In this document: piece by piece, positions 1 to 64,000 of the stretch
Position numbering within the stretch: position 1 is the first letter of the stretch
Layout of the letters: every line of letters begins with the position of its first letter
Assembly (NCBI GenBank): GCA_000163695.1
Contig: GG774889.1
Coordinates: 520,042-584,041 of the forward strand
Reading direction: 5' to 3'
From: Bacteroidetes oral taxon 274 str. F0058
Lineage (GTDB): Bacteria > Bacteroidota > Bacteroidia > Bacteroidales > Paludibacteraceae
Length of the DNA stretch: 64,000 nucleotides
The notes under the pieces: generated by a model
The model's database searches: none
What the model was told of the DNA's origin: nothing
Seen by the model: only the letters and a program-made list of their open reading frames with translations
Translations under genes and position numbers: made by a program

Positions 1-66
<66 letters not shown>

Positions 67-221
67 ATAGAGATAAGCGAAGGTGTATAAGTTATAAGAG
101 GGAGTATTTTTACTTTCTTATACTACGGAGTTGTTTTGATAGAGACATATAGAAATAAGACTATTGGATAAAGGACTTTTGGTCTTGCGTCTGATAGTTT
201 TTTGTTTATGTATTGGGAAAT

Positions 222-295
222 AGTCCTATAGCTCAGTTGGTTAGAGCGCCACACTGATAATGTGGAGGTCCGCAGTTCAACTCTGCGTGGGACTA
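222..295 (+). tRNA. tRNA-Ile (anticodon GAU) in the 16S-downstream spacer
   Basis: Cloverleaf with D-arm AGCTCAGTTGGTTAGAGC, anticodon loop CTGATAA, T-arm GGTTCAACTC and a 7-bp acceptor stem containing one G-U pair. Confidence 0.88.
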
Positions 296-314
296 CGATT
301 GAAAGGTTACAAAA

Positions 315-389
315 GGGGGATTAGCTCAGTTGGCTTAGAGCACCTGCCTTGCACGCAGGGGGTCAAGGGTTCGAGTCCCTTATTCTCCA
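315..389 (+). tRNA. tRNA-Ala (anticodon UGC)
   Basis: GGGGGATTAGCTCAGTTGG... with anticodon loop CTTGCAC and the G3:U70 Ala identity pair; the acceptor 3' strand ATTCTCC is followed by ACC. Confidence 0.88.
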
Positions 390-402
390 CCGATAGATGA
401 GG

Positions 403-432
403 CTGTTACACACGAGGTAACAGTCTTTTTTT
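403..432 (+). terminator. intrinsic terminator ending the 16S-tRNA-Ile-tRNA-Ala transcript
   Basis: Perfect hairpin CTGTTAC-acacgag-GTAACAG followed by T8. Confidence 0.75.
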
Positions 433-549
433 TGTATACGACCACCGGCGAGAAAAATGTTATTTGTTTCGTCAATTGTATGGTGTTGTCGATAGGCATT
501 GTCTATTTTGATATAAAATATATTGTTTGGCTATTTGGATATTATGATG

Positions 550-557
550 TAACTTTG
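550..557 (+). promoter_or_regulatory. Bacteroidota -7 promoter motif (TAnnTTTG) for dps
   Basis: TAACTTTG lies ~40 bp upstream of the dps ATG. Confidence 0.5.
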
Positions 558-598
558 CAGAAAAATTATTAATAATAAATTTATAAAGGAACAGTAAT

Positions 599-1066
599 AT
601 GAAAGTATTAGATTTTACGGGACTGAAAAATGTCCAGAAGGTAACAAAAGGTTTAAGTCAATTATTGGCAGATTTGCAGGTTTATTATACCAATCTCAGA
701 GGCTTCCATTGGAATATAAAAGGCAAAAATTTCTATGTTCTTCACAAACAATTTGAAGATATGTATAATGACGCTGCAGAAAAAGTCGACGAAGTAGCCG
801 AAAGACTGCTTATGTTGGGCGAAACTCCTCAGCACAATTTTTCGGATTATCTGAAAGTATCGCAAATAAAAGAAAGCGGTTTGGTAACCGATGGAGACCA
901 AGCGATGAAGAATATATTGGAAACATACAAATACCTTATCCACCTCGAACGTCAAATATCGGCAGATGCTGCCGAAATCGGCGATGACGCTACCGTAACA
1001 TTGATGGGCGATTACATCGAAGAGCAGGAAAAGGCTGTCTGGATGATGGTTGCTTATTTCCAATAA
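599..1066 (+). CDS. dps: Dps family DNA-protection / ferritin-like protein
   Basis: 155 aa; ...HWNIKGKNFYVLHKQFEDMYNDAAEKVDEVAERLLMLGETP... matches the Dps ferroxidase-centre region. Confidence 0.85.
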   Translation: MKVLDFTGLKNVQKVTKGLSQLLADLQVYYTNLRGFHWNIKGKNFYVLHKQFEDMYNDAAEKVDEVAERLLMLGETPQHNFSDYLKVSQIKESGLVTDGDQAMKNILETYKYLIHLERQISADAAEIGDDATVTLMGDYIEEQEKAVWMMVAYFQ

Positions 1067-1097
1067 AAATACTATCGATAAAACACAGAAGGGGTAT

Positions 1098-2117
1098 CTA
1101 TTCTTTTAGATATCCTTTTTTGTTTGTTTCCTTTTTGTGATATATTCGGCTAATGAGATAGTGTGGAATTAGGCAGTAGACAATCTGTGCACGCGACCAT
1201 TTATAGCATTTTTGGAAAAAAATCATAGCGATGGCAATAAAAAATACCGCACCTACAAATACCTCGAGAGGAAGATATGGCAGAACCTCCTCAGGTAGCA
1301 GTAAAGGGATAAGAGATATGGCTCCGGCGGGAGCGAAAAACTTACCCAACCACTCGAATAGCCCAAAGACAGCTATCAATATCGAAAAGGCGACAACCGC
1401 CAAGGGTAATCCGAGATAGAAGTGCCCCACGAGTTGAAATGTAGACCCGATAAGCGAACAGACCGATAGAAGCAGCACCGTCAGCACGGGGCGGTTGCGG
1501 AAGCCCGCTTTGGTGTTTACAAATTCTACGAACGAAACAATCAGTGGGGGAATTATTATATAAATATATGTGGAGTAATATCCTATGGCGGCAATTAAGA
1601 GAATGCAGACCGTCATTCCCGTCCAAATAGAAACAGCCGATTTTATGGGCTTGTCGGACGGTGTATATTCGAACCTGCTGCGGACACCATTTCGCTCGAA
1701 TATGTGTTTGACGGTAATAATGATAATGGTCATCGTCAATACCGACAGAGGGTATACCCAGCTTGTGGTGTGGAGTAGTACGGGTAGTATCAAAGCTGAC
1801 ACGAGCGGGTACAGCGTCGAACGTTGCGTAGTCAATATCACCCCCGCAATAACGAATGCTGCCACAATATTGAATATGAATGGAAGCGGTGAATAACACA
1901 CTATCAGCACTCCTGCAACGGCTGCCAGTGTCATCAGCAATATGAGTTGCCCGTTGCCGACCTGCCAAATATGTTTGTCGCTAATCCACAGACCTATTGT
2001 CAGTGCTGCCATCTCGGGGAATATTATCTCCCTCTCGCCGGTCAGTTCGGCGACTCCCACCATCAGTGCTATCATCGCCAGAGCCGAGCAGTATCTTATC
2101 TTCTTTTTGCCATTCAT
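1098..2117 (-). CDS. polytopic membrane protein, function unknown
   Basis: About 9-10 hydrophobic helices. Start chosen at the internal MNGKKK (2117) because the annotated ATG at 2171 overlaps the upstream gene; distal gene of the minus-strand cluster 8893->1098. Confidence 0.5.
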   Translation of the reverse strand: MNGKKKIRYCSALAMIALMVGVAELTGEREIIFPEMAALTIGLWISDKHIWQVGNGQLILLMTLAAVAGVLIVCYSPLPFIFNIVAAFVIAGVILTTQRSTLYPLVSALILPVLLHTTSWVYPLSVLTMTIIIITVKHIFERNGVRSRFEYTPSDKPIKSAVSIWTGMTVCILLIAAIGYYSTYIYIIIPPLIVSFVEFVNTKAGFRNRPVLTVLLLSVCSLIGSTFQLVGHFYLGLPLAVVAFSILIAVFGLFEWLGKFFAPAGAISLIPLLLPEEVLPYLPLEVFVGAVFFIAIAMIFFQKCYKWSRAQIVYCLIPHYLISRIYHKKETNKKGYLKE

Positions 2118-2142
2118 CGTATCCTGTCTTCTTCGAGTTTTT

Positions 2143-2796
2143 TTAGTATATGTCCATATCCAGCTCGTCAAAATCTTCTATTTCCGATAGTCTGACAAGT
2201 TGTTGTATTTTTATCTCGCTCCATATAGTTTTGAATACTTCGTCTCCACCTTCCGCATTTTTGTTCGTGTTTACGATTGTTCGCTTCTTTCGTGTTAGAA
2301 AGTTGATACTCTCGTCGCTATCGATTACTGCTCCGCCGTTACGACGGTCGTAGCCGATTAGTTCGAACTCCGAGTTGCGGTATCTGAATGTATATCGCCA
2401 ATATCCGTACCTACCGTGTGCATATTGGATATACAAATTACCTTTGCGTATCTCTACAAAGAGTTCGGGGGCGTAATAGGCGCCTCCGTCTTCATTCTCC
2501 GAAGAGAAACACTCTATATTGCGTACGGCTAATTCGTACAATCCGTTCTTTTTGAACAGTACTATTATACCTCTGCGGTTACGGTCTACTATCGAGTCGA
2601 AGTGGTTGTAGACGAAATTATCTTTGTCTGTCCCCTTAATTATGAACACACTATCGGCGATGCCGTCTTTGTTTAGGTCGCCTCCGACAGCGTCGAAAAT
2701 GACGTATCCTTTGGGTATTAAAGAGTAAGGGTTGTTGCTCTGTCCCCAAAGTGTTGCTGCAAAAGCAAATGATATTAATATTGGCAGTTTGTTCAT
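2143..2796 (-). CDS. secreted hypothetical protein with a Ca-binding-like DxNxDGxxD motif
   Basis: 217 aa with an N-terminal signal peptide (MNKLPILISFAFAATLWGQS) and the motif GDLNKDGIADS. Confidence 0.5.
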   Translation of the reverse strand: MNKLPILISFAFAATLWGQSNNPYSLIPKGYVIFDAVGGDLNKDGIADSVFIIKGTDKDNFVYNHFDSIVDRNRRGIIVLFKKNGLYELAVRNIECFSSENEDGGAYYAPELFVEIRKGNLYIQYAHGRYGYWRYTFRYRNSEFELIGYDRRNGGAVIDSDESINFLTRKKRTIVNTNKNAEGGDEVFKTIWSEIKIQQLVRLSEIEDFDELDMDIY

Positions 2797-2969
2797 TGGT
2801 ATGATATATTGAATTATATAAAGTAAATGTAAGTAAAATGCTAATTATCAGCGATATCTCTAAGTCTCGGAGAAGACACTAAATTATACAAAAAATAGAT
2901 ACGAATGGCGGATAACAACGATTTTTTTACAGAAAACCTTAGTAATCATATTGGGATATTTAATGTTTT

Positions 2970-4703
2970 TCAGAGTTCTATAAACAGAGTTGCATTTATC
3001 CGGTATTCGTTGTTGTGTATCTTTTCGGTAGAGGGGTTAGATAGTAGATGAGATACGACTCCCGGAGTGCCGTTGTATATTACGTCTATCGGGCGGCTAC
3101 CTCTCCTTATGTAATATTTGAGAGATATGCCTGCCTTTTGTCCGTTTTTAGTGATTGGGTATGAGAAGTAAAGCCCGCTCAAGACACTCACAGACCTGTC
3201 TGTATGGAAAGCGTATGGGAGGAATGTTGTCTGATAGTCGAGGCGAAATTCTCCGTATTCTACCTTATAGTCGTAGTTTATCGGGATATGCATAAAAAGT
3301 CGTGCGTCTACACCCCATTCTGCCTTGGCTGTGCGATGCTTGGCTCCTATGCCCAACGAGGGATATGCCGAGATTACAGACCAGTGTTGATTATTGAGCG
3401 AATAGCATTCGGACAGATAATCTGCCCCTACACCGAGCAACGCTTCGAGAGTGAAATTGTCTGTAAGATTGTAATTTATTTTCCCTTGCAACATATTTTG
3501 TGAAACTATCGATGTATATCGGCTGCGTGTGCCTACGAGTCGGTAATCATATATTGACGGATAATTTTCGTCGGGGCGATAAGCCTCGTAGATGTTCTCT
3601 TTACCTTTTCGTAGCCTGTTTTGGGTCTGAACCCCCACGGTATATTCGAGTGTGGAGTTTTTGACGAAAGCAAGCCATAGAGAACCGTTGAAATGATGAG
3701 TTGTGGAGCCGAAAAGGTTTTTGGCACTTGCCTCCTCCGTTTTCATCGATAGCAATACATATTCCAAGTCGGCTGTAATATCGGGACTTATATTTTTGTT
3801 TTTGCCTATATTGCTGTAAGTCAGTTTTGTATTTACACCTTCTATGTAATACATTCGGCGTATGCCGAAAGAGACGGGGCTCTCTTGCAGGTCGTAGTAT
3901 CCGAATCCGTATGTAACAAAGAAACGGTCTTGTTGATTGGGACGCCAGTTGAGTAGATGCAGATATTGTTTGTTACGGATATATGACGCACTCAGCGACA
4001 GAGCATCGCCCGAATCGAGCGGTAATGTGGCAGACGCTCTTAGTGTAAGATACGACAAGGTATTTGCACAGCGAGGGTCGGTCTGTCGTGATGCTATTTC
4101 ACCCTTTATACTTCCCTCGACTCCGTAATATAGCCTGTTCAGGTGAAAAGAGTATCCTCCGGCGACGTAATAGTTTTCGTATCGGTAATCGCCTCCGGTA
4201 GAGTCGGATATGATATATGGCAGATATAGATCGGCGTCGCGAATTGCATTCCAAGCATATCCTGCGTGTAGTCCTTTGGAAAAAGATATACTGCCGAATA
4301 TTGTACCGTAGTTCGATGTACCATAGATAGCATTGGCAAGTACTTCCGTATCTATGAAGGTGTTCCCGTTGTATGGTAAGAAGTCGCCCGATATTTTGCT
4401 GTCGGCGTACCGTAAACATACAGATGTTCGGCGAAAAGGTATACTGTCTGCCGACAGGCTGTCGTTGATGTTGATGACGTCGTCGAAGAAGTGTCCTTTG
4501 TGATTCTGTAGTTCGTACAGTGCCGGATGCCGATATATAATGTCAGCAATGTGAGAGTTAAGGTCGAAACGAAATCTGTCTGTCGTCTTTTCTGACTGTG
4601 ATAATGGTATTATTCTCCGTTCCGATGGATTGGACGAATATACATTATTTTGTATCAATAAGCCGAATAGTATATAGATGAGTATGTTACGAGATTTGGT
4701 CAT
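2970..4703 (-). CDS. outer-membrane beta-barrel-like hypothetical protein
   Basis: 577 aa with a signal peptide and Tyr/Gly-rich alternating amphipathic segments; lies immediately downstream of a TonB-dependent receptor gene. Confidence 0.45.
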   Translation of the reverse strand: MTKSRNILIYILFGLLIQNNVYSSNPSERRIIPLSQSEKTTDRFRFDLNSHIADIIYRHPALYELQNHKGHFFDDVININDSLSADSIPFRRTSVCLRYADSKISGDFLPYNGNTFIDTEVLANAIYGTSNYGTIFGSISFSKGLHAGYAWNAIRDADLYLPYIISDSTGGDYRYENYYVAGGYSFHLNRLYYGVEGSIKGEIASRQTDPRCANTLSYLTLRASATLPLDSGDALSLSASYIRNKQYLHLLNWRPNQQDRFFVTYGFGYYDLQESPVSFGIRRMYYIEGVNTKLTYSNIGKNKNISPDITADLEYVLLSMKTEEASAKNLFGSTTHHFNGSLWLAFVKNSTLEYTVGVQTQNRLRKGKENIYEAYRPDENYPSIYDYRLVGTRSRYTSIVSQNMLQGKINYNLTDNFTLEALLGVGADYLSECYSLNNQHWSVISAYPSLGIGAKHRTAKAEWGVDARLFMHIPINYDYKVEYGEFRLDYQTTFLPYAFHTDRSVSVLSGLYFSYPITKNGQKAGISLKYYIRRGSRPIDVIYNGTPGVVSHLLSNPSTEKIHNNEYRINATLFIEL

Positions 4704-4713
4704 TTTTTGTGTT

Positions 4714-7521
4714 TTATAGTATATTAACGGTTAATTCTGCTCCAAAAAACGGGATAGCCCACTCTCTTTCGGTTGTCTTGTCTGCTGCTTTGTAGTGCGG
4801 ATTGATATCTATCAGATTATCGATAAAGAATGAGAGTTTTATGTGCTTGCCAAATTCCTTGCTCGCTTTGAGATTGATAAATATCGATACAGGCTTAGTC
4901 TCGGTACGATAATACAGTTCCGAGCGTTCACGCCTGAGGTATCTGAATATTCCTGTCGTGGTTGCTATCTCTGCTTGGTCTACCTGGTGTATATTGCCGT
5001 CAAGGTCTAAATAATGAGAGGGTAGTACACTCTCTTCGTTGCCGTTGCGTAGCTTCGAGAACCATACCACCTGTATAAAGTTGGTAAATATCAACCCAAA
5101 CCGTTTGATATGTGTATTGATCCATATATTGGTATTCAGGCGGCTTTGATATATATGTGTATCTCCTTGGTATATACCAACGTATGGATACTTCTGTCCG
5201 AACTCTTTTACTTCGGGTCTATACATCACTGGTATACCTTTCGTGTATACGGTAAGATAATATGCTCCATTGAGTTCGATAGTGGTATTTATAGGTTTTA
5301 TGTATGGGCTTTTAATTCGGTATTCGATACCGCGTTTTGTGGTCTTTGCACTATTACGTACGACGGGAAATATCGAAAAGTCTCGATAGTATTCGGGTTC
5401 GTAGTCGTCTTTAGTGGGTTTACCCGTTACAGGGTGCTTGGGTTTTAGGTATCTTGTGAAAGCTACAGGATAATATTCGGGGAAATAACTGAAACCGCCG
5501 TTGTATTCTTCGTAGAATGCGGATAATGAAGTCTCTAAGTCTTTATATTGGAAATCCCAGCCAATCTCGAACTTTCTGTTTTTATTCTCTGTCAATGACG
5601 TGTTAAGCGGTGTATGAATGTATGTATTCACTAACAGATAGTCTCTGTCGGGCTGTTGGTAATATGCGTTCAATACGATAAAGTCTCTGTATAGCTTGTC
5701 GGGATAGAGCATATCTAATGTGGGTAGTTTATTCTCCTCTCCGTACCCTATACGGAATGTGTTAGAGACGGTATTGTCCGAGTTTGTCCTCGATTTAAGC
5801 GTAAGCCCACCTTGCAGACGAGGCTCTATCATAACTTTCCTACTAAGAGCGTATTCTTGCGGCAGATTAAACATATGAGTTGCCCTCAATCCAAGACGCA
5901 TATTTGCTTTCAACGAGTTGGATATGTCGAGTATCGCCCTGTCTTCTACATATAATGCTCCGTTTACTATTGCGGGTATCGTGTAGTTCGGTCGTGGGCG
6001 TATAAATGTATTGTCGCCCGGATACGGCGGGCGTGTGGGGTCTACTATCGAGCCTCTGCCTATGTTCTTATTCGATTTCAACTCAGCTCCGTACAACAGA
6101 TAATGGTCGAATGCCTCGCCTGTGGAGAACGAAGAATTTAAGTTGGTCTGGACGAAAAAATATAGAGGAATGTTTTCTATTTTATAATCGGAATAGTATT
6201 TTACAGGCAAGAAAATTCCTTCGTTCTCACCCGCAGTTGTGCTTATGGGCATACTGCTCGGTCCCATAGAGCTAAGCACCATTTTATGTCGAGATATTAT
6301 GTCGCTTGTAATGTCGGCAGAGCCCAATATCTCTATGCTGCTGACGAAAGGTGTATTTATGAGCCATTTGCCGTTGATGGATAGCATTGTCCTGAGATAG
6401 TCGGAACGGTAAAATTCGTCATTTTCGTCTATCAGTTCGTCGGACTTCACATTATTAACCGAAGCTGTGGAACTGAGTTTTGCCGACATATCAAGAGGTT
6501 TGTCTGCAAGGAGCACTTGATTTGTGTAGTTTATCTGTGCAGTTAAGCGGGTAAAACGCTCGAGTTTCTCTCTTACGTCGGGTGTCGACGATAAGGCGTC
6601 GGCTCCTATGTGTAGAGTTCCTGCTTTGTCGGATATTTTGAATCCCTTACCTGCGTAAATCAGTTTGTTGAGCGGGTCTGTCTTGATACGTACCCTAAGC
6701 GGAGTAACACCTCTTTTGGAATTGATATGAATGGCTCCGCTACTCAGATTGCCGTCTTTGGCAGACGATATTCCTCTCACTACTTCTATGCTTTCGATAT
6801 GGTCTGTCGATATGCTGCGCATATCTATACCTGCATTTACGGCTCCTCGACGGTAAAATGTCCGGTCTACGTTGTCGTCGCCTGATATACCGTACATCTG
6901 CGACCTTACAGCGTCGTTGGTCATTGGTACACCGTCGGCTATCAAACCCATACCGAGCGATGTGTTTTTGTCAGTGCCCGCTTGTCGCGTCCCAATAAGG
7001 TTGAAACGATGTAGCGAATTGCCGCCTATGATATTGCCGGGTAGCAACAGAAAAATATCGGCTATAGATACGGGTTGTATATATTCGAGAGCGGTCTGAC
7101 CTATTATGGCGTTACTCCCTTTTGATGGGCGGAACGTTGCCATTACCTCTACTCCCGACAGAGTATAGCTCTGTTCTTGGAGGTAAAACGTTACCGAGGT
7201 GTCGTTTTTTATCTCTATATCCTTTGTAACGGCTGCATAGTTGAGGCACGATACCTCTATTTTATATTTGCCGTGCCTGATACCCGATAGAGTATAACGT
7301 CCGTTTGCATCACACATCACGCCTTGCGATAACTCTTCTACACGTAGCGAGGCGAAACCGATACCTTTGCCCGTTTTTTTGTCTTTTACGTATCCCTGCA
7401 TTACAGAAGACTTATGCTCGTCTGTCTTCTGTGCGTAAACGGCTGTCGTTGCATATAGTATGGATATTGATATTAAAATAAATTTCCCGACAGCAGAAAA
7501 TCTGGTAGCAATTTGTTTCAT
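4714..7521 (-). CDS. TonB-dependent receptor (CarbopepD_reg-like N-domain + plug + barrel)
   Basis: 935 aa; N-terminal ...GYVKDKKTGKGIGFASLRVEELSQGVMCDANGRYTL... carboxypeptidase-regulatory-like fold followed by a plug-like region. Confidence 0.75.
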   Translation of the reverse strand: MKQIATRFSAVGKFILISISILYATTAVYAQKTDEHKSSVMQGYVKDKKTGKGIGFASLRVEELSQGVMCDANGRYTLSGIRHGKYKIEVSCLNYAAVTKDIEIKNDTSVTFYLQEQSYTLSGVEVMATFRPSKGSNAIIGQTALEYIQPVSIADIFLLLPGNIIGGNSLHRFNLIGTRQAGTDKNTSLGMGLIADGVPMTNDAVRSQMYGISGDDNVDRTFYRRGAVNAGIDMRSISTDHIESIEVVRGISSAKDGNLSSGAIHINSKRGVTPLRVRIKTDPLNKLIYAGKGFKISDKAGTLHIGADALSSTPDVREKLERFTRLTAQINYTNQVLLADKPLDMSAKLSSTASVNNVKSDELIDENDEFYRSDYLRTMLSINGKWLINTPFVSSIEILGSADITSDIISRHKMVLSSMGPSSMPISTTAGENEGIFLPVKYYSDYKIENIPLYFFVQTNLNSSFSTGEAFDHYLLYGAELKSNKNIGRGSIVDPTRPPYPGDNTFIRPRPNYTIPAIVNGALYVEDRAILDISNSLKANMRLGLRATHMFNLPQEYALSRKVMIEPRLQGGLTLKSRTNSDNTVSNTFRIGYGEENKLPTLDMLYPDKLYRDFIVLNAYYQQPDRDYLLVNTYIHTPLNTSLTENKNRKFEIGWDFQYKDLETSLSAFYEEYNGGFSYFPEYYPVAFTRYLKPKHPVTGKPTKDDYEPEYYRDFSIFPVVRNSAKTTKRGIEYRIKSPYIKPINTTIELNGAYYLTVYTKGIPVMYRPEVKEFGQKYPYVGIYQGDTHIYQSRLNTNIWINTHIKRFGLIFTNFIQVVWFSKLRNGNEESVLPSHYLDLDGNIHQVDQAEIATTTGIFRYLRRERSELYYRTETKPVSIFINLKASKEFGKHIKLSFFIDNLIDINPHYKAADKTTEREWAIPFFGAELTVNIL

Positions 7522-7633
7522 CTATTGTAAAAAACAGATTGGATATATCAAACAGGGTTTATGTATATTGATATATCCAACTGCTTTTAAGATTAAAAAA
7601 TACTAATTAAAATGGATAGCTTATCGTTCTGTC

Positions 7634-8893
7634 TTATTTTAGAATGTTCGAAGAACTGTTTTCGAACTCGTCTACTCCGCAAGGAAATTGTTTGTAGTAT
7701 GAGCTTGTGGTTATCGGTCGTCTCAGAATCCCTGAGTGTTGAGAAGATTTTTGTTTTTTGGGGAACGACGTCTGTCCTTTTACACGCTCGCAGTCTACAC
7801 TCGAATTGTTGGTGTCTTGTAGTTTGTGTCCTTGACCCGCTTTACGACGTATAAGTTCTTGGCGGTGGCAACCCGTTACCGTTATCGAACCTTGGTCTAC
7901 GGAAGCCGGTAGCGACTTTACCTTCAAGAAACCTTCGTTGCCCGTCTCTATGCCGTCTATTATGAGTCCTGCGGGCACCTTGTAGGTGAATTTTGTCTCA
8001 CCTTTTTTTGTTTTGTATTCGAACTTGTTGTTTTCCATAAAAGTCTTCATATCCGTTTCGGGTATGAAGATAAACGGAGCCAGCGGTCCACGTGGATGCA
8101 TATTGAATATACCCCAAACAGAGAAGTGTGCTATAAGATTCGGTACATCGGGGTTGTCTACGTCGGTACCGTATTGGGCAGGCATATCTGGCTCGTATAT
8201 TTCGAAATCAGCACCCGATAGGTCTACTGCGTTTTCGTACTCTTTGCTGTGGTCGATGGCAGTACGTGCCACTACTATCTGTTTGCCCGGTTCTACGGGG
8301 TAATCCTTACCATTGCCGGGGATAGAGTAAAACTGTGCTGCTACTACCTCACCGGGGAGCAGTGCAGTAAATACATCTGCTTCGCTCCAGTTTGCGTGTG
8401 CAGATACGGAGAAAGTTACGCCGTCGGCGTATACTGTCTCATCTCCGTTGTTGTACAGTACAAAGTACTGGTCGGGGTGCATCATCTGTCCGCTGTTGGT
8501 CTCGCCGTTGAAGAATATCTCTTTGAATACAAGACCTTCCGGTTTTGTAACACTACGTACAACCTTGATGTTGACAGTTTCCGATTGTGTTACTGAGTAG
8601 TTCTCCTTTGTACCGAAATACTTTACATTGACGTTTTGCCAGCCGGCACTCAGAGTATATGTGCCTTTGTCTACCGTTACTTGACAGGTGCCTTTGGCAT
8701 CGAGTTCTTTCATAATGATTTTCAGTGTCCTCAACTCTTTTATCTCAACTGTGAATTTAGAGTAATCGCTTACGTTCTCGTCAGATGTTACCTGTATGGT
8801 CAAAGTAGCCGTTTCGTCTGTCTTTTTACACGAACCGAAAAATAATATCCCTGCAATGAGAGACAATGCTAATAGATTATTTTTGAATAACAT
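7634..8893 (-). CDS. lipoprotein, function unknown (first gene of the TBDR cluster)
   Basis: 419 aa with lipobox FFGSC-KK. The last ~90 aa are low-complexity, atypical composition (possible frameshift or real tail). Confidence 0.5.
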   Translation of the reverse strand: MLFKNNLLALSLIAGILFFGSCKKTDETATLTIQVTSDENVSDYSKFTVEIKELRTLKIIMKELDAKGTCQVTVDKGTYTLSAGWQNVNVKYFGTKENYSVTQSETVNIKVVRSVTKPEGLVFKEIFFNGETNSGQMMHPDQYFVLYNNGDETVYADGVTFSVSAHANWSEADVFTALLPGEVVAAQFYSIPGNGKDYPVEPGKQIVVARTAIDHSKEYENAVDLSGADFEIYEPDMPAQYGTDVDNPDVPNLIAHFSVWGIFNMHPRGPLAPFIFIPETDMKTFMENNKFEYKTKKGETKFTYKVPAGLIIDGIETGNEGFLKVKSLPASVDQGSITVTGCHRQELIRRKAGQGHKLQDTNNSSVDCERVKGQTSFPKKQKSSQHSGILRRPITTSSYYKQFPCGVDEFENSSSNILK

Positions 8894-9089
8894 ATAAGAA
8901 ACAAATTATTAAATTAAAAAAACAATTTATATAAAATTATAATTCACAAAATTACACTAAGCAACCTATACGTGTCAATACCTAAAACAAGTGATTTTTT
9001 ATAGATAAATTAATGTGATAAGGTATGCCTGTTGAATCTACAAAATCAAAATAATCAGGAAAGATTGTTTGTCTATTTGTTTTTTTTAA

Positions 9090-9097
9090 TAACTTTG
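9090..9097 (+). promoter_or_regulatory. -7 promoter motif TAACTTTG for LRR gene 1
   Basis: Preceded by a T7 tract; lies ~84 bp upstream of the ATG, so the leader is long. Confidence 0.5.
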
Positions 9098-9180
9098 TCA
9101 TTTCGGATAAAATAATAGATAAAAGCTATATATAAGGTTCAGATAATATATTTTTATTAACTAAATAATTCGTATAAAAG

Positions 9181-11160
9181 ATGAAAAGAGTTTTTCGAAA
9201 AATGATTATCGCCTTGTTGGCGATATTGTGGGGAGTCTCATCGGTACAGGCACAGAGTGTCAATATGGACCGTTACATTACCCTTACCGTAAAGCAGGGT
9301 GCAGCCGTGCTTATTAATATGGCTTCCAATGCGGCTAATACTCCTATAAAGATAGTAAGTGGCAGCGAAGAGTGGAATATAACCGTTGGTACTCTTTGGA
9401 CAGGGGTAAAGAGTTACACTGCCGGAGCCACCACTATGACGGTATATGGTGATGTTCTGAAATTCGACTGTAACGAGAATATGGAAGATCTTACAGGACT
9501 CGATGTAAGCCACAACGATCTGATGTCAAGTTTGGAATGTACCAATAATTCTCTTACCTCGCTCGACGTAAGTAAAAATGAAAAGCTTATATCACTCCAG
9601 TGTGCGGACAATTTTCTTACCACGCTTGACGTAAGCAGTTGTACTAATTTGAAAACTTTAAATTGCTTCAACAACAACCTTACCACGCTCGACGTAAGTA
9701 AAAATACGCAACTTAGGATAATTTACTGTTTCTCAAATAAACTTACTTCGCTCGACGTAAGTAAGAATACGCAACTGGTGATACTTAATTGTCAAGGTAA
9801 TAAGTTCACAACCGAAACCCTTGATGACCTTTTCTGCTCGTTGCCGCAAAGGAAAGGGTTGCTGACAGGGAGAATAGCGCCCGTTACGAGCTCCTCTTCG
9901 CCCGACAACAGTATGGTGCTTGCCACTAACGGCAATAATGCCACTGCTAAGAATTGGAAAGTCGTATACTATGCCAACAATGCCCCAATTACAGGCTTTA
10001 CCGGCACGAAACAGTGTGAAGGCGGTAGCAATGTCAATATGGACCGTTACATTACGATGTCGGTTACTGAGGGCGACAGTATCAAACTCGATATCTCTGC
10101 CGATGTTGCTGGTACTCAGGTGAAAATATCGAGTGGAGGCGAAGAACAAATCATAACCGTAGGTACCGCCTGGACAGATACTAAAAAGTATGCTGCCAAA
10201 GCCGGAACTATGACTGTCTACGGTAATGTAAATCGATTCAACTGCGGCAAAAACGGTAAAAAAATAACCGGACTTGACATAAGCCACAATACACAACTTA
10301 ACTTATTGTTTTGCGAAGAAAATGATATTCCTTCTCTGGATATAAGTAAAAATACACATTTGGAGTTTCTGGAGTGCTACGACAACAAGATACCTTCATT
10401 AAACTTAAAAAACAGCCCGAAACTGTCGAGATTGAGCTGCTACAGAAATTCCCTTTCTACGCTCGATGTGAGCAATAATACGCTGCTGACATTCTTGAGC
10501 TGTCATACCAATAAACTTACTTCGCTTGACGTGAGCAAAAACACTAATTTGCAAATTCTAAATTGCAGATCGAACCAACTGACTTCGCTCGATGTAAGTA
10601 AAAATACTGAGTTGGAATGGTTGTATTGCTTTGACAACAAGCTATCTTCTCTTGATATAAGTAAGAATATTCATTTAAGTTCGTTGTATTGCTATGGCAA
10701 TAATTTTTCAACTGCTGTTCTCGATGACATTTACTGCTCGTTGCCCGACAGGAAAGGTAAAGACGGAGGTAAAATAGACCCTGCATACAATGCTTCCTCT
10801 CCTGATAAAGATAAAGTACTCGCCTCCAATGGCAACAATGCTATAGCTCGTAACTGGAAAGTGCAATATTTCGAAGATGATTCCGATATTACAGGCTTTA
10901 CCGGCACACATCAGTGCGGAGGTGGTACGGGTATCGATGAAGCGAAAGGCTTACCTGCGCTTGCCGTTTACCCCAATCCCGTCAAAGATATCCTGAATAT
11001 AATTTCCGATACCCCCGTCCACAGCATACGCATATACAACGTATACGGTACGGAAGTAGCCCACGCTACCGATACCAACAGTATCGACGTCTCTCATCTG
11101 CCCGCAGGCGTCTATATGGTGCGTGCCGACGGCAAGGTAACGAGGATTATTAAGGAATAA
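9181..11160 (+). CDS. secreted LRR protein with two modules and a T9SS (Por) C-terminal sorting domain
   Basis: Signal peptide ...SSVQAQ; the N-domain starting SVNMDRYITLTV occurs twice (second copy NVNMDRYITMSV). ~22-aa LRRs (L-TSLDVSKNTxLxxLxCxxNxL), Cys linker ...DDLFCSLPQRKG / ...HQCGGG, and C-terminal domain LAVYPNPVKDILNI...GVYMVRADGKVTRIIKE (Por_Secre_tail-like). Confidence 0.85.
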   Translation: MKRVFRKMIIALLAILWGVSSVQAQSVNMDRYITLTVKQGAAVLINMASNAANTPIKIVSGSEEWNITVGTLWTGVKSYTAGATTMTVYGDVLKFDCNENMEDLTGLDVSHNDLMSSLECTNNSLTSLDVSKNEKLISLQCADNFLTTLDVSSCTNLKTLNCFNNNLTTLDVSKNTQLRIIYCFSNKLTSLDVSKNTQLVILNCQGNKFTTETLDDLFCSLPQRKGLLTGRIAPVTSSSSPDNSMVLATNGNNATAKNWKVVYYANNAPITGFTGTKQCEGGSNVNMDRYITMSVTEGDSIKLDISADVAGTQVKISSGGEEQIITVGTAWTDTKKYAAKAGTMTVYGNVNRFNCGKNGKKITGLDISHNTQLNLLFCEENDIPSLDISKNTHLEFLECYDNKIPSLNLKNSPKLSRLSCYRNSLSTLDVSNNTLLTFLSCHTNKLTSLDVSKNTNLQILNCRSNQLTSLDVSKNTELEWLYCFDNKLSSLDISKNIHLSSLYCYGNNFSTAVLDDIYCSLPDRKGKDGGKIDPAYNASSPDKDKVLASNGNNAIARNWKVQYFEDDSDITGFTGTHQCGGGTGIDEAKGLPALAVYPNPVKDILNIISDTPVHSIRIYNVYGTEVAHATDTNSIDVSHLPAGVYMVRADGKVTRIIKE

Positions 11161-11166
11161 ACATAC

Positions 11167-11200
11167 TGTTAAATCGTTCAGTCGTTGAATTGTTTAACTG
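11167..11200 (+). promoter_or_regulatory. conserved 3'-UTR palindromic element (copy 1 of 10)
   Basis: CTGTTAAATCGTTCAGTCGTTGAATTGTTTAACTG lies directly after the stop codon. A variant of the consensus CTGTTTAAgCGTTCAATCGTTGAACTGTTTAACTG sits at the same place after every array gene. Confidence 0.6.
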
Positions 11201-11215
11201 ATTTTGATAAAAAAA

Positions 11216-11254
11216 CGGGGAGTGGAGTTAGTACCGCTCCTCGTTTTATTTTTT
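11216..11254 (+). terminator. intrinsic terminator of LRR gene 1 (array consensus)
   Basis: CGGGGAGTGGAG...CCGCTCCTCG hairpin followed by TTTTATTTTTT. Near-identical hairpins follow array genes 2 and 6-10; those after genes 3-5 have divergent sequences. Confidence 0.75.
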
Positions 11255-11321
11255 GCGTTGTCTTGGAGAACATTGCGGTTGGTTTTTGTTAAAATAACTT
11301 TCATAATTTTAGCTTTTTTAT

Positions 11322-11329
11322 TAACTTTG
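11322..11329 (+). promoter_or_regulatory. -7 promoter motif TAACTTTG for LRR gene 2
   Basis: The same motif recurs at 14561, 17137, 19002 (TACCTTTG), 20856 (TAATTTTG), 23468, 24674, 27768 (TAACTTCG) and 29277. Confidence 0.55.
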
Positions 11330-11416
11330 CCGCTGCTAAAAAAAATTGAGATTTAAAAAGCGAGTAGTCGAAACACGAATAGTTAGTTTTATTAATCAAA
11401 TAAATATTTACAAAAG

Positions 11417-14362
11417 ATGAAAAGTGTTTTTCAAAAATGTCTTATCGCTCTTTTGGCGATATTGTGGTGTGTCTCCTTGGTGCAGGCACAGAGTGTCAAT
11501 ATGTCTCGTTACATTACGCTGACTGTCGAGAAAGGAGCGGATATATTGCTTGATATTGCTGCCGATGCGGCTAATACTCCTATAAAGATAGTAAGTGGCG
11601 ACAAAGAACAGACTATAACCGTTGGTACGTCGTGGACAGGGGTAAAGAGTTATGCCGCAGGAGATGCTACTATGACGGTCTATGGCGATGCACTGAAGTT
11701 GGATTGCAGTAAAAACGGTGCAAAAGTTACAGGTTTGAATACAAGCAGCAATGCACAATTGCAATTGTTGTTTTGCTACAAAGACTCTATTAGCTCGCTC
11801 GACCTAAGTAATAATGAAGAGCTGAAAAGCTTGCATTGCTTTGGCGACAAACTCACTTCGCTCGATGTAAGTAAAAATAAACAGTTGCAGTGGTTGAAAT
11901 GCCACGACAACCGACTTACCACTATCGACGTAAGCCATAATACGCAATTAAAATATATGACTTGCTATGGCAACGATTTTACTACTGCGGCTTTGGATAA
12001 TATTTATTGCTTATTACCCGACAGGACAGGACAAAAGGCAGGAGAAATACAGCCGTTGCTAAATGCCTCGTCTTCAGAGAAAAACAAGGTACTCGCTACC
12101 AACGGTAACAATGCCATTGCCCGAAACTGGAAAGTGCAGTACTCTCAGAATAGTTCCGTGATAACAGGCTTCACGGGCACTAAGCAGTGTGGCGGCAGTA
12201 GCGGTGTCAATATGGACAGATACATTACTCTGACTGTCGTATCGGGCGAAGAAATCAATCTGAATTTTTTTGCCGATGCCGATAATACGCCGATAAAAAT
12301 AGTGAGTGGTACCAAAGAACAAACCATAACCGTAGGTGCTTCGTGGACAGGTATGAATAAATACATTACTGACGGCAGTACTATGACGGTTTATGGGAAT
12401 GTCCAAAAATTCAGTTGCGGAGGCAATGGAAAGAATATAACGGGGCTTGATGTAAGCCACAATTCGCAATTGACCATATTATATTGCGATAAAAACGCTA
12501 TTATCTCGCTTAATGTAAGCGGCAATACGGAGTTAAAAAATTTAGATTGTAAAGAGAACGCTATTGCATCTCTCGATTTAAGTAACTGCAAACAGTTGAA
12601 GTGGGTATATTGTAACAAAAATGCTCTTACTTCGCTCAACGTAAGTAAATGTGAACAGTTGGAACTGTTGAAATGCTATGAGAATAAACTTACTTCTCTT
12701 GATGTTGGTAATAATGCTATGTTGAAGATGTTATATTGCGAAGAAAATGCTCTTACATCTCTCGACGTAAGCCGCAATACAGAGTTGATAAGCCTGTATT
12801 GTCAACAAAACTCTATTTCTTCCCTTAACTTGGGTGGTAACACAAAGTTGCGAATATTGTTTTGTTACGAAAATGCTCTTAACTCACTCGATGTAAGTAA
12901 ATGTACACAGTTGGAATGGTTGTATTGTGCGGATAATCCTATTTCTACTCTCGACATAAGTCATAATAAGCATTTAAGTACATTGTATTGCTATGGCAAC
13001 AACTTTACTACTGCCGCCCTCGATGATATTTACTGCTCGCTACCCGACAGGAAAGGCAAGAGCAAAGGGGATATAGCTCCTCTGCTAAATGCTTCGTCTG
13101 TCGACAAAAGCAAGGTGCTTGCTACCAATGGCAACAATGCCGCTGTTAGGGGTTGGAAGGCAATATATTACGAAGGCAACTCGGAGATTACAGGCTTTAC
13201 CGGTACTAAACAGTGTGGCGGCGGTAGCGGTGTCAATATGGACAGATACATTACGCTGACCGTCGATAAAGGTAAGGAAATATTTCTAAGCGTCTATGCC
13301 TCCGCAGATAATACTCCTATAAAAATAGTTAGCGGCGACAAAGAGTATACCTTCAATACAGGCGCCGGCTGGACAAAAATGAGCAAATACACTGCCGGAG
13401 CCGGTACTATGACAATCTACGGTAATGTATGGCAATTCAACTGTCGTGATAATGCCGCAAATATTACGGGCTTGGATGCGAGCCACAATGCAGAATTACA
13501 GACATTGATATGTAATAATAATGCTATTGCCTCACTCAATGTAAGCGGCAATACGGACTTGATAGGTCTATACTGTCTGGGTAATGCTCTGACAACGCTC
13601 GATGTGAGCAAAAATATGAAATTGGCGAATTTGTATTGCTATGAAAATTCACTTACTACCCTCGATATAGGCAACAATACGGAGTTGGCTTTTCTGGATT
13701 GCCGCTCGAACAAACTCACCTCTCTCGACGTTAGCAAGAATAAGAAGCTGAAGACGCTCGATTGTCGCTCCAATAAGCTTACCGCAATTGATTTAAGTAA
13801 CAATACGGAGTTGGAAAGTTTCCATTGTTCCGAAAACGCTCTTTCTACGCTCGACCTGAGCCACAATTCCGAATTAAATTCGTTGTATTGCTACGGCAAC
13901 AACTTTACTACTGCTGCCCTTGACGACATTTACTGCTCTCTGCCAAACAGAGGCGGACAAGCAATAATAGGGTTGATACAACCTCTACTCAATGCTTCGT
14001 CGCCCGATAAAGACAAAGTGCTTGCTACCAACGGCAACAATGCCGCTACTAAAAACTGGGCTCTGACTTATTATGAAAATGATGCCGAGATTACGGGCTT
14101 TACCGGCACACATCAGTGCGGAGGCGGTACAGGCATCGACGAAACTAAAGACTTACTCTCACTTGCCGTCTACCCGAACCCCGTCAAAGACATTCTGAAT
14201 ATAGCTACCGACAAACCCGTACACAACATACGCATATACAACGTATACGGCACGGAAGTAGCCCACGCAACCGATACGAACAGTATCAATGTATCGCACC
14301 TGCCCGCAGGTGTATATATGGTGCGTGCCGACGGTAAGGTAGCAAGGATAATCAAGGAATAA
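11417..14362 (+). CDS. secreted LRR protein with three modules and a T9SS C-terminal domain
   Basis: 981 aa; the N-domain motif GVNMDRYITLTV restarts near nt 12200 and 13222; three LRR blocks, each followed by the linker YCxLPDR.G...ATNGNNA...ITGFTGTxQCGG; C-terminal domain identical in type to gene 1. Confidence 0.85.
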   Translation: MKSVFQKCLIALLAILWCVSLVQAQSVNMSRYITLTVEKGADILLDIAADAANTPIKIVSGDKEQTITVGTSWTGVKSYAAGDATMTVYGDALKLDCSKNGAKVTGLNTSSNAQLQLLFCYKDSISSLDLSNNEELKSLHCFGDKLTSLDVSKNKQLQWLKCHDNRLTTIDVSHNTQLKYMTCYGNDFTTAALDNIYCLLPDRTGQKAGEIQPLLNASSSEKNKVLATNGNNAIARNWKVQYSQNSSVITGFTGTKQCGGSSGVNMDRYITLTVVSGEEINLNFFADADNTPIKIVSGTKEQTITVGASWTGMNKYITDGSTMTVYGNVQKFSCGGNGKNITGLDVSHNSQLTILYCDKNAIISLNVSGNTELKNLDCKENAIASLDLSNCKQLKWVYCNKNALTSLNVSKCEQLELLKCYENKLTSLDVGNNAMLKMLYCEENALTSLDVSRNTELISLYCQQNSISSLNLGGNTKLRILFCYENALNSLDVSKCTQLEWLYCADNPISTLDISHNKHLSTLYCYGNNFTTAALDDIYCSLPDRKGKSKGDIAPLLNASSVDKSKVLATNGNNAAVRGWKAIYYEGNSEITGFTGTKQCGGGSGVNMDRYITLTVDKGKEIFLSVYASADNTPIKIVSGDKEYTFNTGAGWTKMSKYTAGAGTMTIYGNVWQFNCRDNAANITGLDASHNAELQTLICNNNAIASLNVSGNTDLIGLYCLGNALTTLDVSKNMKLANLYCYENSLTTLDIGNNTELAFLDCRSNKLTSLDVSKNKKLKTLDCRSNKLTAIDLSNNTELESFHCSENALSTLDLSHNSELNSLYCYGNNFTTAALDDIYCSLPNRGGQAIIGLIQPLLNASSPDKDKVLATNGNNAATKNWALTYYENDAEITGFTGTHQCGGGTGIDETKDLLSLAVYPNPVKDILNIATDKPVHNIRIYNVYGTEVAHATDTNSINVSHLPAGVYMVRADGKVARIIKE

Positions 14363-14416
14363 TACTGTTTAAGCGTTCAATCGTTGAACTGTTTAACTGA
14401 TGTTTTCATTAAAAAA

Positions 14417-14448
14417 CGGGGAGTGGAGTTGATACCGCTCCTCGTTTT
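14417..14448 (+). terminator. intrinsic terminator of LRR gene 2
   Basis: AACGGGGAGTGGAGTTGATACCGCTCCTCGTTTT. Confidence 0.7.
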
Positions 14449-14656
14449 GTGATTTGCGTTGTCTTGGCGGACATTACGGCTCGTTTTTTACTCTGATGTT
14501 TACCTACTTAAACTATATGATTTTTTGTCGAAATAATTTTCATAATTTAAGCTTTTTTATTAACTTTGCGCCGCTGCTAAAAAAATTGAGATTTAAAAAG
14601 CGAGCAGTCGAAACACGAATAGTTAGTTTTATTAATCAAATAAATTTTTAAAAAAG

Positions 14657-16951
14657 ATGAAAAGTGTTTTTCAAAAATGTCTTATCGCCCTCTTGGCGAT
14701 ATTGTGGGGTGTCTCATCGGTGCAGGCACAGAGTGTCAATATGTCTCGTTACATCACGATGACCGTGAAAAGCGGAGAGAACATAGAACTTGACTTCTCG
14801 GGAGACGCTGACGGTACGCAGGTGAAAATAGTTAGCGGTGCCCAAGAGCAAACCGTAACGGTAGGTACCTCTTGGATAGGTCCTCAAAGGTATACAGCCG
14901 GAGCGGGTACTATGACTGTCTACGGCAATGTATCGAAGTTTAATTGCAATAGTAACGTTGCAAAAATCACAGGACTCGATGTAAGCCACAATTCGGAGTT
15001 GAAAAGTTTGCTGTGTTACAAAAACAAACTCTCGTCGCTCGATGTAAGCAAATGCGGAAAACTGACGGAGCTGGATTGCGGTATTAATTCTCTTACCTCG
15101 CTGAATTTAAGTGGCTGCGGAGAATTGATTGAATTAGATTGTTCGAGCAATAGCCTCACCTCGCTGGACGTAACTCGCAATACGAAATTGACGGATTTGA
15201 GTTGCTACGACAATAAACTTACCTCGATAGATGTAAGCAAAAATACTCAATTGATACTTTTTAGTTGCAGCCTCAACTCTATTGCCTCGCTTGATGTAAA
15301 GAACAATACCAAGTTGGAAGAGTTTTTCTGCCATAGCAATTCGCTCACCTCTCTCGACATAAGTAGCAATACGAGATTGGTAAGGTTGAATTGCAGTAAC
15401 AACAAAATCGAATCGCTCGATTTAAGCAATAATATGAAATTGCAATTTCTCTTTTGCTTTGCCAATTCGCTTACTTCGCTCAAATTTAACCCCGATTCGA
15501 AGTTAAATTCGTTGTATTGCTATGACAATAAATTTACCACTGCCGCTCTCGACGATATTTATTGCTCGCTGCCCGACAGAAAAGGGGTAACCGCAGGAGT
15601 GATGCAACCCTTACATGATGCTTCGTCGCCCGACAAAGATATAGTACTTGCTACCAACGGCAGCAATGCTACTTCCAAAAATTGGAAGATTCTGTATTTT
15701 AAGGATTTTACCGACATTAAGGGCTTTACCGGCACTAAACAGTGTGGCGGAGGTAGCGGTGTCAATATGGAGCGTTACATAACGTTTGCCGTAAAGAAAG
15801 GAGCAAAAATAGAAATCGATTTTGCGGCAGACGAAGAAAACACACCAGTTAAGATAGTGAGCGGTACAACCGACCAGACCATAACCGTAGGTATCGACTG
15901 GGTAGGGTCGATGGATTATGTAGCCGGTGACGCTACTATGACAGTATATGGTAATGTGCGTAGAGTAGACTGCAACGAGAATAAGGGAAATATAACCGCC
16001 CTCGATGCAAGCCACAACGTACCACTTGCGTATATCAATTGCGACAACAACTCTATCTCATCGCTCAATGTGAGCAAAAATACGCAATTGAGTGCACTGT
16101 ACTGTTCCGATAACTCTCTTTCTACGCTCGATGTGAGCAATAACGGACAGCTGGAGTATCTCAACTGTTATAACAACAAGCTTACACAGCTCGACTTGAA
16201 AAATAATACGAAACTGACATTCTTGAACTGCGGTAGAAATACTATCTCTTCGCTCGATTTAAGTAAAAATACGCAATTGAGCATATTGTACTGTAATGAT
16301 AATAAACTTACTTCGCTCGGTATCGACCATAATATCCTTTTGAAGAGTTTTGGTTGTAACAACAACTTGCTCTCGTCTCTCGATGTGAGCAAAAATACAC
16401 AATTGGATATACTGTATTGCTACACCAATCGTCTCACTAAGCTCGATGTAAGCAAAAATACAAAATTGAAAAGATTGTATTGCCATACGAACAATTTTAC
16501 TACTGCCGCCCTCGATGATATTTACTGCTCGCTGCCCGACAGAAAAGGACAAACAGAGGGACAAATACAACCGTTGTTCAACGCCTCGTCTGCCGACAAA
16601 AGCAAGGTTCTTGCTACCAACGGCAACAACGCTATTGCCAAGGGATGGAAGATACAGTATTTCGAGAAAAACACCGATATTACGGGCTTTACGGGCACAC
16701 ATCAGTGCGGAGGCGGTACAGGTATCGATGAAGCGAAAGGCTTACCTGCGCTTGCCGTTTACCCCAATCCCGTAAAAGATGTCTTGAATATAGCTACCGA
16801 CAAACCGGTACACAGCATACGCATATACAATGTATACGGCACGGAAGTAGCCCACGCCACCGATACGAACAGTGTCAATGTATCACACCTACCCGCAGGT
16901 GTCTATATGGTGCGTGCCGACGGCAAGGTAGCAAGGATAATCAAGGAATAA
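14657..16951 (+). CDS. secreted LRR protein with two modules and a T9SS C-terminal domain
   Basis: 764 aa; the first 37 aa are identical to genes 2 and 8; second module starts at GVNMERYITFAV; C-terminal domain conserved. Confidence 0.85.
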   Translation: MKSVFQKCLIALLAILWGVSSVQAQSVNMSRYITMTVKSGENIELDFSGDADGTQVKIVSGAQEQTVTVGTSWIGPQRYTAGAGTMTVYGNVSKFNCNSNVAKITGLDVSHNSELKSLLCYKNKLSSLDVSKCGKLTELDCGINSLTSLNLSGCGELIELDCSSNSLTSLDVTRNTKLTDLSCYDNKLTSIDVSKNTQLILFSCSLNSIASLDVKNNTKLEEFFCHSNSLTSLDISSNTRLVRLNCSNNKIESLDLSNNMKLQFLFCFANSLTSLKFNPDSKLNSLYCYDNKFTTAALDDIYCSLPDRKGVTAGVMQPLHDASSPDKDIVLATNGSNATSKNWKILYFKDFTDIKGFTGTKQCGGGSGVNMERYITFAVKKGAKIEIDFAADEENTPVKIVSGTTDQTITVGIDWVGSMDYVAGDATMTVYGNVRRVDCNENKGNITALDASHNVPLAYINCDNNSISSLNVSKNTQLSALYCSDNSLSTLDVSNNGQLEYLNCYNNKLTQLDLKNNTKLTFLNCGRNTISSLDLSKNTQLSILYCNDNKLTSLGIDHNILLKSFGCNNNLLSSLDVSKNTQLDILYCYTNRLTKLDVSKNTKLKRLYCHTNNFTTAALDDIYCSLPDRKGQTEGQIQPLFNASSADKSKVLATNGNNAIAKGWKIQYFEKNTDITGFTGTHQCGGGTGIDEAKGLPALAVYPNPVKDVLNIATDKPVHSIRIYNVYGTEVAHATDTNSVNVSHLPAGVYMVRADGKVARIIKE

Positions 16952-17189
16952 TACTGTTTAAGCGTTTGATTGTATAATCGTTTAACTGAATTGTAAAACA
17001 AAAAGCGAGGAGCGGCACAATGCTGTTTCTCGTTTTTTATATTCTATCGAGTGTATCCGTAGTGGAGTAAGTTGTATCTATGCGGGAATATGTATGTGGG
17101 GTTGCAGTTATAGTTTTTACAAATTAATAAATTTACTAACTTTGCCGCCCCAAAAGATACTTATATTAATCAACAAATCTCATACAAAA

Positions 17190-18707
17190 ATGAATAGACT
17201 TTTTCGTAAGACAATTGTCGCCCTATTGGCGATAGTATGGAGTGCCTCATCGTTGCAGGCACAGGAAGTAAATATGTCCCGCTACATCACGCTGACGGTA
17301 AAGCAGGGTACAACCGTACATTTCGATATTTGGGCAGACGCTCCGAATACTCCCATAAAAGTGATAAGTGGCGATAAAGAGCGAGAAATAACCGCAGGTA
17401 CGGAATGGACAAGTATAAAAAACTACATTGCCGGAGCCGGTACTATGACGATTTACGGTAATGTACAGAAGTTTGATTGCGACGAGAATAAAGAAAAAAT
17501 TGTCGGTGTCGACCTAACCCACAATACAAAACTGACCGAGTTGGGTTGTTCGGGAAATCGTATTGCTACCCTCGATGTAAGCCAGAGCACACAGTTGGAA
17601 GCATTGTATTGTAGTGGCAATCGCCTTGCAGCTCTCGATGTTAGTAAAAATACGCAACTGAAAAGTTTGAACTGTTTCGATAATAGTCTTGCAGCTCTCG
17701 ATGTCAGTAAAAATACACTACTATTGTATTTGAACTGCGGCATAAACTCTATTACCTCCCTCGATGTGAGTCATAATACGGAATTGACGAATCTGTACTG
17801 TCATTCCAATCGTATTGCCTCGCTCGACGTCAGTAAAAATACGAAGTTGGTACAATTGCATTGCTTCGAAAACTCTATTGCATCACTCGACTTGAGCCGA
17901 AATACTGCATTGACTTTATTGTATTGCTACAAAAATGCTCTTACCTCGCTCGACCTAAGAAACAATACAAATGTCGAAAGATTGATTTGCTTCGAAAACT
18001 CTCTTACCTCACTCGACGTAAGTAATAGCAAGCAACTTACGCTCTTGAATTGCCACACAAACCGCCTTACGTCGCTCGACCTGAGCCACAACGCCAAACT
18101 GGGTAAGCTGAGTTGCTACAAAAATGCTCTTACGTCGCTCGATATGAGTAATAATCCGGAATTGGAATGGATATATTGTTTCGAAAACCCTCTTGCAGAG
18201 TTCAAATTAAGAAACAATATGCGTCTGAGGTCGTTGCATTGTTACGACAATAAACTCACTACCGCCGACTTAGACGATCTTTTCTGCTCGCTGCCCGATA
18301 GAAACGGACAGGCAGAGGGAAGGATAGGTATCCTCTTCAATGCGTCGTCTGCCGAGAATGCCAAAGTACTCGCCACCAACGGCAGAAACGCCGTTGCAAA
18401 AAACTGGACGGTACAGTATTACGAAGATAAATCGGAAATCAAGGGTTTCACAGGTAACCATCAGTGTACGACTACAGGCTTGGACGATATAAAAAACAAA
18501 CAGGACATATCCGTCTACCCGAACCCCGTAGAAGACGTCCTGAACATAACTTCCGACAAACCAGTGCACAGCATACGCTTATACAACGTGTACGGCACGG
18601 AGGTACTCCGAGCTGCCGATACGAACAGCGTCGACGTCTCTCATCTGCCCGCAGGCGTCTATATGGTGCGTGCCGACGGCAAGGTAGTGAGGGTAATCAA
18701 GAAATAA
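17190..18707 (+). CDS. secreted LRR protein with one module and a T9SS C-terminal domain
   Basis: Start taken at MNRLFRK (17190), where the signal peptide begins; the annotated 17094 start lies upstream of the -7 promoter motif at 17137. About 14 LRRs; C-terminal domain ISVYPNPVEDVLNITSDKPVHSIRLYNVYGTEVLRAADT... Confidence 0.8.
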   Translation: MNRLFRKTIVALLAIVWSASSLQAQEVNMSRYITLTVKQGTTVHFDIWADAPNTPIKVISGDKEREITAGTEWTSIKNYIAGAGTMTIYGNVQKFDCDENKEKIVGVDLTHNTKLTELGCSGNRIATLDVSQSTQLEALYCSGNRLAALDVSKNTQLKSLNCFDNSLAALDVSKNTLLLYLNCGINSITSLDVSHNTELTNLYCHSNRIASLDVSKNTKLVQLHCFENSIASLDLSRNTALTLLYCYKNALTSLDLRNNTNVERLICFENSLTSLDVSNSKQLTLLNCHTNRLTSLDLSHNAKLGKLSCYKNALTSLDMSNNPELEWIYCFENPLAEFKLRNNMRLRSLHCYDNKLTTADLDDLFCSLPDRNGQAEGRIGILFNASSAENAKVLATNGRNAVAKNWTVQYYEDKSEIKGFTGNHQCTTTGLDDIKNKQDISVYPNPVEDVLNITSDKPVHSIRLYNVYGTEVLRAADTNSVDVSHLPAGVYMVRADGKVVRVIKK

Positions 18708-19046
18708 AGTGCTTGTAAGGGGGGATTTGTATGTTTACCCTTTTATAAGATAAAATATGGGCGAGCCACATCGGTTCGCCTTTCTGTTATGCATATTTGT
18801 CGGAGTATATACAAGGGTATGGAGTGATATAAATAGGCTTACCGTTAGGTTTTGTTTGTCGTCCCAGTCTGTACGACTATTCTGCAAGATAATCTCTTGC
18901 TTTATAGGCATTTATGAGAGTGTTTGTGTTTGTGAATGGCTTGATATTAATATTCAATTGACACGTAGGGGTACATTCGAGGAATTTTTATTACCTTTGC
19001 CGCCCAAAAATAAATACTTTTATTTATCAACAAATCACATAAAAAA

Positions 19047-20636
19047 ATGAATAAACTTTTTCAAAAAACTATTATCGCCCTGCTGGCGATAGTGTGGAGT
19101 GCCGCCACCATTCAGGCACAGAATGTAAATACTGATCGTTACATTAAGCTGACCGTAGAGCAAGGACAGAAGATTAAGTTAAGGCTGTGGGCAGATGCCG
19201 CAGGCACATCGGTAAAAATCGTAAGCGGTGCCCAAGAGCAGACAATAACGGTAGGTTCGGCGTGGTCTTCCGCTCAAGATTATACTGCCGGCGACGGTAC
19301 TATGACGATATACGGTAATGTGCAGAGATTAAACTGTGCAGGGAACGGCAAAAATATCATAGATATCGATCTTAGCCATAATACGCAGATGACTATGCTC
19401 TATTGCGAAGAGAATGCTCTCTCTACTCTCGACATTAGTAAAAATACTAAATTGACGAGATTGAGTTGCCAAAAGAATGCTCTTACTGCGCTCGACATCA
19501 GTCATAATAAGCAGCTGGAGTATTTAAGCTGCTTTTCGAACAAACTTAAAGCCCTCGACGTAAGTAGTAATGAACAGTTAGTATGGCTGTATTGTTACGA
19601 TAATGACTTTACCACAGCCTCTTTGGATGACCTTTTCTGCTCGCTACCCGATAGAGAAAATAAAAGTGTAGGAAAAATAGGACTCGTATTTAATGCTGCC
19701 TCTCCCGAAAAAGACAAAGTACTCGCCACCAATGGCAACAACGCTACCTCAAAAAATTGGAAGTTACAGTATTATGACGATGATATTGACATTAAAGGAT
19801 TTAAGGGTACATACTCGTGCGGTAGTAATGTTAATATGTCTCGTTACATAACGTTGACCGTACAAAAGGGTGCCGATATACAACTTGACCTCTGGGCGGA
19901 TGCTGCCGGTACTCCTGTGAAAATAGTGAGCGGCGACAGCGAGAAAGTTATAACCATAGGTACGGATTGGATGGGACCAAAGAGTTATGAAGCCGAAGCT
20001 AATACTATGACAATATACGGCAATGTGCAGAGGTTCGATTGTGACGATAATTCCGAAAATATTACAGGGATCGATATAAGCCACAATACGGAGTTGCAGC
20101 GTATGCTCTGTAACGGTAATGCTCTGACGGCTCTCGATATAAGTCACAATAAGCAATTGAGTTATCTGGCTTGCTACGGCAATAAGTTTACTGCCGCTAC
20201 CTTAGACGACATCTATTGCTCGCTACCCGACAGGAAAGGACAAACCGCAGGACAAATACTACCGTTGTTGGGAGGAAGTTCTTCCGACAACGGTAAGGTG
20301 CTTGCTACCAACGGCAGCAATGCTACTGCCAGAAATTGGAAAATACAGTATTATAGCGACGAAGCTGATATTACGGGCTTTACGGGTACACATTCGTGCA
20401 CAACCGGTATAGAAGATATAAAAAATACGAATGACATATCCGTTTACCCGAACCCTGTCAAAGACATTCTGAATATAGCCTCCGACAAACCTGTACACAG
20501 CATACGCATATACAACGTATACGGCACGGAAGTAGCTCACGCTTCCGATACGAACAGCGTCGACGTATCTCATCTGCCCGCAGGTGTCTATATGGTGCGT
20601 GCCGACGGCAAAGTAGTGAGGGTTATTAAGAAATAA
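19047..20636 (+). CDS. secreted LRR protein with two short modules and a T9SS C-terminal domain
   Basis: 529 aa; second module starts at NVNMSRYITLTV; each LRR block is short (~4-5 repeats); C-terminal domain conserved. Confidence 0.85.
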   Translation: MNKLFQKTIIALLAIVWSAATIQAQNVNTDRYIKLTVEQGQKIKLRLWADAAGTSVKIVSGAQEQTITVGSAWSSAQDYTAGDGTMTIYGNVQRLNCAGNGKNIIDIDLSHNTQMTMLYCEENALSTLDISKNTKLTRLSCQKNALTALDISHNKQLEYLSCFSNKLKALDVSSNEQLVWLYCYDNDFTTASLDDLFCSLPDRENKSVGKIGLVFNAASPEKDKVLATNGNNATSKNWKLQYYDDDIDIKGFKGTYSCGSNVNMSRYITLTVQKGADIQLDLWADAAGTPVKIVSGDSEKVITIGTDWMGPKSYEAEANTMTIYGNVQRFDCDDNSENITGIDISHNTELQRMLCNGNALTALDISHNKQLSYLACYGNKFTAATLDDIYCSLPDRKGQTAGQILPLLGGSSSDNGKVLATNGSNATARNWKIQYYSDEADITGFTGTHSCTTGIEDIKNTNDISVYPNPVKDILNIASDKPVHSIRIYNVYGTEVAHASDTNSVDVSHLPAGVYMVRADGKVVRVIKK

Positions 20637-20909
20637 ACATACCGGTTAAGCGTTCAGTCGCGTTGAGCTGTTTAACTGAATTGTAAAATAAAAAGGGAGG
20701 AGTAGTACAAGGCGACTGCTCCTCTCTTTATTGTTTGAGTGCTCGCACCTTACAATAATTAATATTTTTATTGAAAAACAAATTGTGGCTGTGTGTCAGA
20801 TGTTTATCTCTGGCGGCTTCTGAATTATCGATGCTATATTAAAAGAAATTTTTACTAATTTTGTCCTCCGAAAATACACTCATATTTAACTAATAATTTC
20901 AAACTAAAA

Positions 20910-23270
20910 ATGAATAGATTTTTTCAAAAGGTTCTTATCGCCGTGCTGGCGATAATAGTGTGTGGTGCTTCATCATTGCGGGCACAAAGTGTCAATATGG
21001 ATCGCTATATGACGATTACCGTCAAGCAAGGAGCAAGTATAAACTTCAGTATGTGGGCAGATGCTGCCGATACTCAGGTAAAAATAGTTAGCGGTAGCAA
21101 CGAGCAGACCATACCGGTAGATGCTTCTTGGACAGCTATGAATGATTATGTTGCCGGAGCCACTACTATAAAGATTTATGGTAATGTGCTTAAATTAAAC
21201 TGTTTTAGAAACGGACTTAACGTTACGGGATTGGACGTGAGCCACAATACTCAGTTGCAGGAATTAAATTGCTATAGCAATGGTCTTACCTCACTCGATA
21301 TAAGTGGAAATGCACAATTGGAGCTGTTGAGTTGCTATGACAATAAACTTACATCGCTGAATCTGAGTAACAGTCTGCAGCTGACGGAATTAAACTGTCA
21401 AGATAATTTTCTTACATCTCTCGATGTAAGTCGCAATACGAAACTGAAAGAATTATATTGTTACAAAAACTCTCTTACATCTCTTGTCTTAGGTGATAAT
21501 GCGAATTTAGAATGGTTGTATTGCTTCGACAACTCTATTTCTAAGCTCGACCTGAGCAAAAGTACACAGTTGGAACGATTGTTTTGTTATAATAATTCTA
21601 TTTCCACACTCGACCTAAGTCACAATACACAATTGCTATCATTGAATTGCCATGGCAATAAATTTACCACCGCCTCTATCGACGATATTTACTGTTCGCT
21701 GCCCGACAGAAAAGGAAATCCCACAGGAATGATATATCTTTTGTTTAATGCTTCGTCTGCCGATAAAGACAAGGTGCTCGCTTCGAATGGCGGTAATGCG
21801 ACCAATAAAAACTGGGAGGTGAAGTATTATGAAAGCAACTCGAATATTACGGGTTTTACCGGTACGCATCCTTGCGGAGGAGGCAGCGGGGTAAACACAG
21901 ACCGCTACATAACGCTCACAGTGAAGGAGCGTAAACAGATATGGCTCAACTTATGGGCAGATGCCGCCGATACTCAGGTAAAAATAGTTAGCGGCAGCAA
22001 CGAGAAGACCGTAACCGTTGGCGACAAATGGACAGAATGGAAAGATTATACCGCAGGTGCAGCTACTATGACCATTTACGGTAATGTGCGAAAACTCGAT
22101 TGTAGCAACAATAACACGAACATTACGGGCTTGGATGCAAGCCACAATGCACAATTGCAAGAATTATTGTGTTATAGCAATTCTCTTACTTCTCTCGACT
22201 TGAGCCACAATACTCAGCTAAAAGTGTTGGGTTGTTTCGCCAATTCTATTACCTCGCTCGATGTAAGCCACAATGCACAGCTGACCGAACTGGATTGCTC
22301 GGAGAACAAGATTTCGTCGCTCGACGTAAGCAAAAATACACAGTTGGTAAAGTTGTTTTGTCTGAAAAACTCCATCTCCACACTCGACGTAAGCCACGAT
22401 ACGCAATTGACATCGCTGAATTGCTCCGAGAATAAGATTTCGTCACTCGATGTGAGCAAAAATGTGAAGTTGGAGAAACTGCATTGTAACAAGAATGCCC
22501 TTACCTCAATCGACGTGAGCAAGAATTTACAACTGACGGGACTGGATTGCTCTGCAAACAAACTTAAGTCTATCGACGTAAGTAAAAATACGGTGTTGGA
22601 ATGGCTGTATTGTTTCGATAACTCCATCACCTCGCTTGATGTGAAGAACAATACGCAATTGAAAAATTTACGTTGCTTCAACAACAGTCTTGCCACGCTC
22701 GACGTAAGTAAAAATACTGAGCTCGAATGGCTTTATTGCTATGGGAACTCCCTTGCAGCTATCGATATAAGTAAAAATACGCAGTTGAAAGACTTCGTTT
22801 GCTATGGCAATAAATTTACTACTGCCTCTCTCGACGATATTTACTGTTCGCTACCCGACAGAAACGGTAAAGCAACTGGTATAATACGACCCGTACTCGA
22901 TGCTTCGGCACCCGATAACAGCAAGGCTCTTGCCTCTAATGGCAAAAACGCTACCGACAAAAACTGGAAGATAATGTATTATAAAGGCAATTCCGATATT
23001 ACGGGCTTTACGGGCACATATCAGTGCGGAGGCGGCACAGGCATCGACGAAACGAAAGACTCACCTGCACTTGCCGTCTACCCGAACCCCGTCAAAGATA
23101 TACTGAATATAGCTACCGACAAACCTGTACACAGCATACGCATATACAACGTGTATGGCACGGAAGTAGCCCAAGCCACCGATACCGACAGTATAGACCT
23201 CTCTCATCTGCCGTCAGGCGTCTATATGGTGCGTGCCGACGGCAAAGTAACGAGGATTATTAAGGAATAA
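20910..23270 (+). CDS. secreted LRR protein with two modules and a T9SS C-terminal domain
   Basis: 786 aa; the second LRR block contains internally duplicated repeats (...LDCSENKISSLDVSKNTQL... occurs twice) and shares an ~130-nt block with gene 10. Confidence 0.85.
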   Translation: MNRFFQKVLIAVLAIIVCGASSLRAQSVNMDRYMTITVKQGASINFSMWADAADTQVKIVSGSNEQTIPVDASWTAMNDYVAGATTIKIYGNVLKLNCFRNGLNVTGLDVSHNTQLQELNCYSNGLTSLDISGNAQLELLSCYDNKLTSLNLSNSLQLTELNCQDNFLTSLDVSRNTKLKELYCYKNSLTSLVLGDNANLEWLYCFDNSISKLDLSKSTQLERLFCYNNSISTLDLSHNTQLLSLNCHGNKFTTASIDDIYCSLPDRKGNPTGMIYLLFNASSADKDKVLASNGGNATNKNWEVKYYESNSNITGFTGTHPCGGGSGVNTDRYITLTVKERKQIWLNLWADAADTQVKIVSGSNEKTVTVGDKWTEWKDYTAGAATMTIYGNVRKLDCSNNNTNITGLDASHNAQLQELLCYSNSLTSLDLSHNTQLKVLGCFANSITSLDVSHNAQLTELDCSENKISSLDVSKNTQLVKLFCLKNSISTLDVSHDTQLTSLNCSENKISSLDVSKNVKLEKLHCNKNALTSIDVSKNLQLTGLDCSANKLKSIDVSKNTVLEWLYCFDNSITSLDVKNNTQLKNLRCFNNSLATLDVSKNTELEWLYCYGNSLAAIDISKNTQLKDFVCYGNKFTTASLDDIYCSLPDRNGKATGIIRPVLDASAPDNSKALASNGKNATDKNWKIMYYKGNSDITGFTGTYQCGGGTGIDETKDSPALAVYPNPVKDILNIATDKPVHSIRIYNVYGTEVAQATDTDSIDLSHLPSGVYMVRADGKVTRIIKE

Positions 23271-23558
23271 ATAGACTGTTTAAACGTTCAGTCGTTGAAT
23301 TGTTTAACTGATTTTGATAAAAAACGGGGAGTAGCGTAGAACTGCTCCTCGTTTTATTCTTTGCGTTGTCTTAGTTAATATTGTGGTTTATTTTTACTGA
23401 TTTTTACCTACTAAAACTATGGTAATTGTTTATGCAAAAATAACTTTTATAATTTGAGCTATTTTATTAACTTTGCGTCCCGAAAAATTTGTTTAAAAAA
23501 TACCCGAATTATAAACTAAAAATTATAACTAATATATTAACTAAAATTTTACACAAAA

Positions 23559-24473
23559 ATGCAGAAGTTTTTTGTAACGATTGCTATTGCCATTATAGCG
23601 GCGATATGGAGTATGCCTTTGCAGGCAGAAGATTACAACATCAAAATCGGAGGTAAGGCTATAACTTCCGATAACTACAAAAAAATTACCAAAGAAAACG
23701 GCTTTGATGCCATAAAGAGTGGAACGGTAAGCTACGCCCACGATACGCGTACCCTGACTCTTATTGACGTCATTATAGAGGCGGATAAAAATGTCAACCC
23801 AATAGACATCATCAACACCGAGGAATTGTACACCATTAAGCTCGAGGGTGATAACAAAGTTACTGCCGTAGGAAAATGTAGGGGAATAAACAACAGCAAA
23901 GGTTCGCTGCGTATTACGGGCAGCGGAAAAGTCTCGGTCTCCGGCGATATCTCAATATTCGCTATGAAGAGGCTGACTTTCGATGGAGGCTGTAATGTCA
24001 ATGCAAGTGCTCAGGTAATGGCTTACAACGAAGATATTATAATAGACGGTGTGGAAATGTATGTTAAGGAGAATGGATATCCTGCATTCTGGGCAAGAAC
24101 AGGTATCGAACTCAAAGGTGGTAGCGTGGTAGTCTATCCGGAAGATGCAGTCGTAGGTCAGAAGACAAGTGCAAGCGGCTCTTATTACACATTTATGAGA
24201 AATGAGGAGCATTGTACAGAGGTACGCATAGGTCGCGGCACAGGCATCGACGAAGCGAAAAACTCGCCTTCACTCGCCGTCTACCCGAACCCCGTCAAAG
24301 ATATACTGAATATAGCTACCGACAAACCGGTACACAGCATACGCATATACAACGTATACGGCTCGGAAGTACTCCGAGCTGCCGATACCAACCGTATCGA
24401 CGTATCTCATCTGCCCGCAGGCGTCTATATGGTGAGTGCCGACGGCAAGGTAACGAGGATTATTAAGAAATAA
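23559..24473 (+). CDS. non-LRR secreted protein carrying the same T9SS C-terminal domain (passenger-swapped array member)
   Basis: 304 aa; signal peptide, then a ~220-aa passenger with no LRR and no N-domain motif (GGKAITSDNYKK...VVVYPEDAVVGQK...), then RGTGIDEAKNSPSLAVYPNPVKDILNIATDKPVHSIRIYNVYGSEV...RIIKK. The flanking spacer elements match the rest of the array. Confidence 0.8.
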   Translation: MQKFFVTIAIAIIAAIWSMPLQAEDYNIKIGGKAITSDNYKKITKENGFDAIKSGTVSYAHDTRTLTLIDVIIEADKNVNPIDIINTEELYTIKLEGDNKVTAVGKCRGINNSKGSLRITGSGKVSVSGDISIFAMKRLTFDGGCNVNASAQVMAYNEDIIIDGVEMYVKENGYPAFWARTGIELKGGSVVVYPEDAVVGQKTSASGSYYTFMRNEEHCTEVRIGRGTGIDEAKNSPSLAVYPNPVKDILNIATDKPVHSIRIYNVYGSEVLRAADTNRIDVSHLPAGVYMVSADGKVTRIIKK

Positions 24474-24765
24474 ATATACTGTTTAAACGTTCAGTCGTTG
24501 AATTGTTTAACTGATTATGATAAAAAAACGGGGAGTGGAGTTAATACCGCTCCTCGTTTTGTGATTTGCGTTGTCTTAGTTAATATTGCGGTTGGTTTTT
24601 GCTGATAGTTGCCCACTTTAAATTGTAGTAATTGTTTTTGCAGAAATAACTTTTATAATTTAAGCTATTTTATTAACTTTGCCGCTGCTAATGCGGGAAA
24701 AGAAGAAGCATAAAAATAGGTTCAGAATAATATTTTTTTTATTCATTAAATAATTCGTACAGAAG

Positions 24766-27525
24766 ATGAAAAGTGTTTTTCAAAAATGTCTTATCGCCCT
24801 TTTGGCGATATTGTGGGGTGTCTCCTCGGTGCAGGCACAGAGTGTCAATATGTCTCGTTACATTACGCTGACCGTAAAGGAGGGTGCAGATATAAAACTT
24901 GACCTCTGGGCAGATGCTATCGGCACGCCGGTGAAAATAGTCAGCGGCAACCAAGAGAAGACTATAACTGTGGGTAAAGATTGGATTGGCTATAAGGGTT
25001 ATGCTGCCGGAGCCGGCACTATGACCATTTACGGCAATGTGCTCAGATTTGATTGCAACTCCAACGACGATAATATTACGGCATTAGACATAAGCCACAA
25101 TACTGAACTGACAGTTTTGTATTGCTACAAGAATGCCCTTAATACCCTCGACGTAAGCCACAATAATAAACTCAAAGTTTTGTATTGTTATGGGAATAAA
25201 TTTACCACCGCAGTCATAGACGATATTTTTTGCTCTCTTCCCGATATGAAAGGACAAAAAAGCGGAGAAATACAGCCCGCCCTCGACGATTCATCTCCTG
25301 ACAACAACATAGTGTTGGCAGCCAACGGCAAGAACGCTACCGACAAAAATTGGAAGATACGGTATTTTGACGACAACTCCGATATTACGGGCTTCAAGGG
25401 AACTAAGCAGTGTGGTGGCGGAGTCGATATGTCTCGTTATATTACGTTGACCGTAAAAAAAGACGAGAAAATACATCTGAATATTTGGGCGGAAGCTGCC
25501 GATACGCCTATAAAAGTAGTGAGCGGCGACAAAGAACAGACCCTAACGGTCGGTACTGCCTGGACTGGTTATCGTAATTATATTGCCGGAGCGGGTAGTA
25601 TGACGGTCTATGGTAAAGTGTTGAAGTTCGATTGTAACGAGAATATGGAAAATATTACGGGAATCGATGTAAGCCACAATACCCAGCTGGCGTTTTTAGA
25701 TTGCGGCTCCAACTCTCTTACAACTCTTGACGTAAGCAACAACAAGGAACTGGTTAATTTAGGCTGCGGTAGTAATTCGCTATCCTCTATTGACGTGAAA
25801 AATAATACTAAATTGGAGTGGTTTGACTGTAAAGACAACTCTCTTACGTCGCTCGATGTAACCAAAAATACCCAGCTGAAATGGCTGGGTTGTAACGATA
25901 ACAGCATCTCTATGCTCGACATAAAAAACAATACTATGTTGAGAATATTGTATTGCTATAATAACTCTCTTACGTCGCTCGATGTAGCCAATAATACACA
26001 ATTGCAGGGATTGTATTGCCAAGACAATAATTTTACCACCGAAGCTTTGGACGATATTTTCTGTTCGCTGCCCGATAGGAAAGGAACAACCAACGGAATA
26101 GCACAACTTTTGTTCGATGCTTCGTCGTCCGATAAAAGCAAAGTACTTGCTGCTAACGGTAGTAATGCGACCAATAAAAATTGGAAAGTTCAGTATTTTG
26201 GAGACGATGCCGATATTACGGGTTTCACGGGTACTAAGCAGTGTGGCGGCGGTAGCGGTGTCAATATGGACAGATACATTACTATGACTGTCGATAAGGG
26301 TAAGGATATATACCTAAGTGTTTATGCCTCCGCAGATAACACTCCGATAAAAGTAGTGAGTGGCAACAAAGAGTATACCTTCAATGCAAGTATCGGCTGG
26401 ACAAAAATGAGCCAATACACTGCCGGAGCAGGTACTATGACAATATACGGTAATGTGCTGAGATTCAATTGCAGCAAAAACGGCACAAAAATTATGGGGC
26501 TTGATGTAGGTCATAATACAGATTTGGTGAATTTATTATGTTACGAAAATGCAATCCTGACCCTCGACGTAAGTAAAAATACACAATTGGAATACCTGCG
26601 TTGTGATAAAAACCAAATATCGACTATTGATCTGAAAAACTGTCCGTCTCTGAAAGTATTGATTTGCGGTACCAACACCATATCCACGCTCGACGTAAGT
26701 AAAAATAATGAGCTCGAATGGTTGATGTGCGATGATAACTCCATTAAGTCGCTCGATGTAAGCAAAAAACCGAAATTAACAATGATAAATTGTCAAATCA
26801 ACAAAATTACATCGCTCAACGTAAGTAACAATCCGAAATTGACCTCTTTGCAGTGTTACGATAATTCGATTACTTCTCTGAATGTTGCCGAAAGTACGTT
26901 ATTGGAAGAACTATATTGCGAAAGAAATAAGATAGAAACATTAGATATTAGTCGAAACACGGCACTAAAAATATTTGACTGCTCCAACAACCTTATCACT
27001 GCGATTGATGCAAGTAAAAATACGAAACTGACGGAACTAACCTGTTATGGCAATCCATTGACTACTGCTGCGTTAGATGATATGTATTGTTTGCTGCCCA
27101 CTGTTACCGGTACTACCGATTATGGCGACCCAATAGGCATTTACCCTATGTACAACTCCGATGATGCCAACAGTGCAGTCGTACTCGCCTCTAACGGCAA
27201 GAACGCTACCGACAAAAATTGGAAAATTGCTTATTATGAAAGTGCCGATAATATTACAGGCTTTACGGGCACACATCAGTGCGGAGGCGGCACAGGTATC
27301 GACGAAACGAAAGGTTTACCCTCACTCGCCGTCTACCCGAACCCCGTCAAAGATGTCTTGAATATAGCTACCGACAAACCGGTGCACAGCATACGCATAT
27401 ACAACGTATACGGCACGGAAGTAGCCCAAGCCGCCGATACCAAGAGTATCAATGTGTCGCACCTGCCCGCAGGCGTCTATATGGTGAGTGCCGACGGCAA
27501 AGTAACGAGGATTATAAAAGAATAA
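24766..27525 (+). CDS. secreted LRR protein with three modules and a T9SS C-terminal domain
   Basis: 919 aa; modules restart at GVDMSRYITLTV and GVNMDRYITMTV; the third N-domain is ~85% nt-identical to the third N-domain of gene 2. Confidence 0.85.
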   Translation: MKSVFQKCLIALLAILWGVSSVQAQSVNMSRYITLTVKEGADIKLDLWADAIGTPVKIVSGNQEKTITVGKDWIGYKGYAAGAGTMTIYGNVLRFDCNSNDDNITALDISHNTELTVLYCYKNALNTLDVSHNNKLKVLYCYGNKFTTAVIDDIFCSLPDMKGQKSGEIQPALDDSSPDNNIVLAANGKNATDKNWKIRYFDDNSDITGFKGTKQCGGGVDMSRYITLTVKKDEKIHLNIWAEAADTPIKVVSGDKEQTLTVGTAWTGYRNYIAGAGSMTVYGKVLKFDCNENMENITGIDVSHNTQLAFLDCGSNSLTTLDVSNNKELVNLGCGSNSLSSIDVKNNTKLEWFDCKDNSLTSLDVTKNTQLKWLGCNDNSISMLDIKNNTMLRILYCYNNSLTSLDVANNTQLQGLYCQDNNFTTEALDDIFCSLPDRKGTTNGIAQLLFDASSSDKSKVLAANGSNATNKNWKVQYFGDDADITGFTGTKQCGGGSGVNMDRYITMTVDKGKDIYLSVYASADNTPIKVVSGNKEYTFNASIGWTKMSQYTAGAGTMTIYGNVLRFNCSKNGTKIMGLDVGHNTDLVNLLCYENAILTLDVSKNTQLEYLRCDKNQISTIDLKNCPSLKVLICGTNTISTLDVSKNNELEWLMCDDNSIKSLDVSKKPKLTMINCQINKITSLNVSNNPKLTSLQCYDNSITSLNVAESTLLEELYCERNKIETLDISRNTALKIFDCSNNLITAIDASKNTKLTELTCYGNPLTTAALDDMYCLLPTVTGTTDYGDPIGIYPMYNSDDANSAVVLASNGKNATDKNWKIAYYESADNITGFTGTHQCGGGTGIDETKGLPSLAVYPNPVKDVLNIATDKPVHSIRIYNVYGTEVAQAADTKSINVSHLPAGVYMVSADGKVTRIIKE

Positions 27526-27868
27526 ATGCCGTTTAAACGTTCGATTGTTGAACTGTTTAACTGAGGTTTTCATTAAAAACGGGGAGCATAACAAGAATTG
27601 TTCCTCGTTTTTTGTTATGTTTTTGGTGATTCATCTTTTATAGGATTTGCTAACCAATGGCTTGTAATTCATAAGCTTTATTTCACTACGAAAATTACCA
27701 TAGATTATCTAAATAACACAGTATGATTTTTATAATGGAGCCTGAACACCGTTAAAAAAGTTTTTTATTAACTTCGCCGACTAAAAAGTAAAAATCAGAT
27801 ATGGGTTGATATTTGTTTGAATTTCAGGAATTTTCATAAATAATAAATATATAATAATCAATAAAAAA

Positions 27869-29077
27869 ATGAGTAAACTTTTTCGAAAAAAAATGATTGT
27901 TGCCATTTTGGCAATAATGTGCGGTGCTGCCATCGTGCAGGCACAAGAGGTAAATATGTCTCGCTACGTTACATTGAATGTAACAAAGAATGAAAAAGCG
28001 TCGCTTAGCCTCACAGCCGACGCAGACAACACTCCGTTGAAAATAGTAAGCGGCGGTCAGGAAAATGCCGTAACTATCGGTACATCGTGGACAGATAGCA
28101 AAGAGTACGCCTCAGTAGACGGTACTATAACAATCTACGGTAATGTGCAGAAAATCAATTGTAGTAATAACGATAAAAAGTTGACAGGTATCGACGTAAG
28201 CCATAATGCCGAGCTAACCATACTGTTTTGCTTCAAAAACGCTCTTACTACGCTCGACGTAGGTAATCTTACCAAGTTGGAGTATTTATATTGCAACGAC
28301 AATAAACTTACCTCGCTTGATTTAAGCAAAAACAAACAATTGTCGAAATTAAATTGCTTCGGAAATACTATATCTTCACTGGATCTAAGTCAAAATTCAC
28401 AATTGGAAATCGTGCGTTGCTACAAGAATGTACTTACTAAGTTCAATATAAACGGCTGCAACCAACTGACACTTCTGCACTGCGGAGAGAATCGTCTTAC
28501 CTCGCTCGATGTAAGTGCAAATACAAAACTCGAACGTCTGTATTGTGATAATAATGATATATCCAAACTTGATGTAAGCAACAATGAGCAACTGAATACG
28601 TTGTTTTGTTACAACAATAAATTATCCGTAGAGGCTTTCGATGACCTTTTTTGTTCTTTGCCTAATAGAAAAGATAAAGAAGCGGGTAAAATAGCCCCTA
28701 CCCTCAATAAGTCGTCTGCCGAAAAAGACAAAATACTCTCCACCAATGGTATAAATGCTATTACAAGAAACTGGGATGTACAGTATTATGAAGAGGAATA
28801 CAATATTAGCGGTTTCAAAGGCACACATCAGTGCGGAGGCAGTACAGGCATCGACGAAACGAAAGGCTTGCCTGCACTCGCCGTTTACCCGAACCCTGTC
28901 AAAGATGTCCTGAATATAGCTACCGACAAACCGGTGCACAGCATACGCATATACAACGCGTACGGCACGGAAGTAGCCCACGCCGCCGACGCTACGAGTA
29001 TCGATGTATCGCAGCTGCCCGCAGGCGTCTATATGGTGCGTGCCGACGGCAAGGTAACCAGAATTATTAAGGAATAA
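27869..29077 (+). CDS. secreted LRR protein with one module and a T9SS C-terminal domain
   Basis: 402 aa; signal peptide, N-domain, ~8 LRRs, linker and conserved C-terminal domain. Confidence 0.85.
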   Translation: MSKLFRKKMIVAILAIMCGAAIVQAQEVNMSRYVTLNVTKNEKASLSLTADADNTPLKIVSGGQENAVTIGTSWTDSKEYASVDGTITIYGNVQKINCSNNDKKLTGIDVSHNAELTILFCFKNALTTLDVGNLTKLEYLYCNDNKLTSLDLSKNKQLSKLNCFGNTISSLDLSQNSQLEIVRCYKNVLTKFNINGCNQLTLLHCGENRLTSLDVSANTKLERLYCDNNDISKLDVSNNEQLNTLFCYNNKLSVEAFDDLFCSLPNRKDKEAGKIAPTLNKSSAEKDKILSTNGINAITRNWDVQYYEEEYNISGFKGTHQCGGSTGIDETKGLPALAVYPNPVKDVLNIATDKPVHSIRIYNAYGTEVAHAADATSIDVSQLPAGVYMVRADGKVTRIIKE

Positions 29078-29362
29078 GTATGCTTGTTGGGACGTTCAAT
29101 CGTTGAACTGTTTAACAGAGTCTCATATAAAAAACGGGGAGTAGTGTAGAGCTGCTCCTCGTTTTGTTGATTGAATTTTTGAAACTATTATTTCTGTATG
29201 TGATTTATATCTCTTGATTATTAAGGCGTTATGGTTGCTTTTCGTAAAAAAATTTTTATAATTTAGTTTCTTTTCATAACTTTGCATCGGCAGAGAATAA
29301 AATAAGTTAGTGTATTAGAATGAGTAAATGTTTTTTAATTAATTAAATAAAAATGCATTAAT

Positions 29363-30634
29363 ATGAAGAGAGAACTTAAAACAATTCTTATCGCCTTTGG
29401 AACGATATTATGGAGTGCTTCCTCTGTCTGGGCACAAGATGTCAATATGTCTCGTTACATTACGCTTAAGGTAAAAAAGGGGACAAATATAAAGCTCGAC
29501 CTTTGGGCGGATGCTGCCGGTACTACTATAAAAATAGTTAGCGGCAGCAACGAGCAAACCGTAAAAGTAGATAGCGCCTGGACACACTCTCGAAACTATG
29601 TCGCCGAAGCCGGTACTATGACTATTTACGGCAATGTGCTGAGGTTTAACTGTTGTGATAACAATGCAAATGTTACCGAATTGAATGCAAGTCATAATGC
29701 ACAATTGCAAGGGTTGTTCTGCAGTAATAATACTATTACTTCGATAGACGTAAGTAAAAATCCGGAACTGTTATGGTTGTATTGCCACGAAAACTCTTTG
29801 GCAACGCTTGATGTCAGTCATAGTACTAAATTGAAAGGTCTGCGATGTTATCAAAACACTCTTACCTCGCTCGATGTAAGCCATAATGAACAATTGACGG
29901 AGTTGGATTGCTCGGAAAACAAGATTTCGTCTCTCGATGTAAGCAAAAATACACTGTTGACGAAATTGTTTTGTCTGAAAAACGCTATAACAACACTTGA
30001 CGTAAGTAAAAATACTCAATTGACGATTTTAGACTGTGGAAAAAATAATCTTACATCTCTAGATGTTAGCAAAAACACAAGTTTAGAAGAACTGTATTGC
30101 TTTGGAAATTCTATTGCTACACTTGATTTTAGCCGTAATGCGAGTTTAAAATCGGTGTCTTGTTATAATAATAAGTTTACTGCCAAGGTATTAGATGATA
30201 TTTACTGTTCGCTGCCCGATAGGAAAGGGGGAGAAGAAACAGGTATAATAAATCCCGTATTAAATGCTTCGTCTCCCGATAATAGTATAGTACTTGCCAC
30301 CAACGGTAAAAACGCTACCGCTAGAAACTGGCAGATACAGTATTACGAAGATGACACTGATGTTACGGGCTTTACCGGTACGCACCAATGTGTAGGTGGC
30401 ACAGGCATCGACGAAACGAAAGATTTACCGGCATTCAGCATATATCCTAACCCCGTCAAAGACATTTTGAATATAGCTCCCGACAAACCCGTACACAGTA
30501 TACATATATACAACACATACGGCACGGAAGTAGCCCACGCTACCGACGCTACGAGTATCGATGTATCGCACCTGTCCGCAGGCGTCTATATGGTGCATGC
30601 CGATGGCAAGGTAACAAGGATAATTAAGGAATAA
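29363..30634 (+). CDS. secreted LRR protein with one module and a T9SS C-terminal domain (last array member)
   Basis: 423 aa; N-domain, ~9 LRRs, linker and C-terminal domain with minor divergence (AFSIYPNPVKDILNIAPDKPVHSIHIYNTYGTEV). Confidence 0.85.
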   Translation: MKRELKTILIAFGTILWSASSVWAQDVNMSRYITLKVKKGTNIKLDLWADAAGTTIKIVSGSNEQTVKVDSAWTHSRNYVAEAGTMTIYGNVLRFNCCDNNANVTELNASHNAQLQGLFCSNNTITSIDVSKNPELLWLYCHENSLATLDVSHSTKLKGLRCYQNTLTSLDVSHNEQLTELDCSENKISSLDVSKNTLLTKLFCLKNAITTLDVSKNTQLTILDCGKNNLTSLDVSKNTSLEELYCFGNSIATLDFSRNASLKSVSCYNNKFTAKVLDDIYCSLPDRKGGEETGIINPVLNASSPDNSIVLATNGKNATARNWQIQYYEDDTDVTGFTGTHQCVGGTGIDETKDLPAFSIYPNPVKDILNIAPDKPVHSIHIYNTYGTEVAHATDATSIDVSHLSAGVYMVHADGKVTRIIKE

Positions 30635-30858
30635 GTATTCTGTTGAGACGTTCAATCGTTGAACTGTTGAACTGAGTCTCTGATTAAAAAAACGGAGAGT
30701 AGTGTAGAGCTGCTCCTCGTTTTGTTGATTGCGTTAGCTTGGGGCGAATATCGCAAGTCGTTTTTACTGACGGTTGCCCGTTAGACTACCTGTTTCTATC
30801 CCGAATAGACAGTAGGCTAAAATCCGCAATTTTTTAGAAATGGGCAATTCCCCGGAGG

Positions 30859-31104
30859 TTATTTTTGCTTAGGTTTGGCTACATTGCCTCCGCTGCGGTC
30901 GTAGCCTTTGCCGTTGTTTCTGAAAAAGAAAGGTATAACTATCAGTAATAATAGAGCCGTACCGCTTACAATCATAGTCGTTTTCAGACCTTTTTGCAGT
31001 TGCTCGAGTGTAACGGGGTTCTCTATGCCCCATAGGTCTAATGTGAAAAAGGCAGCTACACAGAGTATTAGTATTGTTACGATAATTCCGATGATATATT
31101 TCAT
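30859..31104 (-). CDS. small two-helix membrane protein
   Basis: 81 aa with two hydrophobic helices and a basic C-terminus; downstream partner of the SPFH gene. Confidence 0.4.
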   Translation of the reverse strand: MKYIIGIIVTILILCVAAFFTLDLWGIENPVTLEQLQKGLKTTMIVSGTALLLLIVIPFFFRNNGKGYDRSGGNVAKPKQK

Positions 31105-31138
31105 ATTGTTTGCTTAGGTTTTATAAGAACTGATACTT

Positions 31139-32140
31139 TTACATTTTGCTCAAAATCTCTTGTTTCTTGGTGTCGAAGTCTGCTTGCGATATTATCTCCT
31201 CGTCGAGCAGTATTTTCAGTTTACGGAGTTTTTCGGCAGCGTCCGAATTACCTGCCGATATAAAACTGTCGGTCTGTTCATTGAACTTTTTACCCAGCTC
31301 CATACCTACGCCGAGCTGTAAGCCTGTGCCTGCCAATCCCCCTTCGTTGCGGGCGGCGTCGCGGAGAGCACGCAGTTTTTCGAGTTCTGTGTAGCTTAGT
31401 CCTGCCTGCTCTGCTGCTTTTATGTCGGCAGAGATATCGGCTACACGACCGATTCGTTCCTGTGTCTGCTCGTCGAACTGCGTCCCCACAATCCTGAAGT
31501 CCGTAAGACACAACCCCATTTTTGTGTACTCGTTGTTTGTTTTAGCACCTATATCGTGAGCTATATCGTCGAGTTTACCGTCTATTTCCGTGTACGAATA
31601 TCTTTTTTCGTTGATGACGTTTGCCACAAGCTGTAGGATACGCTCGGTGATCACCGCACTCATCTCATTGGTGTATAATTCTGTACGGGTACCTATTATT
31701 TGTGTGAAAAAATGTCGCGGCTCGGCTATCCGATACGAGAAGTTGCCGTTGAGCCCTATTTCCACGGGGATATTGTATGTGCTGTCGATAAATTTGATTG
31801 GCGAAGGCGTCCCCCAATGTTGGTTGATTATCTGGGCTCTACGAAAGAAGTAGATATCAAGTTTATACTCACTCTCGAAATTTTGCCTTAGTTTCGTGAG
31901 CGTGGTGATAAACGGATGATTGTCCGTCTCGAGGTTGAAAGAGCCCTCCGTCTCGATAACATCGGCTATTTGTCCCTCGTATACCAATATACAGCCTTGT
32001 CCGGGAGCGACGATAAGTTTGCTTGCGTTTATTATCTCGTCACGTTTGCTCGGATATTTGTACCAAAGCATTGTACTATCGGCGTTGTCCCATCTTATTA
32101 CTTTCGAAAGCTGGTTGCCGAAAATATTGAAAATCCCCAT
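31139..32140 (-). CDS. SPFH/band-7 domain protein with a C-terminal SHOCT-like tail
   Basis: 333 aa with flotillin/SPFH-like core composition; the C-terminus ...LLDEEIISQADFDTKKQEILSKM resembles the SHOCT short C-terminal motif. Confidence 0.55.
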   Translation of the reverse strand: MGIFNIFGNQLSKVIRWDNADSTMLWYKYPSKRDEIINASKLIVAPGQGCILVYEGQIADVIETEGSFNLETDNHPFITTLTKLRQNFESEYKLDIYFFRRAQIINQHWGTPSPIKFIDSTYNIPVEIGLNGNFSYRIAEPRHFFTQIIGTRTELYTNEMSAVITERILQLVANVINEKRYSYTEIDGKLDDIAHDIGAKTNNEYTKMGLCLTDFRIVGTQFDEQTQERIGRVADISADIKAAEQAGLSYTELEKLRALRDAARNEGGLAGTGLQLGVGMELGKKFNEQTDSFISAGNSDAAEKLRKLKILLDEEIISQADFDTKKQEILSKM

Positions 32141-32183
32141 AATTTACTCTTTTTATAGTTTTACCTTATTTATGACGCTTTAT

Positions 32184-33533
32184 TTATTCGTCTAAATTCC
32201 ATTCGATTAATTTGCCTTTTTTGTTTTTTGTATTGAGCAGCCACGATTTCTCGTGTTTCGTAAACAGATATCCGTCTTTCAGTACGACAGCATCATCACT
32301 GATAATATACGGCATATCTGCCGGAATAGTCCATTTTATCTCTGCTGTGGCGGCATCGAGTATCTGTACGATAGTATTGCCCGATAGTGTCGGTTTGAAA
32401 GCAATCATTACCTCTTGGTCGTTGTAAGCCAGCACATGACCGGATATATAATCGCGATTGGGGGTGAAATCACTGAACGAAATCATCCGCGATTTCTCTC
32501 TTATATATGGTAATATGAGTACCTTCCGATATGGCGACCTGTCGGTGAATATTCCCGAGCCTCCGAAGTCTTTGTCCCACTTGAATCCGGGTTGATATAC
32601 TGGATAGCCGATTTGCCACCAATAGTAGTATTTTATCAACTGTATTTTTTCGTCGGGAAAATAATCCGATTTTCCCGAAAACCGAAAACCCACACGCTTC
32701 TTGGCATTAGGTAGCTTCATACCTCGTGCTGCATAATATCCTTCTGCGGTGTATACTTTGTTGATTATCGGGAAATAATATAGCTCTTTCCCTAATTCGT
32801 TGATTACCTTAAATCCGTCGCCTTCTTCGGGTTCGAATCTTATCTCGAAGACACCTTTGGCAAGCTCGGGTAGGTTCAACGATTGGAATTGGACTTCATC
32901 GAGTTCGTATCTTCCCGTGTCGAATACGAAAAGCCGTTTATTGTTGATAATTACATATATCTTACCGTTTTCGAACAACTTTGTTTCAATAATATCGGTA
33001 AAATTAATGTTATCTATATTTCTTATGGGTTTAATCGCTACTTCACTACTGTCCGTTGCCCGATAAATGCCGTAAGACGGCGTTTCGTCTTCGTATGTGG
33101 AATAATCTTTTTTTGTCGCCCTGGCACCGATGATAAGTATCATACCCTCTCCATCGGTATTTGCAAATCCTCTGAATTTCACTATTTTATTCCAAACGAC
33201 AACTGGTTTATCCGTCTTCTCTTCGGCAACGGTTACCGAAGGGGGTTGGTTATAAAACGTCTTCGGTGAGAGAACATATCTTACAATACTGATGAAAATA
33301 AAGCAACCGACGATGACTGATATTGATATCAGTGCGTGTTTTACGTTTATCTTGTTTAGTGGGTTTTCGTACTTGTGGTTTATGTTAATATCGTCGCTGT
33401 CGATGAAAAACTCTGTCTGACAGCTACTGCACTTGTAATAGTCGGGGCGTAGCTCCTTGGCTCTTGTGCTGCCGCATTGCGGACATTTTACAGCTTTTAT
33501 TCGTTTTGCCATTTCTCGTATAAAAAAACGCAC
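32184..33533 (-). CDS. zinc-ribbon membrane protein with a large extracytoplasmic domain, function unknown
   Basis: N-terminal CPQCGS...CSSC zinc ribbon, one TM helix (ISISVIVGCFIFISIV), then ~340 aa of soluble domain. Confidence 0.5.
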   Translation of the reverse strand: MRFFIREMAKRIKAVKCPQCGSTRAKELRPDYYKCSSCQTEFFIDSDDININHKYENPLNKINVKHALISISVIVGCFIFISIVRYVLSPKTFYNQPPSVTVAEEKTDKPVVVWNKIVKFRGFANTDGEGMILIIGARATKKDYSTYEDETPSYGIYRATDSSEVAIKPIRNIDNINFTDIIETKLFENGKIYVIINNKRLFVFDTGRYELDEVQFQSLNLPELAKGVFEIRFEPEEGDGFKVINELGKELYYFPIINKVYTAEGYYAARGMKLPNAKKRVGFRFSGKSDYFPDEKIQLIKYYYWWQIGYPVYQPGFKWDKDFGGSGIFTDRSPYRKVLILPYIREKSRMISFSDFTPNRDYISGHVLAYNDQEVMIAFKPTLSGNTIVQILDAATAEIKWTIPADMPYIISDDAVVLKDGYLFTKHEKSWLLNTKNKKGKLIEWNLDE

Positions 33534-33650
33534 AAAGTTAATGATTTTTTGTCTTTTTGGGATAAAAAATATTTTTTTGTAAAGTTTATTTGTCTATATG
33601 TAAAATAAATATTACTTTTGTGGCGTATAATTTAAATTTATTATGTAGTT

Positions 33651-34124
33651 ATGAAATCGAATTTTTTATTGCCAAATAGGTTTAAGCCTGTCGGTTGGAT
33701 TGTTTTTTTCATCGGTTTTCTATTAAGTGTTTTGTGTATATGTCTACAGGATACAGACATATTACAAACGAAGGTTTTTGCTCTCTTTTATAATATCGGT
33801 ATTTTAGGTGTCGGTTTTTGCGGGATTGTAGAGAATAGTATTCTCGACGAAATCGCTGCCGTAATGATAATAATCGGCGGCGTATTGATTATGTTTTCCA
33901 AAGAGAAGAACGAAGATGAGTTCGTCGCCTCCTTACGGCTTAATGCACTGTCGTGGGCGGTTCTGATAAACTGTGTGGTACTGTTGCTTGCGGTCGTCTT
34001 TGTGTACGATTTTCCTTTCTTCTGGGTACTCGTGGGCAATATGTTTACTATCCCGATGATTTTTATACCTCGGTTTTATTGGTTGTTGCACCGTACTTCC
34101 CCCAAAAATAACGATTATGACTAA
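33651..34124 (+). CDS. small polytopic membrane protein (DUF2975-like partner of an XRE regulator)
   Basis: 157 aa with 4 TM helices; its stop overlaps the start of the downstream HTH gene (ATGACTAA). Confidence 0.45.
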   Translation: MKSNFLLPNRFKPVGWIVFFIGFLLSVLCICLQDTDILQTKVFALFYNIGILGVGFCGIVENSILDEIAAVMIIIGGVLIMFSKEKNEDEFVASLRLNALSWAVLINCVVLLLAVVFVYDFPFFWVLVGNMFTIPMIFIPRFYWLLHRTSPKNNDYD

Positions 34125-34317
34125 CAGTATAAAAGTAGAGCGTGCCCGCAAAAACATCACTCAGGGACAGTTGGCAGAGATGGTCGGTGTCAGCCGCCAG
34201 ACGATTAATGCCATCGAGTTGGGCAAATATAACCCCTCGACCGTGTTATCGTTGAAGATGTCGCGCGTATTCGAGGTAAGCGTCAACGACCTCTTCTGCC
34301 TCGAAGACGACGATTGA
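34117..34317 (+). CDS. XRE-family helix-turn-helix transcriptional regulator (YozG-like)
   Basis: 66 aa; ...ITQGQLAEMVGVSRQTINAIELGKYNPS... is a classic Cro/C1-type HTH. Confidence 0.8.
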   Translation: MTNSIKVERARKNITQGQLAEMVGVSRQTINAIELGKYNPSTVLSLKMSRVFEVSVNDLFCLEDDD

Positions 34318-34361
34318 GCCGAGTATAATACCTGAATATAGCGAGATCAAATGTCGGTGTG

Positions 34362-35189
34362 TCAGAACAGCAGCAGGCTTACTGCCATCACCGCCATTCC
34401 TGCTACCATACCGTATATTGCTAAATGGTGTTTGCCGTAGGTCTCGGCGGCGGGCAGCAGTTCGTCAAGCGAGATGAAGACCATAATACCTGCTATTATG
34501 CCAAATACTATACCAAAAACATTGTCGTTGAGGAAGGGGGCAAGTATGGCATAGCCTATCAGAGCCCCCAGCGGCTCGGCAAGCCCCGACAGGAACGAGA
34601 GCCAGAAGGCTTTTTTGCGGTTGCCCGTGGCATAGAACACAGGAACGGAGACCGATATTCCTTCGGGAATGTTGTGTATGGCAATAGCAAATGCTATGGG
34701 GATAGCTACGTTGATGTTTTTCAGCCCTGCAAGGAAAGTAACCATCCCTTCGGGAAAGTTGTGTATGGCAAGCACCAGAGCCGTTACCATACCTACACGA
34801 AGCAGTCCGCCCTGCGAGGGTTGTTTTGCAGATGTACGGTCGTGATGCTGAACTTGCGATATGTCTTCTATGCTCCTCATCTCGTGGGGATTCTCGTACT
34901 TGGGGACAAACTTATCTATAAGCATAATGATGAGTATGCCTACAAAAAAAGATATGGTAGCGTATATCGTTCCCGTTTTTACGCCGTGCATATCGGTGAG
35001 TGATATGATGGCGTTCGGTAGCAGTTCGGCAAAAGAGACATAAATCATCACTCCTGCCGAGAAACCGAGCGAGATCGAAAGAAAAGAGGTATTGGTACGT
35101 TTTGCAAAAAATGCTATTGCGCTGCCTATGCCTGTCGAGATACCGGCAAAGAGGGTAAGCATAAAAGCAATAAGAACGGTGTTGTCCAT
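34362..35189 (-). CDS. zupT: ZIP-family zinc transporter ZupT
   Basis: 275 aa; conserved ZIP helices ...LAIHNFPEGM... and ...IAIHNIPEGISV... with a His-rich loop. Confidence 0.85.
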   Translation of the reverse strand: MDNTVLIAFMLTLFAGISTGIGSAIAFFAKRTNTSFLSISLGFSAGVMIYVSFAELLPNAIISLTDMHGVKTGTIYATISFFVGILIIMLIDKFVPKYENPHEMRSIEDISQVQHHDRTSAKQPSQGGLLRVGMVTALVLAIHNFPEGMVTFLAGLKNINVAIPIAFAIAIHNIPEGISVSVPVFYATGNRKKAFWLSFLSGLAEPLGALIGYAILAPFLNDNVFGIVFGIIAGIMVFISLDELLPAAETYGKHHLAIYGMVAGMAVMAVSLLLF

Positions 35190-35213
35190 AATTTATTTTA
35201 TTGCGAAAAACAA

Positions 35214-35837
35214 TTAAAATTCGAATTCTATCCCTATCATCAGCTCTTCGGGAGCAAAACGCAGTCCGAAACCGTTGTTGCCGACTCTGTGTTCTTCGGC
35301 GGTGAAATAATCCCTACGGTAGCCTGCAAAGCCCATACGCAGGCAGAGACAAAGCCCTTCGGTGAGGTCTACACAAGCCCCCGGACGTATACCCACCTCG
35401 AATCCCCATTTGTCGGAGGAGATATTGTCTATACGATAATTGCCGAAGTTGACGCCCACTCCGCCGTCTACGTATAAGTTGAACGGACCTTTGTGATAGT
35501 AGTAATATCGGGCAAAAGGCGAGAACTTGAACGTATTGGAGATGTGCCTTTGTCCGTTGTGGTTTTCCGACTCGTGTTCGTAAGCAGCCAAGACGCCCAA
35601 GCCCCAAGTGTCATTGAAGAGATAACCTATCTCGGGGCAGAAGTCGAATAAAAACGACTGTTCTTTATTGTCGCTCCACACAGTGAAGGCTCCTCCGGCA
35701 AACATTCTGCTTTTGTGTTGGTGAGTGTCCGATTCGTGTCCTACGGCGGCAGGGAAGGTCTGTTGTGCGTAAGCGGTGATTGTCGTAGCCAAGGCGACAG
35801 TCAAGAGTAACAATACTTGTCTTTTCGAGGTATTCAT
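35214..35837 (-). CDS. small outer-membrane beta-barrel protein, His-rich
   Basis: 207 aa; signal peptide ...TAYAQQ; C-terminal ...IGIEFEF barrel signature; clusters HESDTHQHK and YEHESENHNGQRH. Confidence 0.55.
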   Translation of the reverse strand: MNTSKRQVLLLLTVALATTITAYAQQTFPAAVGHESDTHQHKSRMFAGGAFTVWSDNKEQSFLFDFCPEIGYLFNDTWGLGVLAAYEHESENHNGQRHISNTFKFSPFARYYYYHKGPFNLYVDGGVGVNFGNYRIDNISSDKWGFEVGIRPGACVDLTEGLCLCLRMGFAGYRRDYFTAEEHRVGNNGFGLRFAPEELMIGIEFEF

Positions 35838-35917
35838 ATTATCTGATGTTTTTTTAATTATTGCAAAGTTATAATATTTTTAGCTATAAAGGATAAAATA
35901 TTATCGGTTATTTTGTT

Positions 35918-36604
35918 TTATTGTATAATGTCATTCAGGTTATCCCATTTGCCGCCTTTTTTCTGTGCAATCAGACTTCTAATTGTATTCCCCTTTTCGT
36001 CAGTGAGTTCGAGACTTGCTCCTGCTTTCAATAATCGTTCGGCAATTTTGATATTATCGTTGTCGATAGCTATCAGTAGCGGAATTTCTTTGTATTCGGT
36101 ATTAGAGTCGTATAATCCGTCGGGATTTGCCCCTTTTATCAATAGATAGTCTACAATCTTTTCGTTACCGACTCGGCAGGCTACCCCCAGAGGTGTCAGC
36201 AAATTTTCGGTGCAAGGCTTCTCGATGTCGGCTTTATTGTTGTCTACAAGATACTTTACTATATGTAAATGATTGTTCTCGATAGCCACTTTAAGAGCAT
36301 CGTATATCAGAATTTCGTCGGTTTGGGCGTATTCACTGTCGGCTCCTTGTGATATTAGTTTCTCGACTTTCCCCAGATTCCCCTTTTTGCATTCCGCTCC
36401 GAGTCTTGTATACATAAAGCCGTCTATCTCGATACAAAACGAATCTATATTGTCTCTTGGTTTGCTGTCGGCGACTGTCGTTTCGGATTGTTTACGCGCA
36501 CTGCTGTAATCGGTCGTTGTTATGGCATAGACAACGGTCGATAAAATCATTGTATAAAAAAACAGATGTCTCATAAATACCTTCTTGGGTTTTGATATTG
36601 TCAA
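35918..36604 (-). CDS. ankyrin-repeat protein with an N-terminal signal/anchor
   Basis: Repeats ...GADSEY...ALKVAIENNHLHIVKYLVDNNKADI... and TPLGVACRVGNEKIVDYLLIKGANPD fit the ANK consensus. Confidence 0.75.
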   Translation of the reverse strand: MTISKPKKVFMRHLFFYTMILSTVVYAITTTDYSSARKQSETTVADSKPRDNIDSFCIEIDGFMYTRLGAECKKGNLGKVEKLISQGADSEYAQTDEILIYDALKVAIENNHLHIVKYLVDNNKADIEKPCTENLLTPLGVACRVGNEKIVDYLLIKGANPDGLYDSNTEYKEIPLLIAIDNDNIKIAERLLKAGASLELTDEKGNTIRSLIAQKKGGKWDNLNDIIQ

Positions 36605-36927
36605 AATAAATAATTAAAATTGACGGCTGCGATTGCCGTTTTGCAAAGATAATCATTATTTCCTCGACGCGTATACCTTAGCCCGTGCCCCTTGTATGTG
36701 GTTGGTCTTTTTGGGGCGTAGCTTGGCTGTTTCGCCTGTCCCGTATTTATGCGCTACGTATATTCGTTAGGGTCATCGACCTAAACGTAGCTACATTTTG
36801 TACAAACGTATAGGCTATTTAGAACCGTTTGTATCTTTTGTAGATATATTCCCACAAAACACCTAAACAGGACGTAAAATATCGGAAAAGAATGCTATGT
36901 CTTCTGTCATTACATAGCGCATACGGC

Positions 36928-39261
36928 TTACAGACGTTCTTTTTCGCTGTTGCCCGCACCGGTGCCTTTGTATTTGCTTCTTGTCGTATTGAAGTTGTAG
37001 CTTACCGACAGGGAGATACTTCTGCTGTCCAAATCGTTGTCGACATAAAAGCGTGTATTGTCGATTTCCCGCAACGCTCTGTACCTGTCGGTACCGAATA
37101 TGTCGTCTCCTTTGAGAGTTACCCTCAACCTATTACCTAAGAATGTTTTGGACAGATATACGTTAGTCTTAAACGAACCGTACATATAATCTACTTCGGA
37201 GTGTCCGTCGGTATTGTAAGTCATATCTACTCCCAGATAGAGTGTTTTCCACAACGATATACCGTTCCTGAACTTTATGCTCCACACAGGTTTGTTGTAA
37301 TATCTTGTAGGCGAGCCGTACGCGAAAAAGTTTTTTGCGAAGCCGAGCTCCAGCGACGGTCTCCACCACGAGCCTACATGTAAGGAATACAGTAGAGCAA
37401 TCGACAGATTGTCGAACCTTTCGACATTTTCGGCTTGGGATATTAAGATTTTGTCCGAATACGGCTTCGACAAAAGCATTATAAAGTCTTTGTATATGTC
37501 GTAATTGGCATTAAGTATAAAGTTACGATATCGGAACGAATATGTTATGTTGTTGTCTATCGAAGGTCTCAACAGAGGGTTGCCCCGTTCGTACGAGTAA
37601 AGACTGCTGTATTCTGTGTTGTTACGCAACTGATAGTAACTCGGACGCGAAATATGCTGCGAATACCCGAGCGATGTTCGAATATTCCCGTCTGAATAAG
37701 ATAAGTTTATATTTGGCGACAGATTGTCGTATGTTTTGCTTTGCTCTTGTTGCAATTGGTTATTTACGAAATAGTCGAACCCTGCGTGTTCGTACCTCAT
37801 ACCCACGTCGACGGACAGTCGTCCAATTTTTTTGTAATAAGACACGAAAGCGGCTAATAGTCGTTGCCGTGCAGTATTGTTGCCTGATATTATGGCGTGA
37901 GCCTGTCCTTGATTTTGCACGTCAAAAAGTTGTTTGTTGCCGGTGAAGACCACTTCTACTCCGTACAGCAAATCGCTATTGGCTACGGGCGAGGTGAATA
38001 CTGCTTTCGAAGCGAACATATCGGATTGCCTATTGCCTTTGGTATATATGTTTTCCTGCTTGTTGGCTATTTTGTTGGAGGACGATAAATCGCTTTTTTC
38101 GCTACTGTGAATGAAGTTCATATCTACTTTCATCGTCAGCCACGGGGCAACCTTACCCTGATAATAAGCATTTACCGAGTGTGCTATTCGCTCGTTGTCT
38201 CTATCCTGAAGCATTGTTGCCGCGTCGGCAGCAGCCTGATTGGTGCGGAAAACCGAATTGTACTTCGATTGGTTCAGAGGCGTCAGCCCGCTCTCGTATC
38301 TGATGCCTGCCGAGTGGTCGGCGTCGAAAGCATAATTTGCCCCTACACAGAACTTGAACATTTGCCTGTTGGTGTGTTTGACGATATTTTCATCGACTTT
38401 GAATACACTGTTTTGGGTTATCGAATGTTCTCTCGTTATATTCTGCCGATTCTGTCTTTGGTAATAATATGCCGAGCCGAATATGTCTAACTTATCTATC
38501 CGATAGTTAAGATTGACCGCAACATTGCCCGACAGTTTCCGTGCCGCTATTATGCCTGCCATTGCGTTGCCGCTCCAGCCTTCTCCTGCGGGTCTCGATG
38601 TCTCTATGTTTATTACCGCTTTGGCCGAATAGCTGTATTCCGCACTCGGATTGGTGATGACCGTTATCTTTTTTATAGTATTCGAGTTTATTTTGTCAAG
38701 CTCCGACAGATTACGAACCTGTCTGCCGTTGAGATAGATGACGGGAGCACCTCTGCCCAAGACGCTGAGGCGTCTGTTGTCTCTGGATACAAAAGGCAGT
38801 TGCCCAAGCACATCGTTAGCCGTACCTATGTCTCGTAGAGTACTGTTCTGTATATCGACCGAAATACCTCTGTCGTCGGCTTTTATGACGGGACGCTCCG
38901 CCGTGGCGGTAACTCCCGACAGGTTTTGACTCTCAGGCAGCAAATAAATATCAAAAACACTACTGTAATCATCTATGGGGAGTATTTTAGTATTATATCC
39001 TATCGATGAGACCTGTAATAAATAGCTCCCTTCTTTTACGGTTGGCAGAGAGAAATATCCTTTTGTGTCCGTTACCGTCCCGTCTACGAACGACGAGTCT
39101 CTGGTATTCAAAAGTATTACGTTTGAAAAGGGTAGCGGAGCACCTTCTTGGTCGTAAACGTTTCCGGATATCTCTTGCCCCAAGGCAAGCAGAGTACAAC
39201 TACATACGACAAACAAAAAAAATATTCTGAGCATAATGATTTTATTCCGATATTTACACAT
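36928..39261 (-). CDS. TonB-dependent receptor-like outer-membrane beta-barrel (CarbopepD_reg + plug), paralog of 53105-55417
   Basis: 777 aa; N-terminal GNVYDQEGAPLPFSNVILLNTRDSSFVDGTVTDTKGYFSL; the C-terminal tail YNFNTTRSKYKGTGAGNSEKERL matches that of the 53105 protein. Confidence 0.7.
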   Translation of the reverse strand: MCKYRNKIIMLRIFFLFVVCSCTLLALGQEISGNVYDQEGAPLPFSNVILLNTRDSSFVDGTVTDTKGYFSLPTVKEGSYLLQVSSIGYNTKILPIDDYSSVFDIYLLPESQNLSGVTATAERPVIKADDRGISVDIQNSTLRDIGTANDVLGQLPFVSRDNRRLSVLGRGAPVIYLNGRQVRNLSELDKINSNTIKKITVITNPSAEYSYSAKAVINIETSRPAGEGWSGNAMAGIIAARKLSGNVAVNLNYRIDKLDIFGSAYYYQRQNRQNITREHSITQNSVFKVDENIVKHTNRQMFKFCVGANYAFDADHSAGIRYESGLTPLNQSKYNSVFRTNQAAADAATMLQDRDNERIAHSVNAYYQGKVAPWLTMKVDMNFIHSSEKSDLSSSNKIANKQENIYTKGNRQSDMFASKAVFTSPVANSDLLYGVEVVFTGNKQLFDVQNQGQAHAIISGNNTARQRLLAAFVSYYKKIGRLSVDVGMRYEHAGFDYFVNNQLQQEQSKTYDNLSPNINLSYSDGNIRTSLGYSQHISRPSYYQLRNNTEYSSLYSYERGNPLLRPSIDNNITYSFRYRNFILNANYDIYKDFIMLLSKPYSDKILISQAENVERFDNLSIALLYSLHVGSWWRPSLELGFAKNFFAYGSPTRYYNKPVWSIKFRNGISLWKTLYLGVDMTYNTDGHSEVDYMYGSFKTNVYLSKTFLGNRLRVTLKGDDIFGTDRYRALREIDNTRFYVDNDLDSRSISLSVSYNFNTTRSKYKGTGAGNSEKERL

Positions 39262-39423
39262 AAAATGTCGATTAACTTTTGCAAAGATACAATCAATATC
39301 TCGAAATAAAATTACTCTATCGGTAAATTAAGATATTTTATATTCGGTTATAAAATAATATTTTGTTGGTTGAAAAAAATATATTACCTTTGCACCCGCA
39401 GTTCGATAGAATAGTAGTATAAA

Positions 39424-39498
39424 CGGGATGTAGCGCAGTCCGGTTAGCGCACCTGCTTTGGGAGCAGGGGGTCCCAAGTTCGAATCTTGGTATCCCGA
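39424..39498 (+). tRNA. tRNA-Pro (anticodon UGG)
   Basis: CGGGATGTAGCGCAGTCCGGTTAGCGCACCTGCTTTGGGAGCAGG...; anticodon loop CTTTGGGA; preceded by TACCTTTG and followed by the hairpin GTAGAGAC-agagagg-GTCTCTAC + T6. Confidence 0.85.
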
Positions 39499-39610
39499 CA
39501 GTCGGTAGAGACAGAGAGGGTCTCTACTTTTTTGTTTTTTAGATATAAAAAATATTCTGATGTTACATTATTTTTGTACTTTTGCACTCATATAAATTAA
39601 AAATCATTAT

Positions 39611-40096
39611 ATGGCTACAATACTGAAAAACTTGTCGGAATATGACTCTTCCATTCTACCATCCAGAGAGAGGTTGGCAAACCAAAAATACGCTATTGCC
39701 GTTGCCCAGTGGAACCCTGAGGTTACGCATCCTCTGTTGCGTGGAGCGGTAGATACACTGATCGAACACGGTGTGATAGAAGATAATATCGATATCAAGT
39801 ACGTGCCCGGTACATTCGAGCTGACTCACGCTTCGCGTATCTTGCAAGAAGAAGATAAGTATGCGGCGATAATAGCAATAGGTTGCGTCATACGCGGGGA
39901 TACTCCTCACTTCGATTATATCTGCCAAGGAGTAACCACAGGTCTTGCTATACTCAATGCCAACGGAATGGCTCCGATTGTTTTCTCTGTCCTCACGACC
40001 GAGACACTCGAGCAGGCTCTCGACAGAGCAGGCGGCAAACACGGCAATAAGGGCGTAGAAGGGGCTTTTACTGCTATCAAAATGGGCAACCTCTGA
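39611..40096 (+). CDS. ribH: 6,7-dimethyl-8-ribityllumazine synthase
   Basis: 161 aa; ...[20 protein letters not shown]...VPGTFEL...[18 protein letters not shown]... are lumazine synthase signatures. Confidence 0.85.
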
Positions 40097-40202
40097 TTGT
40101 GGGCAGTAATCCCGTTTGCGGGAAAAATATTAATTTTGCAGTCGTATTAAGAATATATTTTTTTGACGGATTTTTTTGCAAAACAAAATAATAATCAAGT
40201 AG

Positions 40203-41153
40203 ATGCAAATATCGGTAATTGTCCCATTATACAACGAAGCAGAGAGTTTACCTAAGCTATTCGAGTGGATACGGAGAGTGATGAACGACAATGACTTCTC
40301 GTATGAGGTGATTTTCGTCGACGATGGGTCGACCGACGGCTCGTGGAGTGTCATCGAGAGCCTACGTGAGCTGTACGACAATGTATGCGGTATACGTTTC
40401 CGTAAAAACTACGGCAAATCTCCTGCCCTGTATTGCGGATTCGAACGTGCCAAGGGCGATGTGGTCGTTACTCTCGATGCCGACTTGCAAGACTCACCCG
40501 ACGAGATACCCGAAATGTACCGAATGGTGGTAGACGATGGGTACGATCTCGTGTCGGGCTGGAAAAAGAAGCGTTACGACAACGCCATTACCAAAAACAT
40601 ACCGTCGAAAATATACAATTCGTTTGCCCGCAAGGTAACGGGTATCAAACTGCACGATATGAACTGCGGACTGAAAGCCTATCGCAACGAGGTCGTGAAA
40701 AATATTGAGGTGTACGGCGAGATGCACAGGTATATCCCATATCTGGCTAAAAATGCGGGTTTCTCCAAAATTGGCGAGAAAGTAGTCGAGCACCGAAAAA
40801 GAGAGTTCGGTAAGTCTAAGTTCGGTATCGAACGTTTCGTTAACGGATATTTAGACCTCTTTTCGTTGTGGTTTCTCAATAGGTTCGGTAAAAAACCTAT
40901 GCACTTTTTCGGTTTTTGGGGTACCGTTATGTTTGTAGTCGGTTTCATTGCTATCTGTATCGTTGGAGCAATAAAACTGCATCATCTGCACTACGGCACG
41001 CCGGCACCGTTGGTTACCTCTTCGCCGTGGTTTTACATATCGCTGACAATGATGATACTGGGCACGCAGATGTTCCTTGTCGGATTTTTGGGCGAGATAG
41101 TGGCACGTAGCTCCAACGAGCGCAACTATTACAATATCAAGGAAGAATTTTGA
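40203..41153 (+). CDS. GT2-family polyprenyl-phosphate glycosyltransferase (ArnC/GtrB/Dpm1-like) with C-terminal TM helices
   Basis: 316 aa; SVIVPLYNEAESL...EVIFVDDGSTDGS...DADLQD are GT-A motifs; two C-terminal TM helices. Confidence 0.75.
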   Translation: MQISVIVPLYNEAESLPKLFEWIRRVMNDNDFSYEVIFVDDGSTDGSWSVIESLRELYDNVCGIRFRKNYGKSPALYCGFERAKGDVVVTLDADLQDSPDEIPEMYRMVVDDGYDLVSGWKKKRYDNAITKNIPSKIYNSFARKVTGIKLHDMNCGLKAYRNEVVKNIEVYGEMHRYIPYLAKNAGFSKIGEKVVEHRKREFGKSKFGIERFVNGYLDLFSLWFLNRFGKKPMHFFGFWGTVMFVVGFIAICIVGAIKLHHLHYGTPAPLVTSSPWFYISLTMMILGTQMFLVGFLGEIVARSSNERNYYNIKEEF

Positions 41154-41178
41154 ATAATTTATCTATTATATAATAACA

Positions 41179-42219
41179 ATGGAGTTTTCAGCACAGCAGA
41201 TAGCCGATTTCCTCAATGGGGAAGTAATTGGCGATAAGGATATCAAAGTAAACAACTTCTCTAAAATAGAGGAGGGCAAACCACACACTATCACATTTCT
41301 TGCCAATCCTAAATATACACACTATATTTATGAGACTGAGGCGGATATAGTATTGGTGAGTAAAGTTTTTGTGCCCGACAGAGAGGTTAAAGCTACGATT
41401 ATAAAGGTAGACGATGCTTATCAGGCTATCAGTCGGCTGCTTACTCTGGCTCAGAATGCAAAACCCTCAAAAATGGGTATCTCTCCCAAAGCTGATATTG
41501 CGGAATCTGCCGTTGTGGGACAAGATGTATTCGTGGGAGCTTTTTCCTCTATCGGCGAGCACTGCAAGATAGGCAACAACGTAAAAATATATCAAAACGT
41601 ACAAATAGCCGATTATGTGGTTATTGGGGACAATACCGTAATCTTTCCGAATGTGTCTGTTTATGACCATTGTGTCATAGGTGCCGATAACATCATTCAC
41701 GCCGGAGCAGTCATAGGAGCCGACGGCTTCGGTTTCGCTCCCGACCAACAGGGACATTACGACAAGATACCGCAGATAGGTAATGTTGTTGTAGGTGATA
41801 ATGTAGAGATTGGGGCAAATACCACTATCGACAGAGCTACAATGGGTTCTACCGTCGTAGGCAACGGAGTCAAGATAGACAACCTCGTGCAGATAGCCCA
41901 TAATGTGGAGATAGGCGACCACACAGCTATTGCTGCCCAGAGCGGTATAGCAGGTTCTACCAAGGTGGGTAAAAAATGTGTATTCGGAGGGCAAGTAGGT
42001 ATCACAGGGCATATCAGTATTGCCGACGGCACAATATTGGGTGCCAAAACAGGTGTTTCAGGTAATATCAAAGAGCCAAACAGGGTGTGGATAGGTGCTC
42101 CTGCTATGCCGCTCAATACATTCAGACGCTCGTCGGTGATAATAAGACAATTGCCTGAACTCATACAAAGGCTATACGACACCGAACGCAAGCTGAATGA
42201 GATAAAAGGCGGGAAGTAA
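41179..42219 (+). CDS. lpxD: UDP-3-O-(3-hydroxyacyl)glucosamine N-acyltransferase
   Basis: 346 aa; N-terminal LpxD domain followed by a long left-handed beta-helix of hexapeptide repeats (IGDNVxIxxNxxI...). Confidence 0.8.
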
Positions 42220-42243
42220 AAGCAATCCTCTTCGGTCATTTAT

Positions 42244-43131
42244 ATGAAAATCAAATATCTCTGCCATTCGAAAATAGATTTTGAGCGGTGGGATAGGTGT
42301 GTTGCCGATGCTTCCAACTCTTTGATATATGCCGAGAGCTGGTATCTGGATATAGTCTGTCGTCGGTGGGGAGGCTTGGTAGGTGATGATTACGAGGCTG
42401 TTATGCCTCTGCCGATAGCAAGACGTTATGGTATACCTTACTTTGTACAGCCTCCGCTTTGCCAGCAGCTCGGAGTATTCGCTGCCGACACTGAGTCGGA
42501 TAATATTGTGGATAGTTTCGTTAAGAAAATTCCTCTGCTGCCTTATCGACTGAAACTCAATTATGCCAACAAGGTCTGTAAGCAGACATCTCTGCCGAAC
42601 TATACGCTTGACTTGCGACAAAATTATTCGGATATCTGTAAGCGGTTCAGTAGTAATACGATACGAAATATCGCCAAAGCCCGAAGTGTCGGTATAGAAA
42701 TAGAGCAATACGGGAAAAATATTAATTCACAGATAGACCAATCGATTGTAGTCGAGACATTTTTGAAGTTTTATTACGAGTCGGTATTGTCGTATTGCCC
42801 TCCCGACAGAGATGTCGTTAAGTTATTGATTACAGAAGGGTTTGTACGAGGGGCGGTAGACCTCTATTTTGCACGTAGCTCGGCAAGAGTCATAGCTGCC
42901 TTGGCGGTGCTTAAGTCGCGGCAGAGGCTTATATATCTTCTCCCCGTATCCGATGCCGAAGGTAGAAGACTCTCTGCTATGTTCGTCCTTGTAGACGAGA
43001 TAATCAAACGAAATCAGAACCGACCTGTCGTTCTTGACTTCGAAGGCTCATCGATAGATGGAGTTGCCCGATTTTATGCAGGTTTTGGAGCAAAAATAGA
43101 ATCCTATCCTCTGATAAGCAGGTTTTTGTAG
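42244..43131 (+). CDS. hypothetical protein, possibly an acyl/acetyltransferase-fold enzyme
   Basis: 295 aa, no signal peptide; gene order GT2-lpxD-this ORF suggests envelope-lipid modification. Call rests on context only. Confidence 0.3.
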   Translation: MKIKYLCHSKIDFERWDRCVADASNSLIYAESWYLDIVCRRWGGLVGDDYEAVMPLPIARRYGIPYFVQPPLCQQLGVFAADTESDNIVDSFVKKIPLLPYRLKLNYANKVCKQTSLPNYTLDLRQNYSDICKRFSSNTIRNIAKARSVGIEIEQYGKNINSQIDQSIVVETFLKFYYESVLSYCPPDRDVVKLLITEGFVRGAVDLYFARSSARVIAALAVLKSRQRLIYLLPVSDAEGRRLSAMFVLVDEIIKRNQNRPVVLDFEGSSIDGVARFYAGFGAKIESYPLISRFL

Positions 43132-43318
43132 AGGTTCTTGTTGTTTTGTTTTTTTTCTGGGAAGGTTATAAGCTATGCTTGATAAGGTATAAATAGTTAT
43201 TATATAATGCAATAAGAATGGCACATAAAATAAATTACCAACAAAATGCTTTTTTGTGTTGTTCTGTGCGAAAAAAATATTACCTTTGCACCCGTAAATT
43301 TGTTACTAAGTTTATTTA

Positions 43319-43392
43319 GGTCCCATAGCTCAGTTGGTTAGTAGCACCTGACTCATAATCAGGGGGTCCTTGGTTCAAGCCCAAGTGGGACC
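43319..43392 (+). tRNA. tRNA with anticodon CAU (Met elongator or Ile2/lysidine)
   Basis: GGTCCCATAGCTCAGTTGGTTAGTAGCACCTGACTCATAATCAGG...; the D-arm resembles tRNA-Ile, so Ile2 (k2CAU) is plausible; preceded by TACCTTTG. Confidence 0.8.
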
Positions 43393-43761
43393 ACACCGGA
43401 AAAGACCGCTTACTGTACACAAAGGTAAGAGGTCTTTTTTCGTTTATTGTACATCGTAATATTATAACTAAATATGATAGTAACAGCCTGTAATTGATGT
43501 GGTTATATGTTTTGCCTGTCACTTTGGTTTTATAGCGATGTGGATATGAGAAGAAAATATCTTAAAAAAATCACCACAATTTCCCTCGAAAAAATAGAAA
43601 GTGCTTGTGTTTGTAATCCAATAAATTTTATTATCTTTGCACTTCGAATTTAATAGATAATGTTTAGTATCTAAATCATTGAGATTCATTGCGTAGTGCG
43701 GTGGCTACTCAGTGGTTGGCACTGCTAAAAAGAATGTAAACATAAAAATTTTTTAAAGAAA

Positions 43762-44577
43762 ATGCGTCAAACAAACTTCGAAGAGTTATTGGAAGCAGGT
43801 GCTCATTTCGGGCACATGAAAAGAAAGTGGAATCCGGCTATGGCTCCTTACATCTTTATGGAGCGTAATGGCATACATATTATGGATTTGCACAAAACCG
43901 TTGCCAAGATAGAAGAGGCAGCCAAGGCAATACGTCAGATAGCTATGTCTGACAAGAAAATATTATTCGTAGCAACCAAAAAGCAGGCAAAGCAGATAGT
44001 TGCCGACAGAGCTGCCGAAGCCGGTATGCCGTATATCACAGAGCGTTGGGCGGGCGGTATGCTTACCAACTTCCAGACGATACGCAAAGCCGTAAAAAAG
44101 ATGGATGCTATCGACAAAATGTCTACCGACGGCACTTTGGATACGATGTCGAAACGCGAAAGACTTCAAATCAGCCGTCAACGCGAGAAGCTCGAGCTTA
44201 ACCTCGGTTCCATATCGGATATGACCAGAATACCTGCTGCTATATTCGTTGTCGATGTAATGAAAGAACACATTGCCGTCTCCGAAGCCAACAAGCTCGG
44301 TATACCTGTGTTTGGTATCGTAGACACCAACTCCGACCCTACCAACATCGACTTCGTAATACCTTGCAACGACGATGCTACCAAAGCAATAGACATAATA
44401 CTGTCTGTAATGGTAGATGCTATCAAAGAGGGACGTCAAGAGATGAAGATGAACAAAGCAGAAGAGGATACGCCCGCTACTATCGAAGTAAAAGGCGAGA
44501 GACGTGCCAGAGCAAGACGTACGCGTCGCGAGACCGAAGGCAGCAACGAAGTAAAAAGTGAAGGTAACGAAGAGTAA
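43762..44577 (+). CDS. rpsB: 30S ribosomal protein S2
   Basis: 271 aa; ...LLEAGAHFGHMKRKWNPAMAPYIF...GIHIMDLHKT... is the S2 signature; acidic C-terminal tail. Confidence 0.9.
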   Translation: MRQTNFEELLEAGAHFGHMKRKWNPAMAPYIFMERNGIHIMDLHKTVAKIEEAAKAIRQIAMSDKKILFVATKKQAKQIVADRAAEAGMPYITERWAGGMLTNFQTIRKAVKKMDAIDKMSTDGTLDTMSKRERLQISRQREKLELNLGSISDMTRIPAAIFVVDVMKEHIAVSEANKLGIPVFGIVDTNSDPTNIDFVIPCNDDATKAIDIILSVMVDAIKEGRQEMKMNKAEEDTPATIEVKGERRARARRTRRETEGSNEVKSEGNEE

Positions 44578-44696
44578 ATTTTGAATATTATCGAAAAAAT
44601 AAGACGTTGCCCTCACATCCAAACAGTGTGAACGGTAACGTTTTTTGTTGTAAAAAAAGCAAATACAAACAATTTAAAAATATAGGAATAAATATT

Positions 44697-45515
44697 ATGG
44701 CAGTAACAATGGCGGACATACAGAAACTCCGCACAATGACAGGCGCCGGTATGATGGACTGTAAGAACGCTCTTACGGAGGCAAACGGCGATATGGAAAA
44801 AGCAATAGAACTCATACGCAAACGCGGACAGGCTATCGCCGCTAAGCGTAGCGACAGAGAAGCGTCGGAAGGTTGTGTTCTGGCAGGTATCAAAGGCGAT
44901 TTTGCTGCAATAGTGGCAGTGAAATGCGAGACGGACTTCGTGGCAAAAAATGCCGATTTCGTTGGTCTGACACAAAAGATACTCGACGCAGCTCTCGATA
45001 AACAACCCTCTACATTGGACGAACTTCTTGCTATCAGTATCGATGGACGTACTGTAAACGAATTGATTACCGAACGTTCGGGTGTTACGGGCGAAAAGAT
45101 GGAGCTCGGATACTATGAGTTTGTAAAAGGAGCTTATGTGGTAGAATATAACCATACGGGAAATAAGTTGTCTACTATCGTGGCTTTCGAGAAAGCCGGC
45201 GTCGACCGCCAAGTGGCTCGCGATATAGCTATGCAGGTAGCCTCTATGAACCCGATTGCTCTTACCAAAGAGGGTATCCCCGAAAAAATCGTTAACCAAG
45301 AGCTCGAAATCGGTCGCGACAAAGCACGTCAAGAAGGTAAACCCGAGAATATTATCGAAAATATTGCACAGGGTCGTTTGGCTAAATTCTTCAAAGAAGC
45401 TACACTCCTCTCGCAAGAGTTTATCAAAGACAGCAAACAGTCTGTAGAACAGTATGCGAAAGCAAACAACGCTATGCCGACAGACTTCAAACGAGTTACT
45501 CTCAATGAGGAGTAA
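44697..45515 (+). CDS. tsf: elongation factor Ts
   Basis: Start at MAVTMADIQKLRTMTGAGMMDCKNAL (UBA-like EF-Ts N-terminus). The longer 44607 ORF start is rejected. The hairpin TCTGCTCA...TGAGCAGA + T8 follows the stop. Confidence 0.88.
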   Translation: MAVTMADIQKLRTMTGAGMMDCKNALTEANGDMEKAIELIRKRGQAIAAKRSDREASEGCVLAGIKGDFAAIVAVKCETDFVAKNADFVGLTQKILDAALDKQPSTLDELLAISIDGRTVNELITERSGVTGEKMELGYYEFVKGAYVVEYNHTGNKLSTIVAFEKAGVDRQVARDIAMQVASMNPIALTKEGIPEKIVNQELEIGRDKARQEGKPENIIENIAQGRLAKFFKEATLLSQEFIKDSKQSVEQYAKANNAMPTDFKRVTLNEE

Positions 45516-45830
45516 ACGTGTTTGCTTACAATAATTTAATCTGCTCATAGGTAATACTTTGAGCAGATTTTTTTGTTTTAATTTTGTGCCCTTACCAAGG
45601 GCTTTCGAAGCATTGCGATATAAGAATTGTAGATATTAGACTGATTGATAATTAGATAGAGGCTAAAAAAAGCTAAGCAAGCTTTTCCTTGTTGATACTC
45701 GTATGAGACATTAATATGTGTATAATCAATCGATTGTGTGTGAAAAGCATTTTTCGCTCCTATTATTTTTTGTGTAAAATACAAAAAAGTATTACCTTTG
45801 CCGAGATTTTTTACGAGAAAGTCGTATACA

Positions 45831-45904
45831 GGTCCGGTAGCTCAGCTGGATAGAGCAACAGCCTTCTAAGCTGTGGGTCAGGGGTTCGAATCCCTTCCGG
45901 ATCA
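45831..45904 (+). tRNA. tRNA-Arg (anticodon UCU)
   Basis: GGTCCGGTAGCTCAGCTGGATAGAGCAACAGCCTTCTAAGCTGT...; anticodon loop CTTCTAA; preceded by TACCTTTG. Confidence 0.85.
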
Positions 45905-46171
45905 CATCGGTAAGAAGCCCTTTGTTTGAGGGCTTTTGTTCTCTCCGAATAGGTCATCGTCTCTGCAGAGTTGTTCAGCTGCTTTTACTATTATCGAGCA
46001 TCTCACCATATCGTTTGTGACTCTGCCTCGACAATTTTTCCCATATTTAATTTTGGGATTCTCGCCGGTAGGAGTAGTAATTTTTTTTAATAAAAGTTTT
46101 CTCCAAAAAAGTTGTAACTTTGCGATTTCGTATTTTTTCATAAAAAGCACAAAAAATTATTCTTATAAAAT

Positions 46172-47662
46172 ATGATTTTTCTTATCAAAGCATTGCAGCT
46201 GATACTGGCTCTGTCGATACTGGTGGTAGTTCACGAGTTCGGACACTTCGGGTTTGCCCGACTATTCAAGGTGCGGGTAAACAAGTTTTACCTGTTTTTC
46301 AACCCCCGATTCTCCATTTTCAGGGCAAAAAAGATAAATGGCAAGTGGCAGACGAAGTTTTTCTCACGCAACTTGCCTGAGCACGAAGTGCAGGCTGTCG
46401 ACGAAAACGGCGTGCCGAAGACCGACAAAAAGGGCAAACCTGTAATGATACCCGATGACATCAACAAACTGCCTGCCGACGATTGGCGTCGCTATCCTGA
46501 GTCTACCGAGTGGGGTATTGGCTGGGTACCTTTCGGCGGGTATTGTGCTATCGCAGGTATGGTCGACGAAACGACCAAAGAGTCGTCGTTATCGAGTGAG
46601 CCTCAGCAATGGGAGTATCGTTCACGTAAGCCTTGGCAGCGTTTTTTTATGATTGTCGGTGGCGTACTGTTCAACTTTATCCTTGCCATATTGATTTTTG
46701 CTATGCTGTTGTTTAAAAACGGCGAAGAGGTCTTGCCCGTCCGCAACGCATATCTCGGATACAAATACTGTCGTACGGCTCTCGATAACGGATTTCGTAA
46801 TGGCGACATAATACTTGCTATCGACGGAGGCGAGGCAAATAGCAGCAAAGACGTCATAGAAAAGCTTGTGATAGAGGGCAAACGCAATGTTACCGTCAGT
46901 CGCAACGGTGAGACGACGACCGTCTGTCTGCCCGAAAACTTCGGAGAACAGTTCATAGAAGCCAAAGAAAAACAGTTTATGACGCCCGTTATACCGTTTG
47001 TCGTCGATAGTGTTATGCCACAGTCGGCGGCGATGAGCAGGGGGCTGCAGCGTGGCGACAGTATCGTCGGAGTGGGAGGCAAGCCGCTTACCGACGTCGA
47101 AGATATTATGGCGGCTATCACCGATAATGCAGGCAAGATGACGACAATAGACTTCTATCGTCGTGGCAGCCTCGTTTCGGACAGTATTATGCCCGACGAA
47201 AACGGAAAAATAGGTGTAGTACTACGCGACCCGACACATATCTTCGAGACCGAGAAGATTCGTTACGGCTTCTTTGCCGCCTTCCCTGCCGGTATACGTA
47301 TGGGGTGGGAGACTCTCGTGTCGTACGTAAAGCAATTCAGACTTGTGTTTACCAAGGCGGGAGCCAAGTCGGTAGGCGGATTTGCCGCTATCGGCAACCT
47401 CTTCCCATCGCAGTGGAATTGGACTATATTCTGGAGTATGACGGCTCTGCTATCGGTTATACTTGCCTTTATGAATATATTGCCCATACCTGTGCTCGAC
47501 GGAGGGTATATACTTTTTATCATCTACGAAATGATAACGGGCAAAAAACCGAGCGACAAGTTTATGGAGATATCTCTGAATATAGGTATGATTCTTGTTC
47601 TGGGCTTGCTTGTATTTGCCAACGGTAACGACCTGCTGAAATGGATTACATCTATGTTCTGA
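46172..47662 (+). CDS. rseP: RIP site-2 metalloprotease (M50) RseP
   Basis: 496 aa; HEFGH zinc motif in TM1, PDZ-like middle region, C-terminal TM helices. Confidence 0.8.
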   Translation: MIFLIKALQLILALSILVVVHEFGHFGFARLFKVRVNKFYLFFNPRFSIFRAKKINGKWQTKFFSRNLPEHEVQAVDENGVPKTDKKGKPVMIPDDINKLPADDWRRYPESTEWGIGWVPFGGYCAIAGMVDETTKESSLSSEPQQWEYRSRKPWQRFFMIVGGVLFNFILAILIFAMLLFKNGEEVLPVRNAYLGYKYCRTALDNGFRNGDIILAIDGGEANSSKDVIEKLVIEGKRNVTVSRNGETTTVCLPENFGEQFIEAKEKQFMTPVIPFVVDSVMPQSAAMSRGLQRGDSIVGVGGKPLTDVEDIMAAITDNAGKMTTIDFYRRGSLVSDSIMPDENGKIGVVLRDPTHIFETEKIRYGFFAAFPAGIRMGWETLVSYVKQFRLVFTKAGAKSVGGFAAIGNLFPSQWNWTIFWSMTALLSVILAFMNILPIPVLDGGYILFIIYEMITGKKPSDKFMEISLNIGMILVLGLLVFANGNDLLKWITSMF

Positions 47663-47714
47663 TGAATAAGTGATTGTGTTAACGACAGCCTTATATGGCT
47701 GTCGTTTTTTTGTG

Positions 47715-50054
47715 CTAAAAATGGAAGTTCCAGCTTACCGACGGCACTATCGAGAACAGATACATCATCTTGCCTTGCAGTTTGTTGGGATTGTCTTTGT
47801 CTTTGACAAAATATATCGTCCAAGGGTTCTTGCGGGCGTATGCATTGTAGACAGATATGTTCAGTTCGTGCTGAAATCGTTTGTGCGGCTGAGATAGTTT
47901 CCACGTCGCCGATAGGTCGAGACGGTGGAAGTCGGGAAACCTGTAAGCGTTTCTTTTCGACGGGATAATCACCCATTTGCCCTCGGTAGAGCCTATGTCG
48001 CCGACCCAATATCGCCCCTCGGGGTAGGTAACGGGCTGTCCTGTAGAATAGACCCACGTTGCCGACAGCGTCCAACGTCTGCTGAGCTCGTAGTTTACCA
48101 CGACGGATATGTTGTGAGGCTTGTCGTAAGGCGAACGATAACGTTCGCCACCGTTTACTTCGTCTATCTGACGGAAGCTGCGGGCGAAGGTATAGCTCAC
48201 CCAGCCGTTGATACGTCCCGAAGGCTTGGCTATCATCAGTTCGAAGCCATAGGAATAGCCTTTGCCGAACCGCAACTCGCGTTCGAGGTCTTTATTGCCG
48301 AGCAGTCGGGCACGGTCTTTGAAGTCGATTACATTGGTGTAGTGCTTGTAATAGACCTCTGCCGACGTTTCGAGAGTGCCGTCGAAGAAGTCGTGGAAGT
48401 AGCCGAGCACAAACTGGTTGCAGAGTTGCGGGCGTACGTTGTTCGACGCCGAAAACCATATCGACAGCGGCGAGCCTGCCGTAGAGTTGGAGGCTAACTG
48501 TATGTATTGGGCAGAGTGTGAGAATGAGGCTTTTATCGAGTTGTGCCGCCCCAGAGAGTAGTTGAGGCTGATACGCGGCTCGAGCCTTAGGTTGGTGTTG
48601 TATATCTGTCCTTTTTTTGTGAAAAAAGAGTCTACCACCGCATAGTTGCGTATGTTGTACGTTATGGAGTCGTTGCCGAGATTGTTCATCATAGACAGAC
48701 GCAGACCGTATCGAATGCCGAGTTTGTCGAATAGTGTCGTCTGATGAGAGGCATACAGAGCGTGTTCGAACGTATACATAGGCGAGAGCTGAAACGATGA
48801 GTTGTCTATCAGCGTATTCTGTCCGCTACCGCCACCTTTGCCGGGGTCTATCCGATGGTGGACAGCCTGATAGCCGAACCGTATACTGTTGTTGGAGTCG
48901 GGCAGCCACGTGAAATCGAGTTTGCCGCCTATGTCGTTCAGCACAGACTTCCAGTCGAAGCTAATCTCCTCGGATATGTCCTCGAGCAGGAAGTAATCGT
49001 ATTTACTCGTAAAGACGGATAGATTCGATACCAATCGGGGCGAAAAAACGTGGTGCCAGCCGGCCGACCCTACGTTGTTGCTGAAAGATATGCCTGCAAG
49101 TTGATTTTTGAAGTGGTCTTTGCCCGAATATACGGATAGGAACACACGGTCGTTGCTGCTTATAGTCCAGTTGAGCCTTCCATTGAGGTCGTAAAAGTAG
49201 AGTTTGGCGTTTTTTATCGATTTGTCGTTGGCAAGAGGGATAAATATATCGGCATAAGTACGCCTACCCGACAGCATAAGACTTACCTTCTCGTCTACGA
49301 TGGGAGTTTCTATCGTCAGTTTCGACGAGATAGTGCCGATGGAGCCGTTTACACGCAGCTTTTTCGTTATATTGTCTTTTGTACGTACCTCCATCAGCGA
49401 CGAGAGTCTACCGCCGAAGGCAACGGGTATATCGCCCTTATAGAGTTTTACGTCTTTTATGGCGTCGTTGTTGAATATCGAGAAGAATCCGAGTAGGTGC
49501 GATGCTCCGTATATCGTGGCGTCGTCGAGCAGTATCAGGTTTTGGTCGTAGCCGCCGCCGCGAACGCTGAAGTTCGATGAACCTTCGGCTACCGCTTGCA
49601 CTCCGGGTAGTAGCTGCAAGGCTTTGACGATGTCTACCTCGCCCATCATCGCAGGGATTGCCTTGATGGCAGTGGCCGACAGTCGATTGACAGAAGGCTC
49701 TATACGTCGGATATTTTGGTTTTGCTCGGCAGAAATCTCTACACTGCTAAGTATGGTGGATATTGCCGACAGACGAATATTGCGGCGGGTGTCTTGTGAG
49801 ATATTGATGTTTAACGTATCGGTCTTGTAGCCCGTAGAGGAGACTATTATCGTGTGTTTGCCTTTGGGTAGCGAGAGCGAATATTCGCCTTTGTCGTCGG
49901 TTACGGTGCCCTGATTCAAGTCGACGACGCTCAGCGAGGCTCCTATGAGGCTTTCGCTCGTATTTTTATCGCTGATATTGCCGTAAAGCATTACCTCTTG
50001 GCTTATCGCCGATAGGCTTACAAATAAAAATATTAAGAAAAAATAGTATCTCAC
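47715..50054 (-). CDS. TonB-dependent receptor (CarbopepD_reg-like + plug + barrel)
   Basis: 779 aa; N-terminal GNISDKNTSESLIGASLSVVDLNQGTVTDDKGEYSLSL; the C-terminus ends ...SWNFHF (terminal aromatic residue). Confidence 0.8.
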   Translation of the reverse strand: MRYYFFLIFLFVSLSAISQEVMLYGNISDKNTSESLIGASLSVVDLNQGTVTDDKGEYSLSLPKGKHTIIVSSTGYKTDTLNINISQDTRRNIRLSAISTILSSVEISAEQNQNIRRIEPSVNRLSATAIKAIPAMMGEVDIVKALQLLPGVQAVAEGSSNFSVRGGGYDQNLILLDDATIYGASHLLGFFSIFNNDAIKDVKLYKGDIPVAFGGRLSSLMEVRTKDNITKKLRVNGSIGTISSKLTIETPIVDEKVSLMLSGRRTYADIFIPLANDKSIKNAKLYFYDLNGRLNWTISSNDRVFLSVYSGKDHFKNQLAGISFSNNVGSAGWHHVFSPRLVSNLSVFTSKYDYFLLEDISEEISFDWKSVLNDIGGKLDFTWLPDSNNSIRFGYQAVHHRIDPGKGGGSGQNTLIDNSSFQLSPMYTFEHALYASHQTTLFDKLGIRYGLRLSMMNNLGNDSITYNIRNYAVVDSFFTKKGQIYNTNLRLEPRISLNYSLGRHNSIKASFSHSAQYIQLASNSTAGSPLSIWFSASNNVRPQLCNQFVLGYFHDFFDGTLETSAEVYYKHYTNVIDFKDRARLLGNKDLERELRFGKGYSYGFELMIAKPSGRINGWVSYTFARSFRQIDEVNGGERYRSPYDKPHNISVVVNYELSRRWTLSATWVYSTGQPVTYPEGRYWVGDIGSTEGKWVIIPSKRNAYRFPDFHRLDLSATWKLSQPHKRFQHELNISVYNAYARKNPWTIYFVKDKDNPNKLQGKMMYLFSIVPSVSWNFHF

Positions 50055-50064
50055 AGTATGCGTA

Positions 50065-51093
50065 TCAACTTATTTTCACTCCTTCTTTGTCGGTTACTTT
50101 GCCTATAACCGTTGCTTTCTCGCCGTGTTTTTCGAGTATGGCTATGGCTTCGTCGGCTTCGTCGGCAGACATCGCCACGACCATTCCTATACCCATATTG
50201 AATATGTTGAACATCTCGTCGTGCGGTACGTTGCCATATCTCTCAAGGAAGCGGAATACGGGAGAAATCTCCCAGCTGCCCTCTTTTATTTCGATACCCT
50301 GTCCTTTGCCAAGTATACGCGGGATATTTTCGTAGAAACCACCGCCTGTGATGTGGCTTATACCGTGTACGTTGCAGTGACGTACGACATCTAAAACGGG
50401 TTTTACATATATCTTGGTCGGGGTGAGCAGCACCTCGCCAAGAGTCTGCCTATCGGACAACTCGGGGTATATTTTATTCAAATCCAGATTATTGTCGGCA
50501 ACGATTTTGCGTACCAAACTGAAGCCGTTGGAGTGAACGCCTGTGGAGGCGATACCTATCAGCACGTCGCCTACGGCTACGCGCGAGCCGTCGATGAGTT
50601 GCGACTTCTCCACAGCGCCGCAGGTGAAGCCTGCTATGTCGTATTCGCCCTGCTGATACATCGATGGCATCTCGGCTGTCTCGCCGCCGACGAGTGCACA
50701 ACCTGCCTGCCTACACCCCTCGGATACGCCTGCTACGATTTGCTCTACCTTGGCAGGGTCTGTGGTGCCGATAGCTATATAATCGAGGAAAAAGAGAGGC
50801 TCGGCTCCCTGTGCCAGCACGTCGTTGACACACATAGCCACGGCGTCGATGCCGATAGTATCGTGTCGGTTGAGGGCGAAGGCTATCTTGAGTTTGGTAC
50901 CTACGCCGTCGGTACCGCTGACGAGTACGGGCTCTTTGAGTTTCAATGCCGACAGGTCGAACATACCGCCAAAAGCTCCGATATTGCCCATCACTCCGAG
51001 TCGGGAGGTCGACGATACGTGTTTTTTTATTCTGCTTACTACCTCGTAACCTGCCTCGAGATTAACGCCTGCTTGCTGATAACTTACTGCCAT
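50065..51093 (-). CDS. purM: phosphoribosylformylglycinamidine cyclo-ligase (AIR synthetase)
   Basis: 342 aa; [19 protein letters not shown]...GAFGGMFDL...GTDGVGTKL are PurM motifs. Confidence 0.9.
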
Positions 51094-51331
51094 ATTTTGT
51101 AGTGGTTCGAAAAAGTATAATTTTTTAAATTACTATGATTTTTATGGCTGCAAAGATACAAAATAGTTACGAAAAAGTATGAATAAATATCGTAAGAATC
51201 TTGCATTATGATGTTTTATTTGTTCATTGGGGTTGGAGACCGGAGCGATGATGGGAAATTGTCGGGTTACAGGTTTTTACTACTTTTGCTTCGCAAAATT
51301 TTGTTCGTAGACCATATAAAAAATTATCATT

Positions 51332-52873
51332 ATGCCATTCTTAGAATCGCTCGGGATATACCAGTCATACGTGTATGTGATGGTGATGTTTGTAGCAATA
51401 TTTTTATTTATTTGCTCACTAATCAAAAACAATATCGTGCGTGCTGTTGTGGCTACTGTTGGCGTGGTTTTCATTGCCGCTCAGATGTTTTCGCTCTATT
51501 CGACGCATACATTCGTGGGGTATCAATTTTATGTTCACGCCAATATCAGAGATGTCGACGGTATGCAGGGCGTTTTCCTCAAACAGATAGTCGTTGTCGG
51601 TAGCACGGCGGCGGTGTTGTGGGTGGTATATTTTTTCTCTTATCGTGTATTACAAAGGATACTGAGCCGTGCGAGTCGTTGGGAGAGGTTTGCTGCTATG
51701 GAAATGTGCGCATTGCTTCTGGTGGTGATGTGTTGTGGGCTGGTAATCTTGCGAGGAAATTTCGTCAGAGACACCAAGACGCTACTGCCGCTCTTCGCAT
51801 CGAAACATTCCGACGATTTCAGAGCCGTCCTCGAGCAATACGGTATGGGCGATTACGTCTCACCCGAGCATATAGAAGCCATTGCCGATGGGCGTAACGT
51901 CATCGTAATCTCGATGGAGTCGATGGAGAAAAACATCCTCCTCTGTCCCGATTCGCTTACGCCCCACCTCAATAGGCTAAGGAACGAATGGCACTCTATC
52001 GACATCTACCCCAATAATGGTAGTTCTTGGACTTCGGGGTCGCTCTATACTTCTCTTACAGGCTTCCCTGCAGAGTTTGGTATCGGTGGCAATCAGATAT
52101 TCCACACCGCCGTACATTCGAATATATCGAGTATAGTAGACGTCTTTCGCAAGAACGATTATCGCACCATTTTCCTCATAGGCAATGCCGAATTTTCGGG
52201 CACGAGGAATATACTTACTACTTTCCATTTCGACGAAATAATAGATTATCTCTGTGCATCGAATACATTCGACGTGACTGCAATGGGTTTGCACGATAGA
52301 GATTTGTTTGCTTTGGCGAAAATAAAAGTCGAGGAGCAGCTCGGTAAGGGCAAACCTTTCTTTATGTTCATCTCCACTACCGACTCTCACTTTCCCGACG
52401 GTATCGTCGACCCGAAGATGCAGGGAGTTGTAGCTCCTCGCAATAACGGCTTCGACTTCTGTGTATCGGTGCTTGACTATGTCGTGGGCGACTTCATCGA
52501 CTACCTCCGTCGCCGCCGTGTGATAGACAATACCACTATTTTCCTCTACCCCGATCACCTGAAGATGGGCACTCCTCCCACCTGCGGAGACCCCAAAGAC
52601 CGACGCCTCTATGTTATCTCCAACTCTGCCTCACTGCCACAGTCGCAGAAGAAACTATATCAGATAGATATACCGCATATAATACTGCAAGGAGCAGGAG
52701 TACGCCACAACCTCCGTTTCCTTACCGACTATATCGCCGACGATGACAAAAACCTCTGGATAGAGCAGCACCTCACACCGCTGACCGAAATCAATACCAG
52801 CGGTATAGTACGCAACTCCAAGATTCTTGTCGATAGCGACACGGTAACACCAGACAGGGGAATAGTAAAGTAG
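51332..52873 (+). CDS. LTA-synthase/sulfatase-superfamily membrane protein (phosphoglycerol/phosphoethanolamine transferase-like)
   Basis: 513 aa; ~5 N-terminal TM helices followed by an alkaline-phosphatase-superfamily domain (...VIVISMESM...SGSLYTSLTGFP...STTDSHFP...). Confidence 0.65.
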   Translation: MPFLESLGIYQSYVYVMVMFVAIFLFICSLIKNNIVRAVVATVGVVFIAAQMFSLYSTHTFVGYQFYVHANIRDVDGMQGVFLKQIVVVGSTAAVLWVVYFFSYRVLQRILSRASRWERFAAMEMCALLLVVMCCGLVILRGNFVRDTKTLLPLFASKHSDDFRAVLEQYGMGDYVSPEHIEAIADGRNVIVISMESMEKNILLCPDSLTPHLNRLRNEWHSIDIYPNNGSSWTSGSLYTSLTGFPAEFGIGGNQIFHTAVHSNISSIVDVFRKNDYRTIFLIGNAEFSGTRNILTTFHFDEIIDYLCASNTFDVTAMGLHDRDLFALAKIKVEEQLGKGKPFFMFISTTDSHFPDGIVDPKMQGVVAPRNNGFDFCVSVLDYVVGDFIDYLRRRRVIDNTTIFLYPDHLKMGTPPTCGDPKDRRLYVISNSASLPQSQKKLYQIDIPHIILQGAGVRHNLRFLTDYIADDDKNLWIEQHLTPLTEINTSGIVRNSKILVDSDTVTPDRGIVK

Positions 52874-53104
52874 TAGCATATCGATATTCTTATTACTTTT
52901 GTCTTCCGTAACGCTTGATACGGTGTCGGGCGTTTTAAAAAAGGTATGGGCTGCCAAGATACTAATAAAAATAGGGTATTCCGGTTAACCAAGTATTCGT
53001 TTTTTATTTGTGAGAAAAAAAACTTACCTTTGCCGAGTATTGTGATAAAAAATACGGATATATTAATCGGATTCAATATCGAAAAACTAAAAATCGAGTG
53101 AGTT

Positions 53105-55417
53105 ATGAAGACTAAGGCTTTTATTGCTATTTTACTTTGTTGTCTATGTGGTTCGGCTTGGACACAGACACTCGAAGGGCGTGTTACCGACGAGCGTAGT
53201 CAGCCGTTGGAGTTTGTCAATGTGGTTCTGTACTCTCTACCCGACACCACACAAATTACAGGGACTATCACGGATGCCGACGGTAATTTTTCGCTGACGA
53301 GCGAGAAAGTAAGCAATGGCTTCATTGAGGTATCGTTTGCGGGCTACCTCACGCAGAGGGTAGGACTTAGACAGGGACAGACCATAGTCTTGCAGCCCGA
53401 TACCGCTCTGCTCGGCGAGGCGGTGATAAGTGCCGTTGTGCCCAAAATAAAGATTCGAAACGATGCTCTGGTGGCTACCGTCGAAAACTCGGTGCTCAAA
53501 GAGGCGGGCACTGCCAACGAAGTACTCAAACGTCTGCCGTCTGTGTCGGGGAACGACGGAGACTATTCCGTATTCGGCAAAGGGAAAGCCGTTATATATA
53601 TCAACAATCGTGAGGTAAGAGACCCCTCGGAGCTGGACAAACTCAATTCGGCGGATATACGCGATGTGGAGATAATCACCAACCCCGGTGCTCGTTATGA
53701 TGCTTCCGTAAAAGCGGTCATACGTATAAACACTATCCGTAAAGCAGGCGAAGGCTTCGGGTTCGATTTGCGGTCGAGTTACTATCAGTCGGAGAATGTC
53801 GATTTGGTAGAGCAGTTGAACCTCAATTACCGCAAAAACGGCTGGGATATTTTCGGTACAATGGCTTATTATCAAAACGAATTTTTACAAAAGAGCAATG
53901 TATTGCAAAAAACTTATGTAGATACGCTTTGGCTTCAGAACAATGATTTTATCACAGAAAACCATACAAAAACGATAGAGGCGATAGCAGGAATAAATTA
54001 CGAGATTTCGCAAAAACATTATGTAGGGGCACGATATACTCTGTCTGCCTCCCCGAATGGTAAGATTATTACCAATACAAACAGTCGGATTTATACAGGC
54101 GATACGGGTAATGTTTATGACGAACTGACCAGTGTAACGGACGATTTCTCAGCTCGTAAGCCTGCTCACAGGATAAATGCCTATTACGACGGTACGGTGG
54201 ATAGGTTGAATATTAATTTTAATACCGATTTTTATACCGACAACCAATCTTCACGGTCTACGATAACGGAGAAAAGCCTAAAATACAGCGATAAAACCGT
54301 TACTTCGGAGAATGATGTGGATAATCGTCTTGTTGCTGCCAAACTTATCTTGTCGTATCCCGTCTTTGGCGGCAGTCTGTCGTTGGGTAGCGAATACACC
54401 GATACATATCGTAGAGATAGATATGTAAACCGCGAAAATACTCTCCTTTCGCTCAATACTACTATCGAAGAGCGGAATACAAGTCTTTTTGCCGAATACT
54501 CGTATGCTCTCCCTTTCGGGCAGCTTGGAGCCGGGCTGCGGTACGAAAATGTAAAGTCTGACTATTTTGTCGACGACAAACCGGTAGACGAACAAAGCCG
54601 TCGTTATTCGCAGTGGTTTCCCAATGCAAGTTTCGCAACTAATATAGGGAATATTTCTTTACAACTAAGCTATACTGCCAAAAACAGACGCCCGACATAC
54701 AGAGAGTTGAGCAATAATACTTTTTATATGAACAGACTTACTATGCAGAGAGGTAATCCGTTGTTGAAGCCGACTCTAATGCAGGATATTACTCTTATCG
54801 GTTCGTGGAAGTTTATGCAAGCGATGATAAGTTACAAAGAGGAGCGAAATGCCGTACTTCATTGGACTGAGCAGGACAAAGACACTCCGAAAATATCGAT
54901 TGTGTCGTTCAGGAACTTCGACAGACTGCCGCGTATGACCGCACTTTTGGCTGCTGCTCCCTCTTTTGGCATCTGGACACCGCAGACAAGCGTCGGGTTT
55001 CAAAAACAATGGATAACGATAGATATTAATAATAAAAAGATAAACCTTAATACTCCCGTATTTTTGTTTTCTATGAAAAATTCCATCTCCTTGCCTAAAG
55101 GATTTTTATTCACTCTCGATATGACTTTCCAGAGCAAAGGAGACTATCAGAATGTATATCTTGCCAAGAATAAGTTTATCGTAAATACCGGTATTACCAA
55201 GTCGTTTTTCGATAAACGCCTTCGTGTAGAACTGAAAGCACACGACTTGTTTAGAGCCGTCGAAAGCAATTTGCTCTACAACGAGAAGATGGAGCTGATA
55301 CAAACCAACATATTCGATAACCGAGAGATTGAATTGACCTTGCGTTACAACTTCAATACGGCAAAAAGTAAATACAAAGGCACCGGTGCGGGCAACAGCG
55401 AAAAAGAACGACTGTAA
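53105..55417 (+). CDS. TonB-dependent receptor-like outer-membrane beta-barrel, paralog of 36928-39261
   Basis: 770 aa; preceded by TACCTTTG; N-terminal GRVTDERSQPLEFVNVVLYSLPDTTQITGTITDADGNFSL; C-terminal YNFNTAKSKYKGTGAGNSEKERL. Confidence 0.7.
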   Translation: MKTKAFIAILLCCLCGSAWTQTLEGRVTDERSQPLEFVNVVLYSLPDTTQITGTITDADGNFSLTSEKVSNGFIEVSFAGYLTQRVGLRQGQTIVLQPDTALLGEAVISAVVPKIKIRNDALVATVENSVLKEAGTANEVLKRLPSVSGNDGDYSVFGKGKAVIYINNREVRDPSELDKLNSADIRDVEIITNPGARYDASVKAVIRINTIRKAGEGFGFDLRSSYYQSENVDLVEQLNLNYRKNGWDIFGTMAYYQNEFLQKSNVLQKTYVDTLWLQNNDFITENHTKTIEAIAGINYEISQKHYVGARYTLSASPNGKIITNTNSRIYTGDTGNVYDELTSVTDDFSARKPAHRINAYYDGTVDRLNINFNTDFYTDNQSSRSTITEKSLKYSDKTVTSENDVDNRLVAAKLILSYPVFGGSLSLGSEYTDTYRRDRYVNRENTLLSLNTTIEERNTSLFAEYSYALPFGQLGAGLRYENVKSDYFVDDKPVDEQSRRYSQWFPNASFATNIGNISLQLSYTAKNRRPTYRELSNNTFYMNRLTMQRGNPLLKPTLMQDITLIGSWKFMQAMISYKEERNAVLHWTEQDKDTPKISIVSFRNFDRLPRMTALLAAAPSFGIWTPQTSVGFQKQWITIDINNKKINLNTPVFLFSMKNSISLPKGFLFTLDMTFQSKGDYQNVYLAKNKFIVNTGITKSFFDKRLRVELKAHDLFRAVESNLLYNEKMELIQTNIFDNREIELTLRYNFNTAKSKYKGTGAGNSEKERL

Positions 55418-55513
55418 GGTATACAAATACTACAAAGATTGCCTTACGATGGAGAGTATAGCAGTCTTTTTCGGAGTTTTAGCGTCCTGCTCAGGTGTTT
55501 AGTAGAAATATGT

Positions 55514-56065
55514 TTATCCGTTGTATGTGTTTTTGATATAGTCGTGGCAAGGATTGTCTTTGCTTACTATTTTGCAAGGATTGCCAAGTACCAACGAGTT
55601 GGGCGGCACATCTACATTGACAAACGCATTGGGAGCAATCAGCACGTTAGACCCTATATTTATATTGCCTACTATGACTGCACCAGTACCTATCCATACG
55701 TTATCGCCAATGGTCGGAGTTCCTTTCAGCTTCCCTCTGTTGGCTTGTCCTATTGTAACTCCGTTGGCTATATTGCAGTTTTCGCCTATTATTGCCCGTT
55801 CATTGATAACCACTGCACCGCGGTGTCCGATATAGAAACCTGCTCCTATCTTTGTGCCGGCAGGTATCTGGTATCCGTATTTGAAAGAGTATCGCCTCTT
55901 CATAACGGCAAATAATATCCAAGCAGGGGAGTATCTTTTGCTGTTTGCCATACGTCGCAAGCAATACATATATCTGAAACCGGGAAACCGAAGTCCGCGA
56001 ATAAACCCGCCTATTCCTGTCAGCCCGCCGTATCTGAAAAGGTCTGCCTTCACTGCTCTGTGCAT
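55514..56065 (-). CDS. serine-acetyltransferase-family hexapeptide acyltransferase
   Basis: 183 aa; N-terminal DLFRY...PGFRY motif, then hexapeptide repeats IGAGFYIGH...NCNIANGVTIG...IGDNVWIGTGAVIVGNINIG. Confidence 0.7.
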   Translation of the reverse strand: MHRAVKADLFRYGGLTGIGGFIRGLRFPGFRYMYCLRRMANSKRYSPAWILFAVMKRRYSFKYGYQIPAGTKIGAGFYIGHRGAVVINERAIIGENCNIANGVTIGQANRGKLKGTPTIGDNVWIGTGAVIVGNINIGSNVLIAPNAFVNVDVPPNSLVLGNPCKIVSKDNPCHDYIKNTYNG

Positions 56066-56368
56066 AGAGTACTGTTTTTTTATATTTTAAATTTCGGCGA
56101 AATTAACAATAAATTTTCATTTTACCGAGAAGACACAATATCTTCGGGCTATTTTTATGGGTATTTCCCTTTTATTTTCGGGTGTAAAAAAGTAGAGTAT
56201 CTTCCGCAAACTTCCAACATCCCCGTGATAAATTTATAGGAAAAATGAGTATCTTTGCATCGAGAGAACCCCTATGTCTGACTGTGAAGTAAGATATAAC
56301 CTGCAGGTAAGTCGGATTGACGTAGAAGTTTACATATTAACTTATAAAACAATATAGATATATGAAAA

Positions 56369-57070
56369 ATGAAAAGAAAAGAATTTCTTTTGTTGTTGCT
56401 GTCTGTAATACAGATTGGTGTGTTTGCTCAGAAAACCGAAGATGAAAATAATCTGTACTGGCAATCGGACAGAAAAATTAATTTCTCCGACTATCAATCG
56501 AAGTCGGATACCAATTGCATAAAATACAACGAACGATATGGGCTAAAAATGTCTTCGAGTATAGGGTTCAGATGGGTTGTAGATGTACCCAAAAGATGGA
56601 GAGGGAAGATGGACAAAGCTTATGTAGTTCCTGTCTTTTGTAAAAACTGTTCTTGTATCCTTGCCGAAGATTCTATGTCATTGAAAACAGACAGGTTACT
56701 GTTTGATATAACAGAGATTCTGTCAAGAAATATCCGTAAAGAGTTGGACGAATTTCAAAGAGCGACTAACGTTGACAATGTCAATGAAATGTTTTTCACA
56801 ACTGTCAAAAACAAATGGGACGAATTAAGAGGAGACTTTTTTGCCACAGTTATACGTGAAATATTAATCGAAAAGCAAGAGGGGGCATACGAGAAATGGA
56901 GAGAAAAGATTGATGAGATGTTGGAAAAAAGAAAGGAATATGCTACCAAGCCTGAAGATTGTTTTAGGTTTATCGCAGGTAAACCGATAGAAAAAGGTTA
57001 TAAAAAGGCAAAAAGTATTATGGGCGATATGAGAAGCAAGAATAGTAATGACACCGAAACGACCGAATAA
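56369..57070 (+). CDS. secreted hypothetical protein
   Basis: 233 aa with a signal peptide; Lys/Glu-rich C-terminal half; no recognisable motif. Confidence 0.45.
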   Translation: MKRKEFLLLLLSVIQIGVFAQKTEDENNLYWQSDRKINFSDYQSKSDTNCIKYNERYGLKMSSSIGFRWVVDVPKRWRGKMDKAYVVPVFCKNCSCILAEDSMSLKTDRLLFDITEILSRNIRKELDEFQRATNVDNVNEMFFTTVKNKWDELRGDFFATVIREILIEKQEGAYEKWREKIDEMLEKRKEYATKPEDCFRFIAGKPIEKGYKKAKSIMGDMRSKNSNDTETTE

Positions 57071-57206
57071 TACCCCTGTATGATTTCGGGGAAAATAAAA
57101 TCTTTAATTTCTGATTCGTAATTAAATATGTTGTTCGCCTCTATATTGCATTTCCACAGGGCAATCACAAGGATTGCCCTTAATTGTTATTACATCGCTA
57201 TATACT

Positions 57207-58721
57207 CTACTGCTTTATCATCTTCAATACCGCTCCATCGGCATGGACAAGATAGACGCCTTTGGACAGATGCGATACTGCCAGATGGTCTGTATTAGCG
57301 GCACGGGCTACCTCTATGCCGTACATATTATATATGCGTATCTCTTGTGCGGATGCCGAGAGGTGCAGCTCGTCGTCTGTGGGGGTGGGGTAGATGGAGA
57401 GAGCCTCTTCTGATGAGGCTTTGTCTATACCCGTAGAGGCACAGTCGTAGCTGCCAGTGGTGTTGATATCCGTATAATTACCGTCGTCTTTATATTTTCT
57501 TACATTCCAATGTTTGTTGATGGCGTTCTGTGCGTTGGTGGCTGTGACTATGGCTATTTCGGCTTGATCCGACGATTCGCCTAAGGGAAATATTGATGCA
57601 TATTCAAAGATTGTCGCTACTACATCCGGCAGGGAGCAGTAGATACGGTCGAGAGTGTAGGTAGAGAAGTTGTTGCGGTAGCAATGCAATGTCCTCAACG
57701 CATTGCATCCACTTATGTTGATGGAGGTAAGCTGGTTTTGGGAACAATTTAACGCATTCAACTCAGTGCATATGCTTACGTCGATGGTAGTAAGTCGATT
57801 GTTTTCACAATCTAACCCCGTCAACTGGGTATTCTTCGAGACATCGATAGCCGTAAGCTTATTAGACCCACAATATAACCCTAGCAACAAGGTATTCTTT
57901 GTTACATCAATGGTCGCAAGCTGATTGTTTTTACAATCTAACCCCGTCAATTGCGTGTTCTTTGTTACGTCGATGGCTGTAAGCTGATTGTTGTCACAAG
58001 ATAACGTCGACAACAATGTATTCTTCGAGACGTCAATGGAGGTAAGATTATTTGAGCGACAATCTAACCCCGTCAACTGGGTATTCTTCGAGACGTCAAT
58101 GGAGGTAAGTTTATTGAAACCACAATATAATTCCTTCAACAGTATATTTTTGTTTACGTCTATGGAGGTGAGTTTATTTTTTTCACAATTAACCCTAATC
58201 AGTTGCGTATTCTTCGAGAAGTCAATGGCTGTAAGATTGTTTGAGCGACAATCTAACGTCGTCAACTGTGTATTGTGGCTTATGTCGATGGAGGTAAGTA
58301 GATTCCCTCCACAACTTAACCCCGTCAGCAGCGTATTCTTTGTTACGTCAATGGCATCAATCTGATTGTTTGGGCAGTTTAACTCCGTCAACTGTGTATT
58401 GTGGCTTACGTCGATAGCGGTAATATTAGCTTTGTTGAAGCTGCAATTGAAGCCTTTTACGTTGCCGTAGATTCTCATAGTGTCGGCTGCTGCTGTATAG
58501 GAGCTATAACTACTCCATTTGGTGCCGACGGTGATATTTGTCGTATTGTCTCCGCTTACTATCCGTACGGGTGTGTTGGCGAAGTCAGCTTTGAGAGAGA
58601 GACTTATCTTCTTGCCGTTCTTGACGGTAAGGGAAATATAGCGTTCCATGTTTACTGTTTGTGCCTGAGCTGCGGTACAGAGCAGAAGCCCCGTGAGGGC
58701 TACAAAAAATACTTTTTTCAT
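57207..58721 (-). CDS. divergent single-module LRR protein with a T9SS C-terminal domain (orphan member of the array family)
   Basis: 504 aa; AQTVNMERYISLTV N-domain, ~14 LRRs (...LTxIDVSKNTQLTGLDCxxNxL...), linker ...DRIYCSLPD...SYDCASTGIDKA, divergent C-terminal domain ...LSIYPTPTDDELHLS...IRIYNMYGIEVARA...GVYLVHADGAVLKMIKQ; its own TACCTTTG promoter near 58760. Confidence 0.8.
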   Translation of the reverse strand: MKKVFFVALTGLLLCTAAQAQTVNMERYISLTVKNGKKISLSLKADFANTPVRIVSGDNTTNITVGTKWSSYSSYTAAADTMRIYGNVKGFNCSFNKANITAIDVSHNTQLTELNCPNNQIDAIDVTKNTLLTGLSCGGNLLTSIDISHNTQLTTLDCRSNNLTAIDFSKNTQLIRVNCEKNKLTSIDVNKNILLKELYCGFNKLTSIDVSKNTQLTGLDCRSNNLTSIDVSKNTLLSTLSCDNNQLTAIDVTKNTQLTGLDCKNNQLATIDVTKNTLLLGLYCGSNKLTAIDVSKNTQLTGLDCENNRLTTIDVSICTELNALNCSQNQLTSINISGCNALRTLHCYRNNFSTYTLDRIYCSLPDVVATIFEYASIFPLGESSDQAEIAIVTATNAQNAINKHWNVRKYKDDGNYTDINTTGSYDCASTGIDKASSEEALSIYPTPTDDELHLSASAQEIRIYNMYGIEVARAANTDHLAVSHLSKGVYLVHADGAVLKMIKQ

Positions 58722-59010
58722 AAATCTAATTAATTGTTGATATATATACCGAGTGCAAAGGTAATATGTTTTTTTTGCATTTAGCCAAAAAAAAACATAT
58801 AATTACGAGGGAGAAATTACTATTGGCAGTACTAAGAAGGTTTTTGGGAAGTTGGATTTTAGGTTTTGGATGCGTTGTTTAGGGCTATTGGGTTTTACAA
58901 AAAAAAGTCAGCCCTGATTTTTATCGAATAGCAATAGATCCTGATGCCTTAATAACCAATCATATAGCACGACACATCGTTTTCGACAATTAAACGCTTA
59001 AACATGACTC

Positions 59011-60453
59011 CTAAAACTTACCTTCTTTGTTTGCCTCGTCGATGCTCTGGTAGAGAGCCGTGGGGTAATTGCCGCTGAAGCAGGCAAGGCAAAGCTCCTT
59101 TCGGCAGCCCGACTTGTAGAGAGCCTCCTGCGATAAGAACGCCAGCGTATCGGCACCGATAGCCTGACGCACCTGCTCCACACTCTTGCGGGCGGACATC
59201 AGTTCGTCGAATGTGCTCGTGTCTACGCCGTAGAAGCACGGGTGTGTTATCGGGGGCGAAGCAATGCGGACGTGTATCTCTTTGGCGCCTGTCTCGCGTA
59301 GCATAGCCACTATACGTCGCGATGTGGTGCCGCGTACCAACGAGTCGTCTATGAGCACCACGCGTTTGTCTTTCACTATCGAACGCACGGCAGAGAGCTT
59401 CATCTTCACCCCCTTCTCACGCATATCCTGCGACGGCTGAATAAACGTCCTCCCCACGTATTTATTCTTTACCAACCCTTGCTCGTATGGTATCCCGCTT
59501 GCTTCGGCATATCCTATCGCCGCACTCAGCGATGAGTCGGGCACGCCGATTACTATATCGGCGTCGACGGGAGCCTCTTCGAACAACAGTTTGCCGCTCT
59601 CTTTGCGGAACGAGTGTACGTTGCAACGCTCCAAATCGCTGTCGGGACGTGAGAAGTAGACAAACTCCATCGCACACAGGTAATGGTGTTTGAATTTCGA
59701 ATAATCTGTCGATGTCATACCGTTTCGGTCGAAGACGACTACCTCACCCGGCTCGACGTCTCTTACGAACTCTGCTCCGACAATGTCGAGGGCACAGGTC
59801 TCCGAACTGACGACATATCCGCCGTTGAGCCGTCCTATCGAGAGCGGACGCAGCCCATATTTGTCGCGGGCGGCATAGAGTTTGTTTTCTGTAAGGATAA
59901 GGAAAGCGAAAGCTCCCTCTATCATATTCAACGCTTCGATGATGTTGTAGAGTTTGGCTGCCTCGTCTTTCTCTTTTTTTATAAGATGTGCCAGTATCTC
60001 GGAGTCGGAGGTCGATTGGAAGATACTTCCCCTGTCTTCGAGGTAGTTCGACAGTTCCCTCGAATTGACGAGGTTGCCGTTGTGTGCCAAGGCAAAGTTG
60101 CCCGTATGGTGGCGGAATACGAACGGTTGCACGTTCTTGATGCCTCCTCCGCCGGCAGTGGAGTAGCGTACGTGTCCGATAGACGCACTGCCTTCGAGCG
60201 ACGACAGATTTTTCTCGTTGAATATCTCCGTTACCAACCCTTCGCCTTTGACGTTGGAGAATACGCCGTCGTTACACGCTACTATGCCGCAACCTTCCTG
60301 CCCGCGATGTTGCAGCGAGTGCAAGCCGTAGTATGTGAGGTTGGCAGCATTCTGCACGCCAAATACACCGAAAACACCGCACTCCTCGTGTAACTCTCTG
60401 TCGTGGATTTGTGCAAGTGTGCTAAATGTAGAATCTTGTTCGTATTCGAGCAT
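59011..60453 (-). CDS. purF: amidophosphoribosyltransferase
   Basis: 480 aa; a short propeptide before the catalytic CGVFGVFG; glutamine amidotransferase plus PRTase (...VVLIDDSLVRGTTS...) and C-terminal Cys ligands. Confidence 0.88.
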   Translation of the reverse strand: MLEYEQDSTFSTLAQIHDRELHEECGVFGVFGVQNAANLTYYGLHSLQHRGQEGCGIVACNDGVFSNVKGEGLVTEIFNEKNLSSLEGSASIGHVRYSTAGGGGIKNVQPFVFRHHTGNFALAHNGNLVNSRELSNYLEDRGSIFQSTSDSEILAHLIKKEKDEAAKLYNIIEALNMIEGAFAFLILTENKLYAARDKYGLRPLSIGRLNGGYVVSSETCALDIVGAEFVRDVEPGEVVVFDRNGMTSTDYSKFKHHYLCAMEFVYFSRPDSDLERCNVHSFRKESGKLLFEEAPVDADIVIGVPDSSLSAAIGYAEASGIPYEQGLVKNKYVGRTFIQPSQDMREKGVKMKLSAVRSIVKDKRVVLIDDSLVRGTTSRRIVAMLRETGAKEIHVRIASPPITHPCFYGVDTSTFDELMSARKSVEQVRQAIGADTLAFLSQEALYKSGCRKELCLACFSGNYPTALYQSIDEANKEGKF

Positions 60454-60607
60454 TTATCGATAAAAAATGATGTTAGATATAAAATTTATTGAGGATGTTT
60501 ATCTGCCTTCAATTTTACGCCACAAAGGTATAAATTATTTTCCTTATTTATCGTATCCCTTTATAATGAGAAAACAGAATAATAGTGAGTCTATTCTTTT
60601 ATACGAA

Positions 60608-61291
60608 TTATAATTTGCAACCGCTTACAGAGTCTCCGTGTTTGTACGTGATAGTCCTTACTTTAGGATTTGGTCTGGGATTGACCTCATATTTCATCGA
60701 AGTCCAATATAGATCAAGATTTTTCCAAATTTTTGAGAACAAATTTCCAACAATATCAATATTAGAATGAGTTTGATTGTCGGGGAAGACATAATTTCGA
60801 GAATAGAAAGTAATATGATTGGATGTAATCCAAGGGACTCTTACCCTGACATTTTCTTCTTCATAAAAATTATTATTGCTGTCTCGGAGGTACAGATGAT
60901 GCATGATTCTATTCCCCTTTACCGTATATACGGTGATTCCTTTTATTTGGTCGTCATTTACAGTGCTTTCGCTGGCAATGGAATTGGTATATATTACAAA
61001 CGCCATTATATGGTCTTTGAATATTATATTTTTGCCTGCACAATATTTTATAAAAAACTGCAGCATATTTTCGTCTGTATCTGAGCTTGTAACACTTTCG
61101 GCATCTATTCCATCTTCTTCATACTGTATGATATTGAAAGTAGAGGTCATAGATTTATTCATCAGGTTGAACCGAACGGTTTGCCCTACCAAGTCGGGTT
61201 CTCTTCCACAGTTTTTATTTATTTTTATAGTGTTGCGATTACACGATACGAGTAAACATAACACTATGGCTAATATACTTGCGTGTTTCAT
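60608..61291 (-). CDS. lipoprotein paralog, copy 1 (short form)
   Basis: 227 aa; lipobox LLVSC; ~90% identical to copies 2 and 3 through ...YEVNPRPNPK, then an unrelated 17-aa tail. Confidence 0.6.
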   Translation of the reverse strand: MKHASILAIVLCLLVSCNRNTIKINKNCGREPDLVGQTVRFNLMNKSMTSTFNIIQYEEDGIDAESVTSSDTDENMLQFFIKYCAGKNIIFKDHIMAFVIYTNSIASESTVNDDQIKGITVYTVKGNRIMHHLYLRDSNNNFYEEENVRVRVPWITSNHITFYSRNYVFPDNQTHSNIDIVGNLFSKIWKNLDLYWTSMKYEVNPRPNPKVRTITYKHGDSVSGCKL

Positions 61292-61417
61292 AATAATATA
61301 AATTATAAGTTTTTGATTAATAGATTGTTTTTGCTCTTTTGGTGTGGAGAGCTCAGTGTAACCGCGACCAAACGATATGATATGTTCGTTTTTTTAAGTG
61401 AATACATAACTCTGTAT

Positions 61418-62053
61418 TCATTTGGGATCCGGTCTGGGATTGACCTCATACTTCATAGAAGTCCAATATAGGTCAAGATTTTTCCAAATTTTAGAGCCTA
61501 AATCTCCAACAATAAGAATATTGGAATTACTTTGGTTGTCGGGGAAGACATAATTTTTCTTATAGAAACTAATATGATTGGCTGTAATCCAAGGGACTCT
61601 TACCCTGACATTTTCTTCTTCGTAAAAATTATTATTGCTGTCTCGCAGGTACAGATGATGCATGATTCTATTCCCCTTTACCGTATATACGGTGATTCCT
61701 TTTATTTGGTCGTCATTTACAGTACTTTCGCTGGCAATAGAATTGGTATATATTACAAACGCCATTATATGGTCTTTTAATACAATGTTTTTATCGGCAC
61801 AATATTTTATAAAAAACTGTAACATATTTTCGTCTATACCTGGGGTTGTAACGCTCTCTTTTTTTGTTCCGTCGTCCTCATTCTTTATATATATATTGAA
61901 AGTAGAGGTCATAGATTTATTCATCAGGTTGAACCGAAGGGTTTGCCCTACCAAGTCAGGCCCACTGCCACAGGTCTCATCTATCTTTATAGTGTTGCGA
62001 TTACACGATACGAGTAAACATAACACTATGGCTAATATACTTGCGTGTTTCAT
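61418..62053 (-). CDS. lipoprotein paralog, copy 2 (short form)
   Basis: 211 aa; identical N-terminus MKHASILAIVLCLLVSCNRNTIKI; stops right after ...YEVNPRPDPK. Confidence 0.6.
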   Translation of the reverse strand: MKHASILAIVLCLLVSCNRNTIKIDETCGSGPDLVGQTLRFNLMNKSMTSTFNIYIKNEDDGTKKESVTTPGIDENMLQFFIKYCADKNIVLKDHIMAFVIYTNSIASESTVNDDQIKGITVYTVKGNRIMHHLYLRDSNNNFYEEENVRVRVPWITANHISFYKKNYVFPDNQSNSNILIVGDLGSKIWKNLDLYWTSMKYEVNPRPDPK

Positions 62054-62185
62054 AATAATATAAAATATAAGTTTTTAATTAATAGATTGTTTTTGCTCTT
62101 TTGGTGTGGAGAGCTCAGTGTAACAACGACCATATCAAAGGATATGATATGGTCATTGTTTTTAATAGATGTTTTTTACTCTTGC

Positions 62186-63391
62186 TCAATTTACTATTTT
62201 AAGAATATCGCTCATTTTTCGATTGGTAAAAGTATTTATATCTTGTTTTACCGTTTCAAGTATCGCTTTCCCTTTTCTAGTGGTAGTAATACTACTGTAC
62301 ATATCTATCAGATTTATCAAAGATTCCGACATTTGAGGTGTAAAAGGTACTGTATTCGTACGATTTTCGGAATCTAAAAAAGCTTGCATAATAGGATTGA
62401 AGTCCTTTAATACTTTTGCAGTTTCTACCGTTAGTCGAAAAGTAAATTTTCCTGACCATTCTTTTCCTAAATAATAATAATAATCGATGTATTTTCGTCC
62501 TTTGGCTGAATTATACAAAAAGTCATCCTTAAATGAGTACATTAGGTTTCTATCATAAGCGGCGGTATACGATGGTTCGTCCGCGTAACTTAATTCGGTT
62601 GCCGGACAAGGCGATAAAGGTCCATCAAGAAATTCACAATGATATTTGCTGGTAATAAGAGTCCACATACAAACCATATCCCGTGTTCCAACCTCACATC
62701 CATCCTCTGATCCACAGCCGGCCCCGACGACTTCCTGTTTGGTTGTATCAGACCTTACTTGGGAAGCCGGCTTGGGATTGACCTCATATTTCATCGAAGT
62801 CCAATATAGATCAAGATTTTTCCAAATTTTAGAGCCTAAATCTCCAACAATAAGAATATTGGAATTAGTTTGATTGTCGGGGAAGACATAATTTTTCTTA
62901 TAGAAACTAATATGATTGGCTGTAATCCAAGGAACTCTTACCCTGACATTTTCTTCTTCGTAAAAATTATTATTGCTGTCTCGCAGGTACAGATGATGCA
63001 TGATTCTATTCCCCTTTACCGTATATACGGTGATTCCTTTTATTTGGTCGTCATTTACAGTACTTTCGCTGGCAATAGAATTGGTATATATTACAAACGC
63101 CATTATATGGTCTTTTAATACAATGTTTTTATCAGCACAATATTTTATAAAAAACTGTAACATATTTTCGTCTATATCTGAGGGTGCAACGCTCTCTTTT
63201 TTTGTCCCATCGTCCTCATTCCTTACATATATATTGAAAGTAGAGGTCATAGATTTATTCATCAGGCTGAACCGAACGGTTTGTCCTACCAAGTCGGGGT
63301 CTCTGCCACAGGTCTCATCTATCTTTATAGTGTTGCGATTACACGATACGAGTAAACATAACACTATGGCTAATATACTTGCGTGTTTCAT
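62186..63391 (-). CDS. lipoprotein paralog, copy 3 (long form with a Cys-rich C-terminal extension)
   Basis: 401 aa; same N-terminal ~210 aa, then a unique ~190-aa region (...GAGCGSEDGCEVGTRDMVCMW...HCEFLDGPLSPCP...). Confidence 0.6.
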   Translation of the reverse strand: MKHASILAIVLCLLVSCNRNTIKIDETCGRDPDLVGQTVRFSLMNKSMTSTFNIYVRNEDDGTKKESVAPSDIDENMLQFFIKYCADKNIVLKDHIMAFVIYTNSIASESTVNDDQIKGITVYTVKGNRIMHHLYLRDSNNNFYEEENVRVRVPWITANHISFYKKNYVFPDNQTNSNILIVGDLGSKIWKNLDLYWTSMKYEVNPKPASQVRSDTTKQEVVGAGCGSEDGCEVGTRDMVCMWTLITSKYHCEFLDGPLSPCPATELSYADEPSYTAAYDRNLMYSFKDDFLYNSAKGRKYIDYYYYLGKEWSGKFTFRLTVETAKVLKDFNPIMQAFLDSENRTNTVPFTPQMSESLINLIDMYSSITTTRKGKAILETVKQDINTFTNRKMSDILKIVN

Positions 63392-64000
63392 AATAATATA
63401 AATTATAAGTTTTTAATTAATAGATTGTTTTTGCTCTTTTGGTAAAGGGGGAGAGCTAAAAACCCCTCTTTGTGTATGGCTATATGTGAGGAGTGCTTCC
63501 ATTAGCTTTGAGCATTGCCTGCCATACACGTTATCAAAAGAGTGATAGAGGCATACCTCCGAGCTCTCTATACGGCTATCGCTGCCATATAGAGCGGAAG
63601 CATAAGACAATGCCGAAGCGGGGAAGGTATTTGATGAATTTTATAAAATAGTCCGTTGATTCTTTTAATGAAAACCCAACATAGCAGTAGCGTATCTTTT
63701 GTATTAAGGTATGGTTTTGTGCTCTTATGTGGGTGAGATAGCCTATTTCCCTAAATACATAAATTATTATATGCCAAACAATACCCCACCACCTATGAGT
63801 AAAACAAGCGGAGTGCTCTAAGTTGTATAGTCTATTGGCATTCATAGCGATATATTATTGCTAATAAAACTACGTGGCAAAATTAAATAAAGTTTTTTAT
63901 ATTTCCAAATATAATTTTACGGATAATTTTAATGCACAAGGCTATATCCAACAAAAAAACGACCATACCAAACGATACGGTCGTCTTTTTTTAAGCGATA

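What the first reader, a model, noticed from the sequence alone, without database searches (positions are those of the whole stretch)
9090..30724. 21.6-kb head-to-tail array of ten paralogous T9SS-cargo genes with cassette-like conserved spacers
Ten consecutive same-strand genes all encode a signal peptide and end in an almost invariant ~65-aa Por/T9SS C-terminal sorting domain. Nine are LRR proteins built from the same parts; one has a different passenger domain. Each gene sits in a repeated cassette with the order: stop codon, 35-bp palindromic element, terminator, TAnnTTTG promoter, ~80-nt leader. Arrays of surface-exposed LRR proteins with homogenised ends are the typical architecture of variable adhesin or host-interaction families. 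This array takes up a third of the window.
Basis: partly seen in the sequence, partly recalled or inferred. Interest (0 to 1): 0.85.

Follow-up and report, generated by a model that had tools for sequence, protein, structure and literature searches.

The report
Variable tandem array of secreted LRR proteins
A periodontitis-associated mouth bacterium carries ten back-to-back genes for modular leucine-rich-repeat proteins with a type IX secretion tail (probably surface proteins), and different strains carry reshuffled versions of the array; this is a real but familiar kind of variable adhesin locus.

Summary
[quoted passage not shown] Each has a Sec signal peptide and a type-A T9SS C-terminal domain that scores above the curated cut-offs.

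Nine genes are built from 17 copies of one module: a 61-aa N-domain, 3-13 InlJ-type 21-aa cysteine-ladder LRRs and a ~66-aa cap, with 1-3 modules per gene. The tenth gene, G7, carries a short beta-helix passenger instead.

Every gene is its own transcription unit, ordered stop, hairpin, terminator, -7 box, leader. The homologous 36-nt palindrome follows 9 of 10 genes. The -7 box TAnnTTTG is exact in 9 of 10. Leaders fall into two classes, ~80-90 nt (seven genes) and ~45 nt (three genes).

The ends are only partly homogenised: the CTD is 85% identical at the DNA level, and its synonymous divergence is about half that of the rest of the genes.

Metagenome contigs of the same species show real structural polymorphism. 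Arrays have 10 or 11 or more genes. F0058's G3 is a clean fusion of two genes, with the crossover at a module boundary. Other strains show module swaps, an extra gene and a loss of two LRRs.

I found no recombinase, silent cassette or inverton. The closest precedent is the Flavobacterium psychrophilum tandem LRR array. Verdict: new member of a known kind, moderate interest.

The parts
9090..9097 (+). -7 promoter box TAACTTTG of G1. Equivalent boxes lie at 11322, 14561, 17137, 18992, 20856, 23468, 24674, 27769 (TAACTTCG) and 29277.
   Evidence: one box per spacer, 45-92 nt before each ATG; window background 0.75 per kb
9181..11160 (+). G1, 659 aa: signal peptide, 2 modules (6 and 8 LRR), CTD
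   Evidence: EFI16882.1 'internalin-related protein'
11166..11201 (+). 36-nt imperfect palindrome or hairpin after the G1 stop. Homologous copies lie at 14365-14400, 16954-16989, 20642-20679, 23276-23311, 24479-24514, 27529-27564, 29084-29119 and 30640-30675.
11209..11247 (+). Intrinsic-terminator-like hairpin with A-tract and T-tract after G1. Equivalents lie at 14411-14448, 17000-17038, 18759-18781, 20690-20729, 23319-23355, 24522-24560, 27575-27612, 29129-29165 and 30682-30730.
   Evidence: fold z-scores -3.5 to -6.5 for the 3' flanks
11417..14362 (+). G2, 981 aa: 3 modules (5, 10 and 8 LRR), CTD
14657..16951 (+). G3, 764 aa: 2 modules (10 and 9 LRR), CTD. It is a fusion allele; the crossover with respect to the two-gene allele lies at 15722-15729.
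17190..18707 (+). G4, 505 aa from Met33: 1 module (13 LRR), CTD. Its 3' flank has a non-homologous hairpin at 18712-18749.
19047..20636 (+). G5, 529 aa: 2 modules (5 and 3 LRR), CTD
20910..23270 (+). G6, 786 aa: 2 modules (8 and 12 LRR), CTD. An allele with 10 LRR in the second module (744 aa) occurs in L037.
23559..24473 (+). G7, 304 aa: signal peptide, ~210-aa right-handed beta-helix passenger with no Pfam family, CTD
24766..27525 (+). G8, 919 aa: 3 modules (3, 7 and 10 LRR), CTD
27869..29077 (+). G9, 402 aa: 1 module (8 LRR), CTD. The AF2 model has mean pLDDT 86.8.
   Evidence: EFI16890.1 'internalin-J'
29363..30634 (+). G10, 423 aa: 1 module (9 LRR), CTD
57207..58721 (-). G11, 504 aa: dispersed eleventh family member with the same N-domain, Cys-LRR, cap and a more divergent CTD. 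It has its own TAccTTTG box and no palindrome.

Best explanation
This is a tandem family of independently transcribed genes for T9SS-exported, probably surface-anchored, solenoid proteins of the periodontitis-associated Bacteroidetes oral taxon 274.

Shown:
- Each gene has a Bacteroidetes-type -7 box, a leader, a signal peptide, a passenger, a type-A CTD, and then a hairpin and a terminator.
- The passenger of nine genes is 1-3 copies of one module. The module is a 61-aa beta N-domain, n x 21-aa InlJ-type cysteine-ladder LRRs (Cys in 100 of 100 and Asn in 98 of 100 internal units) and a ~66-aa cap.
- Variability is concentrated at LRR positions 8, 9, 11, 13 and 14, which flank the ladder Cys.
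- The array is structurally polymorphic between strains. Breakpoints fall at conserved module parts.

Inferred: the proteins are exported by Sec, carried across the outer membrane by the T9SS, and have the CTD removed in the disordered GGGTGIDE linker by the PorU sortase. They are then attached to anionic LPS, so that the LRR concave faces are displayed as adhesins for host or microbial ligands. This follows P. gingivalis InlJ, P. intermedia AdpC/AdpF and T. forsythia BspA.

Inferred: the repertoire diversifies by unequal homologous recombination and occasional gene conversion between paralogous N-domain, cap, CTD-flank and 63-nt LRR sequences. The outcomes are gene fusion or fission, module swaps and LRR gain or loss.

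Inferred: the post-stop hairpin most likely acts at the RNA level as a 3'-end stabiliser or auxiliary terminator.
For: Domain calls: PF18962 and TIGR04183 score above cut-off in 10 of 10 genes, and LRR_4 in 9 of 10. InlJ 3bz5 matches at E=2e-63 by sequence and is the top Foldseek hit. The CTD of the G7 model superposes on T9SS substrate CTDs 8glk_D, 8glj_D and 8qb1. The AF2 model of G9 has a low-confidence linker at 324-341 before the CTD.

Module map: 17 modules and 134 LRR-register units are in perfect 21-aa register.

Transcription-unit signals.

Partial concerted evolution of the 3' block: CTD pS is 0.36 against 0.62-0.79 elsewhere.

Strain polymorphism:
- The two-gene 443 + 658 aa allele, in place of the 764-aa G3, is supported by about eleven loci from eleven contigs and samples: both genes read in L002, L003, L037-L040 and L048, one of the two genes in L006 and L041, and the duplicated breakpoint alone in L056.
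- A single clean crossover lies at 15722-15729, in the GFTGT-coding motif.
- The fusion allele also occurs in ERZ27319316 and, at 96% identity, in L044.
- A G1.1 + G3.2 chimera is seen in two independent contigs, L055 and L057.
- Single contigs show an extra 15-LRR gene with a complete cassette (L048), gene losses (L051, L053) and an exact 126-nt (two-LRR) deletion in G6 (L037).
- Paralogues are below 90% identical. This makes assembly chimeras less likely.

Precedents: the F. psychrophilum LRR array has 16-23 genes that vary by isolate (PMC8400371). Its TIGR04183 LRR proteins are lost from supernatants of gldD and gldG mutants (PMC5682007). P. gingivalis InlJ binds Candida Als3 (PMC5915736). 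LRR and beta-helix proteins are common P. intermedia T9SS cargo (PMC11969387).
Against: - No experimental data exist for this organism. Expression, secretion, CTD cleavage and ligands are untested.
- T9SS machinery genes were not examined.
- Between-strain pN/pS is 0.04-0.23 for array genes, so there is no gene-wide signal of positive selection.
- Most variant arrays come from short-read metagenome assemblies. Several variants rest on one contig.
- The crossover tract shared by the two parental copies is short, about 8-16 nt in the alleles available. That is less than classical RecA recombination usually needs.
- Hairpin covariation is not significant against shuffles: 1 compensatory pair, and 234 of 500 shuffles reach the covariation score.
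Confidence: 0.78

Rival explanations
1. The array is a programmed antigenic or phase-variation system. A clone would switch its displayed LRR repertoire at high frequency by site-specific inversion of promoters, or by copying silent cassettes into an expression site. The conserved palindrome would be the recombination site.
For: The palindrome is conserved at every cassette boundary. Array structure varies widely between samples. Homopolymer runs lie near promoters and in leaders.
Against: - Every gene has its own promoter box, signal peptide and CTD, so none is a silent cassette.
- No conserved inverted repeats bracket the promoters.
- No recombinase, integrase, transposase or reverse transcriptase appears among the ORFs of 150 aa or more outside the array that Pfam scanned.
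- The mapped breakpoints lie inside coding modules, not at the palindrome.
- Contigs within a sample are collinear, and orthologues are 95-99% identical on average.
Confidence: 0.08
2. The array is an integron-like or otherwise mobile gene-cassette array. The palindrome would be an attC-like site. It contains GTTTAAC and GTTAAAC, which resemble the integron core sites RYYYAAC and GTTRRRY.
For: The gene-plus-imperfect-palindrome layout fits, as does the resemblance to core sites (the integron consensus is from my own knowledge).
Against: - No IntI-type integrase or attI lies on either side. The flanks are a DUF4876/TonB-like/DUF6850 operon and an SPFH gene, conserved in all strains.
- The 'cassettes' are paralogues, each with its own promoter and terminator. 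Integron cassettes are not like this.
- The element is ~36 nt, shorter than attC sites.
- In the metagenome scan, 17 of 18 loci holding the pattern matched the array region of the window; L046 gave no match to the window at the thresholds used.
Confidence: 0.02
3. The array is real but static. On this view the apparent strain variants are chimeric metagenome assemblies of a repetitive locus.
For: All variants except F0058 itself come from short-read assemblies. Several contigs end inside the array (L002, L048). Some variants are seen only once (L048, L051, L053, ODHS01000007).
Against: - The same junctions recur in independent samples and assemblers: 443 + 658 in about eleven loci from eleven contigs (some showing only one of the two genes or the breakpoint), and G1.1 + G3.2 in 2 contigs.
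- The variant genes contain sequence absent from F0058, namely module X.1, which is only 47% identical to any window module.
- Paralogue identity is below 90%, so k-mer collapse is unlikely.
- Both 443-aa and 764-aa forms sit in one 90% protein cluster on many contigs.
Confidence: 0.04
4. The proteins are T9SS cargo, but they are not primarily adhesins. They could be released decoys, immune modulators such as TLR2 agonists like BspA, or nutrient- or glycan-binding proteins.
Against: Type-A CTD cargo characterised in oral Bacteroidota is mostly surface-anchored. The characterised homologues InlJ, AdpC/AdpF and BspA mediate attachment or invasion. The upstream operon is divergently transcribed and shows no shared regulation signal.
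Confidence: 0.12

Closest known systems
Flavobacterium psychrophilum tandem LRR surface-protein array (~21 kb, 16-23 consecutive genes)
   Same: Both are consecutive same-strand LRR genes with TIGR04183 CTDs, about 21 kb long. Gene number differs between strains. Secretion depends on the T9SS/gliding machinery (PMC8400371; PMC5682007).
   Different: This array is in a different order, Bacteroidales, and in a human oral organism. Here the passenger is 1-3 complete N-domain/LRR/cap modules per protein, of the 21-aa cysteine-ladder class. The array also holds a non-LRR beta-helix member and a conserved post-stop palindrome. I did not compare sequences with the F. psychrophilum genes directly.
Listeria monocytogenes InlJ (PDB 3bz5) and Porphyromonas gingivalis InlJ (PG0350)
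   Same: Both share the 21-residue LRR with an invariant cysteine ladder: E=2e-63 to 3bz5, which is also the top fold match. P. gingivalis InlJ is an internalin-family surface protein that mediates coadhesion (PMC5915736).
   Different: There is no LPXTG anchor, internalin N-cap or inter-repeat Ig domain. NF033187 scores 87-276 bits against a cut-off of 1700. InlJ is a single gene, not a modular tandem family.
Tannerella forsythia BspA and Prevotella intermedia AdpC/AdpF (BspA-like LRR T9SS cargo)
   Same: These are LRR surface proteins of periodontal Bacteroidota. BspA carries a Por C-terminal secretion domain, and P. intermedia LRR proteins are predicted T9SS cargo. Adhesion and invasion roles are shown for BspA and AdpF.
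   Different: BspA has 23-aa TpLRR-type repeats followed by BACON and Big_2 domains. Here the repeats are 21 aa with a Cys ladder, and the domains that flank the LRRs gave no meaningful Pfam match.
Variable lymphocyte receptors and other modular LRR repertoires
   Same: Both have an LRR solenoid with N- and C-caps, a variable repeat number, and variability concentrated on the beta-strand face. VLR structures appear among the fold hits.
   Different: No somatic or programmed assembly is shown here. Diversity is germ-line, between strains.

Membership tests
T9SS type-A CTD cargo (TIGR04183 / PF18962) | HMM match above the curated cut-off at the extreme C-terminus | tested here: met
   All 10 genes, plus G11 for PF18962: PF18962 37-50 bits (GA 27) and TIGR04183 35-39 bits (cut-off 23).
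T9SS type-A CTD cargo (TIGR04183 / PF18962) | N-terminal Sec signal peptide for periplasmic transit | tested here: met
   By inspection: a positively charged n-region, a hydrophobic core and a (V/L/I)(Q/R/W)A|Q site in 9 of 10 genes; G7 has LQA|ED. No predictor was run.
T9SS type-A CTD cargo (TIGR04183 / PF18962) | CTD beta-sandwich fold preceded by a flexible linker | tested here: met
   AF2 models of G9 and G7. The G7 CTD superposes on 8glk_D and 8glj_D (TMt 0.63-0.64) and on the mirolase CTD 8qb1. The linker has low pLDDT.
T9SS type-A CTD cargo (TIGR04183 / PF18962) | Host genome encodes the T9SS machinery (PorK/L/M/N, Sov, PorU, PorV) | not tested
   No such genes lie in the window.
T9SS type-A CTD cargo (TIGR04183 / PF18962) | PorU-dependent CTD cleavage and A-LPS anchoring | not testable with these tools
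   Needs proteomics or mutants.
InlJ-class cysteine-ladder LRR | 21-residue repeat with a conserved Cys in the ladder position | tested here: met
   63-nt period. Cys in 100 of 100 and Asn in 98 of 100 internal units. 3bz5 at E=2e-63.
Listeria class-1 internalin InlJ (NF033187 equivalog) | Full-length match above 1700 bits, with LPXTG sorting signal and internalin cap and IR domains | tested here: not met
   Scores are 87-276 bits and cover the LRR part only. The C-terminus is a T9SS CTD.
BspA-like / TpLRR proteins | ~23-residue LRR with downstream BACON or Big_2 domains | tested here: not met
   The repeat is 21 aa. No BACON or Big_2 hit was found.
Tandem, copy-number-variable T9SS LRR gene array (F. 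psychrophilum type) | Consecutive same-strand LRR + TIGR04183 genes whose number differs between strains | tested here: met
   There are 10 genes in F0058. Other strains carry an 11-gene form and further variants.
Integron gene cassettes | Adjacent IntI integrase and attI; promoterless, unrelated cassettes ending in attC | tested here: not met
   No integrase in the window. The genes are paralogues, each with its own promoter.
Inverton or silent-cassette antigenic variation | Inverted repeats bracketing promoters plus a recombinase, or promoterless donor cassettes | tested here: not met
   No conserved IR pairs flank the promoters. All genes are complete. No recombinase was found.

The most novel reading that the evidence does not exclude
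The conserved module boundaries and the CTD-hairpin-terminator block may be selected recombination handles. On this reading the array is a combinatorial LRR-receptor generator: modules and whole cassettes would re-assort frequently, possibly within a single host population. The post-stop hairpin would be a dedicated cis-element, acting either as a recombination hotspot or as a post-transcriptional control shared by the family. This would be a bacterial germ-line analogue of VLR-style LRR assembly.
Probability: 0.12. Interest if true: 0.75.

Novelty: new member of a known kind. Interest (0 to 1): 0.4.

Why it matters
Oral taxon 274 is a little-studied, periodontitis-associated organism. This locus, with G11, is the largest block of predicted T9SS cargo genes in the window, so it is an obvious candidate for how the organism attaches to host tissue or to partner microbes.

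The strain-to-strain fusion, fission and swapping of whole LRR modules gives a concrete, testable picture of how a T9SS cargo family diversifies. It also gives a set of natural chimeras for mapping ligand specificity.

There is a practical lesson too. Short-read MAGs will mis-count these genes, so the locus could serve as a strain-typing marker.

Tried and rejected
- **Genome scan for the source and its relatives.** The source genome was not returned. The best relatives were only 42% identical (Porphyromonadaceae COT-184) and carried single genes, not arrays. No cross-species array comparison was therefore possible.
- **Exact look-ups.** The G5 look-up found nothing. The G6 look-up returned only the same strain.
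- **Integron reading.** Rejected: no integrase, and the genes are paralogues with their own promoters.
- **Inverton reading.** Rejected: one search found only AT-rich, non-conserved inverted repeats.
- **Gene-wide positive selection between strains.** Not supported: pN/pS is 0.04-0.23.
- **Recent gene conversion.** Not supported: only one paralogous tract reaches 88%.
- **Covariation test of the hairpin.** Inconclusive: 93% of cells pair, against 53% or less when the partners are slid, but shuffles do as well.
- **Pfam on distant relatives of the G7 passenger.** It named no family.
- **Rfam.** It found only tRNAs and the 16S end in the window.
- **Literature searches.** I found no paper on this locus.


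Full report
[quoted passage not shown] The array genes are annotated there as 'internalin-related protein', 'internalin-J' or 'hypothetical protein'. The literature treats this organism as periodontitis-associated (PMC3925233).

The array is flanked upstream by a divergent DUF4876 lipoprotein / TonB-receptor-like / DUF6850 operon and a Dps gene. Downstream lie a small ORF and an SPFH/Band-7 gene. None of the ORFs of 150 aa or more outside the array that I scanned hit a recombinase, transposase, integrase or reverse-transcriptase family. GC content across the array (0.39-0.43) matches its surroundings.

**The observation.** Ten + strand ORFs fill 9181-30634. All ten end in a domain that scores above the curated thresholds of PF18962 (44-50 bits, GA 27) and TIGR04183 (35-39 bits, cut-off 23). 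Nine score above GA for LRR_4 and give partial, LRR-only matches to the InlJ model.

All ten N-termini look like signal-peptidase-I signals, and nine have Gln right after the predicted cleavage site. That pattern is the known 'Q-rule' of Bacteroidota, which I cite from my own knowledge. G4's true start is most likely Met33 (17190). The promoter box lies inside the longer ORF, and gene callers on other strains give 505 aa.

**Anatomy of the proteins.** A regex-anchored dissection shows 17 copies of one module. Each is a 61-aa N-domain (VNMSRYITLTV...), followed by n x 21-aa units in perfect register, followed by a ~66-aa cap (LDDIYCSLPDRKG...NWK.QYY...ITGFTGT.QC). The LRR counts are:

| Gene | LRR units per module |
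|---|---|
| G1 | 6, 8 |
| G2 | 5, 10, 8 |
| G3 | 10, 9 |
| G4 | 13 |
| G5 | 5, 3 |
| G6 | 8, 12 |
| G8 | 3, 7, 10 |
| G9 | 8 |
| G10 | 9 |

That is 134 register units in all.

Among the 100 internal units, Cys at position 12 is invariant, Asn15 occurs in 98, and Leu7, Leu10 and Leu20 in 87-97. Positions 8, 9, 11, 13 and 14 are the most variable, at 3.0-3.8 bits. By analogy with other LRR proteins these positions lie on the beta-strand face.

The repeats are of the InlJ cysteine-ladder class. Listeria InlJ (3bz5) matches at E=2e-63 by sequence and is the top Foldseek hit for the AF2 model of G9 (pLDDT 86.8). That model also shows an all-beta N-domain, a mixed alpha/beta cap, a low-confidence linker at 324-341 and a beta-sandwich CTD.

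**Anatomy of the spacers.** Each spacer (238-343 nt) contains exactly one TAnnTT[T/C]G box, 45-92 nt before the ATG. It is exact in nine, and G9 has TAACTTCG. The window-wide + strand frequency of the exact motif is 0.75 per kb. Leaders fall into a ~78-92-nt class (G1, G2, G3, G7, G8, G9, G10) and a ~45-nt class (G4, G5, G6).

Directly after nine of the ten stop codons lies a homologous ~36-nt imperfect palindrome. About 10 nt further on comes a G+C-rich hairpin with an upstream A-tract and a downstream T-tract. G4's 3' flank is not homologous, but it also folds into a hairpin followed by a terminator-like hairpin.

The palindrome pattern occurs 7 times in the window at up to 3 mismatches, all in the array, against 0 expected. 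A scan of the JGI/ENA metagenome collection returned 18 loci, of which 17 matched the array region of the window; L046 gave no match at the thresholds used.

On 17 distinct copies the 12-bp stem is paired in 93% of cells, against 53% or less when the partners are slid. There are many A-U to G-U changes, which keep pairing only on the sense strand, and one compensatory change (G-U to U-A). Column shuffles do as well, however, so selection for pairing as such is not demonstrated. I read the element as a probable RNA hairpin, acting as a 3' stabiliser or auxiliary terminator. That is an inference.

A COT-184 homologue (L023) keeps a recognisably homologous terminator, -7 box and G4-like leader, although the match is only 42% identical over its best segment. 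The flanks are therefore old.

**How homogenised are the ends?** Mean pairwise DNA identity is 85% for the last 65 codons. It is 57-70% for the N-domain, LRR, cap and signal-peptide parts. The proportion of synonymous differences is 0.36 in the CTD, against 0.62-0.79 elsewhere apart from the short signal-peptide segment (0.45), with pN/pS about 0.2. This fits partial concerted evolution of the CTD-hairpin-terminator block, or nucleotide-level constraint on it.

It is not recent homogenisation. Only one paralogous tract of 60 nt or more reaches 88%, namely the G6 and G7 3' ends plus their spacers, 448 nt. Orthologues between strains average 95-99% identity. Nearest-neighbour relations differ between the N-domain and the cap of the same module. 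For example, G2.3 pairs with G8.3 by N-domain but with G2.2 by cap. That points to a mosaic history.

**Variation between strains.** Exact-protein look-ups and the DNA-pattern scan retrieved about 40 same-species contigs. One metagenome strain is collinear with the window at 99.6%.

The commonest alternative replaces G3 (764 aa) with two complete genes of 443 and 658 aa. About eleven loci from eleven contigs and samples support it. Both genes are read in L002, L003, L037-L040 and L048; L006 and L041 show one of the two, and L056 shows only the duplicated breakpoint. The spacer between the two genes carries the full hairpin-terminator-promoter-leader cassette. The 658-aa gene begins with a module (X.1) that is absent from F0058.

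I scored 306 sites at which the two parental copies differ. F0058's G3 follows copy A up to 15721 and copy B from 15730 on, apart from a few scattered sites. The crossover lies in the GFTGT-coding motif at the end of the cap. A 1.38-kb unequal-crossover deletion is the simplest reading. The fusion allele also occurs in a 96%-identical strain (L044). Both 443-aa and 764-aa forms are frequent in the same 90% protein cluster.

Further variants:
- A G1.1 + G3.2 chimeric first gene, seen in two independent contigs (L055, L057).
- An extra 15-LRR gene whose ends match G2 (94%) and G3 (93%) (L048).
- Loss of the 443-aa gene (L051).
- Loss of G2 and of the 658-aa gene, with a G9-like gene placed ahead of G8 (L053).
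- A gene combining a G1.1-like module with G2.3 after G7, on a 179-kb contig that also lacks the upstream operon and G1 (L041 and L042).
- An exact 126-nt, two-LRR deletion in G6 (L037).

Single-contig variants should be treated as provisional.

Array genes show 2-5 times more synonymous divergence between strains than the upstream flank (pS 0.04-0.13 against 0.008-0.03; some downstream flank genes, such as ZIP at 0.11 and OMP207 at 0.18, overlap the array range). Their pN/pS is 0.04-0.23, so gene-wide purifying selection dominates.

**Mechanism.** These points are shown: independent cassettes, T9SS-type sorting domains, the InlJ-class modular LRR architecture, and recombination-generated structural polymorphism.

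These points are inferred from established T9SS biology and from characterised homologues: Sec export, T9SS translocation, PorU cleavage in the flexible linker, anchoring to A-LPS, and display of LRR or beta-helix solenoids as adhesins. The precedents are as follows. F. psychrophilum LRR proteins with TIGR04183 disappear from the supernatants of gldD and gldG mutants (PMC5682007). P. gingivalis InlJ binds Candida Als3 (PMC5915736). BspA and AdpF act in invasion.

**Comparison with what is known, and novelty.** The closest described system is the ~21-kb F. psychrophilum array of 16-23 consecutive LRR genes, whose number varies between isolates (PMC8400371). The present locus is the same kind of thing in a human oral Bacteroidales organism.

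It has four particulars: whole-module repetition within proteins, documented gene fusion and fission at module boundaries, a beta-helix member sharing the same cassette, and a conserved post-stop hairpin.

It is not an InlJ orthologue, because it scores far below the NF033187 cut-off and has no LPXTG. It is not BspA-like either, because the repeat is 21 aa rather than 23 aa. Searches found no paper describing this locus.

I rate it a new member of a known kind and of moderate interest.

Noticed in passing
window 1-620: The 3' end of a 16S rRNA gene (1-66) is followed by tRNA-Ile (222-296), tRNA-Ala (315-391), a terminator-like hairpin (~400-430) and then a Dps/ferritin gene (599-1066). No 23S rRNA follows, so this 16S copy appears unlinked from the 23S.
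   Followed up: partly
window 57207-58721 (-): An eleventh family member, G11 (504 aa), lies about 26 kb from the array on the other strand. It has the same N-domain, 21-aa Cys-LRR and cap, a more divergent CTD and its own TAccTTTG box, but no palindrome after the stop. A palindrome-like remnant (GTTTAAGCGTTTAATTGTCGAAAAC) lies upstream of its promoter region, next to the stop of the purF-like gene.
   Followed up: partly
window 60608-63391 (-): Three tandem paralogous lipoprotein genes (227, 211 and 401 aa) share near-identical N-terminal ~200 aa (MKHASILAIVLCLLVSCNRNTIKI...). They have no Pfam hit and sit in the lowest-GC part of the window (0.35-0.38).
   Followed up: no
L023 9700-11640 (Porphyromonadaceae bacterium COT-184): A homologue (42% identity over the best matched segment) keeps a homologous terminator (AAAACGAGAAGTAGTG...CTCTCGTTTTG), the same -7 box context and a 5' leader very similar to that of G4. 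The non-coding flanks are thus conserved across genera.
   Followed up: partly
window 23625-24260 (+), G7 passenger: The beta-helix passenger belongs to an unnamed domain family. It has no Pfam model, and it is repeated up to 20 times in giant proteins of 2,000-6,000 aa from metagenomes.
   Followed up: partly
L041 and L042 (contig ODHS01000007.1, 179 kb): This strain seems to lack the DUF6850/TonB-like/DUF4876 operon and G1 next to the array. It carries module G2.3 in a new gene after G7, which suggests a larger rearrangement. It is seen in one contig only.
   Followed up: partly
L005 3278 (ERZ25463870), equivalent to window 11376-11460: An 85-nt deletion removes the leader end and start codon of G2 in one strain, and the gene caller extends the ORF to 1028 aa. 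This is either a possible pseudogene or start shift, or an assembly error.
   Followed up: no
window 35918-36604 (-): An ankyrin-repeat protein (228 aa), unusual for bacteria, sits next to a small OMP beta-barrel gene and a ZIP transporter gene.
   Followed up: no

What the first reader, a model, noticed from the sequence alone, without database searches (positions are those of the whole stretch)
11417..14362. Proteins built from 1-3 reiterations of an N-domain / LRR / Cys-linker module
Inside single ORFs the ~90-aa N-domain (starting [GN]VNM[DS]RYIT[LM]TV) restarts after each LRR block. Each restart is preceded by a ~70-aa linker carrying two conserved Cys (YCSLPDRKG ... HQCGGG). In gene 2 the restarts fall near nt 12200 and 13222. 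Genes carry 1 (17190, 27869, 29363), 2 (9181, 14657, 19047, 20910) or 3 (11417, 24766) modules. LRR counts per module vary from ~4 to ~14. This points to unequal recombination at module boundaries as a length- and valency-variation mechanism.
Basis: seen in the sequence. Interest (0 to 1): 0.65.

Follow-up and report, generated by a model that had tools for sequence, protein, structure and literature searches.

The report
Shuffled capped-LRR modules in surface proteins
A Bacteroidales bacterium carries nine neighbouring genes for secreted surface proteins, each built from one to three complete, self-capped leucine-rich-repeat binding units, and related strains combine the same units differently, so the number and mix of units per protein changes by recombination at unit borders.

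Summary
Window 9181-30634 (+) holds nine tandem paralogues with a type IX secretion (T9SS) C-terminal sorting domain. They contain 17 modules: 2, 3, 2, 1, 2, 2, 3, 1, 1. In gene 11417-14362 the module restarts fall at nt 12206 and 13232.

Each module has three parts: a ~65-aa beta-sandwich; 21-aa LRRs of the InlJ "cysteine-ladder" type (2-12 full repeats, lengths always 86+21n); and a 62-66-aa part with two invariant Cys. AlphaFold2 predicts that last part to be a folded alpha/beta cap, not a linker (pLDDT 96). Modules are joined like beads on a string.

Modules within the window are old (45-77% aa identity), so nothing here duplicated recently. Contigs of the same species from other samples carry the same modules at 94-100% identity with different partners: B1-B2, B1-B3, G1-B1-B2, A1-B3, A1-C2, C1 alone, C1-C2, Z-C2, Z-G2. 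The mapped junctions lie within -92 to +15 nt of a module end.

Whether the events are unequal crossover, gene conversion or exchange between strains is unresolved.

The closest known proteins are the single-module P. gingivalis InlJ/PG0350-type internalins. I rate this a new variant of a known kind. Adhesin function is inferred.

The parts
11417..14362 (+). Gene B, the finding: 981-aa T9SS cargo protein with three modules B1-B2-B3 plus a C-terminal sorting domain (CTD)
   Evidence: ORF. Por_Secre_tail PF18962 49 bits and TIGR04183 37.7 bits, both above cut-off. Orthologues of 981 aa at 95-97% identity in 15 protein clusters.
11417..11488 (+). Putative Sec signal peptide of B (MKSVFQKCLIALLAILWCVSLVQA)
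   Evidence: Read from the sequence: a hydrophobic core followed by VQA|Q. No predictor was run. Conserved among paralogues at 72% mean DNA identity.
11495..12190 (+). Module B1. N beta-sandwich 11495-11689; LRR region 11690-11962 (first turn plus 4 repeats); C-cap 11963-12190
   Evidence: B1 is the first module here but an internal module (G1-B1-B2) in L001 and P0136.
12191..12205 (+). Inter-module linker GGSSG
   Evidence: The equivalent linker in the two-module model has lowered pLDDT of 73.
12206..13216 (+). Module B2. N beta-sandwich 12206-12400; LRR region 12401-12988 (9 repeats); C-cap 12989-13216
   Evidence: Absent from the 639-aa B1-B3 allele (P0148, L003). It is the last module in the 680-aa B1-B2 allele (P0003, P0011, L004).
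13232..14119 (+). Module B3. N beta-sandwich 13232-13426; LRR region 13427-13888 (7 repeats); C-cap 13889-14119
   Evidence: Closest paralogue is G3 (77% aa, 81% DNA). In other strains it follows A1 or B1.
14168..14359 (+). T9SS type-A C-terminal sorting domain of B
   Evidence: PF18962 match to aa 918-975. The CTD is the best-conserved part among paralogues (83% mean DNA identity) and its segments best match different paralogues.
14413..14448 (+). Intrinsic terminator-like hairpin after B (GGGGAGTGGAGTTGATACCGCTCCTCGTTTT)
   Evidence: (families D16, D17). Equivalent hairpins follow A (11212-11247), C (17000-17038), E (20692-20729), F (23321-23355) and X (24537-24553).
11268..11330 (+). Conserved upstream element ending in TTATTAACTTTGC, a possible Bacteroidetes -7 promoter motif (TAnnTTTG)
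   Evidence: Repeat family D18, with copies before B, C, X, G and I. The promoter reading is inference from my own knowledge of the Bacteroides consensus.
9181..11160 (+). Gene A, 659 aa. Modules A1 (9259-10017, 5 LRR) and A2 (10033-10917, 7 LRR)
   Evidence: A1 is joined to B3 (L002, L004) or to C2 (L006-L009) in other strains.
14657..16951 (+). Gene C, 764 aa. Modules C1 (14735-15745, 9 LRR) and C2 (15761-16708, 8 LRR)
   Evidence: Elsewhere C1 stands alone as a 443-aa protein, and C2 follows Z or A1.
17190..18707 (+). Gene D. One module D1 (17268-18467, 12 LRR). The ORF opens at 17094, but the signal peptide begins at the Met at 17190
   Evidence: Orthologues are 505 aa.
19047..20636 (+). 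Gene E, 529 aa. Modules E1 (19125-19820, 4 LRR) and E2 (19830-20399, 2 LRR)
   Evidence: AlphaFold2 models of E2 and of mature E.
20910..23270 (+). Gene F, 786 aa. Modules F1 (20991-21875, 7 LRR) and F2 (21891-23027, 11 LRR)
   Evidence: Stable in every related contig that reaches it.
24766..27525 (+). Gene G, 919 aa. Modules G1 (24844-25413, 2 LRR), G2 (25423-26244, 6 LRR) and G3 (26260-27282, 9 LRR)
   Evidence: G1 precedes B1 in L001. G2 follows Z (L006) or C1 (L024). A G2 allele lacks 2 LRRs (P0182).
27869..29077 (+). Gene H, 402 aa. One module H1 (27950-28834, 7 LRR)
29363..30634 (+). Gene I, 423 aa. One module I1 (29441-30391, 8 LRR)
   Evidence: A 94% orthologue, P0001.

Best explanation
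Window 9181-30634 is a tandem array of nine separately transcribed genes for T9SS-exported proteins that are probably anchored on the cell surface.

Each passenger region is a string of one to three autonomous modules. A module is a small N-terminal beta-sandwich, a rigid solenoid of 21-residue InlJ-type cysteine-ladder LRRs, and a ~62-aa alpha/beta C-terminal cap with two invariant cysteines. Modules are joined by ~5-residue Gly-rich linkers. A flexible linker precedes the CTD.

Shown here:
- The module anatomy and its quantised lengths.
- The confident fold of one module, and low confidence about how two modules sit relative to each other.
- LRR homology to Listeria InlJ.
- About 18 module types kept under purifying selection within the species.
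- Reassortment of those types among genes and positions between strains, with junctions in the C-cap/linker/N-domain-start zone.
- In-register gain or loss of 21-aa repeats.

Inferred:
- The rearrangements come from general (RecA-type) homologous recombination between paralogous cap-encoding and CTD-encoding stretches, which share 20-56 nt exact matches. The route could be unequal crossover, gene conversion or exchange between strains.
- Each module is a ligand-binding unit whose variable concave-face positions (4, 5, 7, 9 and 10 of the repeat) set its specificity.
- Reassortment therefore changes the valency, reach and combination of adhesive specificities on the cell surface. This is by analogy with P. 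gingivalis InlJ/PG0350 and Listeria InlJ.
For: Anatomy. CTD hits above cut-off.

Module fold: pLDDT 96.3, pTM 0.90. Two-module protein: pLDDT 88.7, pTM 0.53, with dips at both linkers.

Reassortment: protein architectures and contig maps L001-L009 and L023-L028. The same arrangement recurs in independent samples and assemblers: L002/L004, L006-L009, L025-L028.

Breakpoints. Module integrity 240/245. A 2-LRR deletion allele.

Purifying selection on orthologous modules, dN/dS 0.11-0.18.

Homology islands among paralogues. No recombinase gene among the 20 flanking ORFs scanned between nt 599 and 47659, and no inverted repeats in the array. A terminator after each gene.

The family extends to proteins with up to 11 profile-matched stretches and 2991 aa. 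Five-module examples.
Against: No event was observed directly. All rearranged alleles come from short-read metagenome assemblies, which can produce chimeras in repeats. This risk is reduced but not removed by recurrence across samples and by the low (60-80%) DNA identity between modules.

Paralogous homology tracts are short (56 nt at most), so recombination is probably rare. Displaced modules in L004 show that simple unequal crossover is not enough.

Observed junctions are filtered by selection for in-frame, foldable proteins. Their clustering therefore overstates any mechanistic preference.

Ligand binding, surface anchoring and the C-cap disulfide are untested; no coordinates were available to measure the Cys-Cys distance. 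Low dN/dS at the 'variable' LRR positions argues against an arms-race reading.
Confidence: 0.75

Rival explanations
1. The alternative module combinations are artefacts. Metagenome assemblers joined reads from different paralogues at conserved cap/CTD sequences, so the species has one fixed arrangement and no module-number polymorphism.
For: All alternative alleles come from short-read ENA/JGI assemblies. The junctions lie exactly where paralogues share their longest exact matches, which is where chimeric joins would form.
Against: Exact matches between paralogues are 56 nt at most and mostly under 40 nt, well below read and insert lengths.

The same non-window arrangements recur in independent samples and with different assemblers: L002 (k141) equals L004 (scaffold), and L006-L009 come from four samples.

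The G1-B1-B2 architecture is present in 7 protein clusters, one with 63 member sequences and one also held by NCBI. Z-C2 occurs in more than 100 clusters.

Whole contigs stay colinear with intact flanks at 96-99% identity.
Confidence: 0.07
2. The multi-module genes are ancient, static gene fusions. Differences between contigs reflect distinct species or old lineages that each inherited a fixed arrangement, not ongoing recombination within a species.
For: Modules within the window are deeply diverged (45-77% aa). dS between orthologous modules is 0.10-0.16, so the strains are not very close. D, E, F, X, H and I are invariant in every contig.
Against: Flanking genes and unshuffled array genes are 93-99% identical to the window. 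That is a species-level range, yet at least seven arrangements of the A/B/C/G/Z modules exist within it.

Modules keep 94-100% aa identity while their partners differ, so the rearrangements are younger than the module divergence. C-cap and CTD segments best match different paralogues along their length, which indicates repeated exchange.
Confidence: 0.13
3. A programmed variation system, such as a site-specific shufflon, an invertible promoter or a diversity-generating retroelement, drives rapid switching of module content within a clone.
For: A tandem array of surface protein genes with conserved joints resembles cassette systems. Bacteroidales commonly use invertases for surface variation (my own knowledge).
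Against: No recombinase or reverse transcriptase was found among the 20 flanking ORFs scanned, which lie between nt 599 and 47659.

All genes lie on one strand. No inverted repeats flank genes or promoters. Every gene has its own promoter-like element and terminator.

There is no silent-cassette versus expression-site asymmetry. Orthologous modules are under purifying selection.
Confidence: 0.05

Closest known systems
Porphyromonas gingivalis T9SS internalin-like proteins InlJ/PG0350 (484 aa) and PG1374 (428 aa)
   Same: Both are Bacteroidales T9SS cargo. [quoted passage not shown] InlJ's LRRs are of the 21-residue class with a Cys replacing a hydrophobic residue (PMC5915736). That equals one module of the window proteins; H (402 aa) and I (423 aa) are of similar size. 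They are adhesins, binding Candida Als3 and E-cadherin.
   Different: They are described with one LRR block each; neither paper reports reiteration or module shuffling. I could not obtain their sequences, so homology of the N-domain and C-cap is untested.
Listeria monocytogenes InlJ (PDB 3BZ5), class 1 internalin with a cysteine ladder
   Different: InlJ has a helical N-cap, an Ig-like inter-repeat domain after the LRRs, MucBP repeats and an LPXTG anchor, with a single LRR domain. Here there is a beta-sandwich N-domain, an alpha/beta C-cap, a T9SS CTD and 1-3 (elsewhere about 10) LRR domains. The NF033187 score is 261 against a cut-off of 1700.
Flavobacterium psychrophilum tandem array of LRR protein genes
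   Same: A Bacteroidota tandem array (~21 kb) of consecutive LRR surface protein genes. Its content differs between strains, with 16-23 ORFs seen by hybrid assembly (PMC8400371).
   Different: The variation reported there is in the number of LRR genes. That paper does not describe reiterated capped modules inside one polypeptide or reassortment of modules between genes.
Slit (animal axon-guidance protein) with four tandem LRR domains D1-D4
Lamprey/hagfish variable lymphocyte receptors (VLR)
   Same: Diversity comes from recombining LRR-encoding cassettes between conserved cap-encoding ends. VLRs appear among the weak fold hits.
   Different: VLR assembly is somatic and deaminase-associated, and it uses single-LRR cassettes. 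Here whole capped domains are reassorted in the germline of a bacterial population, at unknown and probably low frequency.

Membership tests
T9SS type-A CTD cargo proteins | C-terminal sorting domain matching PF18962 / TIGR04183 above the curated cut-off | tested here: met
   PF18962 scored 49.2, 44.8 and 49.7 bits against a cut-off of 27. TIGR04183 scored 37.6-38.5 bits against a cut-off of 23. These are for B, H and X. The VYPNP motif is present in all ten genes.
T9SS type-A CTD cargo proteins | N-terminal Sec signal peptide | tested here: inconclusive
   Typical hydrophobic N-termini ending in VQA|Q are seen in the sequence. No signal-peptide predictor was available.
T9SS type-A CTD cargo proteins | T9SS machinery (PorK/L/M/N, Sov, PorU/V) in the same genome, with export dependent on it | not testable with these tools
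   The genome beyond the 64-kb window is not available. The ORFs scanned matched no T9SS-component family, but ORFs beyond nt 47659 were not scanned.
InlJ-type cysteine-ladder LRR | 21-residue repeat period | tested here: met
   All module lengths equal 86+21n. DNA repeats are spaced in multiples of 63 nt. 134 repeats align in register.
InlJ-type cysteine-ladder LRR | Cys replacing the hydrophobic residue in LxxLxLxxN (giving LxxLxCxxN) | tested here: met
   Cys at repeat position 8 in 117 of 134 repeats.
InlJ-type cysteine-ladder LRR | Sequence homology to the InlJ LRR domain | tested here: met
   Profile against 3bz5_A: E 9.5e-61 over 5 stretches.
Class 1 internalin InlJ (NF033187, Listeria) | Full-length match above the NCBIfam cut-off, covering helical cap, LRR, IR domain, MucBP repeats and LPXTG | tested here: not met
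   261 bits against a cut-off of 1700; only profile positions 90-315 of 846 are matched. No LPXTG is present, and the C-terminus is a T9SS CTD.
P. gingivalis InlJ/PG0350-like T9SS internalins | Architecture: SP, beta-strand region, 21-aa Cys LRRs, linker, CTD | tested here: met
   The single-module genes H and I and every module fit this pattern. The description of PG0350 and PG1374 is from bioRxiv 10.64898/2026.04.20.719623.
P. gingivalis InlJ/PG0350-like T9SS internalins | Sequence homology of the N-domain and C-cap to PG0350/PG1374 | not tested
   Their sequences could not be fetched with these tools. Named members of the N-domain/C-cap family seen here were only 'T9SS type A sorting domain-containing protein' from Prevotella koreensis and a Porphyromonadaceae MAG.
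Programmed surface-variation systems (shufflon, invertible promoter, DGR) | Dedicated recombinase or reverse transcriptase plus inverted or template repeats at the locus | tested here: not met
   No such domain was found in the 20 flanking ORFs scanned. No relevant inverted repeats. ORFs beyond nt 47659 were not scanned.
Pfam families for the N-domain and C-cap | A significant Pfam-A, NCBIfam or PDB-sequence match to the N-domain or C-cap | tested here: not met
   No family covers these parts. The C-cap-to-N-domain profile has no PDB hit below E 0.099. Foldseek against PDB gave no hit with E <= 0.001.

The most novel reading that the evidence does not exclude
The array is a combinatorial adhesin system. 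A species-wide library of about 18 or more conserved capped-LRR 'specificity cassettes' would be reassorted often enough, through the conserved cap/linker and CTD joints, to give each strain its own set of mono-, bi- and trivalent surface binders. In related taxa the same principle would build proteins of up to about 10 modules. It would be a population-level bacterial counterpart of VLR-style LRR cassette assembly, and selection would act on module combination and valency rather than on point mutation.
Probability: 0.3. Interest if true: 0.72.

Novelty: new variant of a known kind. Interest (0 to 1): 0.58.

Why it matters
LRR surface proteins of oral and gut Bacteroidales, such as P. gingivalis InlJ, mediate adhesion, co-aggregation and host-receptor engagement.

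This family shows that a whole capped LRR domain can act as an exchangeable cassette. The same conserved binding units appear as mono-, bi- or trivalent proteins, and with different partners, in different strains. Strain-level differences in adhesion could therefore arise without any new sequence.

It also defines two uncharacterised domains with no Pfam, NCBIfam or PDB relatives: a beta-sandwich N-domain and a two-Cys C-cap. They occur in only about 550 of 1.84 billion representative clusters.

There is a practical warning too. Short-read pangenome or MAG analyses will miscount these genes, which NCBI currently names only 'T9SS type A sorting domain-containing protein'.

Tried and rejected
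- **Recent duplication inside the window.** Rejected: modules are 45-77% aa and 56-81% DNA identical, and modules of one gene are not each other's closest relatives (B3~G3, E2~G1, A1~B1).
- **Diversifying selection on LRR concave-face positions between strains.** Rejected: dN/dS is 0.11 there, as low as elsewhere.
- **Site-specific or invertible systems.** No recombinase among the flanking ORFs scanned and no inverted repeats.
- **Naming the organism.** The genome-contig scan did not return the window's own species; the best hits were Prevotella falsenii and Porphyromonadaceae MAGs at 41-53%. Cluster look-ups gave no names for close homologues. EF-Ts places it only as an unnamed Bacteroidales: 81% to a 'Prevotellaceae' MAG and 74-75% to Paludibacteraceae MAGs.
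- **C-cap disulfide.** Model coordinates are not exposed, so the Cys-Cys distance could not be measured.
- **AdpC paper (PMC2876575).** Not held. The P. intermedia LRR cargo described in PMC11969387 has ~24-residue repeats with a conserved AF motif, unlike the 21-residue Cys repeats here.
- **Link to P. gingivalis PG0350 through cluster names.** No P. gingivalis member was found among the ten clusters checked.
Full report
**1. Observation**

The window has ten consecutive + strand ORFs between 9181 and 30634. Nine are paralogues; I call them A-I. Their starts are 9181, 11417, 14657, 17094 (true start probably 17190), 19047, 20910, 24766, 27869 and 29363. The tenth, X (23559-24473), is unrelated except for its C-terminus.

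All ten end in a T9SS type-A sorting domain. PF18962 and TIGR04183 score above their cut-offs for B, H and X. The [VI]YPNP motif is present in all ten.

Motif scans find 17 modules: A 2, B 3, C 2, D 1, E 2, F 2, G 3, H 1, I 1. In gene B the restarts are at aa 264 and 606, which is nt 12206 and 13232.

The 17 N-regions align without gaps (44-77% aa identity). The distance from N-domain start to the YCSLP motif is always 86+21n aa, with n = 2, 4, 5, 6, 7, 8, 9, 11 or 12. The same quantisation appears in 575 modules parsed from database homologues. The pattern is real, not compositional.

**2. Anatomy of a module**

The repeat consensus is T-Q-L-x-x-L-x-C-x-x-N-x-L-T-S-L-D-V-S-x-N (21 aa). Cys occupies position 8 in 117 of 134 repeats. 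Positions 4, 5, 7, 9 and 10 are the most variable.

A profile of the module matches the Listeria InlJ 'cysteine ladder' LRR (3bz5) at E 9.5e-61. NCBIfam InlJ is hit only partially: 261 bits against a cut-off of 1700.

AlphaFold2 on the smallest module (E2, 197 residues, 40-sequence alignment) gives pLDDT 96.3 and pTM 0.90. The model has a six-strand beta-sandwich (about residues 9-67), LRR turns, and then a helix, strand, two short helices and a strand. The true linker is GGGSG.

The mature two-module protein E gives pLDDT 88.7 but pTM 0.53. Confidence dips at the inter-module linker (73) and before the CTD (below 50). I read this as rigid beads on flexible strings.

**3. Age of the modules in the window**

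Pairwise identity among the 17 modules is 44-77% (aa) and 56-81% (DNA). The closest pairs cross genes and positions: B3-G3 at 77%, E2-G1 at 74%, A1-B1 at 66%. The longest exact match between paralogues is 56 nt. Exact matches of 20 nt or more concentrate in the CTD (104), the C-cap (26) and the N-domain start (21).

Mean DNA identity among paralogues is 83% in the CTD, against about 65% in module parts. The window by itself therefore shows old duplications and a more homogenised 3' end, but no recent event.

**4. Population evidence**

Searching with B returned 981-aa orthologues at 95-97% identity. It also returned proteins that are 95-97% identical to B over only part of its length: 873, 680, 660 and 639 aa. 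Reading them and labelling modules gives:
- B1-B2 (680 aa)
- B1-B3 (639 aa)
- G1-B1-B2 (873 aa)
- A1-B3 (660 aa)
- A1-C2 (680 aa)
- C1 alone (443 aa)
- C1-C2 (764 aa)
- Z-G2 (614 aa)
- a three-cap protein containing C1 and G2 (850 aa)
- G1-G2-G3 (919 aa)

Contigs carrying these genes have flanks 96-99% identical to the window. They show at least seven array arrangements:

| Source | Arrangement |
|---|---|
| Window | A1A2 \| B1B2B3 \| C1C2 \| D \| E \| F \| X \| G1G2G3 \| H \| I |
| L023 | A1A2 \| B1B2B3 \| C1 |
| L002, L004 | A1B3 \| C1 \| B1B2 \| ZC2 \| D \| E \| F |
| L006-L009 | A1C2 \| B1B2B3 \| C1 \| ZG2 \| D \| E \| F |
| L001 | G1B1B2 \| ZC2 \| D \| E \| F \| X |
| L003 | B1B3 \| C1 (split) \| D \| E \| F |
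| L005, L024 | E \| F \| X \| A1'B3 \| C1-?-G2 \| H \| I |
| L025 | C1C2 \| D \| E \| F \| X \| G \| H \| I (confirms the window's 3' half) |
| L026, L027 | ZC2 \| D ... I |

Several arrangements recur in independent samples and with different assemblers. D, E, F, X, H and I are invariant.

**5. Breakpoints**

Sliding best-match mapping places the junctions at these points (positions are nt relative to the module end or N-domain start):
- A1 C-cap -92 to B2 C-cap -91
- B2 C-cap -13 to A2 C-cap -12
- A linker to C linker
- G1 linker to B1 N+0
- B1 linker to B3 N+7
- C1 end to CTD
- G2 end to CTD

All are in register and within -92 to +15 nt of a module end. That zone is about an eighth of a module.

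Of 245 homologue modules whose N-domain matches a window type, 240 carry that type's full LRR block and C-cap. Two have a junction inside the C-cap, one is a hybrid inside the LRR block, and two differ in LRR number. One G allele is 98.4% identical with a clean 42-aa (2-LRR) deletion.

Orthologous modules evolve under purifying selection: dN/dS is 0.11-0.18, including at the variable LRR positions, and dS is 0.10-0.16. Diversity in this species therefore comes from reassortment of conserved units, not from hypermutation.

**6. Mechanism**

No recombinase or reverse transcriptase lies among the flanking ORFs scanned. The neighbours include ferritin, a DUF6850/TonB-like/DUF4876 operon, and SPFH, ZIP, rpsB, tsf and lpxD genes. 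There are no inverted repeats. All genes are co-oriented, each with a conserved upstream element and a strong terminator hairpin.

The best-supported mechanism is general homologous recombination between paralogous cap-encoding and CTD-encoding tracts. In-register C-cap crossovers fit unequal crossover. The relocation of blocks in L004, and CTD segments that best match different paralogues, also need gene conversion or exchange between strains. Which of these dominates is unresolved. Selection for in-frame products also shapes where junctions are seen.

**7. Function (inferred)**

The proteins are probably exported by the T9SS and attached to the surface. Each module would be a rigid binding unit. 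Number and combination would set valency, reach and the mix of specificities.

The basis is analogy. P. gingivalis InlJ/PG0350 and PG1374 have the same single-unit layout (SP, beta region, LRRs, linker, CTD) and bind Candida Als3 and E-cadherin (PMC5915736; bioRxiv 10.64898/2026.04.20.719623). Listeria InlJ is an adhesin (as cited in PMC5915736).

**8. Distribution and taxonomy**

A C-cap-to-N-domain profile finds only 549 clusters at E <= 1e-3 among 1.84 billion representatives. Individual proteins have up to 11 matched stretches and reach 2991 aa. Five-module proteins with Pro-rich linkers are common among distant homologues.

The genome scan found internal junctions in Prevotella falsenii, two Porphyromonadaceae MAGs and a Bacteroidales MAG. 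Its EF-Ts is 81% identical to a 'Prevotellaceae' MAG and 74-75% to Paludibacteraceae MAGs. NCBI names family members only 'T9SS type A sorting domain-containing protein'.

**9. Verdict**

The thing is a new variant of a known kind: InlJ-like T9SS LRR surface proteins whose whole capped LRR domain is reiterated and exchanged as a cassette.

The main residual doubts are assembly chimerism (low), the exact recombination route, and the untested adhesin function.

Noticed in passing
window 23559-24473 (+): Gene X (304 aa) sits inside the array and has no LRR module or Pfam domain in its passenger region. It carries the same CTD, upstream element and terminator as the LRR genes, with exact matches of up to 53 nt to the CTD of F. 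The CTD and regulatory 'ends' therefore seem to be homogenised across unrelated cargo genes.
   Followed up: partly
window CTDs, e.g. 10966-11157, 14168-14359, 23080-23267; L004 7873-8047 and 14152-14362: In other strains, successive CTD segments best match different window paralogues (G, X, A, B). This suggests frequent gene conversion among CTDs. The C-cap also has a higher dS (0.165) than the other module parts.
   Followed up: partly
window 17094-17189: The ORF of gene D opens 32 codons upstream of the Met that starts the signal peptide (17190). Orthologues are called at 505 aa, so 17190 is the likely start.
   Followed up: yes
window 30634-31139; L024-L028 (e.g. L025 15986-18354): Other strains carry three extra minus-strand genes between gene I and the SPFH gene: 168 aa, 415 aa (AAA_15/AAA_21 ATPase) and 81 aa. 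The window lacks them. This may be a small defence-like island polymorphism.
   Followed up: no
L001 2573-3000 versus window 2946-11490: One strain lacks the whole DUF6850 / TonB-dependent-receptor-like / DUF4876 operon and gene A. Its array starts directly with G1-B1-B2 after the 217-aa gene.
   Followed up: partly
L003 2682-3994: The C1 gene is split into two ORFs (228 and 203 aa) in this contig. This is either a frameshift pseudogene or an assembly error.
   Followed up: no
proteins P0185 (1425 aa), P0353 (2991 aa), P0351 (2639 aa): The family has extreme members. In P0185 my motif parser found only one N-domain and one C-cap about 1250 aa apart (roughly 57 LRRs if uninterrupted), although the profile search matched 6 stretches in it. 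Others have 9-11 profile-matched stretches, meaning up to about 10 modules.
   Followed up: partly
window 35918-36604 (-): A 227-aa ankyrin-repeat protein (Ank_2, E 1.8e-21) lies next to outer-membrane beta-barrel genes. Ankyrin repeats are uncommon in bacteria.
   Followed up: no
protein P0153 (909 aa) versus gene G, aa 332: One G allele has a 10-aa deletion inside the G2 LRR block, which is not a multiple of 21. It would break the repeat register. This could be a real defect or an assembly or ORF-calling artefact.
   Followed up: no

What the first reader, a model, noticed from the sequence alone, without database searches (positions are those of the whole stretch)
13215..13480. Mosaic sequence sharing between non-adjacent paralogs (gene-conversion footprints)
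The third N-domain of gene 2 (13215-13480) is ~85% nt-identical to the third N-domain of gene 8 (26240-26500): DKGKEIFLSVYASADNTPIKIVSGDKEYTFN versus DKGKDIYLSVYASADNTPIKVVSGNKEYTFN. Other N-domains are only ~50% identical. An LRR block of gene 6 (~22260-22400, LDCSENKISSLDVSKNTQLVKLFCLKNSI) recurs in gene 10 (~29880-30010). The first 37 codons of genes 2, 3 and 8 are identical. This patchwork implies ongoing segmental exchange among array members.
Basis: seen in the sequence. Interest (0 to 1): 0.6.

Follow-up and report, generated by a model that had tools for sequence, protein, structure and literature searches.

The report
Module-shuffling array of surface LRR genes

Summary
The main observation holds. 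The other 135 N-domain pairs are 56-79% identical. The gene 6 / gene 10 LRR block is also the top outlier of its class. The "identical first 37 codons" are only near-identical (5-9 nt differences).

Synonymous divergence is 0.44 in the N-domain block and saturated in both flanks. A permutation test supports the fragment (global p 0.0025-0.03); PHI is not significant. The three segment types diverge at similar rates between strains (3.1-4.2%). The block therefore has a separate history, but an old one, since it is present in every strain examined.

The current process shows up when strains are compared. At least 7 array haplotypes exist in independent metagenome assemblies. In them, whole modules (N-domain + LRRs + cap) are re-assorted among genes, with crossovers at conserved module junctions. 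In one strain two copies of module 8.2, 9.8 kb apart, share a 626-nt tract with no differences.

This is recombination among tandem paralogues encoding InlJ-like, T9SS-secreted LRR proteins. The closest described case is the Flavobacterium psychrophilum LRR locus. I class it as a new member of a known kind, of moderate interest.

The parts
9181..30634 (+). Tandem array of 10 same-strand genes: g1 9181-11160, g2 11417-14362, g3 14657-16951, g4 17187-18707, g5 19047-20636, g6 20910-23270, g7 23559-24473, g8 24766-27525, g9 27869-29077, g10 29363-30634. Nine are built as signal peptide + 1-3 modules [66-codon N-domain | 2-12 LRRs of 21 aa | ~70-aa cap] + T9SS C-terminal domain. g7 has an unrelated body with the same C-terminal domain.
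   Evidence: architecture, exact 21-aa register; Pfam LRR_4, Por_Secre_tail; AlphaFold model of g9, pLDDT 89, best PDB match InlJ 3bz5
13202..13441 (+). g2 copy of the shared block: linker plus the third N-domain of g2 (module 2.3)
   Evidence: 87.5% identical to 26230-26469. Identity falls to about 60% within 30 nt on the LRR side. dS 0.44 against saturated flanks. Permutation p 0.0025-0.03.
26230..26469 (+). g8 copy of the shared block: linker plus the third N-domain of g8 (module 8.3)
   Evidence: Same evidence as its partner. A 44-nt exact match lies at 13211-13254 / 26239-26282.
22242..22385 (+). g6 copy of the shared LRR block (module 6.2, LRR units 3-5)
   Evidence: 83% identical to 29855-29998; dN 0.077, dS 0.79; flanks 48-54% identical with saturated dS
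29855..29998 (+). g10 copy of the shared LRR block (module 10.1, LRR units 4-6)
11326..11539 (+). g2 promoter region, 5' UTR and signal peptide. It is shared with g3 (14566-14779, 87%), and its proximal part from 11395 is shared with g8 (24744-24903, 85%). g1 (9162-9309) is related. The g8 upstream region is itself a mosaic: g2/g3-like distally and g1-like proximally.
   Evidence: TAnnTTTG motif upstream of 9 of 10 genes
24224..24609 (+). g7 T9SS C-terminal domain plus 3' flank (palindrome and terminator). This is one example of the conserved 3' cassette present at all 10 genes: g1 10880-11296, g2 14084-14408, g3 16673-16997, g4 18504-18717, g5 20431-20663, g6 22990-23338, g8 27247-27529, g9 28811-29091, g10 30438-30675.
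   Evidence: About 82-89% nt identity between paralogues, extending past the stop codons. C-terminal-domain dS has a median of 0.56 and a minimum of 0.21 (g6/g7), against 1.3-1.5 for N-domains and caps.
25423..26238 (+). Module 8.2 of g8. In haplotypes H-A and H-C a second copy occupies the slot that module 3.2 holds in other haplotypes ('gene D', upstream of g4).
15761..16702 (+). Module 3.2 of g3. In other strains it is the second module of gene A (behind 1.1) or of gene D (behind module X).
13232..14114 (+). Module 2.3 of g2. It is absent from the 680-aa and 873-aa alleles of g2. In H-B it is the second module of gene A. In H-E it lies to the right of g7.
14735..15739 (+). Module 3.1 of g3. 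In haplotypes H-A, H-B, H-D and H-E it stands alone as a 443-aa gene.

Best explanation
The window carries a tandem array of paralogous genes for T9SS-secreted, InlJ-like (21-residue, cysteine-ladder) leucine-rich-repeat surface proteins, in an uncultured Bacteroidales bacterium. Each protein is a string of 1-3 modules (beta-rich N-domain, LRR solenoid, cap) between a signal peptide and a T9SS sorting domain.

Four kinds of sequence stay similar among paralogues: the promoter/signal-peptide region, the cap-end/linker/N-start junction, the C-terminal domain, and the 3' terminator region. These carry exact matches of 20-54 nt. I infer that they act as substrates for homologous recombination, that is, unequal crossing-over and non-reciprocal gene conversion. 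Recombination at these points deletes, duplicates, transposes and replaces whole modules, and occasionally parts of modules.

The g2.3/g8.3 N-domain block and the g6/g10 LRR block are old sub-module products of this process, fixed before the sampled strains diverged. The same process is visible as polymorphism between strains.

Shown here: the mosaic structure, the unequal synonymous ages of adjacent segments, the haplotypes, the positions of the crossovers, and the shared tract. Inferred: dependence on RecA-type homologous recombination, and that selection on a surface-exposed binding protein (by host, immune system or phage) maintains the diversity.
For: Within the window:
- The N-domain pair 2.3/8.3 is 88% identical against 65 +/- 4.5% for the other pairs (z = 5.05, rank 1 of 136). 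Its flanking LRRs sit at the background level (z about 0).
- dS is 0.44 in the block and saturated in the preceding cap and in LRR units 1-7.
- A GENECONV-like permutation test picks the whole N-domain as the top fragment, with global p 0.0025-0.03 at every mismatch penalty tried.
- Orthologous N-domains, LRRs and caps diverge at similar rates between strains (3.6, 3.1 and 4.2%). Rate differences therefore cannot explain the contrast.
- The C-terminal domains and 3' flanks of all 10 genes are about 82-89% identical, with median dS 0.56, against 1.3-1.5 for N-domains and caps. This includes g7, whose body is unrelated.

Between strains:
- At least 7 haplotypes exist with the same modules (93-99% nt) in different genes.
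- H-A was found in 5 samples and H-B in 2. The 873-aa and 680-aa alleles of g2 appear in many protein clusters.
- Crossovers map to the cap-end GFTGT motif and the linker.
- In H-A, module 8.2 is present both in gene D and in g8 on a single contig. The two copies show 0 differences in 626 nt but 11 in the first 183 nt.
- Independent gene D copies confirm that the two parts of this module have discordant histories.

Alternatives to homologous recombination:
- The array has no convincing inverted repeats.
- The spacers hold no gene fragments.
- No recombinase gene was found among the ORFs checked next to the array.
Against: - PHI on the 17-module alignment is not significant (p = 0.28), probably because the sites are saturated.
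- The cited footprints are old, so the window alone cannot show current activity.
- All comparison sequences are metagenome assemblies. Haplotypes H-D, H-E and H-F each rest on one contig.
- The exact zero-difference count in the 626-nt tract could be inflated if the assembler collapsed variants.
- Crossover intervals between present-day 'parents' are only 1-15 nt, so the length of homology actually used is not known.
- No pair of near-identical strains with different arrays was found. The closest such pair is 98.6% identical, so the rate of exchange is unknown.
- Array synonymous divergence between strains (0.11-0.20) exceeds that of the left flank (0.013-0.037). Part of the haplotype diversity could therefore have been imported from diverged lineages.
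Confidence: 0.8

Rival explanations
1. No exchange took place. The shared blocks are the parts of anciently duplicated modules that are under the strongest purifying selection, while the LRRs diverged faster.
For: N-domains are on average slightly more conserved than LRRs (65% vs 58-62%). dN in the block is low (0.067).
Against: Synonymous divergence also differs: 0.44 in the block, saturated in both flanks. Only this pair among 136 shows the contrast (z = 3.7 for N-domain minus LRR identity). Between strains, N-domains, LRRs and caps diverge at the same rate. Strain comparison shows modules physically re-assorted.
Confidence: 0.03
2. The strain-to-strain 'haplotypes' are chimeric metagenome contigs, mis-joined at the conserved C-terminal-domain and junction repeats. 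They are not real genomes.
For: All comparison loci are short-read metagenome assemblies. Haplotypes H-D (L019), H-E (L020) and H-F (L021) are single contigs. One contig (L017) ends just upstream of g4, inside the C-terminal domain of the preceding gene.
Against: Paralogous repeats are at most 89% identical, with exact matches of at most about 54 nt. That is shorter than the final k-mers of the k141 assemblies among these contigs. H-A recurs in 5 samples from different assemblies and H-B in 2. The 873-, 680-, 660- and 443-aa gene products recur in many clusters and contigs. The junctions fall cleanly in frame at module borders and give intact ORFs.
Confidence: 0.05
3. Most of the diversity comes from another route. 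Whole array haplotypes, old and kept by balancing selection or evolved in diverged lineages, are imported by homologous recombination in the conserved flanks. Intra-array exchange would then be rare and ancient.
For: Between-strain dS is 0.11-0.20 in array genes but 0.013-0.037 in the left-flank genes. Identity drops sharply at about W9035 in two different haplotypes. No near-identical strains with different arrays were found.
Against: Import explains how haplotypes spread, not how they arose. The same modules sit in different genes, so intra-array recombination must have produced the haplotypes at some point. The 626-nt tract shared by two paralogous copies in one genome is younger than strain divergence.
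Confidence: 0.3
4. The array is a programmed diversification device: a site-specific recombinase shufflon, invertible promoters, a diversity-generating retroelement, or a system of silent cassettes and one expression site.
For: It is a surface-protein family in Bacteroidales, an order that, to my knowledge, has invertible promoters and shufflons. Whole-module replacement resembles cassette conversion.
Against: All genes lie on one strand and there are no convincing inverted repeats. The ORFs next to the array that were checked gave no recombinase or reverse-transcriptase hit. Nine of ten genes have their own TAnnTTTG promoter-like motif, and all ten have a signal peptide and an intact ORF, so there are no silent cassettes. 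Crossover points vary: the GFTGT motif, inside a cap, and inside LRRs.
Confidence: 0.03

Closest known systems
Flavobacterium psychrophilum tandem LRR surface-protein locus (Duchaud 2007, as cited in PMC10392669; PMC10392669; PMC8400371)
   Same: Same phylum (Bacteroidota). A roughly 21-kb same-strand array of up to 19-23 cell-surface LRR protein genes with 2-14 LRRs each. Every strain differs in gene number and length while the flanks are conserved. There are no mobile-element genes. The published interpretation is 'extensive recombination', possibly tied to adhesion or phage receptors.
   Different: In F. psychrophilum, gene fragments fill the spacers and junctions show 1-5 bp microhomology, read as illegitimate recombination. 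Here the spacers are short (235-343 nt) and free of fragments. The proteins are chains of 1-3 complete N-domain/LRR/cap modules. The exchanged unit is a whole module, with crossovers in conserved motif-coding sequence. Sequence homology between the two loci was not tested here.
Listeria monocytogenes InlJ (PDB 3bz5), the cysteine-ladder internalin class
   Same: 21-residue LRRs with a conserved Cys in each repeat (consensus LxxLxCxxNxLtsLDvSxNtx). InlJ is the best structural match of the g9 model (Foldseek E 1.6e-11). NCBIfam internalin_J partly matches a related protein at 57207-58721.
   Different: There is no helical internalin N-cap, Ig-like inter-repeat region or LPXTG anchor. Instead there is a 66-residue beta-rich N-domain, a roughly 70-residue alpha/beta cap and a T9SS sorting domain. 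The domain set can also repeat up to three times in one protein.
Gene-conversion antigenic variation systems (my recollection; not checked in the literature here): Neisseria pilE/pilS, Borrelia vlsE, Treponema tprK, Anaplasma msp2
   Same: Non-reciprocal copying of segments between paralogous surface-protein genes, with conserved sequences flanking variable cassettes.
   Different: Those systems have one expression site and promoterless silent cassettes, and they switch at high frequency within a clone. Here every gene looks expressible, and switching within a clone has not been shown.
Eukaryotic clustered LRR immune genes: plant NLR clusters such as RPP8 (PMC6771003), TLR1/TLR6 (PMC2077338)
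   Same: Tandem LRR paralogues with patchwork similarity produced by intergenic exchange and gene conversion.
   Different: The link is one of process only. The kingdom, the protein role and the recombination machinery all differ.

Membership tests
T9SS type A cargo (Por_Secre_tail, PF18962 / TIGR04183) | C-terminal sorting domain of about 70-80 residues matching the family model above threshold | tested here: met
   PF18962 scored 45.8-49.7 bits (cut-off 27) in g2, g7 and g8. The C-terminal 77 residues are conserved in all 10 genes. The g9 model has a beta-sandwich at residues 347-401.
T9SS type A cargo (Por_Secre_tail, PF18962 / TIGR04183) | N-terminal Sec signal peptide | tested here: met
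   Hydrophobic N-termini ending in ..QAQ(S/E/N/D)V in the nine LRR genes and ..LQAED in g7. This was judged by eye; no predictor was run.
T9SS type A cargo (Por_Secre_tail, PF18962 / TIGR04183) | The host genome encodes a T9SS machinery | not testable with these tools
   Only a 64-kb window is available and no T9SS core genes were seen in it.
InlJ-type (cysteine-ladder) LRR proteins | 21-residue LRR period with a conserved cysteine in each repeat | tested here: met
   All 117 units are exactly 63 nt with no indels. The Cys is conserved in the consensus. The top PDB match is 3bz5, InlJ.
InlJ-type (cysteine-ladder) LRR proteins | Internalin domain set: helical N-cap, Ig-like inter-repeat domain, LPXTG or GW anchoring | tested here: not met
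   The model shows a beta-strand N-domain (residues 33-97), a helix/strand cap (254-306) and a T9SS C-terminal domain. No LPXTG motif is present in the translations. It works like an internalin-type LRR binder but is not a Listeria-type internalin.
Hypervariable tandem LRR surface-protein locus of the F. psychrophilum type | Same-strand tandem array of LRR surface-protein genes that differ in repeat number | tested here: met
   10 genes; 2-12 LRRs per module
Hypervariable tandem LRR surface-protein locus of the F. psychrophilum type | Gene number, length and composition differ between strains while the flanks are conserved | tested here: met
   At least 7 haplotypes. The left flank is 99.1-99.5% identical.
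Hypervariable tandem LRR surface-protein locus of the F. psychrophilum type | Spacers made of broken LRR gene fragments joined at 1-5 bp microhomologies | tested here: not met
   tblastn of array proteins against all window spacers, and against the one long spacer in L020, found nothing. Crossovers lie in conserved coding motifs.
Hypervariable tandem LRR surface-protein locus of the F. psychrophilum type | Sequence homology to the F. psychrophilum proteins | not tested
Cassette-type antigenic variation (one expression site plus silent copies) | Promoterless or truncated donor cassettes and a single expressed locus | tested here: not met
   Every gene has a start codon, a signal peptide, an intact ORF and a terminator. 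Nine of ten have a TAnnTTTG motif 42-88 nt upstream, against 0.12 expected per 160 nt.
Site-specific inversion shufflon or invertible promoter | Inverted repeats flanking the switched segment, and a nearby tyrosine or serine recombinase | tested here: not met
   Only weak AT-rich inverted repeats were found. The neighbouring ORFs that were checked are TonB-receptor-like, DUF6850, DUF4876, a Band-7 protein and a 449-aa ORF with only a sub-threshold Zn_ribbon_IS1595 hit (E 0.005, below cut-off). Not every ORF in the window was scanned.

The most novel reading that the evidence does not exclude
The array could be a fast combinatorial diversification device. Module-cassette conversion between fully expressed paralogues would re-tool surface LRR binders within a lineage on ecological timescales, for example under phage or antibody pressure. 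In F. psychrophilum, LRR-locus changes were reported after a few days of phage challenge (Castillo 2015, as cited in PMC10392669). The conserved junctions would then be kept as recombination sites.
Probability: 0.12. Interest if true: 0.75.

Novelty: new member of a known kind. Interest (0 to 1): 0.45.

Why it matters
Surface LRR proteins secreted by the T9SS are candidate adhesins, and in the F. psychrophilum case they have been proposed as adhesins or phage receptors. This locus shows how an uncultured Bacteroidales species builds many different multi-module binders from a shared set of modules. It also gives defined haplotypes, crossover points and one young conversion tract that can be followed in long-read or time-series data. 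The locus is a useful marker for strain tracking. It is also a caution for short-read assembly and for gene-level pangenome counts. The process itself, recombination among tandem surface-protein paralogues, is well known, so the result extends a known pattern and does not overturn anything.

Tried and rejected
- The PHI test on the 17-module alignment was not significant (p = 0.28). I treat it as uninformative at this level of saturation.
- The exact-protein look-up for g5 found nothing.
- The genome-contig scan with g7 returned only a distant C-terminal-domain match in a Rikenella MAG.
- Cluster look-ups gave no organism names. PurF homologues place the organism only as uncultured Bacteroidales: 88% to a Porphyromonadaceae MAG and 73% to Alistipes.
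- I searched the 120 best g2 homologues for an outgroup carrying the 2.3/8.3-type N-domain. None lay outside this species, so the direction of the old transfer is undetermined.
- I looked for near-identical strains with different arrays. L006 and L007 share an identical g8 protein, but their DNA is only 98.6% identical.
- My first 'previous cap' background was noisy because linker lengths differ. I relied on the in-register pair and on dS instead.
- The g4 dN/dS row used the wrong frame and is discarded.
- The inverted-repeat scan gave nothing convincing.
Full report
**What is there.** Window positions 9181-30634 hold ten same-strand genes. Nine share one plan:
- a signal peptide;
- one to three modules, each made of a 66-codon N-domain (no indels among the 17 copies), 2-12 LRRs of exactly 21 residues, and a roughly 70-residue cap ending in ..ITGFTGT(K/H)QCGGG;
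- a T9SS sorting domain (Pfam Por_Secre_tail).

g7 has an unrelated body but the same C-terminal domain. An AlphaFold model of the single-module protein g9 is confident (pLDDT 89.3). It shows a beta-strand N-domain, an LRR solenoid, a helix/strand cap and a C-terminal beta-sandwich. Its best PDB match is Listeria InlJ, the 'cysteine ladder' internalin. This fits the conserved Cys in every 21-residue repeat.

Nine of ten genes have a TAnnTTTG motif 42-88 nt upstream of the start codon; the chance expectation is 0.12 per 160 nt. By my recollection this matches the Bacteroidetes -7 promoter element. Each gene also has a conserved palindrome and a terminator-like hairpin downstream. The genes therefore look individually expressed. 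PurF homologues place the organism only as an uncultured Bacteroidales.

**Checking the observation.**
The refined block 13202-13441 vs 26230-26469 is 87.5% identical.
- Over the N-domain alone the pair is 87.9% identical. The other 135 pairs range from 56 to 79% (mean 65.4, sd 4.5), giving z = 5.05.
- 'About 50%' understates the background, but the outlier is real.
- The g6/g10 LRR block (22242-22385 vs 29855-29998) is 83% identical. It is the best of 3282 three-unit comparisons.
- The 'identical first 37 codons' are near-identical only, with 5-9 differences in 111 nt.

**Do the blocks have a separate history?** Identity along the g2.3/g8.3 diagonal drops from about 88% to about 60% within 30 nt at the N-domain/LRR border.
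- Synonymous divergence is 0.44 in the block. It is beyond the range of the Nei-Gojobori estimator in the preceding cap and in LRR units 1-7. The flanks sit at the background level for all pairs.
- A GENECONV-style test finds the best-scoring run of matches at polymorphic sites and permutes the columns. It picks the whole N-domain of this pair, with global p 0.0025-0.03 at every mismatch penalty.
- PHI is not significant (p = 0.28). I attribute this to saturation.
- Rate differences do not explain the contrast. Across 92 orthologous module pairs between strains, N-domains, LRRs and caps diverge by 3.6, 3.1 and 4.2%.
- The g6/g10 block shows the same contrast, with dS 0.79.

Both blocks are older than strain divergence. 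Array dS between strains is 0.11-0.20. The 2.3-type and 8.3-type N-domains also remain about 85-89% alike in every strain and protein cluster seen.

**The gene ends.** The only other paralogous stretches of at least 85% identity over 90 nt are:
- the C-terminal domain with its 3' flank, in all ten genes including g7;
- the 5' ends of g1, g2, g3 and g8, and of g4 and g5;
- short N-domain pieces of g1.1/g2.1 and g5.2/g8.1.

C-terminal-domain dS between paralogues has a median of 0.56 and a minimum of 0.21, for g6/g7. The medians for N-domains and caps are 1.3 and 1.5. Similarity continues into non-coding DNA. The g8 upstream region is itself a mosaic of g2/g3-like and g1-like parts. Exact matches of 30-54 nt between paralogues are concentrated in these regions and at the module junctions. 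One is a 44-nt match in front of both 2.3 and 8.3.

**Evidence from other strains.** Homologues of g2 include full-length orthologues (95-97%). They also include 873-, 680-, 660- and 639-aa proteins that carry only some g2 modules.

Fetching their contigs, and running a g7-anchored metagenome scan, gave at least seven arrangements of the same modules at 93-99% nt identity. Written as module order, with '|' marking gene borders:
- **H-W** (window, L016): 1.1 1.2 | 2.1 2.2 2.3 | 3.1 3.2 | 4 | 5 | 6 | g7 | 8.1 8.2 8.3 | 9 | 10
- **H-A** (L001 + L018, which are one contig; also L010-13): 1.1 3.2 | 2.1 2.2 2.3 | 3.1 | X 8.2 | 4 ... 8.1 8.2 8.3 | 9 | 10
- **H-B** (L004, L005): 1.1 2.3 | 3.1 | 2.1 2.2 | X 3.2 | 4 ...
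- **H-C** (L003): 8.1' 2.1 2.2 | X 8.2 | 4 ..., with g1 and the neighbouring receptor operon missing
- **H-D** (L019): 1.2 | 3.1 | 4 ... g7 | 9 | 8 ...
- **H-E** (L020): the block '1.1' 2.3 | 3.1' lies to the right of g7, with extra modules
- **H-F** (L021): a gene whose LRR array is chimeric (part 8.3-like, part 3.2)

H-A occurs in five samples and H-B in two. The right half of the array (g4 to g10) is structurally constant in six of the eight contigs that extend past g7. L019 and L020 are rearranged to the right of g7. Three-way alignments place five of nine crossovers in or next to the cap-end GFTGT motif. One lies inside a cap and the others lie near the junction.

**A young conversion tract.** In H-A, module 8.2 is present twice on one contig, in gene D and in g8, 9.8 kb apart.
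- The two copies have no differences over columns 184-809 (626 nt), but 11 differences in the first 183 nt.
- In the tract, this strain's g8 copy differs from the window's g8 copy at 23 sites. It differs from independent gene D copies (L003, L010) at only 6-10 sites.
- In the 5' part the affinities reverse: 5 differences against 10-11.
- Runs tests on the 29 diagnostic sites give p = 0.003 for two strains.

This is a non-reciprocal exchange between non-adjacent paralogues that is younger than strain divergence. The caveat is that the exact zero could be helped by variant collapsing in the assembler. The discordance with independent copies does not depend on that zero.

**Mechanism.**
- Shown: mosaic structure, unequal synonymous ages of adjacent segments, re-assorted modules, crossovers at conserved sequence, and a shared tract.
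- Inferred: homologous recombination (unequal crossing-over for deletions and duplications, gene conversion for replacements) using the conserved junctions and gene ends.

The observed haplotypes can be related to one another by a few deletions, duplications and module replacements between these junctions. I did not try to prove a specific order of events.

Nothing points to a programmed system. There are no convincing inverted repeats. The ORFs next to the array that were checked gave no recombinase or reverse-transcriptase hit. There are no silent cassettes or gene fragments in the spacers.

Array genes are under purifying selection overall (dN/dS 0.12-0.30). Their synonymous divergence between strains is 3-10 times that of the left flank, and the change occurs at about position 9035. 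This fits long-lived or imported haplotypes at a surface-antigen locus.

**Comparison with what is known.** The nearest described case is the F. psychrophilum LRR locus. It is a strain-variable tandem array of cell-surface LRR genes with 'extensive signatures of recombination' (PMC10392669; PMC8400371). This locus shares the array, the strain variability and the lack of mobile elements.

It differs in three ways. Its proteins are multi-module. Its spacers are clean. Its crossovers lie in conserved coding motifs, whereas the F. psychrophilum junctions are microhomology joins of fragments. Homology between the two protein families was not tested.

The LRR type is InlJ-like, but the other domains are not those of Listeria internalins.

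**Verdict.** This is a new member of a known kind, of moderate interest.

Noticed in passing
window 30635-30860; L006:15986-17736 (also L007-L009, L017, L018): Directly right of g10, several strains carry a roughly 2.2-kb insertion. It encodes the PADLOC candidate defence pair PDC-M29 (an AAA_15 ATPase, E 2e-194, and a 168-aa partner, E 2e-63). The window and L016 lack it.
   Followed up: partly
window 57207-58721 (-): A further LRR protein with a T9SS sorting domain (504 aa) lies 27 kb outside the array. It has a partial NCBIfam internalin_J match (3e-58).
   Followed up: no
window 2970-11160 vs L003:2330-2840: In haplotype H-C the TonB-receptor-like / DUF6850 / DUF4876 operon and g1 are absent. 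The 873-aa chimeric gene lies about 400 nt downstream of the last matching sequence (about window position 2946).
   Followed up: partly
window ~9035 (left edge of the array): Identity to other strains drops from 99.1-99.5% (positions 2836-9035) to 94-96% at this point in two different haplotypes. Between-strain dS is 0.013-0.037 in the left-flank genes against 0.11-0.20 in array genes.
   Followed up: partly
window 11161-11260, 14363-14460, 23271-23370, 24474-24570 and the equivalent 3' flanks: Nine of the ten array genes (all but g4) are followed by a conserved palindrome (GTTCAnTCGTTGAAC-like); all ten have a terminator-like hairpin. In those nine the hairpin stem (CGGGGAG/CTCCTCG) is conserved while the loop varies, which looks like functional conservation of the structure.
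   Followed up: no
L001:14939-15720, L004:12411-13157 (module X); L020:15678-17135 and 17404-18190: Other strains contain modules with no counterpart in the window (best identity 57-69%). The species' module pool is therefore larger than the 17 modules seen here.
   Followed up: no
window 22278-22600 (g6 module 6.2): Within g6, LRR units 4, 6 and 8 resemble each other (76-78% nt; motif CSENKISSLDVSKN recurs). This suggests internal two-unit duplications.
   Followed up: no

Follow-up and report, generated by a model that had tools for sequence, protein, structure and literature searches.

REP palindromes and enterobacterial 3′-UTR stem–loops are known as stabilizers of mRNA 3′ ends, and REPs that lie within ∼15 nt of a stop codon reportedly lower the translation of the upstream gene. 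TRAP, like HutP, binds triplet repeats next to a terminator and alters termination or read-through. The metbox operators of MetJ are made of two to five tandem 8-bp units of AGACGTCT and are located at promoters, while attC sites span ∼57–141 bp, begin with RYYYAAC and end with GTTRRRY, and contain R/L boxes and extrahelical bases, with cassettes that are usually promoterless. The invertase Mpi of Bacteroides has the repeat consensus ARACGTWCGT, and the C-terminal repeats of rgpA, kgp and hagA in Porphyromonas gingivalis are shared paralog 3′ ends that are kept alike by gene conversion. To our knowledge, the Bacteroidota are without Hfq, ProQ and CsrA, their post-transcriptional control is poorly mapped and few 3′-UTR cis elements have been described in them, and we know of no cognate TRAP/HutP-type protein in this group.

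Here, we analyzed a repeated element in the 3′ flanks of a gene array of Bacteroidetes oral taxon 274 str. F0058, a human oral bacterium, within a 64,000-nt (64-kb) stretch of DNA that we call the window. The array contains ten same-strand genes (see the table), whose products all (10/10) carry LRR_4 and a C-terminal Por_Secre_tail by Pfam, the latter being the T9SS C-terminal sorting domain (CTD), and the proteins of the window are exact matches to EFI16880–EFI16915. Each array gene has its own Bacteroidota −7 box (TAACTTTG; also given as TTATTAACTTTGC) and its own intrinsic terminator, so the array is a string of separate transcription units. The paralogs have in common a 3′ module of ∼330 nt, comprising ∼240 nt of the CTD-coding end and ∼95 nt of flank with the element and the terminator, and the blocks in which paralogs are 79–88% identical all stop ∼95 nt past the stop codon. 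The terminator stems have 96% paired cells when pairs are counted over 24 variants. At the other end of the genes, the spacers upstream of genes 2 and 3 (11330–11416 and 14570–14656) contain a near-identical promoter/leader of ∼90 nt, TTATTAACTTTGC...TTGAGATTTAAAAAGCGAG.AGTCGAAACACGAATAGTTAGTTTTATTAATCAAATAAAT, and the leaders differ in the remaining cassettes; the genes are thus less alike at their 5′ ends than at their 3′ ends.

Features of the array and its 3′ flanks, in coordinates of the window
Feature	Position	Strand	Remarks
LRR/CTD array	9181..30634	+	ten genes
CTD-coding DNA, gene 2	14124..14362	+	Por_Secre_tail match, Pfam
Element, gene 1 (stop 11160)	11166..11201	+	CM 55.4 bits
Element, gene 2	14365..14400	+	CM 63.9 bits; TRF period 8
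Element, gene 3, degenerate	16954..16989	+	CM 53 bits; middle units GTTTGATT GTATAATC
Element, gene 5	20642..20679	+	CM 50 bits; 38 nt, two extra loop bases (GTTCAGTCGCGTTGAGC)
Element, gene 6	23276..23311	+	CM 63.3 bits
Element, gene 7	24479..24514	+	CM 63.3 bits
Element, gene 8	27529..27564	+	CM 57.9 bits; GTTCGA..TTGAAC, one G-U pair
Element, gene 9	29084..29119	+	CM 50 bits
Element, gene 10 (last of array)	30640..30675	+	CM 56.1 bits
Terminator, gene 2	14411..14448	+	A-tract, 11-bp GC-rich stem, U-run; AAAAAACGGGGAGTGG-agttgata-CCGCTCCTCGTTTT
Equivalent terminators	11209-11247, 16995-17038, 20685-20729, 23319-23355, 24522-24560, 27575-27613, 29129-29165, 30686-30723	+	
Hairpin in the element's place, gene 4	18712..18749	+	unrelated; 12 bp, CUUGUAAGGGGG...CCCUUUUAUAAG
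Hairpin in 3′ flank of 11th paralog	57159..57180	-	not the element; GGGCAAUC-cuugu-GAUUGCCC
Partial copy after purF	58981-59004	-	three units, TGTTTAAG CGTTTAAT TGTCGAAA; two-unit exact pattern, 0 matches in 30 shuffles

Two features elsewhere in the window were observed in passing. Positions 1–66 are the 3′ end of a 16S rRNA, followed by tRNA-Ile(GAT) and tRNA-Ala(TGC), and a ferritin/Dps-like gene (599–1066) comes after the tRNAs, where no 23S rRNA gene stands; either an unlinked rRNA operon or a join made in assembly may account for this. In addition, two adjacent genes of unknown function (61418–62053 and 62186–63391) have a common 3′ flank of ∼130 nt with 88% identity (61290–61420 and 62056–62188, − strand), in which a conserved stretch, GTTACACTGAGCTCTCCACACCAAAAGAGCAAAAACAATCTATTAAT, lies behind a small hairpin.

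The element is 36 nt long and consists of four tandem 8-nt units of the form YGTTNAAN (TGTTTAAG CGTTCAAT CGTTGAAC TGTTTAAC) followed by TGA, for which TRF reports a period of 8 and 4.5 copies. An earlier sequence-only reading of this DNA had described a palindrome flanked by direct TGTTTAA repeats, a description that the octamer array replaces. The 38-nt string which it gave for the gene 2 copy, TACTGTTTAAGCGTTCAATCGTTGAACTGTTTAACTGA, is present, though at 14363–14400 and not at 14364–14400, its start having been placed one base off, and it does lie between the stop codon and the terminator as described, directly behind the TAA of gene 2 (14360–14362); the units of this copy read cTGTTTAAG CGTTCAAT CGTTGAAC TGTTTAAC TGA. 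In other strains, the element occurs with five units, one of them an extra GTTAAAAC, or in a different four-unit version, and across copies, strains and relatives the number of units varies from three to six with the phase kept. The GC content of the element is 28–50%, with CUGA and the spacer downstream. Its placement is regular: in 9/9 window copies it starts 2–6 nt past the stop codon and ends 5–10 nt before the terminator A-tract, the stem–loop described below begins 7–11 nt past the stop codon, and the same spacing to stop and terminator is found in 55 distinct module sequences (52 distinct 3′ flanks) in other strains. From this place between a stop codon and a textbook intrinsic terminator, we infer that the element is transcribed. 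It is not itself an intrinsic terminator, as no GC-rich stem directly precedes a U-run and the true terminator follows 5–10 nt downstream, and a coding or recoding signal is ruled out by a linker of 2–6 nt that does not vary in threes and by the period of 8.

We searched the 64 kb with a covariance model (CM) built from 29 distinct copies of the element; nine copies, whose E values range from 1e-10 to 3e-14, are its only matches at E < 2. The core GTTCAATCGTTGAAC, at no more than two mismatches, has 7–8 matches in the window, on the + strand after array genes, where 0.2 are expected, and together with the CM E-values this rules out a chance origin. The copies stand behind genes 1, 2, 3 and 5–10; eight are canonical, the one behind gene 3 is degenerate (GTTTGATTGTATAATC), two extra loop bases are present in the one behind gene 5, and gene 4 has no copy, so the earlier statement that the element follows all ten genes has to be lowered to 9/10. 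Behind gene 4 (stop 18707), a different hairpin stands ∼5 nt past the stop codon and is followed by a second, terminator hairpin, and because this hairpin occupies the site of the element, a layout of two hairpins recurs there. The 11th paralog at 57207 was correctly described as having no copy; its own hairpin lies ∼27 nt past the stop codon, and both of these members have unrelated, GC-richer hairpins in their 3′ flanks, so that a hairpin in front of the terminator region is a recurrent feature of variable sequence. The element is also absent from two further family members, L005 at 6942 and L038 at 186.

The copies are tight to the stop codon and loose (220–310 nt) to the next start codon, and an upstream regulatory site of the next gene is unlikely, since gene 1 has no copy upstream and the gene 10 copy has no family gene downstream, where the next gene (31139–32140) is on the opposite strand. 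A generic terminator flank is ruled out: 30/31 other gene 3′ flanks in the window are without the element. REP-like dispersal is not seen in the 64 kb either, with only the nine array copies there, the single exception being a partial copy behind purF.

Beyond the window, Rfam 15 gives no matches to the array at gathering thresholds and only noise at E up to 10 in 23200–24800, which rules out a known RNA family. An exact-pattern scan of species-representative genomes returned one unrelated match; taxon 274 itself gave no match in this collection, the species being unrepresented or the region masked, so the genome-wide negative rests on the scan of metagenome contigs. There, the pattern was found at 18 loci, all but one environmental contig have the element right behind the same CTD stop codon, and the relevant loci all align to this array locus in other strains. 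Single matches in L001 (a Feifaniaceae MAG) and L009 (an environmental contig) were set aside as unrelated: their number is about the chance expectation, and they lie beside the start of an opposite-strand gene, unlinked to CTD genes. Viral contigs have 0 matches to the exact pattern, and a phage origin is ruled out on this ground. By the metagenome scan and the 64-kb window, the canonical element is confined to one locus in one lineage. The case of a motif common after unrelated genes, which would have refuted the sequence-only reading, does not hold for the canonical form, which is found at the array locus only; one partial copy, which that reading had missed, stands behind purF.

The purF copy has three units and begins 6 nt past the stop codon of a gene that is purF by Pfam, and the 11th LRR paralog lies ∼260 nt downstream of it. 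Of the 24 bases of this copy, 20 agree with the gene 2 copy, and the hairpin CM gives it no score. In sister taxa, the purF orthologs (84–90% protein identity) have no copy and different downstream neighbors. A relic of a full array spacer is ruled out, as only the first ∼24 nt of the spacer between purF and gene 11 are common to the array spacers; the copy is species-specific.

In the RNA, the element is predicted to fold into an outer 6-bp stem, a one-base bulge and an inner 6-bp stem closed by a UCG or UUG loop, at −4 to −14 kcal/mol; the gene 2 copy forms the 6 bp + 6 bp stem with a UCG loop and the gene 5 copy reaches −14.6 kcal/mol. The perfect 6-bp inverted repeat that had been noticed from the sequence is present in the copies of genes 2, 9 and 10, while G:T mismatches interrupt it in the remaining copies and become G-U pairs in the RNA. 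The 12 predicted pairs are paired in 94.8% of cells, compared with 17–59% for slid partners. In 33/35 variants, the fold is more stable on the sense than on the antisense strand (mean −6.8 versus −4.2 kcal/mol), and the polymorphisms seen most often, A/G opposite U and C/U opposite G, keep pairing only in the sense RNA. Stem pair 15/21 occurs as A-U, G-U, U-A (L006) and G-C (L038); in L038, where the CTD has ∼78% protein identity at a query coverage of 100%, the element is present and pairing is restored by the G-C. Among the roles that had been proposed for the element, an RNA signal thus fits best, in accordance with the sense-strand hairpin, the dominance of changes that preserve G-U pairing and the types of pair 15/21.

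Covariation is not significant, with a score of 0.184 versus 0.188 in shuffles and 94.8% paired cells versus 94.3% in column shuffles, and double changes were found at one pair only in the set before L038 was added. The terminator of the same sequences, used as a control, has likewise weak covariation, and because a real terminator behaves in this way, the data set has low power either way. The hairpin alone is weak against dinucleotide shuffles (mean z −1.4, with 23% of variants below −2). The array folds because each GTTNAAC is self-complementary, and the fold may be a by-product of this repeat, which is self-complementary by construction. Our favored reading, held tentatively, is that the element is a lineage-specific, transcribed 3′-UTR cis element, a weak REP-like stem–loop made of octamers, within a 3′ module that recombination homogenizes.

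Sequence constraint was measured as nucleotide diversity in 55 distinct 3′ modules (180 nt of CDS plus flank) from the window and other strains. Diversity is 0.08 at codon positions 1+2 and 0.25 at codon position 3, 0.20 in the linker between stop codon and element, 0.143 in the element, 0.44 in the spacer between element and terminator, 0.14–0.16 in the terminator stems, 0.45 in the terminator loop and 0.46 past the terminator. The element is less diverse than CDS third positions (Mann–Whitney p = 0.0036) and than the other non-coding columns (p = 3e-5), in a comparison that holds few independent events because all copies are related by descent and recombination. The earlier impression that it is more conserved than the neighboring spacer is borne out (0.14 versus 0.44). 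The element is constrained on a par with the terminator stems, and this is not a simple decay away from the CDS: the last unit, GTTTAACTGA, which is farthest from the CDS, is the most conserved, with a diversity of 0.03. Within the octamer, diversity by phase is Y 0.23, G 0.03, T 0.03, T 0.09, N 0.24, A 0.11, A 0.19 and N 0.29, with GTT near-invariant in every unit, unpaired positions included. Unpaired positions (G3, U4, the loop G and the CUGA tail) are conserved like paired ones, which points to a reading of the primary sequence and not of structure alone.

These values bear on whether the array could be a neutral passenger, born by slippage, homogenized by gene conversion and unequal crossing-over, and without function. 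Slippage would be expected to give the variation of three to five units that is seen among copies and strains, and mosaic copies (as in L006), the frequent recombination between 3′ modules, the paralogs in which the element is missing, the non-significant covariation and the weak fold would all be at home in such an array, as would the different tandem repeats that homologs carry at the same site, which suggest a mutational tendency. However, homogenization leaves unexplained the lack of a gradient, with the linker and the spacer both more diverse than the element and the farthest unit least diverse of all, and the periodic conservation, in which G, T and T (0.03–0.09) stand against N and Y (0.23–0.29). 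It also has to account for the retention of the element in L038 at a CTD identity of ∼78%, with pairing restored by G-C. We consider a functionless array doubtful, though a serious competitor to the favored 3′-UTR element.

The array is recombinationally active: cassette order, presence and chimerism vary between strains (L003, L004, L006, L011, L015, L016, L018 and L020 compared with 9181–30634). In L016, gene 8 has moved behind gene 9, and in L003 genes 2 and 3 are missing; in L004, the array adjoins sequence matching window 421–2946, with ∼6 kb (2946–9180) missing or moved. A mosaic copy of the element itself occurs in L006, where a gene-2-type 5′ half is joined to a gene-6-type 3′ half. 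Three-way alignment resolved three junctions, two of them in L016 (gene 7/gene 8 and gene 9/gene 7) and one in L003 (gene 9/gene 7), and all three switch parent in CTD-coding DNA, ∼40–230 nt before the stop codon, with 0/3 in the element. The recombination substrate is the ∼330-nt 3′ module as a whole. Among the array proteins and 27 of the flanking ORFs of the 64-kb window, Pfam revealed neither a recombinase nor an integrase or transposase, and no RAYT transposase is present in the window.

An attC-like site for site-specific recombination, marking the borders of mobile cassettes, would, like the element, be an imperfect palindrome directly 3′ of each ORF in an array of one orientation. The cassette order and content that differ between strains and the partial copy at the junction of purF and the 11th paralog could also be seen in this light, and GTTGAAC/T fits the core GTTRRRY as GTTTAAC fits RYYYAAC. 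The core order is nevertheless wrong, since the GTTTAAC at the 3′ end agrees with RYYYAAC instead of GTTRRRY, and GTTGAAC is mid-element; the element has 36 nt versus at least 57 nt, each cassette has its own promoter and terminator, and the canonical element is never found outside this locus. The crossovers lie in CTD-coding DNA and the window has no integrase, recombinase or transposase, so this reading fails, and with it the earlier suggestion of a recombination signpost as a specific crossover site; we regard it as extremely improbable. Likeness to the Mpi repeat (AAACGTTCGA in the gene 8 copy) was also considered and set aside, as there is no inverted partner near any promoter.

The near-invariant GTT raises a different possibility, namely that an oligomeric protein reads GUU or GTT every 8 nt and in this way co-regulates the cassettes or the read-through between them, in the manner of TRAP or HutP if it acts on RNA, or of MetJ on its metboxes if it acts on DNA. 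GTT is invariant even where it is unpaired while the spacer bases vary, the phase is preserved over three to six units, and the element is always 5–10 nt upstream of the terminator A-tract. A precedent is HutP, which recognizes XAG triplets spaced by 4 nt, both within the hut terminator and next to it (PMC2425495). The protein-binding operator proposed in the sequence-only reading finds no direct support: the array has no linked regulator, and compensations that change bases speak against a fixed half-site, although the GTT periodicity leaves room for a sequence-reading factor.

Homologs of the family extend this comparison, within the little reach of a CTD protein search that returned mostly short fragments. 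LRR/CTD homologs with 51–59% CTD identity are found in contigs of ∼42–49% GC, probably from another oral Bacteroidota. L022 has (AATTACR)x4 (963–1000) between stop codon and terminator, L023 has (GTTTTRG)x4 (812–840) at the position of the element, and L024 has three GTTTTAG-like units past the stop codon (849–870); these heptamer repeats show no fold. In L022, six octamer-family units (∼1045–1095) stand on the opposite strand, ∼20 nt before the same bidirectional terminator. Tandem repeats of 7–8 nt upstream of terminators therefore recur in the LRR/CTD family with differing sequence and foldability, which keeps alive both a neutral tendency to form them and a binding platform.

For the latter, the independent six-unit array on the other strand is in favor, as are the heptamer arrays that homologs have at this position. 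On the other hand, no candidate binding protein was found, none is encoded beside the array, no alternative pairing between element and terminator was noticed by eye, the three repeat sequences in related genes would need three specificities, and some paralogs are without the element. We judge a periodic protein platform at this locus unlikely. A broader version is that the octamer and the homolog heptamer arrays together would represent an undescribed class of 3′-UTR triplet-repeat RNA platform with a TRAP/HutP-like reader, which we hold to be decidedly unlikely. If it were true, such a platform would adjust termination, read-through or the stability of the mRNA wherever a surface-protein cassette ends, and the variable repertoire of surface proteins would then be expressed in a coordinated or a mutually exclusive way.

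Two further repeats of the homolog contigs were observed. In L023, (TTCGTAA)x4 at ∼1040–1075 abuts the −7 box of the next gene, which is purL-like. Near the arrays, both L022 (∼1100–1273) and L023 (∼880–1000), two unrelated contigs of the second organism, contain a GC-rich repeat with a palindromic end, GCATACTTTTCTTGT..ACAAGAAAAGTATGC, which may be a MITE.

The conserved stretch just upstream of the terminator would also fit a 3′-UTR-derived sRNA of ∼90 nt, which would comprise the element hairpin, the spacer and the terminator hairpin, would be processed near the stop codon of every paralog mRNA and would pair with targets in trans through the invariant GUUUAACUGA. Two hairpins and a U-tail are a typical sRNA layout, this most conserved stretch is partly unpaired, and the many copies would give a high dosage. 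Against this, inspection of the final ∼100 nt of the CDS by eye showed no internal promoter motif, and Rfam has no match. We consider an sRNA very unlikely.

Returning to the favored reading of a 3′-UTR cis element, the four YGUUNAAN units (three to six in relatives) would fold in the mRNA into a weak, AU-rich, imperfect stem–loop, and homologous recombination and gene conversion would keep the 3′ module similar between cassettes. The element would then act after transcription, like a REP-type or other 3′-UTR stem–loop: it may help the terminator to protect or set the 3′ end of the mRNA, or it may be a site for a factor that reads the repeated GUU and so gives all paralogs the same 3′-end control. 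Action at the RNA level, and any specific effect on stability or termination, is inferred. The element is a concrete and easily mutated candidate for the co-regulation of a recombining repertoire of T9SS LRR surface proteins, and it could show whether read-through between cassettes is controlled. Even an inert element would show precisely how far the homology block behind the shuffling of cassettes between strains extends.

Set beside the described systems, the element belongs to no curated family. It is closest to REPs in being a 30–40-nt imperfect palindrome that is extragenic, 3′ of genes, predicted to be transcribed and multicopy, and in lying a few nt past the stop codon and upstream of the true terminator. 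Unlike REPs, it is AU-rich, weak (−4 to −14 kcal/mol) and octamer-built, is found in one gene family and locus instead of being dispersed genome-wide, and lacks a REP-like conserved head. With the TRAP and HutP sites, it shares a triplet (GUU) of fixed period with variable spacers, repeated three to six times directly upstream of an intrinsic terminator; it differs in its period of 8 versus 5–7 and in its location in a 3′ UTR and not in a leader, and neither a second site nor an antiterminator alternative was seen at the element by eye. The tandem 8-bp quasi-palindromic units of variable copy number recall MetJ operators, whereas the element lies past a stop codon and is mRNA-oriented, with an asymmetry of the G-U type. 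As in attC, an imperfect palindrome with GTT core-like heptamers stands behind each co-oriented ORF, but length, core order, integrase, promoterless cassettes and the place of crossover all fail to agree. Finally, the array resembles rgpA, kgp and hagA in that a conserved C-terminal coding block and its flank are common to paralogs and serve as a recombination substrate; in contrast to that system, the block here contains a discrete non-coding element that is constrained like the terminator stems.
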